A stretch of DNA of 64,000 nucleotides, from assembly GCA_958009085.1 (NCBI GenBank), contig OY253669.1, positions 620,001 through 684,000 on the forward strand. Reading direction: 5' to 3'. Numbering within the stretch: position 1 is the stretch's first letter; every line of letters starts with the position of its first letter. The DNA is from Protoeuglena noctilucae. Taxonomy: Eukaryota. Position numbers and translations under genes: made by a program. This document shows positions 1-64,000 of this stretch, piece by piece. The notes beneath the pieces are model-generated. The model had not been told where the DNA came from. It searched no databases and saw only the letters and a program-made list of their open reading frames with translations.

Positions 1-950
1 CAGGCCCGGCCTCTGGGTTCCGCGGCATACTCGTCCGGGCCATGGAGAACCGCCCGGCTGCGAGCTCCTCGCTGTCCGGCTCCGGCCCCGTCCACGGCGC
101 GGCCTCTGCGGTGGAAGGCGAGCCACGAATGAGCCCCTCTTGCGTCGATCCTCCGTTGGCTGGGATGGAGGCGACCGTGCGTGGGCGCACCTTCCAGCGG
201 CTTGTTGTTCCTCATGTCCACGGTGGGGTTCATGCTAGCCATGAAGCCACGCATGGCCATGCCGACCGTGCGGAGGAGCCGCCACCGCCTCTTGGCCTCG
301 GCGCGCCTGTCCAGGGACGTGCCGCGCGACAGGCGGCTGAAATCCATCTCCGTCGCAACGGACTGGGCCCCGGGGCCCGCGGACCCCGACGGCGCCACCT
401 GCCCCTTCCTGCTAGCCTGTCGGCCGCTCCCGGATCGGAACGGCGCCTCCTCGTGGCTCCCCCGTGTTGCCAGGGACAGCGTGTTGCTGGGAGCATCGCG
501 CAAGACCATGCTCGACGGCCGCTTGGGCACCTCCGACTCCGCGGCCACCGGGACCGTGGCACGGGCCTTCCCGTCCAAGCTGGCGCCGCTGACCCTCCCG
601 TTGCCATTCCCACTCATCCGCTCGGGCGTCCCCGGGGTGATGTTCCTGCGTGTTTCAAGGGAAGGGGGGGAGGGGTAGTGCGAGGGGAAGGGGAGAGGTA
701 GTCATGGTGCTCGTTCTCTGTCGCAAGCCGCTCCAAAGATGGGGGCCCGGCTAGCGTTGGTTGCTCACCGGCCCCATGCATCCCCTCGTGGAGCTTGCTT
801 CGCCGGATTGCCGGGGACGGCGCTGGCGAAGGCAAGCATCTCGATCGCGTTCACAGCATCTGTGTTGAGGGTGCTGTTGGCCGTGTCGTGGCGCGACGGG
901 TGCCCATGGCTGCCTTGGGGCGCCTCGGCACCGGGGACGGCCGGCGCCAT
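1..950 (-). CDS. Unknown protein, 5' part; runs off the left edge of the window
   Basis: An exon reading MAPAVPGAEAPQG...GDAWG (950 to ~768) splices at CG|gtgagc...cacgcag|G into an exon reading NITPGTPERMSGNG...AKRRWRLLRTVGMAMRGF. No recognisable domain. The start is uncertain. Confidence 0.5.
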
Positions 951-1720
951 TGCAGGCGCGCGTCGCCACTGCGTGGAGGAGAACGGACAGAGTCTGTGTC
1001 CGGGGTAAGGGGCTGGCGGGCACAGCGCAGCGGAAGATGGCACCAAATCCTTCCACCGAGGGCACGCATGTGCACTGCAATCGCTCGCATTCGTGCGGCG
1101 ACGCACGTGCGTCAACGGCGTGGGCCAAAGAGGCAACGCTAGCATCGGCGAGCCAAACGGAGCCTCGTCCCGGGGGGAAGAAGGCAGTCAATGTGCGTAG
1201 ATACGTGCATCCCCCTGGAGGACAACGCGGCCCCATGGCGTCGGCCACCCCACGCGCCGGAGACACGTGGGAACATGCTAGGCAGGACGGACATCGGGGC
1301 CCGCCAAAGCACGCGCGTTTGGGTTGGGCCACCCGAGGAAAGGGCAAGCGATCGCGGGCGGCCACTCCAAGCTATCAAATGGGCTTCGTTATGCAAGTCA
1401 CGTACCTGTGCTGGTGCGGATAGCCCGGCGCAGAAGCTGACTTCGCTTAGGGTCGCGGAACAAGTCGAGAAAGCACCGTGACGTCTACGCTGGCAATGCA
1501 CGCCAGGTTCATGGAGCTCTAGAAGCCGTGCACGGGCAATGACGGAGCGGTCCAGGACGTTCCACCTGACGTTCCACCGCCTGTCGCTGCAGCACAAGCT
1601 GCCCCTCAGGAGCTCGTGGACTGTTGGCTGTGATTCAACCCCCGTCAGGAGCCGGCTCGCATCACAACGCCACCTGATATGCGTTTGGGTGCTTTCCACC
1701 GACAGCGCTTCAGGAACCTG

Positions 1721-3893
1721 TCATCCGCACTTCATCAGTGTCGATGCCACCTTGTCTGTGAGGTCCTTCAGCGCCACTGCCTGGGGACTGCCGGCGGGAG
1801 GTCGCCCCTTGCCCTTGGCCATCGCCGCCAGGGCTCCTTTGGCCTTGGCCAGCATGTCCGAAACTGCGAAGGCGACTCAACAGTACGCAGGGCGTCACAC
1901 AATGTCTGGCTCCAGTGGCCCCACGAGCAAAGGCCGCCCGCAGAGGGCCTCACCCGACACCCCGCCCTTGTCCTTGAGGGCGCACATCTTCTTGAGGGGC
2001 GCTGCAGGCACCAGCAGCGACACGAGGTAAAGCCCCGACAGCCCCGCCTCCGCGTCCGCCTTGGCCCCCCAGTCCCCCCGGACGACGCGGTCCGCGCCAC
2101 CCGCAACTTGCATGGCCAGGTAGTGCTGCAGGCGCAGGCGGCGACACGCGGTTGCATGCCACTGCAGCCGGCCCGGGAGACTGAAGCGCACCCTCCCACA
2201 CGCACCACCGCGCATCGGCCGTGTTTGTCCCGCGCTCCGAGCTTGAGCCCCATCCCGACCAGCATGCTCATGACCTCCGTGTGCCCCGACGCCGCCGCAT
2301 AGTGCACAGCTGTGCGCCCAAACGCGTCCGCCTGCCCCACGTCGGCACCCGCGTCCTGCAGCGACTCCAGGACGTCCCCGTGGCCGTGGGCCGCCGCCAT
2401 GTGCGCCGCGCACTGCCCGTGAGTGCTCGCGAAGAAGTCCCTCGCAGTTCGGGCCTGCGGGCGGGTCAGACAAAGCGGTTACAGGCCACGGGCACTGCGC
2501 CACGGCAGGTGTTCCGTCCCCCCCCTGCTCGCCGTGAGTTCCTTGATGCCGACCTCCGCCACCTGCGCATCTGTTCGCGCGTAGTTGAGACCCTGCGGAG
2601 TGCCTGCCTTGACCATGGCCTCCTTGACTGCCAACAGTGCCTGTCGGCGGCCCCGCAGGCCACTGGGGAAGGACAGGGCCTTGCATCAAAGGGCCACACT
2701 TTATCTCAGTGCCACGTCCACATATCTCTCAAGGCCATGCCTCTCTCACCTCTTTGCAAGGACGAACAGGTGTTCTTCCGGCGCTCCACCCCCATTCCCC
2801 AGCCGTGCTAGCAGCCCCGGGACAGCCCGCCATATGAGAGCCCCTGCGGTCACCAGGGCCGCGAGGGCCGCGAGCGGCAATGCCGCTGCCCTGGCTGCCC
2901 CCCCCACAGCCCCCATCGCCTGTGCAGCCATGCTGGGGCCGGACGGGGCGGGGCGGGACTTGCGAGTAGGAGGGGGCTTGGGCGACGGTGGACGCGGCAC
3001 AGGTGTGATGGGAGTTGGGATGGTGGGTGCGGAGCTCCGGGACTCTGCCTCAAGGGGCGGCTTCACGGGATGCACGGGCGATGGTGCACCTGTTCGGTCC
3101 GAGGTCTTGCCGCTTTGGTCTGGCCTACCAGCGTTCCTGCGAAATCGACAGCGAAGCAGTTGTAGGTGCATGTCCGGAAGGCAGAGGACGCCAGCGTACA
3201 CAGGAGACAGTCACCCAGATGCGCCTATCTCGACCCGCCCCGTCCCCGTCCTCCTCGAGAGATTCCCCCAGTCGGGCGCAGGCATGGGACCCCCAATCCA
3301 CAGAGATCGTACAGCGTGCGAGGGAGGCGCCGGGAGCGCATTTGATGGTGCTGGACGCGGTGGAACCCTATAGCTACCGTTCACCAGCCGATGGGCCGCG
3401 TGAGGCTCGTCATGTACCGGCCCTGTCCCCTCGCATTGCTCGACTTCACTTCGCGACAGCCACGGATGCATATACAAGCTAAAACCCGACGTTGTTAGCT
3501 GGCAGCCACTGGCAGTGGGGCAAGTGATCTCTGGGTGATCCCACGCACGTTCCCCTACAGCATATCGAACCGGGAAGCGTCGCGACTGAGCTGTTGCCGC
3601 TCGCGAGGCTTTTGCGGTCGGTGCCGGACGTCGCCCCCGCGCTCTGCTCGCTATCTGCACAGCAATTGCAGTGGGGTTGCCCTTTGTGAGCTTTTTTGCA
3701 CGCTGAGCGTCCCATGGCGCTCGACCTCTTCGGCCGCGCCGACCCTCTGGGGTCGACGCTGCTGGACCGGGTCCACAAGGGCACGCGCCAGGCAGGGTGA
3801 GGCGTCCTTGCCTGCCAACGTACCTGCTCCATGCGCTCTCGCTGCGGCGTTGGCACTGCGCACGCTCTGGGACACGCTCTCCTCTTCAGCCAT
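1721..3893 (-). CDS. Ankyrin-repeat protein with a probable single transmembrane segment (multi-exon)
   Basis: Ankyrin-like repeats GQCAAHMAAAHGHGDVLESLQDAGADVGQADAFGRTAVHYAAASGHTEVMSMLV (~2230-2450). Hydrophobic stretch ALPLAALAALVTAGALIW (~2830-2890). Last exon VSDMLAKAKG...LMKCG ends at TGA 1721. The 5' exons are uncertain. Confidence 0.7.
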
Positions 3894-3984
3894 GTCCTGA
3901 CATGTCGTCCCTTCCTCTCGTCACAAATTGCCGAGATGAGCCTCTCGCAATCAGTTCGAGGCTTTTTTCTTCAGCGATTTGCAC

Positions 3985-5880
3985 ATGCGGCTCGCTTCTG
4001 CCGACGTAGAGGCCCCGCATCTCGCCCCGGGAGACAGGTATCAGGCTGGAGGCTGACGGCTTGGTTCGCTCCTAATGCGCAGGAACAAGTCGTCCCTGGC
4101 CTTCCGGAATGACATCGGGATTCCAGGATACACGGGGTACATTCCCACTTCCAATTGCGTGCCCGTCGACATCAAGGGAGGGAATCGGTGAGACGCCGCT
4201 CTCGGCACACTGCCGCGCCCGCCTGCGCAGGCGGCCCGACGCGCCTGCTCCGCTCCACCCGGCCGCAGTCATGAAGGCAAGGTGCCGACCACTGGGCAGA
4301 CCTCCCACCTGGCGCGCACGCTCCCGGGGACCTCCGCCCACTGCTCGGTCTATCGCGCCACATTCAAGGGGGATACGGGCGACGGGCCTGGGTCCCTGCG
4401 GGCAGGGGGGGGCTACTGGATCAACACGCGGTCCAAGGGGCCTAAGGCGAGACCAGGACAGGGCGAGGGGGGAGCCCATGATGCCCATGGGTGCTGTTGG
4501 CGGCTCACAAGGTCCCCTGCACCTGCACCCAGGTCCCCCTCAGCGCTCTGACGACGTACCGTGCCGAGATTCTCCGCCACGACGAGAAGGAGCGCTTGCT
4601 GCGGACCACTCTGGGGGCGACGAGCACCACCTCGGACTACGCCGTGGGAAGGAGGGAGGGGGAGCGCGCACAGGGTGCGTGGTGGCAGGGCGGGATGACT
4701 GCTGCTGGCTGCTAGCCATGTGCTGCCTGTCTCCAGCCCCGGTGTCGGGATCCACACCCGCCGCGCTGGCGCTCGCCCCTCTTCATGCAGTGACGGATCT
4801 CGGGCGCTCGCTGACGGGAGCGCTGGACGTCTCGACTCCCCAGACGGGCTACGTCACGTCCTATGGTTCCATGGTCGTCAAGAACCCCCTCGTTGGGGGG
4901 TCCGCGGCAGCTGGCAAGCCCCTCACAGCCCCGGCCGCGCCCGAGGGGCGACCCAAAGTGGTGCGTAGGGAGGCCGGTGAACCCAGCCCGTGGTGGGGGA
5001 CAGCGCCACTGGCCGCGCCGCGCTCCCCTCGTCGATGTCCGCCCCCTTCGCCCCACTGGCAGGCGCCCCGTGGCATCCCCGCCCCCTTTGACGGCCTCAC
5101 CACCTACAAGCGCTGCCACGGGGACTACCTGGAGGACCCCGTGGCGAGGCTCCCGGAGGGCAAGGCGGACTTCACGGCGCGGGGGTCCACGGCGGAGCTC
5201 AGCTTCGGCACGACGCGCGGGACTCGCCATATTCCGGGATACGCCGGCCACGTCGCGGCGCACCCCTCAAATCCCGCGGGCGACGCTCCCCGCACCTACG
5301 CCAAGGAGGACATGTGCAAGGGGCCAGCCTTGGACCAGTACCTGCGCGGCCACCTCCCGGGATACGGGGGGTTCCGCCCTCAGGTGGGGGGTGGGGAGAT
5401 GTGACCTGGTTGCCGGGTGCGACCTCAGTCAGCGAGACGCACGAGCATCCCGGTGCCTGTCCACGCAGGCGCCCGGGAACATCAAGCTGGGCACAGACGA
5501 CGCGTCGCTGCGCCACACGACCCAGGGCGCGGCCGCCCTCTCTGTCCAGGCCCTGCCGGCCCCACGGCCCGACAAGCACAACTTCATCTCGTCCAACACC
5601 GGCACCATGTCCTTCTTCACCGGTGAGCCATGGCCAGCGAGGCCGATGCCCAGCGCTGTGCCCTCCGCGGTTGGGTGCAGAGGCACACACCTGAGACTGG
5701 GGCCAGAGATGGGGCCCATCCACCACCCCCCCGCTGCTGTGCAGGGGGTGGGATGTTCGTATCGGAGAATGGCAAGTCCAACGCGCAGCAGTACTTCATC
5801 CAGCTGAGGCCCCTGGAGGGCACCCCGGGGCTGTACGTCCCCTCCAAAACCACCGCTGCTGGGTACCGCTTCAACAAGTA
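3985..5880 (+). CDS. PYG-repeat flagellar microtubule inner protein (FAP129/FAP95-like)
   Basis: The spliced product has repeated IPGYTGYIP, HIPGYAGHV and LPGYGGFRP motifs, which are typical of axonemal microtubule inner proteins. The C-terminus SENGKSNAQQYFIQLRPLEG...RFNK ends at TAA 5878-5880. About 7 introns in consistent phase. The family assignment is from motif recall. Confidence 0.65.
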
Positions 5881-6089
5881 AGGCGTCCCTGGGCTGGCTC
5901 GCTTGCTAGCCAGACACGCTCCGTCCCGCGCCTCGCCCATGTTGAAGGGGGTCAAGGCATTGCCGCCCAACTGCAATGTTTTGCGAAAGTGCGTACCCGG
6001 GGTGGAGAATCCTCCGCTCCTGACCAGTGCACGAAGAGGGATCCGATCGAAAATGCGGCGTTGCTGTGGAACCGTCCACGTCTCGGGCC

Positions 6090-8885
6090 CTAGTGTGCCA
6101 GGTCAATGCGCGAGTAGAGGAGCCGGTTGGGTGTCTGCGGGCGTCAGGGCAGGCGCATCGATCCGCTGCCACTCCCGGCACCCCCCTGCCACCCTGCGCC
6201 CCTAAGCGACCCACCTGGGGCAGCATCAGAGGCGACGACAGCATGCCCTCCGTGGCCGCGTCGAGGATGGCGCGCTTGACGTCCTCCGGGCGGTCGCCTG
6301 GGCGGTCTCCCAGCCGCACCGCAGCCACGCCCGCCACGTGCGGCACGGCCATGCTCGTCCCGCTGGACCAGGCGTAGGCCGTGTTGGAGACCAGGGCACA
6401 CCTGCGCTGGCTCCGACGGGTGCCACTTTGCGGGGGAGTGGGTGAGCAATGCTATCCCACTGCGCTGCCTTGACCCGTCGACAGCAGCTGGACGGCACCT
6501 GGACGGTCCCCCGCACGCCGAGAAGACGTTGACGCTTGGTGCGAAGATGTCGACGCACTTGCCCGTGTTGGACCACTCGTAGATGCTCTCCGTCTGGCTG
6601 CCCGTCCCGTCCTGCGCCACCACCACGCTGCGCTGGAACTTGTCCTTCAAATCAGCACCCGCCACGGTGATGGCCTCTGGCACGTCCGCCGGCGCCACAT
6701 GGCACGCGTCCACACCCGAGTTGCCTGCGTCGGCCGAGACACACGGCTGCGCTGCTGCGCCCGTCGGGGGTAACCCTACCAGCGCGCGTCCCGTCAGCTC
6801 CCCGGCGCTTCACCTGACGCCACCACGACCGTCAGGCCGTGGTCCCGCACCAGCACGCGCACAGTGTCCTCCAGGGCTCGCGACCACCGCCCCACTTCGA
6901 TGCCCAGGCTGAGCGTCACGATGGCGGGCTTGGCGTGGTGGTGCACCACCCAGTCCAGCCCCTTCACGACATCGCTGCAGCCGCAGTGAAACGCGCCAGG
7001 TGACGCTGCCCTCCGGCTGCCGCACCTGCACCTGCCACCGCTCCCCACCATCTCGCCTGATCTGCCCTGCCCCCTGACAGTCCAGCACCCGCACGCTCAC
7101 GGCCCGCGCCTCCTTGGCCACGCCCACCGTGCGCCCGATGGCCGTGCCCGCGATGTGCGTGCCGTGGCCGTCGCAGTCCGATGCGTCCTCGTCCCCATCC
7201 ACAAAGTCGTGGCCTGCCAGGCAATGGAAGGGCGAGGGAGGGTGCTGCGTAAGGTAAAGGGGCAGACCTCGGCGCATGCACAGCACGAACGAGGTTCACC
7301 TGACGTGACGCGGCTCGGCCCTCCCCACCACGGCTGGAACTCCTGGTGCGTCATATTCACTCCACTGTCCACTGCAAAAAGGGCGAGCCACGCGCTTGGC
7401 GTATCATGGGTGCGCGGTTGCACCTTTTATGAACCGCCCAAGCAAGTGCGCTTCGCACATCTCATGCATCTGCATGAGTTGTGCCTGACACGCCCAGTCC
7501 TCTCGTGAACCCCTCCAAGGAAAGCATCCCAGGCGCCCTCACCAAAGTAGATGGTGGCCCCTGCGCCCGTCCCCGTGGACTCGTCGCCGCTGTAGCGAAA
7601 CTCGGCATCGAGGGGCAGGCCTCTCTGATCGATGCGGTCGAGGTTCCACATGGCCGGGTGCAGGTGCTGCACCTTGAGCATCGCGCGCAGGTCATCATAT
7701 GCCTGCAGCGGGGAGGACACGGGCTGGCCGCCCACCAGGGGAATGCCGTTCGCGTCCGTGTCCGACGCCGGGGCTGGGCCGAGTGGCGGGAGTGGAGAGG
7801 GGCCTGGCCGGGGAGTATACGCAGGGGCTGGGCGTGCGGGAGGGGTGTCCCCTCTGCGCAAGAGAGCCCCCACGGCTCGCAGGGACGTCCACTGCGTCGG
7901 GGTCGGCAGCCCCGTGCTCGTGTTGAGCCCGGGTGGCTGCGTCGAAGGCGGGGCACCGCTTGCAGGGCTGGCAGGGGTGGGGGTGGCCCCGCCTGGTGAC
8001 TGCGGGGCACGAAGCGGTGGGGTGCAGTGGGGTGTGCATGCTTGTCCAAGCCGCACAAAAGCGCCTATATGCCGCACGCGAGCGATATACCCCTCAAGTC
8101 AGCCTCACTTGCGCTGGGGGCCCCGGAATGAGGCCCAGGAGCTTCCTCTTCTGCGCGGCAGAGAGGCCCGCCAGGAATCGTGGAGGCAGGTCGTCCTGAG
8201 GCGAGCGGTGCAGCGCATAGCTAGGGCGCGGACCCTCCGCCTTCATGACTCGCGCGTCCTGCGGGCGCAGGAGGGACCCGTGAGCCCCGTCGCCCTGAGC
8301 AGAAGCATGTGCAGGCAGGGTGCGGTGGGCTCCCCGCGGCTGCAGTCGAAAAAAGCACCTGCTCCACGTAGGCGATACCGTTGGGAAGGCAATCGTCCAG
8401 AGCCAAGAGGTCCGCCGCCGAAAAGGCCCCGGCGAGTCCCGGAACTGCCCCCGAGTAGACATGCCGACACCGCGGGCCTACCCAGCATGCGTCCGACATA
8501 GGCGGGCGCCATGCGATACGTTTGCTTCGGAATTCCTCCCAAGTGGGCGCGCAAACGGCATACGCGAAGGGGATCCAGCGGAAGTCGCGGAAAATGACCA
8601 GCGCTTCGTACGGCACGCCGAGCGCCACGGAGACCACCTGCGCGAGAGACCGCGGTGAAAACGTGCGCTTCGAAACCTATGTATGCTTCTGGCATGTGAA
8701 GTTGGGGACTTCAGCCACAGAGGGAGCGCAGCGGCCAGTCGCAGATAGCAGCAATCCAGCATACAGGAAGAAGCGGGCCATCGCCCGCGCGCGAGGCCCT
8801 TCCATCCATCGCGGGCACTTTTTGAACTCACGATGACCAGCTCGAGACAGCTACAACCGAGCAGTGCCGAAAGGGCGCTCCGCAT
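6090..8885 (-). CDS. Secreted subtilisin-like serine protease (S8, proteinase K-like) with an I9-like prodomain
   Basis: Catalytic triad motifs VDSG (Asp), DGHGTHIAG (His) and SGTSMAVPHVAG (Ser), plus WNLDRIDQR and the terminal exon TPNRLLYSRIDLAH*. Signal peptide-like MRSALSALLGCSCLELVI|VVSVALG. Confidence 0.92.
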
Positions 8886-9202
8886 GACGGCCGCAGGTGC
8901 CGGCTGAGCGCCGCGAGCCAGAGGGGCGGAAACCCCGTGCGGCCCCCGCACCGCGACGTCGCGCGGCACAGTGGAGTTCTCTTGGGTTCAAGCGCAGTGC
9001 GGCGGCTAGGAAAGTTGTTGCAGGTTTTCAGTGCCAGGGCGCCGTTTAGGGTGGCGTGCTGGATCTGTCGAATCAAGCCCGAGCCCACGCCTCCATATCG
9101 CACATAGGGCGCCGACGAATGCCCCTCACTAGTCCACTGCCCGCCTTATCCCACGGGCCCTGCAAGAAGCCGAATCGCAATGGCAGGGTAGTGGGTAGCT
9201 AG

Positions 9203-11028
9203 TCACGGTCTCTTGGGCACGGGCATCGGCACACTATGGTCTGCGCACGCACCATGGACCCCACTCGTCCCGGCTCCACCCCCCTTGGATGTGCCCCCCC
9301 GGCGCTCCGGCCCCGCCCCCTGCTCCCACACCTCCCCCCCGTGCCCCTGCCCCTGTGTTTGCCCCTGTGCCTGCCCCTGCCCCTGCCCCTGCCCCTGCCC
9401 CTGCCCCGCCCCCTCGCCCGCCTTGATCCCCTCCGCCGGCGGCGCCTTGAGCACTGACTCGTGCAGCCGGAAGCCAAACACCCGGGGCACGTACTTCTCC
9501 TGCGCGCAAGGCTAGAGTCGCAGGGGCTAAGCCACACGGCGCGTCGCCGCAAAAGGCGGCGCATGCGCCACCGGCAAGCGTCGCACCATCGGGGGTGGCG
9601 GGCGGAGCGAGGGGTAGGTCATGAGGAAGAGGTGGGGGAACGTGGTGCCAAAGTAGGCGCCGTCGACCGACCCCTGGAATCGAGATCGCGGGTAGAACAG
9701 GTCCTGGCACTTGGGGCAGTAGAGCTTCACTGCGGGGAGGGCCGACGCGAGGGCGTGGGTGAGGCACGGAGTCGGCGCAGGTCCCGCGGCATGGCGCCCT
9801 ACCCGGCGCCGAGCCCTGCGCCCAGTCACCCGTGGACGTGTGCGGGATGTCGCTCTGCCCAACCGGCAGGCATGGCTGGCCCCCACAGAGCACCCGGGGG
9901 CACCGTCCAAACTGCACCGCCTTGTACTTCTCCAGCATACACGCCAGGCCCCGCGTGGTGAGGACGAAGCGCGCATGGATGAGGCCGTAGAGCATCTCCG
10001 CCGCAGTCTCAATGATCTGCGGGGACCGACGGCGCGTTGAATGCCAAAAGGCTTTCCAGGGGCGTGAATGCAAGGCAGCCCAGCATGCCCCGTCTCCCTC
10101 GCCTCGTGCTGCTCGTCGGTCAGGGAGTCCGCGTGCTGGGACTCCAAATCCAGGATCGTGTCCAGCGCGTAGTCATAGTACGGGACCATCATGGAGAGGC
10201 CTGACAGGTTGAAGTCGTCCTGAAAAGGAGGAACAGAGGCAGGATGTTTCGTCACCTGCCGCCTCAGCGGCCTCGGACCCGCGCGACACGCGCGACACGG
10301 CCGTTACCTGGATGTAGTCATCGTCCACCTCGCAGAACAGCTCGTTCCCCTTCAAAGAGCAGAACCACTGGATCCAGGACACGTCCCCTGCGTGGGAGGC
10401 CCAGGGAACCACGCGCTTGAAGCGCGGAGAAAGATCAGAGGCCACACAGCGAGTCGCTGTCCGTCGGGGTCCTGGCGCCAGCCAAGGCGCTTGCGGGGCG
10501 CGGGTGGCAGGGCCGAAAAGCTCGTCCTGAAACTCGCCGCGCTGGTCTGCCCCCACAGCGCCCCGGCAGGGGAACTCCGTGAAGGCACGGAATGAAAGAG
10601 TCCCAGCGCAGTCCAGGAACGGCGCGCTGCCTGCCCACGCGACGGGAAATGGTCGAGAGGCCCCGCCGATCGTGCAGCTCTCGAAGCGATGGCACGGAGA
10701 GTTATGAGGCGGGATGCGCGGGGCAGAGTGACTGACAGGAACGACGGCTCCGCTAGAGCGGTGCCCATCGATCGCTGCCCGGGCCAGGAGCAAAGCACAG
10801 GCCCATGCCGCCCCGTGCTGTTTGCAACGGAGCTCCCACGGCCAAATCGATAGAGGGGGAGCGCATGCAGCTGCCAGATACAGCTGCAGCGGGCGCTGTC
10901 GCCCCGAAACGTGGGCGCAAGCAGCGTCTGCGGCCTGGGAGGACACCTTCGGACCCCGAGTCGCCCTCCGACCCCTCGCTTCCCGACTCCTCGGAAATGT
11001 CTTCTGACCATGCATCTTTGTCGCCCAT
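9203..11028 (-). CDS. CKB: Casein kinase II regulatory (beta) subunit
   Basis: [48 protein letters not shown], zinc motif FGRCPRVLC...[24 protein letters not shown] and [11 protein letters not shown]. Acidic first exon [19 protein letters not shown]. Confidence 0.95.
9340..9412 (-). repeat. Coding hexanucleotide microsatellite, (CCCCTG)n on +, encoding a Gly-Gln tract in the CK2 beta tail
   Basis: Tandem gcccct/cccctg units translate on the minus strand as [19 protein letters not shown]. Confidence 0.85.
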
Positions 11029-11202
11029 CGAACGACGGCGCGCGCCCGCCCGGGGGGGTCCCCGATCTCTGAGAGCCACGCTAGCCACGGGCCGGAGACC
11101 CCACCGCACGGCGCTCTTTCGGGTGGGGACTCACAACTCAGCAGGGGTGATCGCCCGCCGGGTCGCTTCGCGCCCATCCGTGTGTCGCTGACACGAGGGT
11201 TC

Positions 11203-11565
11203 CTACACAGAAAATTCCGCTTTGATGCTTTGAAGTACCGCTTCATATGCACTAAAGAGCTCCTCGCCCAAACCAGGTCCATGCCTTCCGGTGCTCTCGT
11301 GCCCTGCTGACTCGGATAACGACCCAGTCATCATCCGCCGCATAACAGCCTTCGCGGAATCACTGTCATTGCGGCCGAGACGATGCGGGCTTCGACTGTG
11401 GCATCGGCGCCTCGCGCACGGGGTGAGGCCATCAGGCGAACCAGCTGGACCGTCGTGGCGTTCTGAGACAAGCTCGGCATTCGCGGTTGACCCATGCACA
11501 TCCGTGCCGCTGTAAGCACCCGAGACGGGGCTCATGGCCCCGCACTCTGCCCGCGTCGCCTGCAT
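11203..11565 (-). CDS. Possible small single-exon orphan ORF (~120 aa) upstream of CK2 beta
   Basis: Open frame MQATRAECG...[21 protein letters not shown] with a protein-like amphipathic C-terminus. No homology recognised. Confidence 0.3.
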
Positions 11566-11675
11566 AGGACCCGCCCCTAGGGTTACGCCGCCTGCAGTGG
11601 TTGCGCTATCGAGACCGAGGAATCGCACCGACACCAGACCCTTGTCGCCCGACTCGTGGCCGCGGTCCGTCTCGG

Positions 11676-13162
11676 ATGCTGGATCCCGACACGAGTGAGC
11701 AGTGCAGCTGCTCGCTGGCCGTCGCGTGCTGTGGTCTCTGGTTCAACAACCTGCCTTCATCCCGCAGGCACCCGAGCTTCGACTCGGTCCTGAGCCATGC
11801 AGCTGATGCCGTCGTCATCCCCGCCGGACCGAACTACAACTATCTGCAGCGCAACCTCGCCCTCGAGCTGGTTCGGTGAGCCGGCACGTTGCAGCATGCG
11901 CCTCCTGGGCTCCTGTCTGTGCGCGTATCTGCCATCCGTCGCCGCCACTCCCCGCAGTGTCACGGAGGCCGCTGCTCTTGGCGCTGGATGGTGGGTCGGC
12001 AAGGGCGACAAGAACGGAGCGGATCGAGCTGCGGTGGACAACATGAGGAAAACCCTGCGGGGTGTCTCAATGGATGGGACGGTGGTGATTGGGGAGGGCG
12101 AGAAAGACCAGGCGCCGATGCTCTACAGGCGCGAGGGCGCAAGCGGCTAGTTGTTTTGTGGGCAGAGCGTTCCCGTGTGCGTGCCATGCCAGCTCTCGCC
12201 CGCCGTGCGCAGGGGCGAGCACGTGGGCGACGGCGCCGCGCATTCCCCGATGGTGGACGTCGCCCTCGATCCGATCGACGGCACCATGCTCGTGGCCAAG
12301 GGGGGTGACGGGGCCATCGCCGTCATCGCCGTCGCCGAGCGGGGAGCCCTCTTCGACCCAGGTCCCGCCTTCTACATGGAGAAGCTGGCCGTGGGCCCGC
12401 AGGTGCCCCCCTCGTCCGTGTCGGTCGACTACCCCGTGGTGCGCAACCTGCGGGCGGTGGCCGACGCCTTGCACAAGCCGGTTGAGGAGGTTACGGTGGT
12501 GGTGCTCGACCGGCCCCGGCACGAGGGGCTCATCCAGGAGGTGAGGGCGGCGCGCGACAACGAGAGCGGTCGAGGTTGGAATGGCTCGCTTCCGGCGAGT
12601 TAGTATGCCAAGGCGCCCTGTGCTCCAGATCCGCCGCGCCGGGGCGCGCATCAAGCTCATTTCGGACGGCGACGTGGCGGCTGCCATCGAAGTGGCCAAG
12701 CCGCTCAGCCCCGTCGACGTGCTCATGGGCGTGGGGGGCACGCCTGAGGGCGTGGTGGCGGCCTGCGCCCTCAAGTGCATGGGAGGGCACATCGAGGGGC
12801 GCCTGTGGCCGCGGTCGGAGGACGAGCGCCGGGCGTGGGAGGAGCAGGGCTTTGACCTGGGCAACATCATGGGCACGACCGACCTGTGCCGCGGCGAGCG
12901 CGTCTTCTTCGCCGCCACGGGGATCACCGGTGAGGATGCTGTGGGGGAGCCACGGGGTGGAGACCTGCTGTTTCCACTGAGGTGCGCGAGAGCCACTCCC
13001 CTTCCCCGCGCAGATGGCGACCTGGTGGAGGGGGTGCGCTATTTGTCGGGAGGCGCCATCACGCACTCCGTTGTCATGCGCTCCGAGTCGGGCACGGTGC
13101 GCTGGATTGAGACCCACCACCGGTGGGGGGCGCGCAAGAGTGCGCAGGGAGTGTCTGCTTGA
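11676..13162 (+). CDS. glpX: Class II fructose-1,6-bisphosphatase (GlpX family)
   Basis: [91 protein letters not shown] and [16 protein letters not shown]. Five introns. Stop TGA at 13160-13162. The start MLDPDT is inferred from splice phase. Confidence 0.93.
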
Positions 13163-13227
13163 AGGCAGCGCGCGCACTGCCTGTTCTCTGCCATCGAGCG
13201 CTGCGAGTGTGCAGTGCGTAGGAAAGC

Positions 13228-14090
13228 CTACCCTTCACATGCCGACTCGCTGCACCATGACAGGAACTCTCTTGCTCCCCCGATAAACTTGCCGTTTATA
13301 AAAACGAGGGGCCATGTGAGGTACTGCTGTGGGTCGAAGCCACACGCTGCTGGGCCAGCGCAGTGCCTGCCCAGCTGGAGACGCGCATCTCGAGGAAGCA
13401 ACGAGATGGGGGGGTCCTGCGAGGGGGCAGGCGACGAGACAAATCAGACGCTCTTCAACGCCCTCTCTCTCCACCCCGTACTATGAGGCAGGCCCAAAAG
13501 CGGCTCACCATGGCGTCGGGACTCCCCCAAAACACCCTGCCGACGATCCTGGGTTGGCCGTTGCGCCACTTCGCAGCCCGCATCAGCGTGCTCGCCGCCT
13601 GCTTGGAGTAGCCGCAGTAGTCCATGGCGTAGATGGTCACCAGCATTGTTGATGGGCCATCCGACACGGAGGGCAGCCAGCAAGTGTCGTCCGGCGCGTT
13701 GTGACACCCTGGCATCGCAGCACGCACCGCGGGATCGGCACCCACGTTGTCGCGCTGCTGGCGGCTCTGCCAGTACGCCGGAGACAGGGAACCGGTCAGC
13801 GCGGTCTTCGGCGCCGTGGACGCATCAGGGACCGCCCTCCGTGCGAGCGTGACGGGGTGGCCGCTGCCGGAAACGCGGCTGTGCGGATGCAGGGTCTCCA
13901 TGGCTGCCAGGAAGAGGAAGGCGGACAGCGCCAGCAGCGTTCCGTACACCGCCACGCGTGAAATCCTGCGCAGGACGTTTTCAGGTCCGCTCCCGTCGCT
14001 GTGGCCGAAAGCGCCGCCGTGGGCAGCGAGCGTGAAACGCACGATGATTCTCTCTCACCCGGTGCCGCCCATTCGCTCCGTGGCCAGCAT
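13228..14090 (-). CDS. Membrane-anchored monothiol glutaredoxin-domain protein (CGYS)
   Basis: Three exons: MLATERMGGTG | TM (VAVYGTLLALSAFLFLAAM)...TIYAMDYCGYSKQA...GSPDAM | DPP...YLTWPLVFINGKFIGGAREF. The TxP-VFINGKFIGG glutaredoxin motif lies in an exon missed by the ORF track. Confidence 0.8.
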
Positions 14091-14437
14091 GACGACGCAC
14101 AGGGCGCCCACTTCTACCGCCCTGTGCACATCAGGGTGCCCGGTCCTCCCGCAGGGCACCTGGCCTGCGCTTAAGCACGGCGCATGCTAAGCGCGTGTGG
14201 ACACGGTCGACGCACGGCTGCTCGGAAAGCGTTTTCGCGACATGTGCAAGGCGGTGTACCAGCAGGTTTGCCCCCGGCGCCGGTTGGCGTCCTGGGGCTT
14301 TCCAGCATTTCTCTGCGCACTATACTGGAAATGGGACTGTTCCGTAGACAGTCCGTCATCGCTGCTGTACGCGCACCCCTCTCCGCGCTTCAGGAAAACC
14401 GGATTTCGCAGAATAGTCCTCCTTGGGTCGCCTCTTC

Positions 14438-15142
14438 ATGGTGCTGGGATCCGTGCGATGGTCAGAGTTCGGGAAGTCGTTGGTGCGGGTGTCGAAGAAG
14501 ACCGCCGCTCAGCAGGTGCGCGCGGGCACCCGCCTGGGCTCGCTGTGCCGCTTTCGACGCTGTCGACGTGGTTCGTTGTTCTTTGTGGGCGGTTATGCTC
14601 GCTGGGTGACGCGCGGGAGTTTTCATGCGCCGATGGGGCCAACTCGGGGCCTGCTGACGGGGTTGGGGTATCGCAGCCGCGCGCGCGAGCCGCGCATCAT
14701 CTTCGGCGGCTGTTGATCCCCCGCGTTAACTCTGCCTTACCACAAACCGAGGGTGGTGACTCTGCCGCTCCCTGACGCTCCATCACGCCCCGCCGCTCAG
14801 GGCGTCGCCCACACGGAAACGTGCCCGCGGGCACCGAGCGCGGAGGTCCGACGGAAGGTCGATGTCGCTACTATTGAATCCGACGGAAGAGTGTCCGTAG
14901 CGAAGGTGAGGAACGCTTAAAGCTGCCCCTCGACGCGGGGGAAGAGGGCCACGGGCGACGCGCGTCCTGTAGGTGTGCGCACTGGCCCTTCGCCGCCGCG
15001 CGGATGCATGCGCTCGATATCGCCCACTCGTCACGTCATGTGTTCTGCCCCACAGGCTCCTGCTCCCAGCAAGCTCATGCCGGCTGTGGGGCCACGGTCA
15101 CCCTTGGTGGATACCATCAAGGCCCTGGAGGACATGCTATGA
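14438..15142 (+). CDS. Small orphan protein (~89 aa, 3 exons)
   Basis: Three phase-0 exons joined by GT-AG introns: MVLGSVRWSEFGKSLVRVSKKTAAQQ | GVAHTETCPRAPSAEVRRKVDVATIESDGRVSVAK | APAPSKLMPAVGPRSPLVDTIKALEDML*. Confidence 0.55.
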
Positions 15143-15356
15143 CACAGCATGACATGCTGTGATGTTGCCACACCCGGACAGAGCTGGTATCCATCGCGTG
15201 TTCACGTCCTGGCAAGGAGTTTTGGAGCGCGCGTCGGGACCAGAGGCAAGCGGCATTTGCACTTTCGATAACGCCTTTTCTACACTGACAGCGGCAGGCA
15301 TCAGACACATACACTCGCGCGTGTGAAGCGCTGATCGAAACACACGTCGCCACACG

Positions 15357-17234
15357 CTACTCATCCAGCACGGCGCTGCCGCAAAACCACCCCTCTACCG
15401 TCTCATGGCTGACGGCATTCGCGAGCCACCCCTGCGACGCCCCCTCACATGTCGCCGCCAACGGCGGCCCTTCACGCGCCAGAACCGACCCGCCGTTGTC
15501 CAGGCTTGCCGTCAGTGCTGGCGAGGCCGCGTGACCCTCGACAACCACGGTGAGCCCGACAGACGCTGGGCGTGGGCAGCTCACGGTCCCCCCGCGCATG
15601 GGCTCCGCAGCGTCGACACGCCCCCGTTCCTGTAGGGAAGAGCCACAGGTGTCGGCCACTTCGTCCATGTCCCCCAGCAGAGCATCCAACGACGCCAGGT
15701 CCATCGCGTCCCACACAGACGCGTCCATGCTGAGGCCGTCGCTGCGCCTACGCTCCCACACCGGAGGGTCGCCGGCCCGGGGAGCCGCGGCCCCCGAGGG
15801 CAGATCCAGCGCGGGGCCTTGGAAGCCGCTGCGGGCGCTGCCCGTCGCCTCGGCTGCCGAGGGAATATTGAGACCCTTGATCAGCAGCACGCCATTCCTG
15901 CCAGGAAGGGGCCCCACGTAAGAGGATGGGCCAGGCGGCGTGGCGTGGGCGAGGGGACCCTGGTTGCGGCGGACTGGCACGGCGCGTTCCGCAGGGTTGC
16001 TGGCGTCGCGGCCCGTGGTGGCAGATGCGTGGCGGGGCTCGGGGACGGGGCGGCCAAAGCGGCGCAGCAGGCCGCCGAGCTCCTCCTGTGCGCAAAGAGA
16101 GACTCGACTTGTGCGTGACTCAATCGTCTCGGCCGCAGCCCGCGGAGGTGAGGCGCAGGCAGACGCAGCGGGCGTGCGCTCACCTTGCGGACGAAACGCC
16201 CCTTAATCCGCGGCCGCTTCTGAAGGTAAAGCCTCCGCACCTCTGCCTCCATGCCCTCCGGCAGGGCATCGATCTGCAGCAGGCCGTGCGAGCAAGTCGT
16301 GCTCAGCATTCCGTGTGCCCGCGCCTCCCGGGGGGCAATGCCAAGGGGTCGTCGCTCACCTCTGCGCCATGGAGCAGCACGTCCTCCAGCGACGACTGCC
16401 CCGAGGCCACGGGCGTGCGTCGGCGCCTGGACCTGGAGGGACGCGCCGCCGAGTCGGTGGCCTCGGCCACAGCGTCCCGGGCCCGTTTCACCCCCTGGCT
16501 GGGGCCCCCGAGGGATCCGGCGTCCCCAGAGTGATCCGTGAGAATTGAAGCGGGATGGAGAGCCCCGGCAGGCGGGCACGTGTTGGCCATCCCCGCACCG
16601 CCCCACGGTGCCTCCAGCTGCCTGGTCGAGAGCGGGCCCGGAGCGACCTCGCGGGGGCACGATGGCGCCATCATCGCCCAGCCCTCCATGATGGCGTCCG
16701 TCGCTGCCACCGACCGCACGAGCCTGGGCGGGCAGTTGGGCCGCGCCTCCTCCTCTTGCAGGACGGTGCCGGCCAACAGCACCAGCTCTCGGCGCCTGGC
16801 CACTGCCGGAGACGAGCGGCTTGCGTCGTGGGGCTCCCCGGCAGCGAGCTGCTCGAGGAGGGCATCAAAGTCGCGGTCATCGGGACGCACGCTCGCGCCC
16901 GGCACCGGAGCCTCCGCGTCAGGTGGGCTGCACGCAGGCGCAAGCTTGGCGGGTTCGCGAGCCAAGCACGGAGTGTGATTGGCGATATCCCCAGCAACCG
17001 CGTCCCGAGCGCAGCAGATCCCAGGCCTGGCAGCATGGAGGCGATGCGGGAGCTAACCCGTGACGGCGTCAAATATATTGGTTATTTGGAACGAAATCGC
17101 GACAGAAAGCCTGCCGAGCTCGCGGGGATTTCGCGGGATGCCTGTCCGACCGTTTTTTCAAGCATCTCCCGCGGCATCTCCTCTCACCTCGCAGCGCCTC
17201 CAGACTTGAATCCGATCTCGCTTAAAGGTGTCAT
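15357..17234 (-). CDS. CCT-motif-containing protein (putative transcription regulator)
   Basis: A short internal exon reads IDALPEGMEAEVRRLYLQKRPRIKGRFVRK, matching the C-terminal RPRxKGRF half of the CCT motif. The flanking exons are low-complexity and splice in phase. Confidence 0.7.
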
Positions 17235-17922
17235 CGGGGTCGCCCCGCCCCCGCCCAGTTGGATGCTGCCGTTGACCCGCAGACGTCGGGACTCCGCGGG
17301 GATGCACGGTGCCTGGGGCGGAGAGAAAAAGGGCTTCTTTAAAACGTCGCACCGGTGAGATGTCAATGGGCATTGCGGATTTGCATTTTCTGCCGTTCAT
17401 GTGCCCGCACTTCGGAACCCATGTGCGCTGCGGTGCGTGGGAAACTCAGGCTGCTGCCACGCCATACTGCGATACGAAATACTATCTATATTGCGGCAGC
17501 GCACCGCGGCGATATAGAGCGCCTGCAGCAATGTTAAGGTGGCAGTTGCAGCCGCTCACCAGGCGCGATGAGGACGAACCTGCTGGTCCAGCTCGACCCC
17601 TGGAAATGGCGAATGTCGACACTCGTGGCCGAGGAGGCCTCGTTTGACGCGCCGGCGCAGCGTCAGAAAGCAGGTGGGATCTGGCAGCTTCGACTCCCTC
17701 GCCCATGGAGCCTTGGCTGCGGGCCCTTTCGAAGGCTTTCCAATCGCAGACACCCCAGCTGCGCGAATGTATCAAAACAAACGCTTCTGCTAAGCCCCAA
17801 GCGCTGCGCCACCCTTTTCGCGCAATTCCTTTCCAACCCCTGCCCGCCGCAATCTCAGCAGCTCCGTGGTGGTGAACGTCGCGCGTCTCCCATCGGGACC
17901 CCATCGAGGACCCGATGCGGGG

Positions 17923-18929
17923 ATGTTTGCTGCCGGATGTGCCCCCGCCTCCTCCCTCGCCGGCGCCTGCCCGCTGCTGCATCGCCGCCGGTGCTTAGCG
18001 ACCAGGAGTGTCTGGGTGACGGCCCAGGTGAGGGCCTGCATGGTCAGAATAGTGCCCAGCGCGGCTCTGCACCCGGCGCGGACCGCTCGCGGACCGCTCG
18101 GGCCCCTCTGGAGCGCGCAGGGGAGGCCACCTGCGGCCAGGGACGTGGCGCGCAACCGGAGGGCCAGGTTCGACTACGAAATCCTGGAAACGATTGAGGT
18201 GCCAGTCGCCGCGCTGCTCAGGACGGTCCCATGAACCACAGGGGCCCTTTTTCACTAATGCAGGCGCTGAATCCGCCGCTGGGTCGCGTCCTGTGTCGCG
18301 CAGTGCGGCGTGGTGCTCACGGGGCCCGAGGTCAAGTCGGCGCGGGCGGGCAAGGCGTCGTTGGCCCAGTCCTTCTGCCGCGTCGAGGGGGGGGAGCTGT
18401 GGATGCGGGGGTCCAACATATCTGAGAACCCGCTCGCGTCGGCGTTCGATCAGTACGACCCCAAGCGTCAGAGGAAGCTGCTGGCTAGCAAGGTGACGGT
18501 CGCTGATGCGATGCTCTAGCGGACCCTCCCGGGCCTGTTGTTGTGGCATAGTCCCCCCATGCAGGGCATAGGGAATGCCATCTGACATCGTGAGGCCGTC
18601 GTGGTGCGCAGAGGGAGATCCTCAAGCTCTCAGATAGGCAGGACAGGGAGGGGCTGACGCTCGTGCCACTGCGCATGTACTTCAAGGAGAACAGGTGTGA
18701 GGAATGAGCTGGTTGCGAGCCGCCCGCACCGCTGATGTGTGTCTTGCCACGGCACACATGCAGGGCGTGGGAAGGGCGACGGTGACGCCCCGCCCTGCCC
18801 CATGCCCGCAGGTGGTGCAAGGTCGAGGTGGCTGTGGCGCGGGGGAAGAAGGCTTACGACAAGCGAGAGACCATCAAACGTCGGGAGCAGGAGCGTGGCA
18901 TCAGGAAGATAATCAAAAGCTTTCTGTGA
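17923..18929 (+). CDS. smpB: SsrA-binding protein SmpB with an N-terminal organellar targeting extension
   Basis: VARNRRARFDYEILETIE|CGVVLTGPEVKSAR, GELW, YDPKRQRKLLASK|REILKL, GLTLVPLRMYF and CKVEVAVARGKKAYDKRETIKRREQER. Four GT-AG introns. Ala/Arg/Ser-rich N-terminus MFAAGCAPASSLAGACPLLHRRRCLATRS. Confidence 0.95.
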
Positions 18930-19160
18930 TTGGCACGCGTGGGCACTGGCGCAGCCATGCAGCCAGGCCAAGTCAGCAGCGCCCTTCGCATAGCGCCTGC
19001 AACGTGAAAGAGTTGAGGACGGTGTGGCACTAGCAGCCAGCTCCTGGAGACCTGCGGAGTCCGCTGGTTGGCACCAGGCACCGGGGCCGCAGCTGCTGCC
19101 GGGCGCAGAGGGCGCAGCTGCCGGCGTAGGGGGCCAGCGGCAGAAGGAGGCGTGCCGTTG

Positions 19161-22100
19161 ATGGACACGCCGGAGATCGGGGCCGCGCCGGCCGCGGAAA
19201 CGACCGCGGCGGGGGACCTCGGCGACGGGGCACAGCATGCAGCGATGGGGCGCGATCGCCCGCGGGACGCCGTTGATCCCAGCAAGACGGGGTTTCTTGG
19301 GACCCTGGGTCAGTTCGTCTGGGGAGCGGATCGCGCTGAGGACGGCGGGGAGCCACATCAAGGTGCCTGGGGCGAGCGCCCAAAGCGTCTCCCGCGCGCG
19401 TCGAGGCGGGGCCCAGGATAGCGCTTCCTACCCCTCGCGACATCGCCGCAGAAATCGTCGAGGTGCCGCGGGGATCGGACGTCGTGGTGCGCATCACGCT
19501 GGCGCTGATCGGCGTTCTCGCCTTTGCGGTCCGCGTGTTCAGCGTCGTGAAGTACGAGTCTGTCATCCACGAATTTGATCCATACTTCAACTATCGCGTC
19601 GTGCTGTACATCAAGGAGCACGGCATCCGCGAGTTCCTCAACTGGTGAAGAGTGCGACGCTCGCACTCGCACTGCAGCTGCTGCCCCCCTAGCGGACCCT
19701 TGCGGTGGCTGGAACCGTCGCCGTGACGGCACGCGCAGGTTTGACGACCGCACGTGGTACCCGCTCGGCCGCGTGGTGGGCAGCACCACGTACGCGGGCC
19801 TCATCTACACGGCTCTGCTGGCCTGGGGCGCCCTCCAGGCGCTCCACCTCGACGTCGATCTCCGGGAGGTGTGCGTCTACATCGGCCCGGTCTTCGCCGT
19901 CCTCGCCGCCTGGGCCACCTACGCCATGGTGTGCGAGGCACGGCCGGGCGTGCAGGGCGTGCGGGCGGGGCTGGTCGCAGCCATGGCGCTGGCCCTCTCG
20001 CCTGCGTACGTGTCCCGGAGTGCGGCCGGGGCCTTCGATCTTGAGGCTGGTGAGCGCCGCCCTGCCGCGCACGACGAGGGGGCTCTGGAAAGGGGGAGGG
20101 AGCATGGCAGCAGCTGCTGCTTTTTTGGGGGGCATGAGACTCACGACCACTCCCGGTTGGCTGCAGTGGCAATCTTCGCCATCATGTGCACCTTCTGGCT
20201 ATATCTCAAGACCATCAACACGGGGCGTCTCAGCTGGGCCGTGGCCTGCTGCCTGTCTTTTTGGTACCTGGCTGGCAGCTGGGGGGGCTACACGTACGTC
20301 ATCAACCTCATTCCCCTGGCGAGTCCCAAGTTGGCTGCTTAGACACTTGTTCGTTTCTTTCCAGAGCGTGGGCCGCAAGCCAGGCACCACCGCCAGCGTC
20401 GCGCCCCCTACATACCCCCCGCAGCATGTGGTTGCGTGCGTGCTGACGGGACGGTTCACGGCGCGCCTCTACGTCGCCTTCGCGCCTCTCGTTGCCCTGG
20501 GGACGATCATGGCTGCGACAGGTGAGTCCGATGGGCCATGTGCACAGACTCTGCAGCGCCACAGGCGGGAGTCACACGACAGGCCCGTAGGGTCGGTGGT
20601 GGATTGCGCCACCGGGTGATTCGCCATGTCGCCGCCCCCGTCCTCACCGCCGCTTCCCGCGTTCTCCCACTCAGTCCCGCCCATCAAACAGAACGCCGTG
20701 ACTGCTTCCGAGCACCTGCTGTCCTTCTTCGCCCTCGCGCTGCTCCACTTTGCCATGCTGGCGCAGTACCTGAAGCGCCTCATCCCGGCCAGCACCTACC
20801 GACGGGCCAAGGTGGGCGGAGTGAGGGGGTCCCTGATCTGCTGTGCATCAGCCCATCCCCCTCAGACTCGCACAGCCCCCCTGGCCCCTCTTCCCGCCCA
20901 CAGGCCGTCTTCCTGGTGTCCTGCGTGGTGCTCGCGGCCCTCGCTGGCTTTGGCGTGGCCCTCAAGATGTCCACCAGCGCCACCCTGGGATGGACCGGCC
21001 GCTCCCTGTCCCTGCTGGACCCCACTTACGCCGCCAAGCACATGCCACTGATCGCGAGCGTGTCGGAGCACCAGGCGAGCTGTTTGGTGACCTCACTCCC
21101 TGCCCGCCCTCCATCCATGCCGCCCCTGACCTCTACCTGCCGTCCCTGCAGCCGCCGGCCTGGCCCAACTTCATGATGGACGTGGGGCCCTTCATGCTGC
21201 TGGCCCCGGCTGGCATCGTCCTGTGCCTCGCGCCCCTCACCTACGGCACCCTCTTCCTCCTCCTCTTCGGCAGCAGCAGCATGTGGTTCACTGGTGCGTG
21301 ACGGCCCATGCGCTCCAGGGCCTCACGACCCACCGCTCCCTTCCCCGACTCGCGCTCCCCCGCGGCCCGCAGGCGTCATGATCCGGCTAATGCTGCTGTT
21401 GGCGCCGTCCGCCGCCGCGCTGGGCGGGCTCGGGGCGTCCTGGGTGATTGACGTGGGTGCCACGTCCCTGCGTGCCTGGTGGGCCCGGGACATGCTAGGG
21501 GATGGGGCCGACGCCGAGGGTGCACGGGAGGAGGCGCAGAAGGGACAGGTGAGGGGTTACGCGGCCATGGCGGGGGCGGCATGCACGTGGCTGGCCCCCG
21601 TGCGACTGACGTGTGTTCGGCCGCCCCCTGCGCAGGCAGGGCAGGGCGCCTGGGACGGCGGCGTGGACTCGGAGGGGGACCGGGCGTGGCTGGAGCACCA
21701 GGGGATCGCCGTGTCGGAGGGCGCCGAGGCGGGGCTGGCCCGGCTGCGGAGCTTCCGCCTGTCGGTGGACGATGACTCGGGCGACGACGCAGCACCGCAG
21801 GCAGAGGGGGGGGCAGAGGGGGCGGGGGGGACGCGAAGGGCCTCGGCCGAGGGCGGGAATGGCGTGGGTGCGCCGGGGAGGGCGGGACAGGAGGCTCGGA
21901 GGGCATTTGCGGAACGCAAGGCGAGTTGGCGCCGTTGCATGCGGTTGCTGGGAGAGTGGAAGGGAGCGCACTCAGTGGTGCTAGGCGCGTGTGGGATTAG
22001 GTGGCACTCCCTTCCTATCTCCGCCACGCTGCTGCTGCTGTGGCAGCCTCCCTCGCGACGCTGCCGTTACTCTGTCGTTACTCTGTTGTTACTCTGTCGC

Positions 22101-23571
22101 CGTTACTCTTGCAGGTGGCAGCGCAGGAGGCGCGGAAGGCGTCCCGGGGCTGGGTGGGTGCCTCGCTGCGCGAGTGGCGGGACCAGCGCCCCCTCAAGGC
22201 CTCGGCGCGCGTCTTGCCCCCCGACGTGGCCTGCGTGGCCCTGGCGGTGGTCCTGGGCATCCTCACATGGAACCTCCTCCACGGCGTGTGGGTGGCAGCC
22301 AACGTCTACTCGTCCCCGTCCAGTGAGCCCGGCGGGGGAGACCCCCGCGTGCAGCCAGCGGTGGCGGGAGTGGCTAGCGGCTAGCGGTTGGCGTGGCTGG
22401 GGTGCACCATGGCCGGCTGTGCCACCCATGCCGCTCAGGCTCACCTTGCGCGTGACTCCCCCTGCACCCAGTTTGGCTCGAGTACCGCAGCAAGGATGGC
22501 CCCGTGCGCATCGATGACTTCCGCGAGGCATACGCATGGCTGGAGGTGTGCGGGGGTGGAGCAGTGGCAGCCACGACTGCGGCGGGGCGAACCCTCATGG
22601 CGGGACCCGCGGGGTCTCGCAAGTTGCCGTGGCTGCTGCAGCGCTGCAGTTTGCGCGTGTCTGCGCAGACAAGGGGGGCTCCCGCACCCGCAGAGCAACA
22701 CGCCAAGGGACGCGACGATCGGGTCTTGGTGGGACTACGGCTACCAGGCGGCGCAGATGAGCGACCGCATCACGCTGACCGACAACAACACCTGGAACAC
22801 CACGCACATCGCCACGGTGGCCCGCGCCCTGTCCAGCCCCGAGAGACAGGTCCGTTCGGGGGCGTGGCACGGCCAGCGACGGGGATCATGAAGGAACCTT
22901 TGCTGGAGCGACACCTGGTCGCCGCTTGCTCCGCCACGTCTCTTGCTTGCTCCCTGCAGGGCTGGGAGATCCTCCGGCAGATGGGCGCGGACTACTTCTT
23001 TGTGCTCTACGGCGGCAACGTCAACTACCCCCCCGACGACATGAACAAGTTCTCGTGGATCATCAAGATTGCGTCCAAGGAGTACCCGGAGATCAAGGAG
23101 GACCTCATCTACTCCCTGGACAACATGGGGCAGTACTTCAGGCGAGGGGCAGCGGGGGAGGGGCGCAGTGGGATGGGCAGCGCGGCATGACTGCAGCGCG
23201 TGGGCCAAGGTGAGAGTCACGGCTGCACTCTCCGTGTCCCCAGCGTCGGGCCTCGCTCCCCCAAGTACCTCCGCGACAGCCTGATGTACAAGCTGTCATA
23301 CCACCGCATCCACCGGGACTCGCACTTCTTGGGGTCGGACGGCGACTCGGTGCGAGGGGAGATGCCCGTCCCCGTGGACCTGGCATGGTTCGACGAGGTG
23401 TACAGCACGCAGAGGTGAGGGGGAGGAGGCTACGGCGGCCTATGCCGGGGTACAATGCGTGGAGTGCGTGACCGGACGGCCCGGCTCGCATGCAGGCAAA
23501 TGATGCGTATATATCGACTGCGGGACCCCCCCCTGCGACCGGGTGGCAAGCCACTGCCGGCACGAGACTAG
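19161..23571 (+). CDS. STT3: Oligosaccharyltransferase catalytic subunit STT3 (divergent, ~16 introns)
   Basis: [86 protein letters not shown] and LMYKLSY. The last exon QMMRIYRL...D* ends at TAG 23569-23571. Confidence 0.95.
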
Positions 23572-23709
23572 TGCGTGGTGGACCATTAGCAAAACCATGG
23601 CTGCCACCGTTGTGTATTGAGCCACGCACCACCGTTCAAACAAGCTAGAGTCGCGATCACGCGAAGGCAGAAAGCAAAACTCAAAGTTTGCTGACGCGCG
23701 AGATGGAAA

Positions 23710-26700
23710 TCACGGGGCAGTCAGATTAGAAGGCGGAGGAGTCGGAGTCGCCGGCGCTGGGCTGCCACCCGTTGCAGGGGTGGCCGCGGTCGTGGGCCCG
23801 GGCGTCGGGGCTGCAGGAGTAGCGCCCGTCGTGGGTCCGGGCGTCGGGGCAGCTGGGGTGGCCGCGGTGGTGGGCCCAGGCGTCGGGGCTGCAGGAGTAG
23901 CGGCCGTCGTGGGTCCGGGCGTCGGCGCTGCCGGGGTGGACGCCGTCGTGGGTCCGGGCGTCGGGGCAGCTGGGGTGGACGCCGTGGTGGGCCCGGGCGT
24001 CGGGGCAGCCGGGGTGGACGCCGTCGTGGGTCCGGGCGTCGGGGCAGCTGGGGTGGACGCCGTCGTGGGCCCAGGCGTCGGGGCTGCAGGAGCAGCGGCC
24101 GTCGTGGGTCCGGGCGTCGGGGCAGCTGGGGTGGACGCCGTCGTGGGCCCAGGCGTCGGGGCTGCAGGAGTAGCGGCCGTCGTGGGTCCGGGCGTCGGGG
24201 CAGCCGGGGTGGCCGCGGTGGTGGGCCCAGGCGTCGGGGTTGCAGGAGTAGCGGCCGTCGTGGGTCCAGGCGTCGGGGCAGCTGGGGTGGACGCCGTCGT
24301 GGGCCCGGGCGTCGGCGCAGCCGGGGTGGACGCCGTCGTGGGTCCGGGCGTCGGGGCAGCTGGGGTGGACGCCGTCGTGGGCCCAGGCGTCGGGGCTGCA
24401 GGAGTAGCGGCCGTCGTGGGTCCAGGCGTCGGGGCAGCTGGGGTGGACGCCGTGGTGGGCCCGGGCGTCGGGGCAGCCGGGGTGGACGCCGTCGTGGGTC
24501 CAGGCGTCGGGGCAGCTGGGGTGGCCGCGGTGGTGGGCCCGGGCGTCGGCGCAGCCGGGGTGGACGCCGTCGTGGGTCCGGGCGTCGGGGCAGCTGGGGT
24601 GGCCGCGGTGGTGGGCCCAGGCGTCGGGGCTGCAGGAGTAGCGCCCGTCGTGGGTCCGGGCGTCGGGGCAGCTGGGGTGGCCGCGGTGGTGGGCCCAGGC
24701 GTCGGGGCTGCAGGAGTAGCGGCCGTCGTGGGTCCGGGCGTCGGCGCTGCCGGGGTGGACGCCGTCGTGGGTCCGGGCGTCGGGGCAGCTGGGGTGGCCG
24801 CGGTCGTGGGTCCGGGCGTCGGGGCTGCCGGGGTGGACGCCGTCGTGGGTCCGGGCGTCGGGGCAGCAGGAGTGGCGGCCGTCGTGGGTCCGGGCATCGG
24901 CGCTGCCGGGGTGGACGCCGTCGTGGGTCCGGGCGTCGGGGCAGCTGGGGTGGCCGCGTTCGTGGGCCCGGGCGTCGGCGCAGCTGGGGTGGACGCCGTC
25001 GTGGGCCCGGGCGTCGGGGCAGCTGGGGTGGACGCCGTGGTGGGCCCAGGCGTCGGCGCTGCCGGGGTGGACGCCGTCGTGGGTCCGGGCGTCGGGGCAG
25101 CTGGGGTGGACGCCGTCGTGGGCCCAGGCGTCGGGGCAGCCGGGGTGGACGCCGTCGTGGGTCCGGGCGTCGGGGCAGCTGGGGTGGACGCGGTGGTGGG
25201 CCCAGGCGTCGGGGCTGCAGGAGTAGCGGCCGTCGTGGGTCCGGGCGTCGGCGCTGCTGGGGTGGACGCCGTCGTGGGTCCGGGCGTCGGGGCAGCTGGG
25301 GTGGCCGCGGTCGTGGGTCCGGGCGTCGGGGCTGCCGGGGTGGACGCCGTCGTGGGCCCAGGCGTCGGGGCTGCAGGAGTAGCGGCCGTCGTGGGTCCAG
25401 GCGTTGGGGCAGCTGGGGTGGACGCCGTCGTGGGTCCGGGCGTCGGGGCAGCTGGGGTGGACGCCGTCGTGGGCCCGGGCGTCGGGGCAGCCGGGGTGGA
25501 CGCCGTCGTGGGTCCAGGCGTCGGGGCTGCAGGAGTAGCGGCCGTCGTGGGTCCAGGCGTCGGCGCTGCAGGAGCAGCGGCTGTCGTGGGGGTGGGGGCG
25601 CCCGGGGCAGCGGGGCCAGCAGGCGTGCTAGGTGTTGAAGAAGGGGTGGGGTTGGATCCCGACGGAGGGTCTGCAAGCGATGTGTCACGGCTCAGGTGTT
25701 CAGGCCAGTGGTTATGCCACTGGCATTCCCACGGCTACAAACCGATGTGCAGAAGTCTCACCTGCGTTGATCTGCCCGGTGCTTGAAGCTGGTGTGCCGG
25801 ACGTGGGAGTGCTGGCGGTGGAGGCTGGAGTGCTTCCGGTGCCGCTCGACCCTGTGCTGCTCCCACTGGCACCATCAGTGCCGGTGTTGGTCTGGCCATC
25901 GCCCCCGGTCCCCGTCGACCCGCTGCTCCCACCGTCGCTGCTTCCTCCGGGCAGCAGCGTCGAGAGATCCTTCACAGCGTACGTCACGACGTCGCCCCCA
26001 AACACCTTGCTCACGGACGGCCCGTACTCGCGGATTTTGGAGCACGTCTTCCCGATGTACGTCATGGGCGGCTTGAGGGGCTTGACTGCGAGGGAGGCAG
26101 ATATGGCTGTGCTTTCCCTCTCCTCATGGCCGCAATGGCATGTGCACCTGCTGAGCCTTCCCCACCCTCACCGCAATAGGCCGGGGTCTTGACGAGGACC
26201 AGCTTCGCCGGGGTGCACACGACGTCCTTGGTCGTTCCCGAGGGCCCTTGCACCTCCACCACGTCGCAAGACACGGGCGTCAGTTGGATCTCGAACGATG
26301 CGCCGACGCTGCGGGGGACGGCGCCAGCGCGGCCCTCGCCCTGGTTGCTGAGTGCTGTCTGAGTGCCCGGACAGTCGCCCGCACTCACCAGTACGGCAGC
26401 ACCAGCCCCTGGTAGTAGTCGGCCACGACCTTGCCGCAGTTGGACGTGCACTGGCTGCCGAGCACGTCGCCCAGCGTGATGACACGGTCAGGGGGAGGGA
26501 GCTCATGGGTGTTCTGCACGCCGACGAGGTTGCCTGCGAGAGGGGAGGGGCGGGTGCAGGTCGGGAGGGGCAGGGGCTTGCAGATGCATGACAGTGTAGG
26601 TGTGGTCGCGCGTTCGGGAGGCCATGATGTGCTACATTATGGCAACAAAGGACGGACATTACGCGAGACGGGCAGCTTGTGCTGTGCGTATGACTCACCG

Positions 26701-27446
26701 AAGATGACTTGGGCCGGCTCGCAGGCGTGGTCGACGGCCTCCTGGACGTACGACATGAAGAGCGCCTGGGGATCTTGGGACGCCTGGAGAGCCGCGACCT
26801 CGGTTTCAAGCTGGTTGAGGCGATCCTGGTCTCGAGACAAACGGATGGGTCCTTGTGAGATGCCACATCTCAGAGTTTCACACGCATTTACCACAGTCGA
26901 TACACCACTTGCCTGGAAGGGGTAGGTGACGCCAGAGTCCAGGCCGGCATTCTGGAACGACGCAGACCATGCCTGGAAGCGCGCCTGCACGTCGGGTGGC
27001 AGCCTGCGCGACAAAGCTGACCGGCAGTCGTTGGTGGCCAGGCGTGTCACTTGCAATTGATGCGTGCGTGAACGCACGAGCCTGCGCGGTTACCAGGCCG
27101 ACGGCGATGGATCAGGGGTGGCTGGCGCCCCGCTTCCAAACAACCAGGACCCCAGCGAGCGACCTGCCCTGCTCGGTGCGGGATTGCTGTGAGCGTTGCC
27201 GAGCACGTCCGACAGCTGCACGGGCCAAAGATGCGGGGGCGGTAAGATGTGGGGATTTGAACAGTCGCGCCTCTCGCGTCGCGCAAACACAGCTCGTCTC
27301 CGTCTCCGATGCTGCGTTCTCACCGCGCCAACAAAGTTTACCACCGCCGCGGACAAATCGACGTCATTCTGCCCTGCGTTCGGCCCAGCAGCCGCCAGGC
27401 CTATCCCGGCGAGGCACAGAGCCACGAACAGGGCTCGCGCGGGCAT
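23710..27446 (-). CDS. Secreted glycoprotein: Cys-containing N-terminal domain plus a long Pro/Thr/Ala mucin-like stalk
   Basis: Signal peptide MPARALFVALCLAGIGLAAA. Several exons carry Cys residues (DHACEPA, SQCTSNCGK, PVSCD...VVCTPAKL...PAYC, GKTCSK). The final ~2 kb exon, entered at GCA G|AC CCT (~25670), encodes (PTPGPTTA[S/A]TPAA)n. Confidence 0.85.
23775..25590 (-). repeat. 39-bp coding minisatellite, about 46 copies
   Basis: Unit of about gtcgtgggtccgggcgtcggggcagctggggtggacgcc on +. Variation is mostly at synonymous positions of the minus-strand PTPGPTTASTPAA frame. Confidence 0.95.
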
Positions 27447-27690
27447 GGCTCGCGCTTGCTACGACGGAATCTATACGGGGAACTGTTGCGAGAGGCCGCA
27501 GGAGCCCGGCGACGTTCGACGCGGGCGGGCCGCGGGGATCGGCACACCCGAAGCGTGGGCTTCACCGACTGCAGTGGCTGCGCCATCTGCACCGACGAAA
27601 TCGGCGAGGGGGCTTTCACCAAGGCAAGGCACGAGCCACCAAGCCCACACTTGCTTCAACATATCCAGCACAGACCTGCCCCAGCAACAC

Positions 27691-28625
27691 TTAAGTGACA
27701 GGGGAGTTAGGGAAGCGCGAGGATGTCAGGGCGCCCCCAGAGCACATCATCACCAGGTCCTTGAACCGGGCGACCTTGTCGTCGCCCGTCTTCAGGTCCT
27801 GCGGGCACGTCCGCTAGCAATGCTGAGGCCCTCATTCCCCCTTCGCCAGCCACAACTGCAAAGACGGCGCCCCGGCCACCTCTCTGCATCTCCTCCCTCA
27901 CCTGAGAGACTGCCTCCCAGGCCTTCTTCTTCTGGACCTTGTTGGGGGCCCACGCCTCGGGCTGGGCGGGCTCCAAGCCGAACCAGACGCGCTCCCCGAC
28001 CTTGGCGCCCTCGGGGACGACGAGGGGCTCCACCTCCGAGTGGTCCGGGTTGGACGTGCAGAGCAGCATGCCGTTGGAACGAATTCCCCTCATGTTGCGT
28101 GGCTTCAGGTTGGCCACAATCACCACCATGCGGCCCATCAGGTCCTCCTTCTGCGAGCGATAAGACACCGATGCCCACTCGCACAGCACTCACACGTTGC
28201 AAGGGAAGCCAGGCCACCACGCTGGCTGCGCACTCGCCTTGCAGTACTTGACGAGCCCCGACACGATGGTACGCGGCTCGGCCTCGCCAACTTCAATCTG
28301 CTCCACATACTGCGGGTGGGGGCGAGACCTGGCTATACTCGGATCCGACGCGATGCGCGCGAAACCCCCTCCCTCCTCACCGCCTCCCCGGGGGGCTGAA
28401 AGGGCAGGCCACTCGTGCTGCGGTCCTGCTCACCAGGGAGTCGGCATCCGGGTGGTCCGCGACCTCAATGATGCGTCCGACTCGGAAATCCATAGTCGTG
28501 TGCAGCGGCTGCTCGTCGGAGTCGACCCCAGCGGACGCCTCGGCCGTCTCCGTCGCCTGCGCACGCACCAGACACCTCCTTGAGCGCCTAGGATCGCTAA
28601 ACCACATGACAGATATTCCTGCCAT
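27691..28625 (-). CDS. Stand-alone tRNA-binding OB-fold protein (EMAPII/Arc1p-C/MetRS-C-like), probably organelle-targeted
   Basis: DFRVGRIIEVADHPDADSL|YVEQIEVGEAEPRTIVSGLVKY and ANLKPRNMRGIRSNGMLLC, EPLVVPEGAKVGERV, NKVQKKKAWE. Transit-like RRSRRCLVRAQA. An alternative in-frame ATG lies at 28793. Confidence 0.88.
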
Positions 28626-29282
28626 TCCAGTCGACAATGATATTACCTCCGCGCGGGTGATGAACGTGACTCCCGCGTCTCTCGTCCGCCGAGCGCCATC
28701 AACACCACGAGGGATTATCTTCGGGGCAAGAGGCCGGAGCGGGTTTAAAACCTCGCTTGCAAGCACGCGCTGGATAGATCTGATACTAAGCATGCTCTGG
28801 CGACCACGCGCATGCGCTACAATCAACACGACGGGGCAGACCAGCCTCTTGCAGCGTTGCGGGCACCTGGTTCGCGCCCAGCCTTGCGGCGCGCGGCACC
28901 GAGCGGGCATGGACTGCCAGCGATCGCGTGCACCGAGCGCAGGTGCTCATCAGCACCGCCGTGCTTAGCATAGCTCCTCCACTCCAGTACAGACTAGGCG
29001 AGGAACGCGTGCACCGGCCCAGGGCACGCACGAGCAGACCAAGGACTCCACCGCTACGGATTTGGTAGTGCGCACATCTGTCAGGCAATGCTGCTTAGAC
29101 TAGCTCCACAACGCACGTGACGGAAACCGTAAGAACCTGCATTTCCAGGTCCAGGTCTTCGCCGTTCATTCAAATCCTCAGCAAGCGTTACGTGCCATCT
29201 GGCAGCAGCCTTCTCGGCGGCAATCTCGACGGGGCAGGCATCGGCGCAGGCGCGGCGTGCAGACGCCTGCAGCGCCGCAGTT

Positions 29283-30875
<1,593 letters not shown>

Positions 30876-31318
30876 CCGGAGGATCCGGCAACGGACGGCC
30901 TGCAGGGGGGGGTCGAGTGCCGCAGGGGGACCTGCGCTGCCTCGCCGCGGTGCGAAACGAAACGCGGCAGTGCCTGTGTGCGCGGCATTCTCGCAGAACA
31001 TGCGGAGATGTCCGCTGCTCGGCGCCCCCGGACAACCGTAGGTAGCGGCTACAAAGACGCGTCGCGCCCCCATCTGCTCAGCATGTGCCGGCGCGGGCGG
31101 CGAGAGAAGTCAGGGGGGTCACGACACCGCAAGTGAGGGCATAGAGGCTCGCGCCGGGACGTCGGAACTCCCACACGAGCGGCAGCGTCGGCGCCCACGA
31201 GGGTCCCCGTGTGCGGGCGAGGCAAAATCGGCAGCCACGGCAGGCGAGGCCGCGGAGATTCCCCCGGAGATCACATCATCCGCATGTATGCGAGCAATTC
31301 AGCGTCCTGCACGCCCCC

Positions 31319-32920
31319 ATGCGCAGTTCGTCCTCACCACGGCCTGGCGGAGGCCATCATCCTCCCCCAGCGCACACCGCAAATGCTCCACCAGCGCTCC
31401 GGGGCCCACGCGCGCTCGAGAATGCCGAATGCTCCACACAGAACTCGTCTGATGACGCCCCGACGACAGACGGCGCGCCGCGGTCGTCCCGGCCCGACTG
31501 GGGATGCCCTCCGTCAGGCAAGTGAGTTTCGGCAGAATCCTCCCTCGCTTTGAGTCTGTATTGGCACCTCAGAGCTCTGCAGGGCGCCCATAGCTGGCGG
31601 AGATGGCCATCGCGCCTCATGTGGCGCCTGCGTCTGGGAACGGGCGTCCCGGCGTGTCGGCGCGCGGCACCATGTAGGGCAGCGGCTGAGCTCACCCACG
31701 CAACAGCGAGGGCGTGGATGGAAGGCGTGGACACGTTTATACTGGACTGTGATGGCGTGCTGTGGCGCGGGTCAGAGCCTCTCCCCGGCGCGTCTGAGGC
31801 GGTGGCTGCCTTGCAGCGGGCTGGGAAGCGCGTCTTGTTCGTTACCAACAACGCATCGAAGTCGCGCCGTCAGTACGTCAGCAAAGTGAGTGGACAGAGG
31901 GGTGGGTCGCTGGGCAACACCTGCCACATATCATCGCCACAAGTCCCAGCTGCTGCTACTCCCTCACCGCAGCTAGCGAGCTTCGGCATCCAGGCGGCCT
32001 CGGAGGACATCGTGGCCGCGTCTTTCGCAGCGGCAGCGTTTACAGCTCAGGCTTTTCGCTCCCAGGCGAGGGGTGGATGGCATGCACCCGCCCAGTCTGG
32101 TCTGGATCGAGGCAGGGCGACGCTGTTTGTGCCATCGCTGCAGTATGGGATGCACGACCGGCGCAAGGTCTTCCTCGTCGGTGACATTGGTGTTGAAGAG
32201 GAGCTCCGGCAGCATGGGCTGGACTTCGTGGGAGGGCAGAGCGAAGAACCGGCGGGCATGTCCGTGTCAGAGCAGGCGAGGGGTCTCGTCAACGTGCCAC
32301 TGCGCATGCTGCGCGCCGTGCCTGGCAACACCCACCCCACCCACGGCACGTCCACAGATGCGCTACGAGCTGGACCCTGCCGTGGGCGCCGTCGTGGTCG
32401 GGCACGACCCCACCTTTACGTACCGTAAACTCTGCCTGGCAACGATGTACCTGCGGGAGCGGCCGGATTGCCTCTTCGTGGCCACCAATCCCGACGCCGC
32501 CGACCGCATCGACGGGGACCGCTTCATGCCGGGCACTGGCGGCTTGGTCGCTGCTGTCGAGGCAAGGCAGCCCTCTGGGCGTTGCAAACAGAGTGTGGTG
32601 CCCCATGCTACGGTGCGCTGAGACCAGTGCTTGGCCACGCTTCGCAGGTGTGCTCGGGGCGGAAAGCGACCGTCGTCGGCAAGGGTGGGCCGTGGCTGGC
32701 GCCCTTCCTGATCGACTCTCTGGGCCTCGATCCACGTACGTGTGCCGTGGTGGGTGACCGCCTTGACACGGACGTCGCCATGGGCAAGGACGTGGGGATG
32801 AAGACCCTCCTCGTCCTGTCAGGCGTGGCCACAGAACGGGAAGTCCGGGAGGCCCCGCCAGGCCTCGCCCCTGACGCGTGGGCCGACTCTATCGCGGTGC
32901 AGGCGCCGCCCCTGGCGTGA
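31319..32920 (+). CDS. HAD-IIA phosphatase (phosphoglycolate/4-nitrophenyl phosphatase-like)
   Basis: FILDCDGVLWRG, LFVTNNASKSR, FVATNPD, VVGKGG and VVGDRLDTDV...LVLSGV. Five introns, three with GC donors. Confidence 0.9.
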
Positions 32921-33111
32921 AACGCGCTCGAGCTACGCGGCCGTCTCCCTCTAGTGCCTCCAGACTGGCGGACCAGCGGGTAGGGTCTTGAGGGTTCCCT
33001 ACCCATCCTCTCTAAAGCAAGACTCTTTGAATGTCTATCGGCATAGCAGAGCAATGCTCTCTGCAGTGTGCCAAGCATGGTCTTCTTAACTTGTTGCTCC
33101 TAATTCCCTTC

Positions 33112-36100
33112 ATGGCCCACTCGGCGAGCCCGGATCTCCCCACGGCTTTGGCAGAGTCGCTGGACGAGCTCGCTGCATTGGTGCACCGTCTGCTGATCCG
33201 CAGTCCCGAGGCTTTCTGGAGCGAACAGACCGTCGAGGTCGGCGCGTCGCTTGGGAGGTTCACACCGCGCGCCTGCCGAGCCTTCTTCGCACAATGGGGC
33301 AGCTTCTTCCCACCTTCTCCGCGCAGGAGGCTCTGGAGAAACTCCCTCACATAAACGCGGAAGGGTTTCGCCGCACCGGCCTCGCGCGCGCGATCCTGGG
33401 CCGCATCATCGACACCAGCGCGGTGCAGTGGGACCACCTCCCGCAGCACCTCGTACCCACGACGAAGGGAGCTGTTGTGGTGGAAGATGCGAACCTGCTG
33501 CAGCTCCTAGGGGAGCTTTCGAGTGCAGCGAAGACCGCGGCGGGTGAGAGGGGGGCCGATGCCACGCGTCACGTTGCTCTGTACCCATTTCGGCGCATGC
33601 AGAGATGACCTGCTCGGTGACGCTGCGTCGCACGTATGTCCGCAGCCGAGGACGTAGCATCACACCTGGAGGGGGCGATTCGGGCAGTGGCCGCGTCCGT
33701 CACCGGGCGGGATGCCCGCCATGTACCGGAAAAGGCGCCGCCATACGCACTGGGCGAGGACAGGGCGACCGATGCGTCCGCGGTGCAGGGGCAGGCAGAC
33801 GTGTGGAGGGCCGACAGGGCGTCGGACGCATCCAGCAACGTCGATTTCCGGTGGGCGCGTGCCTTTGTGCTGCTCGCAGGCAGGCTCGGCTGGACCCCAT
33901 GCCCGCTTTGGCGTGTGTCCTTGTCTTAAGCTAGACAGGGCGGATCTCTTGCTCGCAGAGACCCCGTGGCCGACCACGTCTCAGCGCTTGAGGCGCTGCT
34001 GTCGGGCCCCAACACGGCAGAGTCCCAGAGTGCGCAGCTCAAGGTCCTGTCCGAGCTGGCGCTCCTTGCACCGCCGGGCACGGCGCTCGTGGACGCCCTC
34101 TGCGAAGGGCCTGAGTGGGGCAGGTGTGTGAGGGACTATGCGTCCCTGTGACTGATGCATCAACATACCATTGTGTCTGTTCACATTGCACGTTTAGCTC
34201 TCGCGTCCATCCATGTGCGGGCGTGGTGTCACCCTCTTCCCTGACCTTGCTTCCTTGCCCCAGGCTGTGCCCGCTCCTGGCCCGCTGCGTGGCGCTGACG
34301 GATGCCGACGTGAGCACCCTGGCATGGCAGCTCCTGGGTCTCCTGTCCCTCGGACCTGGGGGCCTCGTCCTCGAAGACGCCCCGCACGTCATCGACCTCC
34401 TGGCAGCCGTGGCAGAGGCGCTCTCCGCCGCTCCTGGCGAGCCTTCCGACACGAGCCGGGGTGCCGGTGGGGCCGGCCCGGCCACGCCGTCGAGCGCTGC
34501 GGTGCGGCAGGCGCCGCGCGGCGACAGGGACGCCCGCCCGGGCACCCAGGGGGGCGAGGGGGAAGCTCCGGCGTCGTCGAGCCACGAAGGCCCCGGCCTC
34601 CCCGCGGCGCTGCTTCACGCGTGGCTGTCGGCGCTCCCGCGGCAGTGGCCCCTTCTGGACGGCGCCATGCAGGGCCGCGTGTGCCGGGCCGTCGCGGGGG
34701 CCCTCGCTGGGCACGCCACCGGGAAGCGCACGCTCCTGTCCGCCCTCGCTGCCACCCACCCTGACATGCCCTGGCTCCATCGTCTATCCGCCACTCCCTC
34801 CATCGCCGCGACTCTCTTCCGCGCGTTTCTCGCCTCCGGTCTGCTTTCCGCCTGCGCCGCGGCCGCCCTGGGCACCGACCGCGTCGTCCCGGGCCCCGGC
34901 CCTGGCCTGCCACCCACGCAGCCCTCCGCAGCTGACGGGGCGGCCGCAGTGCCTCCCGCGTCGGACCTCCCGCAAGACCCGGGCCCCTCTGCTCACGTCA
35001 TCGCTGCAGCCCTGTCGTGCCCTGCCGGCTTGCGCGCCCTGGCCGCCTGCGTCCCGCACCTCCGCGAGGTCTCTTGCCGCCCTCCAGTTGCTGCGGCGGA
35101 TGATGATGGTCAATCCCCCGCAAACGCGGCGCTCCAGGGAAAGGCGGCAGGGGCCAACGGCGGCGCGGGTGTCAAGCTCGCACCCGACGATGCGCGGCCT
35201 CTGCCAGACGCAGCGGTTCTGGCGTTGTGTCGGGGAGCGTTCCCAGAGGGCATCCCCGACCCCCTGACTCCGCACTGGCTCGCGGCGCTGGCGCACCTGT
35301 CCCCCGTCCTGCGCCTGTGCGCGCCCGGCACTGTGGCCCGTGCCACGGCTGCGGTGCTGGAACCGATCGGGACGCAGGCACGCGAGGCGCTCCTCTCGCC
35401 CGCATGCAAGGGGCCTGGGCAGCTCGATTCGCAGCGGGGCGAGTCGCGCCATGCCGCACGTGGGTTGGGCCGGGGCGGGGAGTTGTGGCCGTCGGGGGTC
35501 GCAGGGTCAACGGGGGCGGAGGGCGCGTGGCTGACGCGCCAAGTGGTGGGGCGGGCGGCGCAGATGCTTCGGCGGTGGTGCGAGTCCGGCTGGCTGGAGC
35601 TGCCGTTTGCTGCCCCCGGATCGTCGTGGCTTCGGGCGGAGGCGTGGCAGGGTGACAACGACGACGGGAGGCACCTGGGGGGGGACAGGGGTGGATGGGG
35701 GGACGCGACCGAAGGACCCCAGCCTGAGGCGGGCGAGACATCGGGCCAGGTGGGACAGAAACGGTCGCAGGGGAATGCGACGTCTGCGGTGGGAGGGCAC
35801 GCTGCAGCACAAGGCGTGGCGCAGGCGGAGGACAGCCCGGACGGCGTGGATGCCGTGGCCCGCGCCCCGCTCTGTCCCCGGGAGGCGATGCAGGGGGTGG
35901 TCCTGGCAGGGCTGTCCGAGGCCATGAGTCTCTGGGCCGACCCATCCAAGGCCGGGCGGGTCCCGGAGCTGCCGCAGTTCCTGACCGCCGCCGTGGAGAT
36001 CTGCGACGTCTGCGCAGGCAAGGGCAGCTGCGTTGCATGCGTGGGGTTATCGGAAACCAGGGCCGGGGTATCGCACTCGGCTGTTCTCTTCCATCAACCC

Positions 36101-37081
36101 GACGTCTCTAACCCCCGCAGCTCCGTGGTCCGTGGCGGAAAAGCTCCTATCTACGGCCACGGCCATCCTGGCAGAGCCGCCCCCTCCCTCGGACCTCCCC
36201 CCGCCGTCCCCGCGCCCGCCCCCGGCAGCTCCTCCCCCGCCGCCCGTCATCCGCGCGGACATGCACGAGGTCCAGGCCCTGGCCTCGGCCGTCGCCCTCG
36301 GGTGCGTCCGGGCCCACCCGACCGCCGCCGTGTCGCAGATGGGTTCCCAGGCGTGGGCGCGTCTTCTGGACTGCGTGGCAGTGGACCTGGCGGCCCTCGA
36401 GAGGGGCCAAGCGGGCCTGGAGCCGAGGGTCGCAGGGGCCATGCGCGCGCTGGCCGCTGCCGCGGGCAGCCCCGGCGTCCCCGCCTGGGCGGTGGCGGCG
36501 CTGGCTAACAGCCGCGTGCCACGCGCGGTGCTGTCGCAGCTGCGGGGGGCGCTGCTGAGCCCGCGTCTGTCGGAGTCGGTGCTGGAGGACGACGCGCCCG
36601 CGACTCTGGTGCGCGGATGCGTGACGCGAGCCGCCGCCCTGCTGGCCTGGGGCCCTGCGTTTGTGGGGACGGTCCTGAGGGCCGACGCGCCTGCCCGGTT
36701 CATGCTGGCGGACCTGACGAGGATTTTCCGGTGAGGGCAGAGGGTTCTCGCAGGGCCTCGCAAGCGTCCGCCGCACGTGGGATATGGGCCATGCCCTTGC
36801 AGGCGCACCGCCCTGGCCGTCGACCCTGCAGGTACGGCACGCTGGGGGGCGAGCACCCAGACGATGCGGCGCTGGCCCAGGAGGTGCTTGCGGCGGTGCT
36901 GACCCACGGCCTCATCGATGCCGAGTCTGAGGCGCTGCTGAGGAACGCCCTGCGTGGAGAGGGGCAGGCTGGCGGGCACGGCCGGGATGCGTGGGCGGTT
37001 GGCGAGCCTGGCGAGCACCTGGGGAGGGAAGTGGGGGCGCTGCGGGTGCGTTTGCGCGCGTGGGTGGAGGAAGTGATGTGA
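33112..37081 (+). CDS. Large unknown Ala/Leu-rich protein (possible helical-repeat scaffold)
   Basis: Long exons (e.g. ~34264-36017 and ~36120-36729) joined by phase-consistent introns. Starts MAHSASPDLPTALAESLDEL and ends LRVRLRAWVEEVM*. No family recognised. Confidence 0.65.
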
Positions 37082-37210
37082 AGTAATTTGATTTGTTGGC
37101 CCCACTTAAAGAACCTGACACGGACTTGCGGCACGTCAGAGCAGCGCAATCACCTTGAAAGCCTGGTCGATCCCGGGATCGAGATATGACGCGCGGGGGT
37201 TGAGGATTGG

Positions 37211-39792
37211 ATGCCGGGGCTGCTGTGGCCCCGCCGCGCGCCCTGCTGCGCTGTGGGTGCGGGGCATTGGCGGCGTTTGGCCCTCGTGGGGCCGCCCGCA
37301 AGGGGCGGGCAGATGGCCCCCGCCAGCCTGGCGGGAGGCGGACTACCTGAGCGAGCGGGGGATCGCAGTTTGGGGCCCGCACAGGATGGCAGCGGTGCGG
37401 AGGAACCCGAACTGCGTCGCGGTCAGCAGCCGCGCAAGAAGACCGCGCGGGTGAGCCAGCCCCGTGACTAAGCAAGTTACATACACTCCCCAGAACAGCA
37501 CGCGATGACCGCTCTGTCGCCTGATGTCGCGGCGCGGGTGAAACGGTGCCTGCAATGCGTTGACGTCTCGGTGCCTCGATTGAGGATTGCGCGCGACTGT
37601 TATTGCCCCGCAGGCATCTCAAGAGAGGCTGGTGGAGCTGTCCTTGACATGGGACCCCCACATTCGCGAGCTCCCTGCCTCTGCGCCGGGGGCGGGCCAC
37701 CCAGGGTTGCGTCGACGGAGCCCCGCGCTCGATTTCGAGGTCCTGGCGACGTGGGGCCGCGCGAGAGCCTGCCGAATGACCGTCCCACACAGCACATGGT
37801 GCGCTGCGGCACTGATGCGCCTCTCGCCATGTCTTGTCATCGCATGTCCGCAAGGAGCATGCCTTGCCCCGTCTCTGCGCTCAGCCACACGCCCATGTAC
37901 ATGCCCGTCGGGACGAAGGGGAGCGTGAAGGGCCTGACGAATGGTCAGTTGGAGGAGATGGGCTACCACATGATCCTGGGCAACACATATCACTTGGAGC
38001 GCAAGCCAGGGTCTCGCGTTGTGGAGAAGGTGGGCCGTGGCGAGACACGCGCAGCCGCAGAGCGTCGCGCCTTGCCTACCGAGCGCATGCAACGGACGGG
38101 TTGCCCTCCCCGTAGCTGGGCCACCTGCACGGCTTCACAGGGTGGCGGCGGGGCATGCTGACCGACTCCGGTGGCTTCCAGATGGTGTCTCTGCTGGACG
38201 TGAGCGCGCCGCTGCGAGCGCGAGGCATGCGAGAGACGCTGCTGTTGACGCTGGTCCGCTTGCGCCCCTCTGTGGTCGGCTGTGGCCATCACGCGTCTAC
38301 CCTTGGCAGCCACCCTCGCGTCACAGTTTGCGGACATCACCGAGGAGGGTGTGCTCTTTTCCGACCCGGATGACGGCGCCAAGTTGATGCTGACGCCAGA
38401 GGAGTCGATTCGTGTCCAGGTGCGTTGCTAACCCTCAACACGCTGTGCACTGTGCAAACGAGACATGAGCAGGCCAGATGTCTTGGCTTCGACGTCTCGC
38501 TCAGAACCGACTGGGTGCCGACATCATCATGGCGCTCGACGACGTCGTGCCCAGCACCCAGAGCGGGCAGGCGCGCTTCATAGAGGCGGCCCACCGCACC
38601 ACGCGCTGGATCGACCGTTGCATCGCGGCACACGGGCGCAAGGAGCATCAGAACCTGTTTGGTGAGGGGCTGAGCTGGATGGCGTGACGATCGCGGGCAC
38701 CAGGGGCTTGGCTGGGCAGGCTTCCTTCATGCGCATTCACGCGCTGGGTACCACCTGCCTGAAGCCTGGCCCTTCGTCCCTTGCGCAGCAATCGTGCAGG
38801 GGGGCTTGGACAAGGACCTCCGCGACATATCTCTGAGTGGGCTGATGGAGCGTGACTTGCCTGGGTACGCCATCGGGGGCCTGGCAGGAGGGGAGGTGAG
38901 GGCGAGGCGTGGTTGACCATGCTCAACGCTGCATGCAACGCACCTTTGCCCTTTGCCGTGGGTGCTGGCGGCGAAGGGCAAGGCACACGTCGCCCTTGTC
39001 TCTGCGGCACCCGCAGGACAAGGACAGTTTCTGGCGGGTGGTGGCCTACTGCGCCCCGCGCCTGCCCACGGACCGGCCCCGGTACGTGATGGGCATCGGG
39101 CACCCCATGGACATCATCGTGTGCTCCGCGCTGGGCGCCGACATGTACGACTCGGTGTTCCCGACCCGCACGGCGCGCTTCGGGACCGCGCTGACCTGGG
39201 AGGGTCAACTGCGGCTGCGGGTGACGGTGGCTTGCGCTGGCGTCAGCTGGGGCGAGGGCTGCCATGCACGCCTCAGCGGCCAGATTCTCAGGGCCAATTG
39301 TGTACTGTGTCTCGCTCGTGCTGCAGAACGCGTGCTACCGCCTGGACGTGCGTCCCCTGGACGCCCACTGCTCCTGCATGGTGTGTGCGCGTTACACGAG
39401 GTCCTTCATGTATTTCCTGGCCGCCAAGGACCTGTGCTCTGCGACCAGCCTCCTCTCGTACCACAACGCCGCCTTCATGGCGCAGCTGACGAGGCGAGAC
39501 ACGCAGCATTGCGCACGTGCCCCTTGCAGCGTCCTGGCATCTCATGGCGCTCGCTGCTCTCGCCACCGCAGCCAGATGCGGCAGTCCATCGTTGACGGCA
39601 CCTTCCCCGACTGGGTGCGGCGGGTGGTGCACCGGCTGAGCGGGGGCGAGGCACAGGTGGAGCCGTGGGTCAGGGACGCGCTCCATGCCGCGGGCATCGC
39701 AGGTGACACCTTACCACTGCCGCGCGCTGCTGGGGACCGGCACCGGCCCCGTCCCCGCCATCGCGACGATCGCATTTTTGCACGCAGTGTGA
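37211..39792 (+). CDS. QTRT1: Queuine tRNA-ribosyltransferase catalytic subunit (eukaryotic TGT)
   Basis: [86 protein letters not shown] and zinc motif CSCMVC...HN. Confidence 0.95.
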
Positions 39793-40003
39793 CAACTGGA
39801 CGGGGTTGCGCTTGCGCCAATGGCTTTGGTATGACGAGGCCAGGTGCTTCACAGGAAAAAGTGAGGGCGGCCGGCATGGGCAGCCGGGCAATGACTGCCG
39901 CCAGTTGAGAGGAACACGGGCGACCTACAACGGGATGCGCTAGGAAGCTGCTCACGCGGACAACGTGCTTTGTTTGAAACCCTGTCGACTCGGTGACCGT
40001 GCT

Positions 40004-41197
40004 TCAATTCCAGTCCACGTCGAGGAGTCCCACGATCGCGTCCTGCAGAGCCTCGTTGGACCTGCGGCAGAGCGGTCGGGGCATATTACGCATCCTCACC
40101 CTCTGCGGTAGGCGCACGCTGAGACGGGGCCACTCACGCGTCGGCTCACCTGACGGCGACGTCGAATGCTGAGGCGAGGGCGTCCTGGGTCACGCTGCCG
40201 TCGCCCTGGGTCCTTGCCTTCACCAGCACCTCGTCCAAAGCCATGTAGGCCATCTTCAAGTCACTGGAGAGCAGGGGAGGGCCAGGCCGGGATCAGAGCG
40301 GCATGCAGGCCTCTGTGCTGACCCAGAGGCACGACCGCAGGCGCCCGCCTCGCCTGAGCCGATCAAAGGCCTGGTCTTTCTGGGGCTCGTCCTCGTCGCG
40401 CACAGCGATGTTGTTCAGAACGATGGAGAAGGTGCACACTTCGGTCCCCACGTTCCCCTGCAGCTGCGAGACCCTGGGGGACCCGGGCAGGGCAGGGCGA
40501 GGGTGAGCCGAGGACAGGCGGAGCCAGCAGCATAAGAGGCAGAACCAGCAGCACAAGAGGCAGAACGAGACTTGCCTCTGGGCGACTGTCGTGACGTCAT
40601 CTGCCCCATCCGCATACATATAGCAGTTGACACCCGCGGCGCGAACCAGCCGCAGCGCCTCCTCGTAGCCCTCCCGCGTATCCGCCGCAGCCAGGCGCCT
40701 GGCTGCCATGAGGCGGTCCGCAGACGCCTGCATGGGGCGCGAGCACAGGCAGGTGCTTGCGCGAAGGGGGCCGTGATCGAGCGAGCGAGCAGTGATCGAG
40801 GTGCCGTGCAGCTGGAGGCCCCATCTTACCTTGAGGGGTGCGAGGAACTTCAGTCGCAGGCCACGCTGACGCTCGTGCCACGCGGTCAGCAAGCGGCCGG
40901 CAGCCAGGGCCTCTCCAGCAAAGAGCCCTGGGAGCGCCAGCGGCATCACGACCGCGGCACCCAGCACCGCCCTGCGGAGGGCGGGGGACAGAGGATTTGT
41001 TGACGCCTGCGAGGCGCGCGTTCTGCACCAAGCGCTCGCATCAGCGCTTGCCTGCGCGACGCCATCGGCGCCGAGTCCTTGCGGCTGGATTCGGCGCGTG
41101 CGCTTGACGCCGGGAAATCAGCCCCCACCGATCCCACCGGGCGCGCGCGAGCCCCGCATGAGGCAGTCAATGAAACGGCTACGCTTTGCAGGACCAT
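40004..41197 (-). CDS. Thylakoid-lumen protein of unknown function (bipartite transit peptide with twin-arginine motif)
   Basis: The transit peptide is followed by MASRR|AVLGAAVVMPLALPGLFAGEALA (RR, hydrophobic stretch, AxA). The helical mature part has two Cys (VNCYMY, EVCTFSIV). Ends GLLDVDWN*. Confidence 0.75.
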
Positions 41198-41607
41198 GTC
41201 CTCCCCGACGCGCGGCAGTTGGCGAAGCGGCTGGGGTACCCGATGAGATTTTGGGAAAAGATCTAAATCTGGGCCGCGCCGACTTGTCCGCGGTACGATC
41301 TGTGGTGCTGTTGCTACCACCGTTGCAAAACGTAGCAAATCGCCCATCCTCAGCTTCCCCTGTTCAGTCGTTCCTGGGTTGACTTTTCACTGGCACCATT
41401 GCGCCAGTTCGCGTTCGCTGCGGTGTGCGTCTTCCCCGTTTCGCTGCGGATGTCACTGCAGCGTGATATCCCCTCGGCTTCGCACATGCTTCCACGCCGT
41501 GATTCCCACAACCAGCGTGGCAAGGCTCAGGGGTGGCCGCCACGTGCCCCCACCCGAGCGCAATGCACCCCCGGCACATTCCCCTTTTCCCCCGTTGACA
41601 AGTCTCC

Positions 41608-44600
41608 ATGATGTCTTTGGCGAGCATGGGCATGCCCAGCAGGCCTGCGTCGCCCGGTTCAAGGTCGGTGCTTCTTCAGCGCCGGCACTCTGTGCTGATT
41701 CCTGTCGTTTGCTCTGCGTGCCTGTCGCACATTGTATGCTTCTTGTATCCTCCATATCCCAGTCACCTGCAGGCCGCGCGGGGCCAGCGCCGGCGAGACC
41801 AGGCATCGCCCTAGCGACGCTCTTGCCAGGGCGAGCTCGCCGGGCGGACTCCACGAGTCCGTGAATGAGCAGCTCATCGGTCCTTCCAATGTCAAGAGTC
41901 GGGGGGGCGAAGGTGCTGCCTGGGACTCGCTGTGCGCGCTTCCACTTCGCAGTGAGGCCAGTGCCTTCGCCTGCACCTTGACTTTCATGGGTGAGGCGGC
42001 ACTGGGGGCGGCAGAAGGGCCCGTCTTGTACATACTGTACATGTATGACCATGGCGCTCTTCAAACCGCGATGATGCGCAGCCGCGTGCTCGCCCGGTCC
42101 CAAACAACATCACCTCAAGGGCCGCACCAAATCTGCCGCCGCGTCGCCCTGCCGCAGTTCTTGCCACTGGAGTGCTTACGTTAGAGCTAGCTGGACTCGG
42201 CGACATGTGCCTCTGGACGCGTCACATCGTGCCGACGACGGTGGACCGCGCCACATGCGCCGTGTTCTCTGCCGCCGCCGCCTTCGGGATTCTCGTCTCT
42301 GCGCTCAGCATGGCATTGTGGTGAGCCAGTTTGGTCCTCTTGCCGAGAACCGCTCTGCTTGCTGGCGGGTCAGAGCGCGGCCCGACGCAAACGCACCTGC
42401 TCTTGCCCCGCAGCGCAACGTCGTTCCACAACCACGTAGGGCGCCTCGTCTTCTGCTCGTGCGTCGCCATGTGGCTGGCCATTTCCGCCATCCGCGGCGT
42501 CATGGGCTGGTCCTCCGCAGCTGTCGCGAGCCACGTCGCGCAGTCGGTGCCCATCCCGGACGAGCCGTCCCTCGTGCTGCCCCACGTCCTCGGTGACGAG
42601 GCGCCCGCGCAGCGGCACCCTAGTCCCGGCGCCCACGACTGCGCTGCATGAGCCCAAATCGAATTGCACCCCACCTGCAGGGCGTCAGTTTGTCGTGGGT
42701 TTCTGCCAGGCCCTCACGCTCGTCGCCTGCGCCCCAAACCGGAGCTTCCAGCAGGACCTGCGCTTCGTCGCGTGGATCGGCGCCTCCGCCGCCCTCCGCG
42801 CCGCCGCGGCCTCGGTGCAGCTCTTCTCGCCCCTCTTTCAGCCCGCCCTCCACAGCACGTCCCATGCGGTGGGCGGGACCGCCCTCACCGTCGCCTCCTC
42901 CGCCGCGGGCCTCCTCCTGGCCTTCTTCCTCCTCCGCCCCGCCTGGCTGGGCCGCGCCTGGGACGCCGACGACGCCAGGCCCGCGCACAGGCGCGGCACG
43001 GGGGTCCCCTCGGCGCTGGCGTGGCTCGGCATCCAGGGGCTCAAGCACGCGACGTGGACGGTCCTGACGCTGGCCACCGTCGTCATCGCGTGCGCCGAGT
43101 ACGCCGGAGTGCGCCTCGAGCCGTGGGCCGCCCTCTTGCTCCTCCTGGCGGTCGTATCCACGTTCCGCGTGTCAGGCGAGTGGCGCATTGCATCGTCGCT
43201 CACGGTGCCGACGGTTCTACTGAACTTGCGCCACGCCCACCCCGGACCCCGCGCCTCGCCCACCCCGTGCCACACCCACCCCACGCAGTGTCGGCACATG
43301 CCGTGAGCACCCAGCGCCTCCTTTCGAGTATGATCTCCAGCGAGGGGGCCCAGGCCATGCTCCATGTCGCCGACAACATGGCGCGCCTCGAGATGAGCGT
43401 CTCGCGGCTTCCCCGGCCATGTGAGCACGCCCAGCGGAGCGCGGCTTGCATAGCCACCCTCCCACGTTTGGCGTGCCATCCCCACGCAGCCCTCCCTCAG
43501 CGCCCACGCTCGCTCCCGCACCGGTGTCCCCGCAGCCCCCGTCGCCTCGGCGCCGGCCTGCACGTCCCTGGCGGACCACGTGTTGCAGGTGGTCACGGCG
43601 CCCGCCCTGGGCCCGCCCGTCCGCCTGCAGGACAAGGAGAACGTCACGGTCGTTTTCACGGACATCGTCCACTTCACCGCCATGGCCGGGCAATGCGACC
43701 CGGGGGAAGTCTTCCAGATCGTCAACGAGTACTTCCTCAAACTCGACCGCGCCCTGGCGCCCTGGGGGGTGTTCAAGTGAGGCAGCGGGCCACCTGGGGA
43801 GCGGCAATGTGCTGCGGCGATGTGCTGGCGATTCGCTGTGCTGCGGCGATGTGCTGCGTGGTGGTCGTTTGCCGCCGCATCCACGCCTGAGCCGTGGTGT
43901 CCTTCCCCAGGTACCAGACGGTTGGGGACGCGTACTTGGTGATTTCGAACTACTACGGCGACGACAAGGACCACGCCAGCACGGCCCTGCTGGCCGCCAT
44001 CGCCATGGTCAAGGTGGCGTCCACCATCCGCCGCCCGCGGCCGCGCGCGTCGCGACTGGCGTGGACCGACACCACCGCCGAGTCGGGGCCGCGGCGGGCG
44101 CTCTTCGCGCCGCTGGTGGATCCGGAGGGTAGCTCGGGGGAGGGCTGCGACGGGACCGCCGTGGTGGCGGCGGGGACCGGGAGGAGGGTGCTGGGGTGCG
44201 GCAGCGCCAAGCCGGGCGGCACCCGGTGGGGGTCGAGCGCCACGGGGGCCACCGTGGACCAGGAGGCCGTCGCGTCGCCGCGCCCGCACGGGAACAGCGA
44301 CAGCCTGGTGCGGATGCCGTCGCCGGCGTCGAGGGGGCGCCGGAGCGACGACGGCAGCGCGGTGCTGCGCCGTCACGCGCCCGCCACCGTCCCCGCGCCG
44401 CCAGGAGCGCCCCGGCCCCTGGGCGACCCCGGGGAGGAGGCCGTCGCGTGCTCAGAGGACCACCTGGCGATACGCGTGGGCATCCACAGGTGCGGGCAGG
44501 GCTGCCCTCGTGAGCGCCCTTGTGGGGCTCGAGGGTCCGTCACGGACTAAGGCTGGCACCGCCCCTGTCTCGCAGCGGGTCTCTGGCGGCGGGCATCCTG

Positions 44601-45740
44601 GGGCAGAGCCGCCAGGCGCTGACGCTGATTGGGGACACGATGAACGTGGCGTCGCGGATGGAGACGACCAGCCAGCCCAACCACGTGCGGATGACGCAGG
44701 CCACCTGGGAACTGCTGACCCCCGAGGCCCAGTCGGTGAGGGGTCGGTGTGCCCTGATCTGGCAGCGCGGGGCAGTTGCTTGTGATTCCATGAGTCGCGC
44801 CGTGACATCGGTGCTGGCCTGGCTCTGCGCGAACACCGCCTTCCGTCGCGTCCCAGGTCTTCTCCTTGGAGCTCGTTCAAGCCAAGGGCAAGGGCAACAT
44901 CGCCACATACATCATGAACGCGCTCGACGAGGGAGCTGTGACCAAGTGCGGCTTCTACTCGGCCAAGCTGCTCCCGCGCCAAGAGCGCCGGGCCACGCGC
45001 TTCCAGCGGAGCGCCAAGGAGCCCCTCAGGGAGTCCGGGGAGGTACCGGTGAGGCGCACGTGCGCTAAGATGACTGCGATAGCTGCACACGTGCTGGGCT
45101 CTCGTCGCGGCACTCGTCTCCTCCCGTCAACCATCGACGTCATCGTGCCGACCGTCCCTGCCCCCAGGGGTCGCCTGGGAAGTTCCGCCGCTGGTCAAAC
45201 AGAGGCGACGGCGCCACTCGCTCCCCGAAAGCGGAGGAGAAAACCGCAGCAGAGCCAACGCCCCTCAGCCGGGTCACCTCCCTCGCCTGAGACGCACCGA
45301 GGGCCCCCGACGTCTCCTCCCTTTGCCTCCATCCCGCCCGCAAGCGCTCCCGCCGCACGGCTCGCGGCTGCGGCGGCCTACCACGACGCGCGCGGGCGTC
45401 TCCGCAGCACGCGGCGTATTTCGCCTGTGCGTTCCGATGCTCCTCCCGTGTCCGTTTGCCTGGACTAGCTCGCCGCCACATGCCGCGCTCGCAACCCTCT
45501 GTGCGGAGCTGCCGCAGTGAGGGCTGGACTACACGCCTGCGCGATACGACAGGATCTCTCCTTCGTGCCCCCGTGGAGCCATCCCGGCACAGATGCCCTC
45601 AACCCTCGCACTCGCTCGCACCACCCGCGGCTGGGCCCGGAGCTGGCCCTTGGCTGGGCCAGTCCGTCCCCGCCGCCCCGGTTTCCGACTCCTTGGTCCC
45701 TCGTGCCCCCTCACCCACGCATCCCGCCCCACGTTCGTGA
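41608..45740 (+). CDS. Membrane-bound class III nucleotidyl (adenylate/guanylate-type) cyclase
   Basis: Multiple hydrophobic segments (~42420-43175) and signalling-helix-like TQRLLSSMI. Catalytic motifs NVTVVFTDIVHFT, FK|YQTVGDAY, IRVGIH|SG, LIGDTMNVASRMET and AKGKGNIATY. The 3' end is uncertain. Confidence 0.88.
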
Positions 45741-45831
45741 CCCATGCCCACTGCAGGCCCAGCCGCCTCGCAGGTACCACGTTCCCTTTTCCGCATGCGC
45801 GCCGCGGGATGTTTGTTGAAATGCAATCGCG

Positions 45832-47047
45832 TCAAGAGGGCTCGTCGGGGAGGGCCAGCTCTCCCGCAACCACCAGCACGGCGCTGCCCATCAGGGACAC
45901 CCGCTCTGCCCCCACCACCTCCGCCTGCATGTCCCCCATCCTCGCCGAGCACTGCCGGCAGTGGAGACGCGACTCCTTCAGCACGTCCCTGCGAGCAGGG
46001 AGGCGCACCCGCATGTAACAGGTGACCTGCTCGGCAATTCTGCGCGAGGCTTGCCACCCTTGGCCCTCCCACGTTCGGCACCTGTAGTAGGGGGCCAGCA
46101 CCGAGTGCGCGCTTCCCGTGACGGGGTCCTCGTCGATGCCCATCCACGGCGCGAAGAAGCGGCTGAAGACGTGGGGGCCTTGGCAATCGCCGGTGGGGTC
46201 GCAGGAGGACACGATGACCGCGCCGATGCTCCCGTCCTCTCCATCGTACGCCGCACGCATCTCCCGGACGCTGAACTGCGGCGGGTCCGTGGCCGTGGCG
46301 AAACCGTGGCATGAAGCGGCGCCACAGGGACAGCCAACGCGAGTCATGCAGCCGTTTGCGCTCACCGGGTGCCGCTGCAGGTCCTGCCAAGAGAGGGACC
46401 CTGGGCGCAGGGCTACCAGGAGGTACCGCAGCGCCTTGCAGAAGCGCACGTCCGCGACGGGGAGAGGCCCCGCAGCGGCGGACGCGAGGCGGGCGCCCGG
46501 CTCAGGGACGGGGTCGACGGGCGGGAGGCTGGAGAGTTCCATGCAGAGCTGTGCTGCGGCGCCGACGCCGGACCCCGTCGGGGGTGCGGTCGCGGAGACG
46601 CGGAGCTCGCCGGACTGCGTCTGGAAGCGCAGGACCGGCGAGCGGTTCCTGCACCCGAGGATGAGCGCTGCTGCGGCCGCCAGCGTCGCGTGGCCGCAGA
46701 GCGGGACCTCCTGGGAAGGAGTGAACCAGCGGAGTCGGAAGTTGGACGTGCTGTTGGCAGCATCGTCGTCGCCGTGAGCTTCCTCGAGGAACGCCGTCTC
46801 GCTCAAGTTGTTCTCCTGGGCCACAGCGAGGCGCACGCCGTCCGAGACGGGGAGGACGGAGCTGGGCAAGACGCACACCGCCGCGGCATTGCCGAGGCAG
46901 GGGGTCGCCGTGAATGCGTCCACCTGCGCTCGGGCAACGCGGCGCAGTGACAGAGCGGCGCGGCGCATCGACAGCAGCGCATCTCTGCACTGCTGGTGTG
47001 GCTTGGCGTGCCATGCTCCTCGCCTGGAAGAACGGAACCACTCGCAT
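45832..47047 (-). CDS. phzF: PhzF/PBLD-family isomerase-like protein
   Basis: MRVVPFFQ|VDAFT...GNAAAV, ENNLSETAF, LRWFTPSQEVPLCGHATLAAA and SRFFAPWMGIDEDPVTGSAH. Confidence 0.93.
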
Positions 47048-47277
47048 GGTGCCGGCACCTGGACAGTGGGAATGGCAGTGATGACGCGCGCGCAGAGTGC
47101 GCGCGAGGAACGCAAAAGACGAGAGATTTCTTTCTGGCGCGCTGCAGCACAAGGCAGCGCGTTTTGAGCGGCACGAGCTGCATCACTTCACGTGTGCGCT
47201 CGATTCCTCGCGTGCGCTGCTTGAACACCTGCAATCCCCCCGCGCGGCGGGCAGGGGCTTGCCTGCGACGGGCTACC

Positions 47278-50200
47278 ATGCGCCTCAGCGACTTTGTGTC
47301 GCTGAAAGACCTCAGCGATGGCAACAATGACTGGTGTGCGCGACGATGGCGGACTCGGAGACGCGCAAGAGACCATGATCGCTTGCGCACTGCAACGGCC
47401 CGCATGCATAACGTGTGCGTGCCACTTTCGCGCAGGTACAACGTGCCCGCGCCGCTCCGACGCGTTCTGGAGCTTCTCATCAAGCGAAGCATGGCTCAGG
47501 TGCGCGCTGCAGGCTCGCAGTGCGCGCTAAAAGCACACACGTTGGTTTGTTTCACTTGCCTGTGAAACCCTGCAACCCGCAGGAAGACGATGCGGCTCTC
47601 GCAAAGGCACACATGGCCCGCCAGGGCGAGATATTGGAGGCCCTGGGTTCCAGGATCGGCGCCCTCAGGCGCCTCCACGAGGAGCACGTGGCCCAGGCAG
47701 CCGAGGTGCTGGTCTACCTGCGCCCTACGCTCCCAATGATGCCCAGCTATCGTTCGCAAGCAAGAGATGGCTGATGGCTTTCCTGATGTCTCTTTTCTCA
47801 CGCCGCAGTCGCACCAGGCCCTTTCGAAAAAGGTGAACGTGGCGTCGGATAGGCACGCGGCGGGGCTGCGGGAGGTGGAGGCCAAGGTGGCGGGCGTGGA
47901 GGCGAAGCTCGCGGCATCTGAGGAGCGCCTCCAGAGCGCAGTCGACGGAGTGGAGCAGGAGGTGACTGGCGGTGATGGCGCGACGGACGGCTGCGAGCGA
48001 GAGCAGTGCCGTGACCGAAGGCAGCCCACCGGTCGAAGCACAGGTCAGGAGGGCCGAGAAGGCGCACGCGGCGGCCGTGGCGGCCGCGGAGCAGCGGGTC
48101 CATGCGTCCGTGGCAGCGGCGAAGATGGAGGCCGAGGACCGTGCCGCAGCCGTGGCGGAGGCGGCCGAGAGGTGGCGCCTGGAGTCCGACGCCTCGGTGG
48201 CCCAGCGCCTGAAAGGCGTCGAGGAGGCGGCCGAATCGCGGTCGGCGGCGCTCGAGGCGGAGCTTGCGAGGCGCGTGGCCGACGTGGCCCGTCGCGCCGA
48301 CGCGGAGGCGGCCCGGGTGGAGGCGGAGGGCGCGCGGAGGGTGGCGGCGCTGGAGGGGCGCGTGGCGGCCGCGGAGGAGGCGACGGACAAGCGCCTGCGG
48401 GACCTGGGGTCGCACGTGCGCGGGCGGCTGCGGGAGCTCGAGGCGGCTGCCGGGGCGCTGGCGTCTGCCGTGGAGCAGCTGGAGGGGAGCCTCGCGGAGG
48501 CGCACGCCCACGCCAGCCGGCGCGCGGACGACCTGGAGGGCGAGGTGGCGGAGGTGAGCGCGGCGTGCCGGGTGGCCCTCGCGCGGGTGGAGGAGTCGCT
48601 GTCGGCGGTGCGGGCCGAGTCCCAGGCGGCTGTGACGGCGGCCACGGAGGCGTCAGCCGCTCAGCTGCGGGGCGAGCTGGCCGGGGCGAAGAGGGAAGTC
48701 CTGGAGCGGGCGGCGGAGATGGGCGCCGACGTCCGAGCAGGTGCGGGGGCCATGTGCGCCACAAGCGCAGTGGCTCGCATGGGGCGCGTGTCGTCACGCG
48801 TGCTTGCATGATCAGCGCTTGCGACCGCGCCTCCGTGGTGCCCGCAGCCGCCAGCAAGCAGTCGGCCGCTGTCAAGGACGACCTGGCGGCGCTGCAGGCG
48901 GAGGTGGCGAAGGCCGCGTCCTCCATCGCCGCCACCGCGCCCGTGGCAGCTGTGGCGCGCGACCAGGTCCGAGAGCTGAGGGCCACCGTGGAGAGCCTGG
49001 GGGGGGACTTGCAGGAGCAGTCTTCATCGATCGCTGCGCTGTCCAAGCGCACGGAGCGCGTGCTTTCCGAGGCGAAGGAGGACCTGGCGCAGGCGACGGC
49101 GCAGGCGCGGCACGTGGCGGACGAGGGCACGCGTGCGGTGGAGGCGTTCCGAAAAGAGTCGGGGCAGGAGGTGGCGGCGGTGGTGGCCGAGTCGCGTGCA
49201 GCTGTGCAGACGGCCAAGAGGGAGATGGAAGAGAGGGGGCAGGCCATGGAGGTGCGCGGGCTGACATACTGACGTGTGTGGGCGTGGGATGGGGAAGCCG
49301 ATGGTGTGACGGCGCCCGTCTTTGTGAGTGGTTGCTCGCAGGAGCGCACGTCGCAGCAGCTGTCCGGCATCAAGCGCGACGTGGACGCGGCGGCGGAGGC
49401 GGTGCGCCGGGAGGTGACGTCCTCGATCGAGCGGCACGGGAGCGACCTGCGCTCGGAAATGCGGACGGCCCAGGCGTCCCTGCGCGAGACCGTGACGGCG
49501 AGCGCAGACGCAAAAGTCCAGGCGAGATGGGGTTTGTTTGCACGAAAGAGGCGGACCGTGTGGGCTGCCTGCGATGCTGAGATCGGCGCTTGTGCAGGGC
49601 CGGTGGAGCGAGTTGGAGCGGCGGGTGGAGGGGATGGCGGGGCAGTGCGCGCGGGAGGCGCAGCAGGCGGCTCTGGACAAGATCAACGCGCGGGTGGAGG
49701 AGATCGTGAGCAACTGGCAGGGCGTCAACCTGTCTGTCTACAAGGGGCAGGTGAGGAGCGACGAGCGAGCCAGCCGGGGAGGACCGCGACCGTGTGCACC
49801 TGCTGGGTTGTTGCTGCGGATGTGATTTGAGACACCAACTTGTTGCGCAGATCCGGCGAGAGATGGAGAAGCTGCACGCGGCACTGCAGCTCGAGACAGA
49901 CAAGCGCGTGAAGGCGGCGGAGGGAGGGTGGAGGAGCTGCGGGAGGAGTTTGCCAAGAAAGGCGAGGGGCAGGGCGCGGGGCATGAGCGAGAGTGCGGTA
50001 AAGTGGGCAAAGCAGGCGCTTTCCTGAACAGCAGCGCTGCTGGCGTGTTGCTGACGATGAATTGGGTCTGGTCCGCAGTGGGCGGCGTGGGCGGCGTGCC
50101 TGGCTCCAAGGGCCTTTCCGAGGTCATCTGGAAGATGCGTGAGGTGGAGGGCAAGGTGGCCACCGAGGTGCGACGGGTCTACGACGACCTGGGGTCGCGG

Positions 50201-52723
50201 CTGGGTGCCAAGGTCGACACGACGCAGATGCAAGAGTACGTGGCGAGCATCACGGCCATGTTCGACCGGCTCAGCGGGTCTATGGTGCGTGGCGCGAGGG
50301 GCGAGGGGCATTGCACTGAATGCGCTGCCAGCACACCGCTCGCTCACAACTCCACTCTGACCCCTGCCCCGGTGCAGGCGGCGGACATGGCCAGGGAGAT
50401 GGACGAGCACGCGCGCCGGGTCAATGCCGAGCTGCGGGAGGCCGAGCGGCGCATGGAGACGCGGCTGCGGGAGACGAGGGCCATCGGGGACCGACTGACG
50501 GAGCACTTGGAGGTGTCGCGCGACCAGGTGGGGCGGCTGCGTGGCAGCCTGCGATGCCGGGAGGGCGTCACGCAAGCTGGCACGCACCCGCTCGCTCGCA
50601 TGCTCCCGTTGGATACCAATGCACATGGCTCGGCCCGCAGCACCACGCGGCTCTCAACTCGTCGACGCTTGCCAAGCACGGTGTGGAGGACATGCGTGAG
50701 GCGGTGGACGCGGCGCTGGCGGGTACGGAGGCCCGGGTGGCGACGGTGCAGTGCGAAGTGCGCGCCCTGACCGAGGCACTCTATGGGTGAGGGGGCAGGT
50801 TGTGCTCGTCACGCACCCACCCAGGCATTCAATGCACGCGATCCATGCACACCAGGCTGTGGCAGTAGCAGTGGCAGTGGCAGTCGTGATGGGCAGATCA
50901 ACGCTCTCTTCCTGCAGGGGGTCACTTACGCTGGACCTGGCCCAGCCGAGCACCTCGCCTGCCCGGGCCGCGTCGCCCCTCCTCTTCCCGGCGTCCGTGG
51001 CGGGGACCCCGGGGGCCAACGCCCGCCCCGGCACCCGGTCCCGCGTGCAGCCCCTGCCCGTGTCGCCCGTCGCAGGTGCAGCCTCCCCAGAGGCCGCCCC
51101 AGCTGCACCCCGGGCGCCCCTCACGTCACTCGCCGGCCTCGCCAGCCTGGCCCAGCAGGTCCCCGCCCTCGCTGCCAAGATCCAGGAGGTGGTGGACGCG
51201 GTCAATGCCCGCGCGGACGGGGCGTCGATGGGGGTGGTGGAGGCGGCGGTGGAGGAGGTCCGGGCGCAAGTGCGGGCGTGCCGCGCCGAGGCTGAGGCGG
51301 CCAAGGCGACGGCGAAGGGGTGCAGGTGCGGGGCGGGGTGAATTGCCACGTCCCACAACGCGCAATTTGGTGCACGGGGTGACTTGGGATGCATTTTATT
51401 GCATGTCATGCCACGTACCCGCACCTGCGAATGGCAATGTCGTGTGCCTGGGCCTCCCGCAGTGAAGCTCTGGACGACCTGCGGCGTCAGTGGCAGGTGG
51501 GTGTGCGCGCGTCGGAGGATCGCACCGAGGAGCACCACGCCGCCATCGCCAAGTTGGGACGGCAGGTCGCGGATGGGATGGCTGCACGACCCACGCAGGT
51601 GAGAGACCTGGCGGATGCAGACAGCACAGTCAGCTGCCGTGACACAGCCAGAGCGGGTCGCGAGTAGTGCCAGCCTTGCTCGACACCCCCCCTCTCTTTT
51701 CGATCGACCCTTCACTCCCAGCCCCCTTTGTCCTTAGCTCAGGCGATGGTGCAGGCGGCCGTCGCGGCTGCCGTGGAGGAGCGTCTCTCCACGCGGCTGG
51801 GTCCACTGGCAGAGGCCGCGCAGGAGGCGAGGGACGCGGCAAAGGACGCAGCGGCCAAGGCACGGGCGGCTGAGGACCGCGCACATGAGGGGAGGGCAGA
51901 GGTGGACCGGCGGGGGAGGTGAGGGGCGGGCGTGAATGTGCTGAGAGACATGCCGCTGGCTGTGCCGCTGGCTGTCGGGAGACGTTGATGCACGTTGAGC
52001 GAGGCACTGCTTGCCTGCTTTGATCGACGCCAGCCCTGTCCCCGCGGCGCAGGGCCCTGACAGAGCGCATCGACATGGAGCTGCACCGGGTGCAGGACCA
52101 GCTGCGCGTGGAGCTGTCGCGGGTGCAGGAGAGCGTGCGTGCGGAGGTGGCGCAGCGCTCCGCGGGGCCTTCGGGACTCGGGCGGCCGGCGTGGGCAGAC
52201 GTGGAGGAGCGAGTCGCCTTGGTGGAGGGTCGGCTGCGCAAGTGCGAGGGGTGCCTGGAGGGCATGCTGGACAGGTGCGGGGTTACCAAGCAGGAGGCAC
52301 GTGCACCGAGGCGTGCGAGATTGGCAGCGTGACGCTGCCTGACAAGGCCGCACCGGGCGACGACGGTGGCAGTGCTCGTGTCGCGTGCTCATCCGCAGGT
52401 CGGCGACGGTGGCGGAGGAGATCGCGAGGGCCAAGGATGACCAGCGAGTGACGCTCGAGACGGTGGTGACGGACGTGGCGCGGGCGATCCGGGACCGCCA
52501 CGCAGAGGCCACAAGGCGCGCGGACGCTCTGGCGGACCGTCTGGCAAAGGTGGAGGAGCGGGCGGCGGGGTCCGAGGCCCTCGGCGCCCGCGTGGCGCTG
52601 CAGGAGGACAGGGTCGCGCGTCTCCAGGCACGCGTGGCTGGGATGGGCGTGGGTGTGGGTGTGGGCATAGGGGGCGGCAGCATGTCGGGTCTTGGCCTCG
52701 ACCAATCTCTGGAGAGGTCGTGA
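47278..52723 (+). CDS. Long coiled-coil protein (multi-exon; apparent frameshift near 49923)
   Basis: Many exons of Ala/Glu/Arg-rich heptad sequence (e.g. AELARRVADVARRADAEAARVEAEGARRVAALEGRV). Starts MRLSDFVSLKDLSDGNNDW|YNVP and ends LDQSLERS*. Confidence 0.75.
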
Positions 52724-52850
52724 AACGGCGGCATGTCGGCAGGTATTTATCAAGTTCAGAATCACTGTGAATCGCAGATGTCTCGGAACACCTAACGCGT
52801 CGTCTTTCCAAAGCCGACGGCAAGGCATGAGCGACGATCACATGGCCTTC

Positions 52851-55736
52851 TCAAATGTTTGACGAAGTTCCCAACCCCACTGCGAGTCGTGCCCTGCGCA
52901 GCAGAAACAGGGGGGTCCCTCGTTCCCGTCCCGATCCATAGCGCTTCACGCCGCGCTACTGCTGTGGCATTCGACACTCATACACTCCACCTCAAGCCGC
53001 ACTCACTTGCACCGTTTGTCGAGCTCATTGGCGAAGTCGACGTACGCCTTGGCCTTCTTGGCGTTGCCCTGGAAAGTCTTGGGCGACTCGTCATAGAGGG
53101 CCGCCATCATGCGCAGCACCGCCGGCACGGCACGGAGCGCCACCTCGTCCGCCATGCGGTTCCCCAAGGCCTCGCGGTCCTGGGTGTCCACGCCTGCGGG
53201 CGCGGTCGCGAGGCACAGCTGGCGCACCACGCGCGTCGGTGGCAAGGGACGACCGGACAGCTGCGGGAGACGAGGTCACACATCCCAGCCTCGCACCGAC
53301 GGTGGACGCCATCCTCCCGACGACGGCCTCGATCGCGTCCGTCTTGGCCGCCACGCGCTGCACCGCCGCCATGGTGGCCGCGTGGAAGCGCCTCATCTCC
53401 TCGTACAGCCCCCCGATGCCCTCCTCGAGCCTCGTGGACGCCATGGCCGGGTGCGCCGACTGCAGGCCGTCCAGCTTCTTCTTGAGCTCCTCCATGTTGT
53501 ACTGCAGCCCCAGCTCCAGCGCCTTGTCCCGCATCACCAGGCCCTCGATGCCCTTGATCCCCGCCACCGCCTTCTCGATCCCCGCCAGGCGCGCGTGCAC
53601 CGACGTCACGTTCTCCAGAATGTCCTGCGGACAGCAACGGAGGGCACACCTCCCGCTCGTATCGCTCGCCTTCCTCAGCCACAGCCACGGCGACACCGCA
53701 AGGGGCCGGGCCTGACCGGCACACTACCAGGCATCCAGAGCCCCGACAGCGCCAACTGCAGTGATCCCGCACGACGGCTGCCCTTCTGCTGCCTAGTTGC
53801 TCTTCCACACACCCACCTGGAGCTTCGCTGGCTCGAACTTGGCCACCTGCTGCGTCCACTGGGCGCTCATGTCGTGGACGGCCTCCAGGTGCCGCTGGTA
53901 CCCCGCGAGCGTGCCGCTGAGCCCGCGGACGGCCCCGACGCCCGCGCTGATCTCCGTGGCGATGCGGTGCGTGTCCTGCGCCTTCTCCGTCAGGCCCCGC
54001 AGCAGACCCTTCACCGTGTCCACCTTGGGACCCAGGCCGACGTCCTCGGCCGTCACGGCGCGCTCCACGCCCCGCAGCCGCTCCCCGTACGTCGCGAGGT
54101 CCTCCAGGGAACGGCTCCACTCCTCCTTCATCGCCAGGTGCATCCCGTGCAAGGCCATGATCTCCTGGTGCATGCTCTCCACCTGCCTCTGCCACTGCTC
54201 CATGGGGCTGCGGGGACGCAGAGACAGGGCGGTGCTGTTATCGGATTAGCTAGGTGAAACTCAAAGGAGCGAGTGGGGACCACCCTTGGCTTGTGGCATC
54301 ACACGGCCACCGCCTCGATCGCTGCGCTGGCGGGCGCACCGGATGCGGCGCTTGAGCTCCACGATTTCCGCCGCCTGCTCCGTGATCTCCTTCTGCCGCG
54401 CGCTGATCTCTAGCAGCTGCGCCTCTGCGGCACGTCGTGGACGGATGCGACAAACGTTGGGCCACCCGCACGCTGCCAAGGACGCAACCGGCATGCCATA
54501 GGTGCCGGGCATCTGCATGCGCGACGTGGCGGTGTCACCTAGCGACCGCGCGATGGTCTCGAAGCGCTTTGGATCCATGTTACGCAACCGGTCCGCCGCC
54601 TGCACCACGTTCTCCTGGATGACATGCAGCGGGAGCGTGCTCCGCGCGACCTGCGGGCGCAGCGACCTGTCGCGCTCGACCCCGACGCGACGGCATGGCG
54701 CACCCGGTCGAGCACGGCTGGCCCTCGCCTGCTGCATGTCGTCCCGGATGCCTTCGAGCGTTTGCAGGCCCTGGAGGATGTCGTCCAGTGAGTAGTAGAT
54801 CTGCGAGGCTTTCTCCGTCAGCGCATCCCCTTTCTGGTCCAAGCCTTTCCAGGACTGCGCCAGCGCGCGGGCCTCCTCGCTGAGGGCGCTGAGGGGCTCG
54901 ACGCGCACAACCAGCTCGCGCACGCGCTCGCACAGGGTCGAGACCGCCTCCATCACCCCCGCGATATCTTCCTCCTCCGTCTGGATGGCCCCGTAACCGA
55001 CCAGGTCGATTGGCCCGCGCAGGCCGGACCACGACGCGTCATGCCGGGCACCCCGCGGCGGTGTCGCGGCCGCGCCCAAGCCCCCCGGGGAGAGACTGCT
55101 CAGCTCCTGCACACGAAGGACACAGGTGAAGGCTCGCGAGCGTGCCGGGACGCGGCCCAGCGGCGCATACGTTCGACTGTTAACAAGCGGCCGGGGGAGG
55201 CGCGGAGAGAACAAGCGCACGCAGCCCGGACAGTGTGCGAAAGCATGCGCAGTAAGATGCCTGCCGAGAGCAGCCACGAGGGCGCGACGCGAGGCCCACC
55301 TGAGCGCCGAGGCCCCTGCTTCTCTCCATGGCACTGCCCTAGCCCACCCGTCGCCGCGGGGTCGGAGAGCGTGAATGTCAGCAGATGAGCCGATTGCCTC
55401 GCGTAACGGCCTCCTCTGGAAACACACACTCCGCAGCAAAACGTCTCTGCGGGGCTCCGCCAGCTTTTGAGATGCGTAGCAATGCCTCGGGAGATATCCG
55501 CCATAAGACGTGCGCGCATCAAACTGCAGTTGCCCTTGGCGCGGACGCGTTACTGCAATACGAAGGCCGACGACCGCAGTTCCCTGCACATGATCTGACG
55601 CTACGGTGAATGTCTCGCTGCTCAATGGTGGGGCGGGTGGCGGGTCGCGTTCTGTTAAGTCGACCACGAAGGCACCGACGTCATCGATTGAGGATTGCGC
55701 GCGGCTGCCGTTGTCTCCGCAGGCATCTCCACACAT
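52851..55736 (-). CDS. Unknown coiled-coil-rich protein
   Basis: Phase-consistent exons such as AEAQLLEISARQKEITEQAAEIVELKRRI, MEQWQRQVESMHQEI and DILENVTSVHARLAGIEK. Last exon ARLAVGLGTSSNI*. The start is inferred. Confidence 0.7.
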
Positions 55737-55780
55737 TGCCACACTCTGGACGCGAGGTGGTGGTCGCGCATATTGACCCC

Positions 55781-58195
55781 ATGAGACAAATTCACTCGAT
55801 AGCGTGCCATGCGAGCCACGGCAGGGCATCGGGGCCGGTACCTGCGCGCGGCTCGCAGTGCGTGGCAGCCGCACATTCGGTCACGGCCAGCCCAAAAACA
55901 GAGAGCATCCTAGGCCGCCTAGGTCGCGATGCCTCGGGTGCAGGAGGAGCAGGGGGCTCAACGACGCTGGATGGCCTGCGAGCAGCTGATCGCGGTGAGC
56001 CAATGGGCTTGTGGCCCCGTCCGCCACGCACGCGTCGCGCGACGGCCTGCGCGCCACGCTCCTGCATGACCCGTCCATGCAGCGTGGCAGGCGATGCGGA
56101 CAGGCCCTGGGGCCCCACCAGCTGAGTTCGTGCGTGGGAGGGACGGCATGCTGGGACAGCGCCCCGGCTACGACGTGGTGGTGTGCGGGGGCACCCTGGG
56201 GATCTTCCTCGCCGCGGCGCTGCAGGCGCGGGGCCTGCGCGTGTGCGTTGTGGAGCGTGGCCCGCTGCGGGGCCGGGAACAGGAGTGGAACATCAGCCGG
56301 GCAGAGCTGCGGGAGCTGTGGGAATGCGGGGTCGTGGACCGCCAAGCGGCCGAGGGGGCCATCCGCAGCGAATTCAACCCCAACCGAGTGGCATTCCACG
56401 AGAGGTGCGAGCTGTGGACGACCGACATCCTGAACATCGGCGTGTCTCCGGAGGTGCTGGTGGCGGAGGCGCGCAGGGCTTTTGAGGAGGCGGGAGGGGT
56501 TGTGAGGGAGAGCACGGCTGTGGCGGGAGTCGACGTCTTTGCCGATGGCGTGGCCGTGAACGTGGCGGGCGGGGAGAATCGCGTGATGGGGGAGCTCCTC
56601 ATCGACTGCATGGGCCACGGGAGCCCCATCGTCCGCCAGTACAGGTCTGTTGTGCTAATGCTTGCGCTCCCTGGTACACACGCTGCCGGCACGTACGACC
56701 GAGCGAGCCCAGTCGCGCATCGACGTGCTTGCAGGGGCACCCGGAAGCCCGACGGCGTGTGCATGGTCGTGGGGACCGTGGCGAGCGGCTTTCAGAACAA
56801 CCAGACCAGCGACGTCATCGCCACCGTTTCGGACGCGCAACCGCCTGGCGACACAGTGGCGGATGCCCAGGTCTTTTGGGAGGCCTTCCCCGCCGGGTCG
56901 GGCCCCACGGACCGTACGACGTACATGTTCACTTACATGGACGCCGAGGCCCACCGTCACTCCTTGGAGGAGTTCTTTGATCTGTACTGGGACCTCATGC
57001 CCAGGTACCAGGGCGTCACATTGGAGGACATCGAGGTGACCTGGGGGATGCTTAGGCGGGCTGGCAGTCAGTGGGGCGGAGCGGTGCATAGGTCGATGTT
57101 GGCATCGAGGGTGCGCGTGCATGCAGGTGAAGCGGGCGCTGTTCGGGGTCTTCCCCACCTTCCGCGATTCGCCCCTGCGGGCTGCCCACGACCGGGTCTT
57201 GCAAGTGGGTGACGCCTCGGGCATCCAGTCGCCCCTTTCCTTCGGGGGATTCGGTGCACTACTGCGGTGAGTGCCATGGTCGGGGATGCAAGGGTCACAG
57301 TGCTACACCAGCCCCATGGTATGGTACACCAGCGTACTTAGAGAGAGTGGGTTCGTTATGATCCACGCAGGCACCTACCGCGCACGGCCACGGCAGTCGA
57401 CGAGGCCGTGCGGTGGAAGTGCACGGACCGTGCGTCCCTGGGGCTCATAAACGCCTACAACCCCGGTCTCAGCGCCTCGTGGCTGTTCCAACGGTGAGGA
57501 GACGTGGAGCCAGTCAGCCAGTGCGCAGCTGTGAAGGGTACGCACTTGCACAGCCTCACCTGGAGCCAGTCAGCCAGTGCGCAGCTTTGAAAGGTGCGCA
57601 CCTGCACAGCCTCACCGTCGTACGGTGCTCCCCAACTCTGCACCGCAGGGCGATGTCCATTCGGAAAGGGCAGCGCCCCTCACCCGCCTTCGTCAATCGC
57701 CTCCTGGGCTCCAGCTTCGCGAGCATGCAGGGCCTGGGCGACCCAGTCCTCAGGCCCTTCCTGCAGGACGTCATTCAGTTCGACGGACTCACCCGCGCCC
57801 TCCTCTCTCAGGCGAGCACCGCCCAGCCTGGCCAGCCGCCCATGCAAGGAAAGGGCTGCTAGGGTCCTCATTGTGTTTGTCTCGCCCGCTAGCGGGGGGC
57901 TTGTGAGCATGAGTGCGCCGCACAGGACCACCCGTCAACCCTCGTGTCGCGGTCGCAGATGGCATCAGACCCACTGTTCATCCCCCAGATCCTCCTCCAC
58001 GTCGGCCCCGAGCCGCTGGCCGACTGGCTCCGGCACTACCTCGCGCTGGGGTCCTACACAGCCCTGGCGCGGGCAGCAGACGCCGTGAACGTGGCGGGCC
58101 TGGTAGAGCGCCTGCCCCCACGGCAGCGCTTCCGGTTGCGGCGTGCGGTGGAGGGGTGGCGGTACGGCGCGGGCCTCGACTTCTTCAAGGCCTAG
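55781..58195 (+). CDS. cruP: CruP-like FAD-dependent oxidoreductase (CruA/CruP lycopene-cyclase family)
   Basis: GAGGAGGSTT, YDVVVCGGTLGIFLAAAL, LRGREQEWNISR, IDCMGHGSPIVRQ, FWEAFPAGSG, RTTYMFTY, VGDASGIQSPLSFGGFG, PFLQDVIQF and WRYGAGLDF. Confidence 0.88.
57505..57616. repeat. Intronic 56-bp tandem duplication (2 copies)
   Basis: tggagccagtcagccagtgcgcagct...cacagcctcacc occurs at 57505-57560 and again at 57561-57616 with about 4 substitutions. Confidence 0.9.
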
Positions 58196-58242
58196 TGGAA
58201 AGGTCAGCGGTGAGGGCCATCATGGCGCATGGATCGCAGCAC

Positions 58243-58956
58243 TCAGATCTCTACATGCTCCGACTTCTCGGTCCAGTGCTCGTGGCTGTCGCACCACACG
58301 GGCGTCGAGCACCACTCGGTCTGCCCGCAGAGGAGGTCGTGCATGTCCTGGTTGAGCACGGCCTGCGGTGCGACAGCGGGGCAGCACTCAGGGAATCGGC
58401 GGGCGGCGGCAGTTTAACCGTCGCCTTGGCGCCTGCAGCGTATGGCACCTGAGGCAACGGGCAATTCTCGCCGCCCACGTTGTAATCCTGGTGCGGCTCC
58501 TGTGCGGTCTGCGGGCAGCGCAGGAGAGCTCTGGGAGGGCCGGCGCGGTCTAACAAACCAACGTGGTCCCTGGTCCCTGTTGGCGGGCGCGCTGCCGAGC
58601 CCCTTGCGCGGCCTCGTCTTGCCTTATGAACCTCCTTTTTTTCCTGCTTTTGGGCCTGACGCTGGTGAGTCTTGTTGTCGCCCTTCGCCTGCGGAACGAA
58701 TGAAACTGCGACAAGCGCGCAAACGCGCCGCAGCGCCGGCGCCCGGGCGCGGCATTCTATCTTGCGTGGCATCCATGCATGATAAAGTCAGATCTGCTCA
58801 AATCTGGGGAGACAAGGCCAGAGACGAACGGGCGTACGCGAACGACAGCGCGGCGGTTGTGCTCACCGCGAGCGCGACCCTGCGCGAAGCGCGCTGCTTC
58901 CTGGCCCCCGCAGCCACCCCGGCGACCCTAGGGACAGAAACGCGTGACGCGAACAT
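58243..58956 (-). CDS. Small plastid-targeted orphan protein (~111 aa, Cys/His/Trp-rich C-terminus)
   Basis: Four phase-0 exons: MFASRVSVPRVAGVAAGARKQRASRRVALA | AKGDNKTHQRQAQKQEKKEVHK | TAQEPHQDYNVGGENCPLPQ | AVLNQDMHDLLCGQTEWCSTPVWCDSHEHWTEKSEHVEI*. Confidence 0.7.
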
Positions 58957-59112
58957 CCCTGCTCCGGCTTTCAGCGACGTGGGACGCGGTTGGCTTGTTG
59001 AGTCAGCGCGGTCAGCACAGACTCTCAATGCAACAAGAAAGCCAGTGCGCATCAGCCATGCGTTCTCGCGAACAAACTAGCGGCTCTGCCCTTCTTCAAC
59101 GCGGAACCACGC

Positions 59113-60182
59113 TCACACGTGCCAGTGTGTCGGCCCCCGCCCCAGCAATCCGTCAGCCGGCCGCTCGGCTAGCTCGCCGCCCGGCAGCATCTCCCACGCC
59201 CGATCTACCAAAGGGGCCAACTCGCAGATGTCGTGGCTGACGACCAGGAGCGTGCAGGAGCCCTTGAGCGAGCGCAGAAGGCGCACCTGCAAGGAGCCGC
59301 AGCCAGACCCTCTCAGCCGCAGCCAGTGGCGCAACAGCACAGCCCAAGCCGCCGCAAGCGCCTCACCAGCTCCGCCCGCGCGACCCAGTCCAGCCCGGCG
59401 AGTGGCTCGTCCATCAACAGCACCCCTGGGCCCCGGACCAGCTGCGTGGCCAGAGCGAGCCGCCGCTTGTACCCGTCGCTCAGCGTGCGCGGGTCCGTGC
59501 TGAGCGGGTACCGGTTCAGATCGAACCCCGTGTCGCTCAGCGCCTGCGGGTGCCACGCGAGCCCTCAGCGACGCTGCCTCCGGCGCCCCACGTGCCCCTG
59601 CACCGCCTCGGCCTCGCCTGCAGCAGCCTCTGCGTCAGGACTTGACGCGTAAACAGGTCCACCGTCCTGGGCCACGTCAGCGTCAGCTCGGCCTGGATCG
59701 AGTCTCCGATGAAGTGCCTCTCCGGGAACTGAAAGACCAGACCCGCACGAGCACTGCGCTCGCTCGGGCGCATGTGCGCCGGGGCCACCTCGTCCGGCCG
59801 GGCGATCGCGATGGACCCATCTGCGCGGACGTCGGGCGCACGCGCACCTCACGCCCACCACGGCCACGCGGCCTCGCATGCGAGCGTCCTGCCGCCCCTC
59901 ACCCGTGACCTCCGTGAGCCCCGCGAGGATCTGCAGCAGTGTGCTCTTCCCCGAGCCACTCTTGCCGTAGATCAGCCCCAACGTGTTGGGCTCCAGGTCA
60001 AAGTCGACCTTCTGCAGGAGGGGGCGGGGGAGGCCCGGGGGGCAGTAGCCCACCCCTCGCGCCCGCACGCCCATCGCTGGGCGGTTCCTCTGCTGCGCCT
60101 CGGCGTCCTTGATCAGCTCCCGCAGCGTCTCAAACACGCTCCGCACGGCCGCGGCTGCCTCTCCTCCCGGCAGCTCGGCCAT
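59113..60182 (-). CDS. ABCI11: Soluble ABC ATPase, ABCI11/NAP14-like (CbiO/ECF-type)
   Basis: Walker A GKSGSGKST, Q-loop GLVFQFPERHF, signature LSDGYKRRLALA, Walker B LLMDEPLAGLDW and H-loop VVSHD. The true start may lie further upstream. Confidence 0.85.
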
Positions 60183-60504
60183 CGCGGCACACAAGCCCCC
60201 ACGCGCGCCTCCCGCGACACCCCGCCCGCATCCGCCTGCCGCATGACGGCGACGGAAGATATTGCGGCACGAAGAGGCGCTCGGAGGGCTACATATTGGT
60301 CGTGCGGCTCGGGTGCTGTGGGCGAAGACCGGTCGCCGTGCCAACCCGACGCGTCCAGCCCACGAAAGAGGAACCCGCAGAATGCATGGACAGCATGTGT
60401 GGCATACAGACACCTGCACGCATGGGAGGCGCGGCCATCGCGCGGGGAGGCCTCGCCATCGGCATGGCACAACTCGGGCGCTCTTTTGCAAAATCTCACG
60501 TCGT

Positions 60505-61030
60505 TCATCGCTCATCCTCGGGCGCAAACTCCTCCTCTTTGCCCTTCCTCCTCGGCTTCCCTGGCAGCACCTTCTCCAGCACCTCCCGGTGCTCGTCGGC
60601 GCTCTGGAGGGTTCGCTGGAGGTACACCAGGTTGCGCTCTGCGATGCCCAGGAAGGAGCAGAAGCCAATTAGCAAACCCGGTGGCAGGTGGCACGCACAG
60701 CTGTCACACCCGACGCGCACAATGGTCGACGGTAGCCGGCCCGCACCTAAAACTTGCCGCTTGGACAAAACCGGGTCGTTGGCCACCTCCTGTCGTATCG
60801 ACTTGGCCACCTTCTGCCTGCGCGTGGATTGAGCAGCAGCTGTTGTAGGCGCAGCCACCGCACAATGATGCACATCATTTTGGCGGCGTGGGCGCATGCC
60901 ATCCTCACCTCTTCAGCTCCTGCCTCTTCGCTGGCAGCCGTGTCCCTTTCCCCGCCTCCTCAGCGGCGCTGACAGACGCACGAGCTTTCAGCAGGGCGGT
61001 GAGCTGCTGCTTCAGGTCTTTCGAAGACAT
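60505..61030 (-). CDS. Small basic helical protein of unknown function
   Basis: Three exons: MSSKDLKQQLTALLKARAS...KRQELK | STRRQKVAKSIRQEVANDPVLSKRQVL | GIAERNLVYLQRTLQ...EDER*. Confidence 0.6.
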
Positions 61031-61318
61031 GGGCCCGGCCTCTCAGCACACGACATCGGAGCGACTTCCTCTGGGGGCTTCGCGCGGCAGGCACGGCAAT
61101 CACCTGGCCCCGCGTCGACCTGCGCAAGTTGCAAGCCGTGTCACGGTCCGTCAGCGAAAGCTGGCGTCTGCGACACCACAAATTACCACCGTCGAGAGCG
61201 AGATTGCATGCTTGTCGCGCACAGGCCTTATTTGGCGCGCCATCGAGTTTCCTTGGCCTGGCTACGAGTGCCGCGCCCGTGTCCCCGCCGATGCGCCGCT
61301 AGCGGCCCGATTCAAAGC

Positions 61319-63766
61319 ATGGTCGAGAGGGTACTAGGCGTTCGAGCCCATGGAGCGCCCGGGCGAGCGCTCTATGCTTGCCGGCGTGCTCAGCCGGCCT
61401 GGGTGCGTGGGGCCCTCACACCCCGCCTCAGTGCAGCGAGGAGCGCGGCGCGCGAGGCGGCGACCGAGACGGATAGTCAGGTCTCTGGAAGAGAAACAAG
61501 CGACTTTGGGCACCCTATGACAGCTGAGGACTTCCGGAGGCACGTGGCACGCCCACGGCCGCAACCTGGTGGTGTCGTTGCAGCCTGTCACGTGCCCCAG
61601 GGTAGCCTGCGCACGCAGGCGCGCGCACGAGGTGGTGGACTGGATCGCGGATTACTACGAGGGCCTCCCCACGCGCGAGCCCGTCCTGAGCCAGGTGTCT
61701 CCGGGATCCATCATGGCGCAGCTGCCCAGGGAATGCCCCGAGGAGGGAGAGGCATGGGATGCGGTTATGTCAGACCTGGACGCCATCATCATGCCAGGCG
61801 AGGCGACGGCAGAGAGGAGGTCTTATTCTTTACGCTGACGGCGTGAGGGCGTACGTGCCATCTGTCACCGCCCTCTGCCTCGCAGGGGTGACGCACTGGC
61901 AGCACCCCTCCTTCTTCGGGTACTTTCCCGCCACCTCCTCCTTCCCTGGCATGCTGGGCGACATGCTCTCGGGCGCATTGAACGTCATCGGTTTCAATTG
62001 GCTTGCGTCCCCGGCAGCGACGGAGCTCGAGCAATCGGTCCTCGACTGGCTAGCGCAACTCATCGGACTCCCCGACGCCTTCCTCAGCCGGTCTGGCAAG
62101 GGCGGGGGCGTCATCCAGGGCACGGCATCAGAGGCGGCACTGGTGGCACTTCTGGCGGCCCGGGCACGCATCACGGGGGCGCCTCCCGCCAGTCCGGGCG
62201 CCCAGGCCGACGCAGGTGCGTGGCGACATGCGCGTGTGTGGCGAGTGAAATGTCCTTGTGGTTAGTTAGTGTTCTGTACGCAGTGGCCGGCCAGAAGCTC
62301 AGTGCTAAATTCTCTGCTGCAGGGTCTCCCGGTGACGAGTGGCGTCTCGTGGCCTACGCCAGCGACCAGGCCCACTCGTGCGTGCGCAAGGCGTGCATGG
62401 TCGCCGGGGTGCGCCACTTCCGTGCCGTGCACACGAGGGCAGAGGACCACCACTGCATGAGGTGAGGCCCCGGCTAAGGGCGGCGCATGTGCATGGTGAT
62501 GGAAGGCACGCAGGTGACACGATCGCATGGTGGCAAGCCACAGCAGCAGCGCTCTGCACCCACCGTTGCCTGCCTTGTATCCATGGGACCCATAGGTCTT
62601 GTGCCACGTGCTCCCTGCAGGGCAGATGACCTCGCGGCGGCCGTGAAGGAGGACCTGGAGCGGGGCCTGATCCCTGCGTTTGTTTGTGCATCACTGGGTA
62701 CCACGAGCAGCGCTGCCGTGGACGACATTGCGGGGCTGGCACGCGTGGCGCAGGTGAGGCTGGGAGAGACTCGGCATCGCGATTGCAACACTCTGGTGCC
62801 CGTTGGCTGACCATCTGACATCCCACCCCGGTCTATGACCTCCCCAGGAGCATGGGATGTGGCTGCATGTGGACGCTGCCTATGCCGGGGCTGCCATGGT
62901 GCTGCCGGAGATGCGGCACCATATGAAGGGGGTGGAGCTCGCCGACAGCTTCGATTTCAACCCGCACAAATGGCTGCTGACCAACTTCGACTGCTCGGCG
63001 CTCTTCGTGCGGGACGCGCAGCCGCTGGTCCGGGCCCTGACCCTCACCCCGGCCTTCCTGCAGAACGGGTGAAGCAGAAGATGCACACGTGGGGCCCATG
63101 GATTGCACATGGTCGTGGTGCAGTTGCCCGTGCATTGCACCACCGCTGTGAGCACCGTGCGGTGCTCTGGGCATGCATGGGCGCACTGCGGGTGTCCCCA
63201 ACTGCAACAACAGCGTCTCTGTCAATCTCCGCCCCAGTGCCACCGAGTCGGGTCTTGTGGTCGACTACAAGGACTGGCAGGTGCCTCTGGGCCGGCGCTT
63301 CCGGGCACTCAAGCTCTGGGCCGTCCTCCGGACGTACGGGGCGCGAGGCCTGCGCGACTTCATCCGAAGCCACGTGTCGCTGGCTCGCGAGTTCGAGTCA
63401 TGGGTGCAGGCCGATGCCCGATTCGAGGTCGCCGCCCCTGTCCACTTCTCCCTCGTGTGCTTCAGGTGAGGGCGGCAAAGGCAGAGGCGGTCACGCAAGG
63501 GCAGGGGCAAGAGCGCTTCTGCACGTGCACATGTCATGGCAGCAGCATCTGTGCCCATCTGTGCCCATCCCAGGCTGGTGGGGGCTGGTGACGACGCGAA
63601 CAGTCAGCTCCTGGACCGCATCAACGCCACGGGGAAGATGTACCTGACGCACACGGTACTGAACGGCAAGTACACGCTGCGCATGGCGATTGGCGGCAGC
63701 GCGACGCGGCGGGAGGACGTCGTGGCTGCTTGGGACTGCATCCGCAGCCAGGTCCCCAGCTCCTGA
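61319..63766 (+). CDS. Group II PLP-dependent aromatic amino-acid decarboxylase family member (predicted aldehyde synthase type)
   Basis: [77 protein letters not shown] lysine motif [14 protein letters not shown] and [19 protein letters not shown]. Confidence 0.93.
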
Positions 63767-64000
63767 CGGTATCTATGACCGTGAACTGGGAGCATCTCAG
63801 TGATAGTGTTGTCTCGTCTCACTGTCCGGACGACCTTTCGCGACTATTTTGGATCCGCCCGAGCCGTGGGCGTCGTTTTTCAGCGCAACACAGCGTGAGG
63901 CTGACTGTTCCGAGCGTGTGGGGCGTCCCCTAACCCAGCACACATGCCGCACGGTGGCGAGACCGCCCCGGCGCATTCCTCTCGAGCATTCGCACAGCAT

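Follow-up and report, generated by a model that had tools for sequence, protein, structure and literature searches.

An excess of GC-AG introns in a 64-kb window of GC-rich, apparently green-algal DNA

The window analysed here, that is, the whole stretch of 64,000 nucleotides, contained genes for an ankyrin-repeat protein, a subtilase, casein kinase II beta, a GlpX FBPase, STT3, a protein with a tRNA-binding (EMAP-like) domain, a phosphoglycolate-phosphatase-like protein, a queuine tRNA-ribosyltransferase, an adenylate/guanylate cyclase, a PhzF-like protein, coiled-coil proteins, a FAD-dependent oxidoreductase, an ABC ATPase and an aromatic amino-acid decarboxylase. Its GC content was 67.8% (GC3 0.87), and our gene parse gave about 3 kb per gene and about 6-7 introns per gene. 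Intron GC (0.67) was lower than CDS GC (0.70), which is the reverse of Prasinoderma coloniale (intron GC 73.5%, CDS 68.1%; PMC11884799), and Pycnococcus provasolii, with 11,297 genes in 22.7 Mbp (PMC8209157), is denser than the window. Judging by its proteins, the host lineage looks green-algal: three of them had their best named relatives, about 50-60% identical, in green algae or land plants, no Emiliania huxleyi protein was named or near-identical among the matches listed in three protein searches, and in a single-gene tree the window gene grouped with a clade containing Pedinophyceae sp. YPF-701 (SH-aLRT 95). The host is probably neither an Emiliania nor a Prasinoderma. The window held no rRNA or other marker, and an Rfam scan of the 64 kb found no snRNA.

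In the initial annotation, 27 GC donors had been proposed for this window, with a GC-AG share of about 20-25% and with exonic AG followed by GC[G/A]AG as a context common to nearly all of them. Each of the 27 coordinates was the first base of a GC dinucleotide when read on the proposed strand, and the context was present at 23, the exceptions being 12129 (cag|GCGCGA), 20319 (ctg|GCGAGT), 61540 (gag|GCACGT) and 2532 (acg|GCGAGC). The AGGCRAG motif occurred 49 times in the window against 24.76 +/- 4.93 expected, a count of 49 or more being found in none of 100 shuffles; the surplus of about 24 is near the number of proposed sites that bear the motif (23). Introns were counted with our own ab initio parse, which was blind to donor base +2 (a version lacking shadow-strand states treated the 64 kb as a single gene and was dropped). 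It gave 131 introns and chose 24 of the 27 sites (41051, 58622 and 49962 were absent), the proposed sites corresponding to 27/131 or 21%. Its raw donors were 43 GC vs 88 GT, that is, 33% GC (43/131), a count that includes at least two false calls (30250 and 10262) as shown by Pfam profile continuity. With position +2 open to all four bases, 134 introns were obtained (GT 81, GC 38, GG 11, GA 4), and some of the ab initio GC calls must be chance because GG and GA were also taken. The GC-AG share drawn from this one 64-kb window was about 21-33%, about 20-30 times higher than in most eukaryotes, for which PMC2490688 gives <1%. The excess of GC-AG introns in the window is real: six sites were independently supported by an RNA joint and seven more clearly by gapless alignment, homologues, Pfam or PDB, while a further three had weaker alignment support and one matched an RNA contig end.

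Marine metatranscriptome contigs were compared with positions 39650-59649, which contain 11 of the proposed sites, using a DNA run (X5) as the control for the joints. The RNA matches came from four runs of one study, which sampled the environment and not the sequenced culture. Fifteen of the 46 joints were listed, 12 of them RNA-contig joints absent from X5 and three found in X5 only. Once the ambiguity of the cut was resolved, six of the 12 RNA joints listed were exact GC-AG joints and the other six were GT-AG. Each of the six GC-AG joints was already among the sites listed in the initial annotation, and that list is accurate. Three lay close together on the - strand, at 40264..40353 (joint in both X2 and X3), 40474..40575 (gag|GCAAGT, X2) and 40972..41051 (cag|GCAAGC, X2, missed by the parser). 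In addition, an unspliced X1 contig covering 40377-40833 with 0 differences kept GC at donor 40575, and no letter differences were listed across the 20 kb. Two others, both joined in X2, belonged to the ABC ATPase gene on the - strand, at 58509..58622 (aag|GCAAGA, missed by the parser) and 59544..59617. The sixth, at 57812..57958 (+ strand) in the FAD-dependent oxidoreductase gene, was joined in X2, and GC there also outscored the other donors against homologues (208.1 vs 179.4 for GT). Another intron, 46924..47023 (- strand) in the PhzF-like gene, was in the parse and matched an RNA contig end, since an X2 contig piece ended at 46922 with 47 further letters, in keeping with the acceptor to within 1 nt; the downstream exon matched the start of the Pfam PhzC-PhzF hit with its own first residue, at the FFQ|VDAFT junction. 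No RNA joint among those listed fell at 43176, 49522, 49962 or 54728, and the end of an X2 contig at 43175, beside the 43176 donor, was uninformative alone. Loose contig ends at 49404 and 49923 fell within a coiled-coil gene that contains internal repeats and has joints in the DNA run as well.

The claimed GC donors were also compared with all G-N donors within +/-60 nt by their alignment score to homologues, and Pfam profiles were scanned over the stop-free predicted exons. GC was the best donor at 20319 (acceptor 20424), 21075 and 61798, more weakly so at 61540 and marginally at 23142 and 32562. Two of these sites, 20319..20424 and 21075..21151 (+ strand), correspond to the STT3 junctions INLIPL|HV and SEHQ|PP that had been proposed from conserved motifs, and GC scored highest at both of them: against STT3 homologues (six for the former) it reached 266.2 vs 241.5 for GT at 20319 and 261.5 vs 247.5 at 21075, and against a 76%-identical relative 290 vs 277 and 320 vs 306, respectively. 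The parser had placed the acceptor of the first intron at 20364, which was wrong, the homology test favouring 20424. A metagenome scan with the STT3 exon gave 20 related loci with 44-89% identity over the matched part, identity being about 46-50% where the match was full-length and higher only over short parts of the query; none was a close relative suited to a cross-species comparison of donors, and an Atlas search with STT3 returned prokaryotic STT3-like clusters only. In the decarboxylase gene, the IMP|GVTHW junction was likewise upheld, GC at 61798..61885 (+ strand) being best by a wide margin (255.2 vs 211.2 for GT and 238.9 for the best decoy), with a gapless match to Pyridoxal_deC (1-32, then 35 onward). 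The neighbouring intron at 61540..61618 (+ strand), in the weak context noted above, had moderate support (108.5 vs 97.4 for GT, 13 homologues).

Exon-to-exon Pfam matches were gapless over two more introns. At 12129..12212 (+ strand), another weak context, the FBPase_glpX profile ran to position 65 at the last full codon and, after one split codon, continued from 67 in the next exon; at 28151..28237 (- strand), in the gene for the tRNA-binding (EMAP-like) domain, tRNA_bind matched over 19-41 and then 44-96, the unmatched end residues covering 42-43. Matches to PDB chains were gapless over 6975..7056 (- strand) in the subtilase gene, which was in the parse (2b6n_A and 8c4z_B), and over 39494..39571 (+ strand) in the queuine tRNA-ribosyltransferase gene, where residues 298-348 and 352-392 of the QTRT1 chain 7b2i_C were aligned and unaligned end residues covered 349-351. 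Over the DEQHE|IIE junction of casein kinase II beta (10017..10102, - strand, in the parse) the match was continuous to within about two residues only, CK_II_beta matching over 25-58 and then 63-122. In the phosphoglycolate-phosphatase-like gene, the intron at 32562..32647 (+ strand, gag|GCAAGG) was in the parse and GC was weakly the best donor (165.6 vs 160.2 for GT).

Ten sites came from the parse or from plausibility, with no clear further support, and are considered putative. Eight were called by the parse: 2455..2532 (- strand, acg|GCGAGC) in the ankyrin-repeat gene, 4447..4532 (+ strand, aag|GCGAGA), 21921..22114 (+ strand) in a non-conserved insert of STT3, 32066..32143 and 32276..32357 (both + strand) in the phosphoglycolate-phosphatase-like gene, the long intron 43176..43535 (+ strand) in the adenylate/guanylate cyclase gene, and 49522..49597 (+ strand) and 54651..54728 (- strand) in coiled-coil genes. 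The putative intron at the STT3 C-terminus, 23142..23243 (+ strand), was in the parse, and GC was marginally the best donor there, scoring 305 against a close relative, vs 304 for a GG decoy and 296 for GT, and not ranking top against distant homologues. Finally, 49962..50078 (+ strand, coiled-coil gene) was absent from the parse and plausible from the flanking reading frames.

Donor strength differed between the two classes. Supported GC donors matched the consensus at 5.73 of 7 positions (n=15) vs 4.87 for supported GT donors (n=23; Mann-Whitney p = 1.6e-4). AG at -2/-1 was found in 14/15 GC vs 11/23 GT donors, and AG plus RAG together in 12/15 vs 7/23. This comparison is probably biased in part because the initial annotation is likely to have spotted GC donors by their strong context, leaving weak-context GC donors perhaps under-sampled; in the unbiased RNA subset (6 vs 6), AG plus RAG was present in 6/6 GC and 3/6 GT donors. 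GC donors thus fit the U1-complementary consensus better, and C at +2 must therefore still be weaker and in need of compensation. Outside +2 the donor consensus was the standard CAG|G.RAG. None of the 27 donors had the U12-type /ATCC box, all reading GCGAG, GCAAG, GCGCG or GCACG. The 3' ends were CAG in 27/27 modelled introns, both ends being fixed by RNA in six of them; acceptors were CAG in both the GC and GT classes, with a pyrimidine content of 0.65 in each, although the acceptor scoring of the parser favours such sites. GC content did not differ between introns with GC donors and those with GT donors (0.685 vs 0.677, p = 0.50), which gives no local sign of GC pressure.

The donor logos, the RNA joints and the homology tests together indicate that these are probably ordinary U2-type GC-AG introns, compensated through the U1 consensus, with GC pressure plausibly behind their numbers and no changed spliceosome required. 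In this intron-dense nuclear region of 68% GC from a marine alga, about one intron in five to one in three has a GC donor; these introns are accurately spliced, probably by the major spliceosome. The exonic AG and the G/A-A-G at +3 to +5 would pair with the 5' end of U1 and later with U6, and the donor logos and published GC-AG work suggest that a lone C.A mismatch at +2 may be tolerated. Their high number most likely stems from long-term GC-biased substitution or fixation, by which T at +2 would have become C in donors with a sufficiently strong flanking consensus. The initial annotation had favoured a relaxed or divergent recognition of the 5' splice site, by a U1 variant pairing with C at +2 or by altered U6, U1C or PRP8, in which case GC would be equivalent to GT. 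A GC share of 21-33%, or 6/12 of the RNA joints listed, is far above the <1% given for most eukaryotes, with a standard machinery, in PMC2490688, and two supported donors lie in a weak context (12129 and 61540), as such a change would allow. However, stronger flanks at GC donors are unexpected if C at +2 is read like T, the consensus outside +2 is standard, and similar or higher shares in E. huxleyi and pelagophytes have been ascribed to GC content and not to machinery (PMC4028052; bioRxiv 10.1101/2024.10.30.620910). We consider divergent recognition unlikely, GC donors having turned out to fit a U1-type consensus better than GT donors do.

Two further explanations would remove the GC donors altogether. 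Junctions could have been mis-modelled with true GT donors nearby, since GC look-alikes are common in coding DNA of 68% GC, rich in GCG and GAG codons; the 11 GG and 4 GA taken by the open-+2 parse suggest that about 17 of the parser's GC calls could be chance, the unclaimed calls at 30250 and 10262 were wrong, and the ten putative sites would be the ones exposed. Against this stand the six exact RNA joints, the seven further sites clearly better or gapless with GC than with any GT and the AGGCRAG surplus, which comes close to the 23 motif-bearing sites; this explanation, already refuted at at least 13 sites, is very improbable for the excess. Alternatively, the donors could be GT in the RNA, either through C-to-U editing of the pre-mRNA or because the expressed strain has T where the assembly has C, given that spliced contigs lose the dinucleotide and that the RNA was environmental. 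The unspliced X1 contig retaining GC at 40575 contradicts this, as do the lack of listed letter differences over 20 kb and the implausibility of polymorphism at 27 separate donors, making it the least probable of these explanations.

A further GC-rich alga, apparently of the green lineage, with a high GC-AG share strengthens the idea that base-composition pressure may drive even the best conserved dinucleotide of the splice site up to the limit of what its neighbours can compensate. Gene finders restricted to GT-AG would mis-annotate about one in four introns of this genome, as happened in the first E. huxleyi set. We found no published report of a high GC-AG share in a green alga, in a search that covered mainly open-access journals and the main texts of genome papers. 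The window also adds one more lineage for studying possible co-evolution of the spliceosome. That a green-lineage alga should have independently reached at least a quarter of GC donors through a lineage-specific spliceosomal change in the reading of +2 (U1 5' end, U1C/PRP8) seems to us unlikely; if true, it would be a third independent, experimentally tractable case of drift of the splice code at extreme GC content, beside haptophytes and pelagophytes.

High GC-AG shares are already known from a few GC-rich algae, as the initial annotation noted, having been published for E. huxleyi, Aureococcus and Pelagomonas, and the window is apparently a further case, in the green lineage. According to Feldmesser et al. 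(2014; PMC4028052), GC donors account for 56% of 241 curated junctions of E. huxleyi and for 61-65% by RNA-seq, and in the JGI models of the first gene set 15% of the donors were GC vs about 60% in transcripts. As in Emiliania (Gephyrocapsa) huxleyi, described as a marine alga of about 65-68% GC whose genes each have many short introns, GC donors confirmed by RNA are common here, the AG acceptor is kept and ab initio annotation under-calls GC donors; unspliced transcripts are frequent in that alga (PMC4028052), and unspliced RNA-run contigs were found for the window too. Unlike E. huxleyi, with its GC majority of 56-65%, GC donors are a minority in the window (about 21-33%, or 6/12 of the RNA joints listed), and the lineage looks different, three of its proteins having their best named relatives among green plants or green algae. 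For two pelagophytes, Aureococcus anophagefferens and Pelagomonas calceolata, GC-AG introns are predicted at about 14-17% (bioRxiv 10.1101/2024.10.30.620910). They are also GC-rich marine algae with introns of similar length (averages of 103-177 bp), but they have 0.2-0.9 introns per gene against about 6-7 in the window, their GC-AG share is somewhat lower, and the affinities of the window proteins lie with the green lineage. GC-AG introns are a rare class among the U2-type introns of animals and plants (<1%; Churbanov et al. 2008, PMC2490688). That class shares with the introns of the window the GC start, the AG end and other donor positions nearer to the U1-complementary consensus than those of GT introns, and differs from them in frequency, which is 20-30 times higher here.

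The window has a G+C content of 67.8% over its 64 kb and comes from the nuclear genome of a eukaryote rich in introns, with coding exons of strong three-base periodicity (GC3 about 0.87, GC2 about 0.52). Ab initio gene models were obtained with a two-strand dynamic programming parser that combined a coding model of period 3 and states for the shadow strand with weight matrices for donors and acceptors, in which the second intron base (donor +2) was left unscored on purpose, and which was self-trained over four rounds. The result was 19 modelled genes that together have 131 introns, 88 with GT and 43 with GC donors, at a median length of about 100 nt. The genes included those for STT3, SmpB, casein kinase II beta, GlpX, a subtilase, GGPP synthase, a phosphoglycolate-phosphatase-like HAD protein, queuine tRNA-ribosyltransferase, a PhzF-like protein, an ABC ATPase and an aromatic amino-acid decarboxylase.

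Several models were imperfect. A modelled 305-nt "intron" of the queuine tRNA-ribosyltransferase gene (38200-38504) conceals an exon of some 30 codons that the parser missed (ITEEGVLF...IRVQ); it fills positions 90-122 of the Pfam TGT profile, and the two new flanking donors look like GT. The nuclear gene for the tmRNA-binding protein SmpB (18040-18860; Pfam SmpB profile 19-106; transit-peptide-like N-terminus) lies directly upstream of STT3 (19450-23418) on the same strand, and the parser fused the two into one gene. At 11794-12128 (+), positions 9-65 of the FBPase_glpX profile are matched by an open frame that precedes 12070. The start of the GlpX gene therefore lies well before the parser's ATG, and the model lacks one or more exons or introns at its 5' end. 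A tandem array at 23777-25563 (45.8 copies of a 39-nt unit, 83% matches, no indels) is in frame throughout as a 13-residue repeat, with a minus-strand open frame of 633 codons and a GC3 of 1.00; the parser joined it to a tRNA-binding-domain gene via doubtful long introns.

All 27 coordinates claimed as GC donors in the initial annotation pointed to the first base of a GC dinucleotide on the strand assigned, and the strong context AG|GC[G/A]AG was present at 23 of them. The AGGCRAG motif occurred 49 times on both strands, compared with 24.76 ± 4.93 in 100 shuffles that preserved dinucleotides, all of which stayed below 49, and AGGTRAG occurred 28 times (10.43 ± 3.48 expected). When the parser was rerun as a decoy control with any base permitted at +2, it gave 134 introns (81 GT, 38 GC, 11 GG and 4 GA); correcting the number of GG decoys for how common each dinucleotide is indicated that about 17 of the ab initio GC calls could be false. 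The parser chose 24 of the 27 claimed sites, two of the three that it missed were RNA-verified, and two of its unclaimed GC calls (30250 and 10262) were ruled out by Pfam profile continuity, so the annotated list looks more accurate than the parser.

Among public sequencing runs, four metatranscriptome runs of marine samples, all from a single study, contained 0.20-0.52 of the window's words, and four further runs of one organism contained all of them. Contigs from RNA runs (X1-X3) and a DNA run (X5) were compared over 39650-59649, and the best 15 of 46 joints, places where a contig skips genome sequence, were listed. Three were repeat artefacts found in the DNA run only, and 12 were RNA joints missing from it. 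Once the cut ambiguity was resolved, six of these 12 were GC-AG (40353-, 40575-, 41051-, 57812+, 58622- and 59617-), all of them at claimed sites, and the remaining six were GT-AG. At the intron claimed at 47023, a piece of an RNA contig also ended at most 1 nt from the acceptor. An unspliced X1 contig (40377-40833) had zero differences from the genome, which shows that the environmental population likewise carries GC at the 40575 donor. Spliced reads using a nearby GT donor were seen at none of the sites with visible RNA.

X1 contigs colinear with the genome across introns (40377-40833, 48066-48844 and 51546-52370) could reflect retained introns, pre-mRNA caught before splicing, or carried-over DNA; E. 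huxleyi, another GC-AG-rich alga, is reported to have high intron retention (PMC4028052). In a large coiled-coil gene (48200-52650), DNA-run joints skipping 1.4-4.4 kb (48211>52644 and 49402>50859) and loose RNA contig ends at 49404 and 49923 look like internal repeats tangling the assemblies, not splicing.

Protein homology extended the evidence to further sites. In a junction test, all G-N donors within ±60 nt were combined with AG acceptors within ±130 nt, keeping the frame open, and the 90-residue junction peptide was scored against homologues. In the FAD-oxidoreductase gene, the test found again two junctions known from RNA, 57812 (GC 208.1, best GT 179.4) and 57494 (GT 224.0, others at most 204.6). 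It selected the claimed GC donor at 20319 (+; with acceptor 20424 instead of the parser's 20364), 21075 (+) and 61798 (+), more weakly at 61540 (+), and only marginally at 32562 (+) and at the putative site 23142 (+). Exon-wise Pfam matches were gapless at 61798, 12129 (+) and 28237 (-) and roughly continuous at 10102 (-), and PDB-chain matches were gapless at 39494 (+) and 7056 (-). The GC-AG introns at 21921, 32066 and 32276 (all +) are putative, as are those at 2532 (-), 4447 (+), 43176 (+), 49522 (+) and 54728 (-), called by the parser alone, and that at 49962 (+), which is plausible only. Altogether, six sites had an RNA joint, one an RNA contig end that fitted, seven a clear and three a weak alignment, and ten were putative; none of them was contradicted. 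Frequent GC-AG introns in the window are real and well observed.

The claimed sites amount to 27/131 parsed introns (21%) and the raw parse gave 33%. GC donors made up 6/12 of the RNA joints listed, a small sample of the best-supported ones, and about 16 of 59 introns in our own hand tally of ten genes that RNA or homology supported. A fair statement is that one fifth to one third of donors in the window are GC.

The initial annotation had explained this frequency by a relaxed or divergent recognition of the 5' splice site, through U1/U6 or associated proteins. Among independently supported donors, the mean number of matches to CAG|G.RAGT outside +1/+2 (of 7) was 5.73 for GC (n=15) and 4.87 for GT (n=23; Mann-Whitney p = 1.6e-4), a comparison in which weak GC donors may be under-counted, the sites having probably been spotted by their context. 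AG at -2/-1 was found in 14/15 GC and 11/23 GT donors, RAG at +3 to +5 in 13/15 and 15/23, and both together in 12/15 and 7/23 (6/6 and 3/6 in the RNA-only subset). The stronger flanking consensus of GC donors means that C at +2 remains the weaker option in the window, which favours a conventional U1/U6 read-out and argues against a relaxed one. The rare GC-AG class of other organisms is similar, the rest of the donor being closer to consensus as compensation (PMC2490688). GC-donor introns were somewhat shorter (median 86 nt versus 105 nt), and the two classes did not differ in acceptors, pyrimidine tracts or intron GC content. The mechanism is most likely the ordinary one, at an unusual frequency; composition and parallel cases suggest that GC-biased pressure may be the cause.

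The best named relatives of three window proteins were all Viridiplantae: green algae for the FAD protein (about 50% identity), land-plant STT3A for the STT3 exon (about 53%) and Raphidocelis for the HAD exon (61%). Other relatives reached 58-76% identity, and no E. huxleyi or Prasinoderma proteins were among the matches listed. In a quick single-gene tree, the window grouped with one sequence and a clade containing Pedinophyceae sp. YPF-701 (SH-aLRT 95). The SmpB and GGPP synthase models, whose 5' ends are uncertain, have N-termini that resemble simple transit peptides, with no signal peptide. The CCT domain is typical of green plants, and a CCT motif protein at 15357-17465 (-; Pfam PF06203, E = 4.2e-05, one exon) is in line with the affinity to the green lineage seen in the other genes. 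The composition of the window differs from published values for Prasinoderma coloniale (PMC11884799).

A search of main texts in mainly open-access literature listed no report of frequent GC-AG introns in a green alga or Prasinoderma, and found no paper with both 'GC-AG' and 'Prasinoderma'. The lineage studied here is probably one without an earlier description of a phenomenon that is already known in kind. Very high GC-AG use has been published for two groups, E. huxleyi (PMC4028052) and Aureococcus with Pelagomonas (bioRxiv 10.1101/2024.10.30.620910). GC-AG introns in the latter were predicted at 14-17% and ascribed to GC content; those of E. huxleyi made up 56% of 241 curated junctions and 61-65% by RNA-seq, and were verified by RT-PCR.

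Follow-up and report, generated by a model that had tools for sequence, protein, structure and literature searches.

We find that a 64-kb stretch of DNA, the whole of which was analysed and is called the window below, carries a nuclear gene for SmpB that is intact, expressed and spliced. Trans-translation is nearly universal in bacteria and survives in only some organelles. We consider it probable that the gene encodes an organelle-directed SmpB, most likely of the plastid, which would partner a tmRNA encoded in that organelle. Finding a smpB in the nucleus points to a lineage in which an organelle probably keeps bacterial-type rescue of stalled ribosomes; the present case adds an apparently unannotated marine gene to the map of organellar trans-translation and gives a reason to seek an overlooked ssrA in the plastome of the same organism. 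The picture of how trans-translation works is unchanged by it.

Results

Gene model and spliced transcripts

We read the stretch from 17400 to 19500 directly, with all frames translated and the exon boundaries then adjusted to GT..AG. The result is a gene at 17923-18929 on the plus strand with five exons and four GT-AG introns (Table 1), whose 573-nt coding sequence specifies a SmpB of 190 amino acids. The start codon at 17923 is the earliest in-frame ATG past a stop ending at 17793, and the frame is unbroken over 190 codons with a GC3 of 0.84. The original prediction, made from the letters alone, had described four spliceosomal introns and a first exon of about 35 aa; exon 1 is exactly 35 aa, and the introns bear out the description at the level of RNA.

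Table 1. Features of the SmpB gene, its transcript and its neighbours in the window
Feature	Position	Strand	Content	Evidence
Casein kinase II beta	9237-10303	-		Pfam
glpX-type (class II, bacterial) fructose-1,6-bisphosphatase	11794-13159	+	three frames: profile 9-68, 62-175 and 169-273 of 307	Pfam
SmpB mRNA, minimum extent	17743-19020	+	contigs cannot show true ends	X2 contig
Upstream ATG 1	17767-17793	+	8-codon ORF in SmpB 5' leader	sequence; inside RNA contig
Upstream ATG 2	17915-17998	+	27-codon ORF, out of frame, 8 nt before SmpB start, overlaps coding start	sequence; inside RNA contig
SmpB coding exon 1	17923-18027	+	35 aa without SmpB similarity; bulk of N-terminal leader	Pfam, RNA contigs
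SmpB intron 1	18028-18120	+	93 nt, GT..AG	gene model, RNA contigs
SmpB coding exon 2	18121-18198	+	leader end (GRPPAARDV) and SmpB profile 1-18	Pfam, RNA contigs
SmpB intron 2	18199-18303	+	105 nt, GT..AG	gene model, RNA contigs
SmpB coding exon 3	18304-18492	+	SmpB profile 19-80, with central loop	Pfam, RNA contigs
SmpB intron 3	18493-18611	+	119 nt, GT..AG	gene model, RNA contigs
SmpB coding exon 4	18612-18694	+	SmpB profile 81-107	Pfam, RNA contigs
SmpB intron 4	18695-18811	+	117 nt, GT..AG; sits behind codon base 2	gene model, RNA contigs
SmpB coding exon 5	18812-18929	+	SmpB profile 108-142: last strand and basic C-terminal tail, GKK..DKR	Pfam, RNA contigs
SmpB stop TGA	18927-18929	+	in exon 5	
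STT3	from ~19340	+	directly 3' of SmpB	Pfam
Polyprenyl synthetase, HAD hydrolase, queuine tRNA-ribosyltransferase (TGT)	in window			Pfam
PhzF, cyclase domain, ABC ATPase, PLP decarboxylase	in window			Pfam

A search of public sequencing runs found 12 runs, 8 of which contain the SmpB stretch. Four of these eight come from one organism ('organism A') and hold all sampled words of the stretch; the other four are marine metatranscriptomes from one single study and hold 52-60% of the sampled words, which matches the expectation for an mRNA without introns. We aligned three RNA runs (X1, X2 and X3) and one DNA run (X5) to 17500-19400. Two of the three RNA runs each give a single contig in which all four joints are present (X2, 844 nt, 17743-19020; X3, 828 nt, 17756-19017), and these contigs omit exactly 93, 105, 119 and 117 nt at the predicted introns, with 0 mismatches. 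The DNA run covers the region in one piece with 0 splice joints. Because the joints are found in RNA and are absent from DNA, the spliced form is RNA, and every base of the gene model is thereby confirmed. The gene is thus transcribed and correctly spliced in natural seawater communities.

The third RNA run, X1, holds an unspliced piece (17691-18326) that spans intron 1, together with a 3' piece, and has no spliced joints; the unspliced piece is either pre-mRNA or carried-over DNA. The RNA evidence as a whole comes from one study, and its contigs do not give expression level, strand or true ends. The X1 piece and the reliance on one study weigh somewhat against our reading, as do the two upstream ATGs inside the RNA contig (Table 1), which may restrain translation of SmpB.

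We do not take the RNA contig ends at about 19017-19032 as the 3' end of the mRNA, since a short repeat lies at the same place and occurs in DNA contigs as well. Further contigs of the RNA and DNA runs carry the segments 19032-19049 and 19209-19228 in the opposite orientation; these segments look like a small dispersed repeat, which probably breaks assemblies near 19032-19228. A TGTAA poly(A) signal was not found within 18930-19600.

The introns themselves allow two further observations. The length of intron 1 is a multiple of three and the intron has no in-frame stop, so that its retention would lengthen the leader by 31 aa and leave SmpB otherwise unchanged. No further copies of the four introns, as introner-like repeated introns would leave, are found in the window beyond chance matches of 12-33 nt.

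Conservation of the protein

In a Pfam scan of the five exon peptides, four match SmpB (PF01668) and exon 1 matches nothing. Exons 2 to 5 lie on the profile abutting and collinear, together running from position 1 to 142 of 143 (Table 1). Their scores are 16.7, 60.5, 22.9 and 37.8 bits in exon order; exons 3 and 5 each pass the 27-bit cut-off alone. Judged by the profile, a collinear match over four exons is far beyond chance. The expectation of a complete SmpB with its basic C-terminal tail was therefore correct, the tail KKAYDKRETIKRRE being encoded in exon 5.

Comparison with E. coli SmpB leads to the same picture at the level of single residues. Exon 3 aligns ungapped to residues 20-79 (E 8.8e-9), and exon 5 aligns ungapped to residues 112-146 (E 5.4e-6), with GKK and DKR identical. 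Since exon 3 aligns ungapped, the central loop, which is missing from SmpB of some reduced bacteria in the cases treated in PMC4131195, is not deleted here. Across the 23 invariant columns of a 10-sequence SmpB alignment, the window protein retains 21, the exceptions being L to M and H to S, and D168, K169 and R170 fall in retained columns. On this comparison the predicted protein bears no sign of decay. The C-terminal tail and the central loop of SmpB both act in tmRNA-dependent steps. Set beside bacterial SmpB (E. coli and T. thermophilus, seen in ribosome-tmRNA structures such as PDB 7acj and 4v8q), to whose E. coli chain exons 3 and 5 align without gaps, the window gene differs in its 44-aa leader, its four spliceosomal introns, its eukaryotic chromosomal setting and the lack of an adjacent ssrA within the 64-kb window.

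The N-terminal leader

The window protein has 46 residues ahead of the conserved N of the N-R-R-A motif, where the bacterial rows listed have roughly 6-27. Its first 44 residues, the leader, hold 10 A, 6 R and a single D or E, for a net charge of +5. The helical hydrophobic moment reaches at most 0.27 over 18-residue windows, none of which is strongly amphipathic, and on a reading of the sequence the leader lacks a clear hydrophobic signal-peptide core such as would be expected for plastids behind extra membranes. This composition fits a transit peptide or a presequence; by a heuristic comparison it may suit a primary-plastid transit peptide somewhat better than a mitochondrial presequence.

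Relatives and phylogeny

An exhaustive HMMER search with exon 3 returned 1692 proteins at E <=1e-3. The 69-aa protein P0003 is identical to exon 3 with read-through into intron 3 and comes from prokaryote-style gene calling of this very DNA. The next-best match is a 177-aa protein at 66% identity, and no full-length annotated product of the window gene is among the matches listed for this query. A word-indexed protein search with exon 3 gave 2 matches among 21 candidates, both of them bacterial-looking SmpBs. A profile search gave 5732 proteins at E <=1e-10 among 8000 scored; the best 120 of the 5732 are listed, and the five named cyanobacterial SmpBs of our comparison were taken from this search.

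The closest relatives of the spliced window SmpB are environmental sequences with N-terminal extensions of their own: P0166 at 67% identity, P0153 at 61% and P0155 at 56%. Identity to the five cyanobacterial SmpBs is 43-51%, no higher than to a SmpB from Planctomycetota (P0169, 55%) or from an alphaproteobacterium (Rhodoplanes, P0236, 49%), a result that tells against a plastid reading. A genome-contig scan for bacterial SmpBs (600 pattern matches examined) gave 80 loci with 0 from cyanobacteria, a count that is uninformative on kinship; the Atlas look-alikes of P0004, generic bacterial SmpB clusters, are uninformative too. A metagenome-contig scan with P0153, the closest full-length relative, gave 80 loci, none of them closely related and the best at 53% identity.

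For the phylogeny, a first FastTree of 124 rows was reduced to 65 rows and 160 columns for IQ-TREE under LG+C20 PMSF. Most of the 59 rows left out are near-duplicates that carry no label or extra loci from phyla that other rows cover, and the plastid and mitochondrial SmpBs named in the published tree (PMC12574857, S5 Fig) are not among the 65. The window SmpB falls inside a clade of 10 N-terminally extended sequences with support 96/86. Cyanobacteria (100/99) and alphaproteobacteria (100/96) form clades separate from it, and the nodes that join the three have support of 35/75. Forcing a union with cyanobacteria makes the tree 12.7 log-likelihood units worse (AU p 0.328), and forcing one with alphaproteobacteria makes it 20.8 units worse (AU p 0.182); neither union is rejected. 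A SmpB tree had been proposed with the original prediction as a way to tell a cyanobacterial from a proteobacterial origin. What the tree delivers is the clade of extended SmpBs, and neither of the two origins is resolved by it: SmpB is too short, with present sampling, for the tree to decide.

How should this clade be read? One tentative idea, which we regard as unlikely, is that the window SmpB and its nine extended relatives make up a eukaryotic lineage apart from the plastid SmpBs of cyanobacterial derivation, stemming either from an independent bacterial acquisition or from a marine green-lineage group with unrecognised plastid trans-translation. If true, the marine green-lineage case would mean a plastome with an unannotated ssrA, or a SmpB that acts without ssrA.

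Neighbouring genes

The GC content of the window is 64-77% throughout. Pfam matches were obtained for 15 of 127 stop-to-stop frames of at least 190 aa (E <=1e-5) and for 11 of 70 shorter frames (E <=1e-3). The shorter frames were picked by GC3 from 480, of which 73 passed and three, overlapping SmpB or the first STT3 exon, were removed. The families found (Table 1) are spread across several frames per gene, as for intron-split genes, and with STT3 and casein kinase II beta as neighbours the eukaryotic nuclear setting is secure. Neither ARAGORN nor an Rfam gathering scan detects a tRNA, a tmRNA or any further RNA family within the 64-kb window, the absence of ssrA being expected for nuclear DNA, and no photosynthesis genes are found in the window.

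STT3 offers a hint of lineage. A search with its exon at 19740-20054 returns its own ORF call (99%), one other protein (76%) and land-plant STT3A (47-54%), which accounts for all organism-named rows. Sequence similarity therefore leans weakly to the green lineage, Viridiplantae; the lean is weak because land plants are favoured both by the database searched and by its word filter. GC contents given in two prasinophyte genome papers point to no taxon. The organism, marine by the RNA runs that contain the gene, may be an alga.

SmpB and STT3 are packed very tightly, head to tail. In the interval 19019-19452 (plus strand) the STT3 RNA contigs begin within about 10 nt of the ends of the SmpB RNA contigs. 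They depart from the window sequence at 19362 and continue with letters near 19451, which suggests that the 5' part of STT3 holds an intron.

Discussion

Nuclear, organelle-targeted SmpB is already known in red-lineage algae, oomycetes and, since 2025, green algae, and the window gene is probably a further case. The background given with the original prediction, in which the SmpB/tmRNA system persists in some plastids and a few mitochondria, agrees with what PMC4131195 and bioRxiv 10.1101/2025.09.02.673837 say on the matter in the portions available. The first description of a plastid-targeted SmpB encoded in the nucleus dates from 2005 (Jacob et al., cited by PMC12574857 and 10.1101/2025.09.02.673837), and complementation of an E. 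coli smpB deletion was reportedly tested there with a diatom protein. In 2014 Hudson et al. listed 16 smpB genes in eukaryotic projects, of which 4 are bacterial, 3 are oomycete and mitochondrion-targeted and 9 are algal and plastid-targeted; the nine belong to red-lineage or secondary algae except for one oddly labelled entry, and the general pattern is an RNA gene in the organelle with a protein gene in the nucleus (PMC4131195).

For green algae the record is thinner, and the 2025 paper PMC12574857 is the only literature on their SmpB that we found. According to Turmel et al., plastid ssrA is present in Mesostigma and, in each case next to rbcL, in three pedinophytes, two Nephroselmis and Picocystis; it did not turn up in trebouxiophytes (PMC4524492). 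In pedinophytes plastid ssrA co-occurs with nuclear SmpB, and in the S5 tree of the same paper the plastidial SmpBs of Mesostigma, Tetraselmis and pedinophytes adjoin cyanobacteria, with mitochondrial ones among alphaproteobacteria (PMC12574857). In a 2025 preprint tmRNA is still said to appear absent from the plastids of green algae (10.1101/2025.09.02.673837); knowledge of the green cases is thus not widespread. The plastome paper on Tetraselmis and Scherffelia contains 0 mentions of ssrA or tmRNA, which makes annotation gaps likely.

Against this background we propose the following course of events. The five-exon mRNA would be spliced and then translated in the cytosol to a 190-aa precursor, and the basic leader, some 44 aa long and rich in alanine, would take this precursor into an organelle, most likely the plastid. 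The mature SmpB, of about 146 aa, would bind the tRNA-like domain of a tmRNA encoded by the organellar ssrA and carry it to ribosomes stalled on broken mRNAs. There its C-terminal tail would fill the empty mRNA channel, and translation would switch to the tag reading frame. Here we infer import, the target organelle, the partner tmRNA and the rescue activity.

Several lines of evidence point this way. The profile match is complete and collinear over exons 2-5, the joints occur in RNA and not in DNA, the frame, the invariant columns, the tail and the loop are retained, and the protein is extended by a basic leader almost without acidic residues, as its nearest relatives, members of the same clade, are extended too. 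In every case described in the available parts of PMC4131195 and PMC12574857 (S5 Fig), moreover, a nuclear SmpB accompanies an organelle ssrA. For the plastid in particular, the STT3 neighbour leans, weakly, toward a lineage in which plastid ssrA is known (PMC4524492). The window gene resembles the plastid-targeted algal SmpBs (Thalassiosira, Cyanidioschyzon and seven others in PMC4131195; Mesostigma, Tetraselmis and pedinophytes in PMC12574857, S5 Fig) in being nuclear, extended and complete in its tail, and by analogy a plastid ssrA partner may likewise be expected. It differs from them in that its nearest relatives are environmental, the named algal proteins standing outside our tree, and in that its clade is not recovered beside cyanobacteria in the maximum-likelihood tree, unlike the plastid SmpBs of the published tree, though that union is not rejected. 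A further point against our reading is that ssrA is missing from most green algal plastomes surveyed (PMC4524492), so that lineage alone cannot imply its presence.

A mitochondrial destination, where SmpB would partner a two-piece or reduced tmRNA of that organelle in the manner of jakobids, oomycetes and a few further protists, strikes us as quite improbable. Mitochondrion-targeted nuclear SmpBs are certainly known (PMC4131195; in PMC12574857, S5 Fig, from Andalucia, oomycetes, Palpitomonas, Vannella and Ancoracysta). Those of oomycetes and jakobids resemble the window protein in joining a leader to the SmpB domain, in having introns in the nuclear gene and in relying on an RNA partner encoded in the organelle, the last of which we infer for the window SmpB (PMC4131195; PMC12574857, S5 Fig). 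A basic leader with almost no acidic residues would suit either organelle; the AU test leaves the alphaproteobacterial union standing, and for the closest full-length relative the Atlas look-alikes fall in clusters that mostly bear the label Pseudomonadota, which is a lead only. The known mitochondrial proteins, however, branch among alphaproteobacteria in the published tree and the window clade does not: our free tree separates it from the well-supported alphaproteobacterial clade, and that union costs more log-likelihood than the cyanobacterial one. The leader also lacks the strongly amphipathic window, and no mitochondrial tmRNA is reported, in the portions of the literature at hand, from the green lineage toward which STT3 leans.

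It would be more surprising still if the organellar ssrA had been lost and SmpB retained for a tmRNA-independent role, which we rate as very unlikely. In a few bacteria one partner is present without the other, and Hudson et al. suggest that independent function is commoner than has been appreciated (PMC4131195). Tetraselmis has a SmpB in the published tree (PMC12574857, S5), and the chlorodendrophycean plastome paper is silent on ssrA and tmRNA; nuclear SmpBs without an organellar ssrA may therefore exist, or the partner ssrA may be unannotated. The window protein nevertheless retains in full the GKK..DKR tail and the central loop, co-occurrence of ssrA and SmpB held wherever it was checked in pedinophytes (PMC12574857), and a small plastome ssrA is often missed, such that Turmel et al. 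needed a dedicated search (PMC4524492).

That we are dealing with contaminating bacterial DNA, a pseudogene or a recently transferred gene that is not translated, as could be suspected from the mere fragment P0003 that public gene callers gave, has next to no probability: the spliced RNA contigs rule it out, barring chimeric assemblies, the four introns being exactly excised, the 190-codon frame intact, the GC3 in keeping with the GC of the window and the flanks occupied by intron-split eukaryotic genes (among them STT3 immediately 3', casein kinase II beta and TGT), and the earlier view of a real nuclear gene free of contamination is thus upheld.

Other features of the window

Like SmpB, the glpX-type fructose bisphosphatase (Table 1) is of bacterial type and yet carries introns within this nuclear stretch. 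GC content is raised at 34001-36000 (0.73) and at 48001-50000 (0.72, with a skew of 0.25); long frames are open there on both strands, with no Pfam match. Finally, some 46 copies of a 39-bp unit (83% matches) lie at 23777-25563, where GC reaches 77% and the GC skew is strong. Each of the six frames is open across this array, and one minus-strand frame has a GC3 of 1.00; conceptually translated, that frame would encode a 13-residue repeat rich in P, T and A, like that of a cell-wall or mucin-type glycoprotein.
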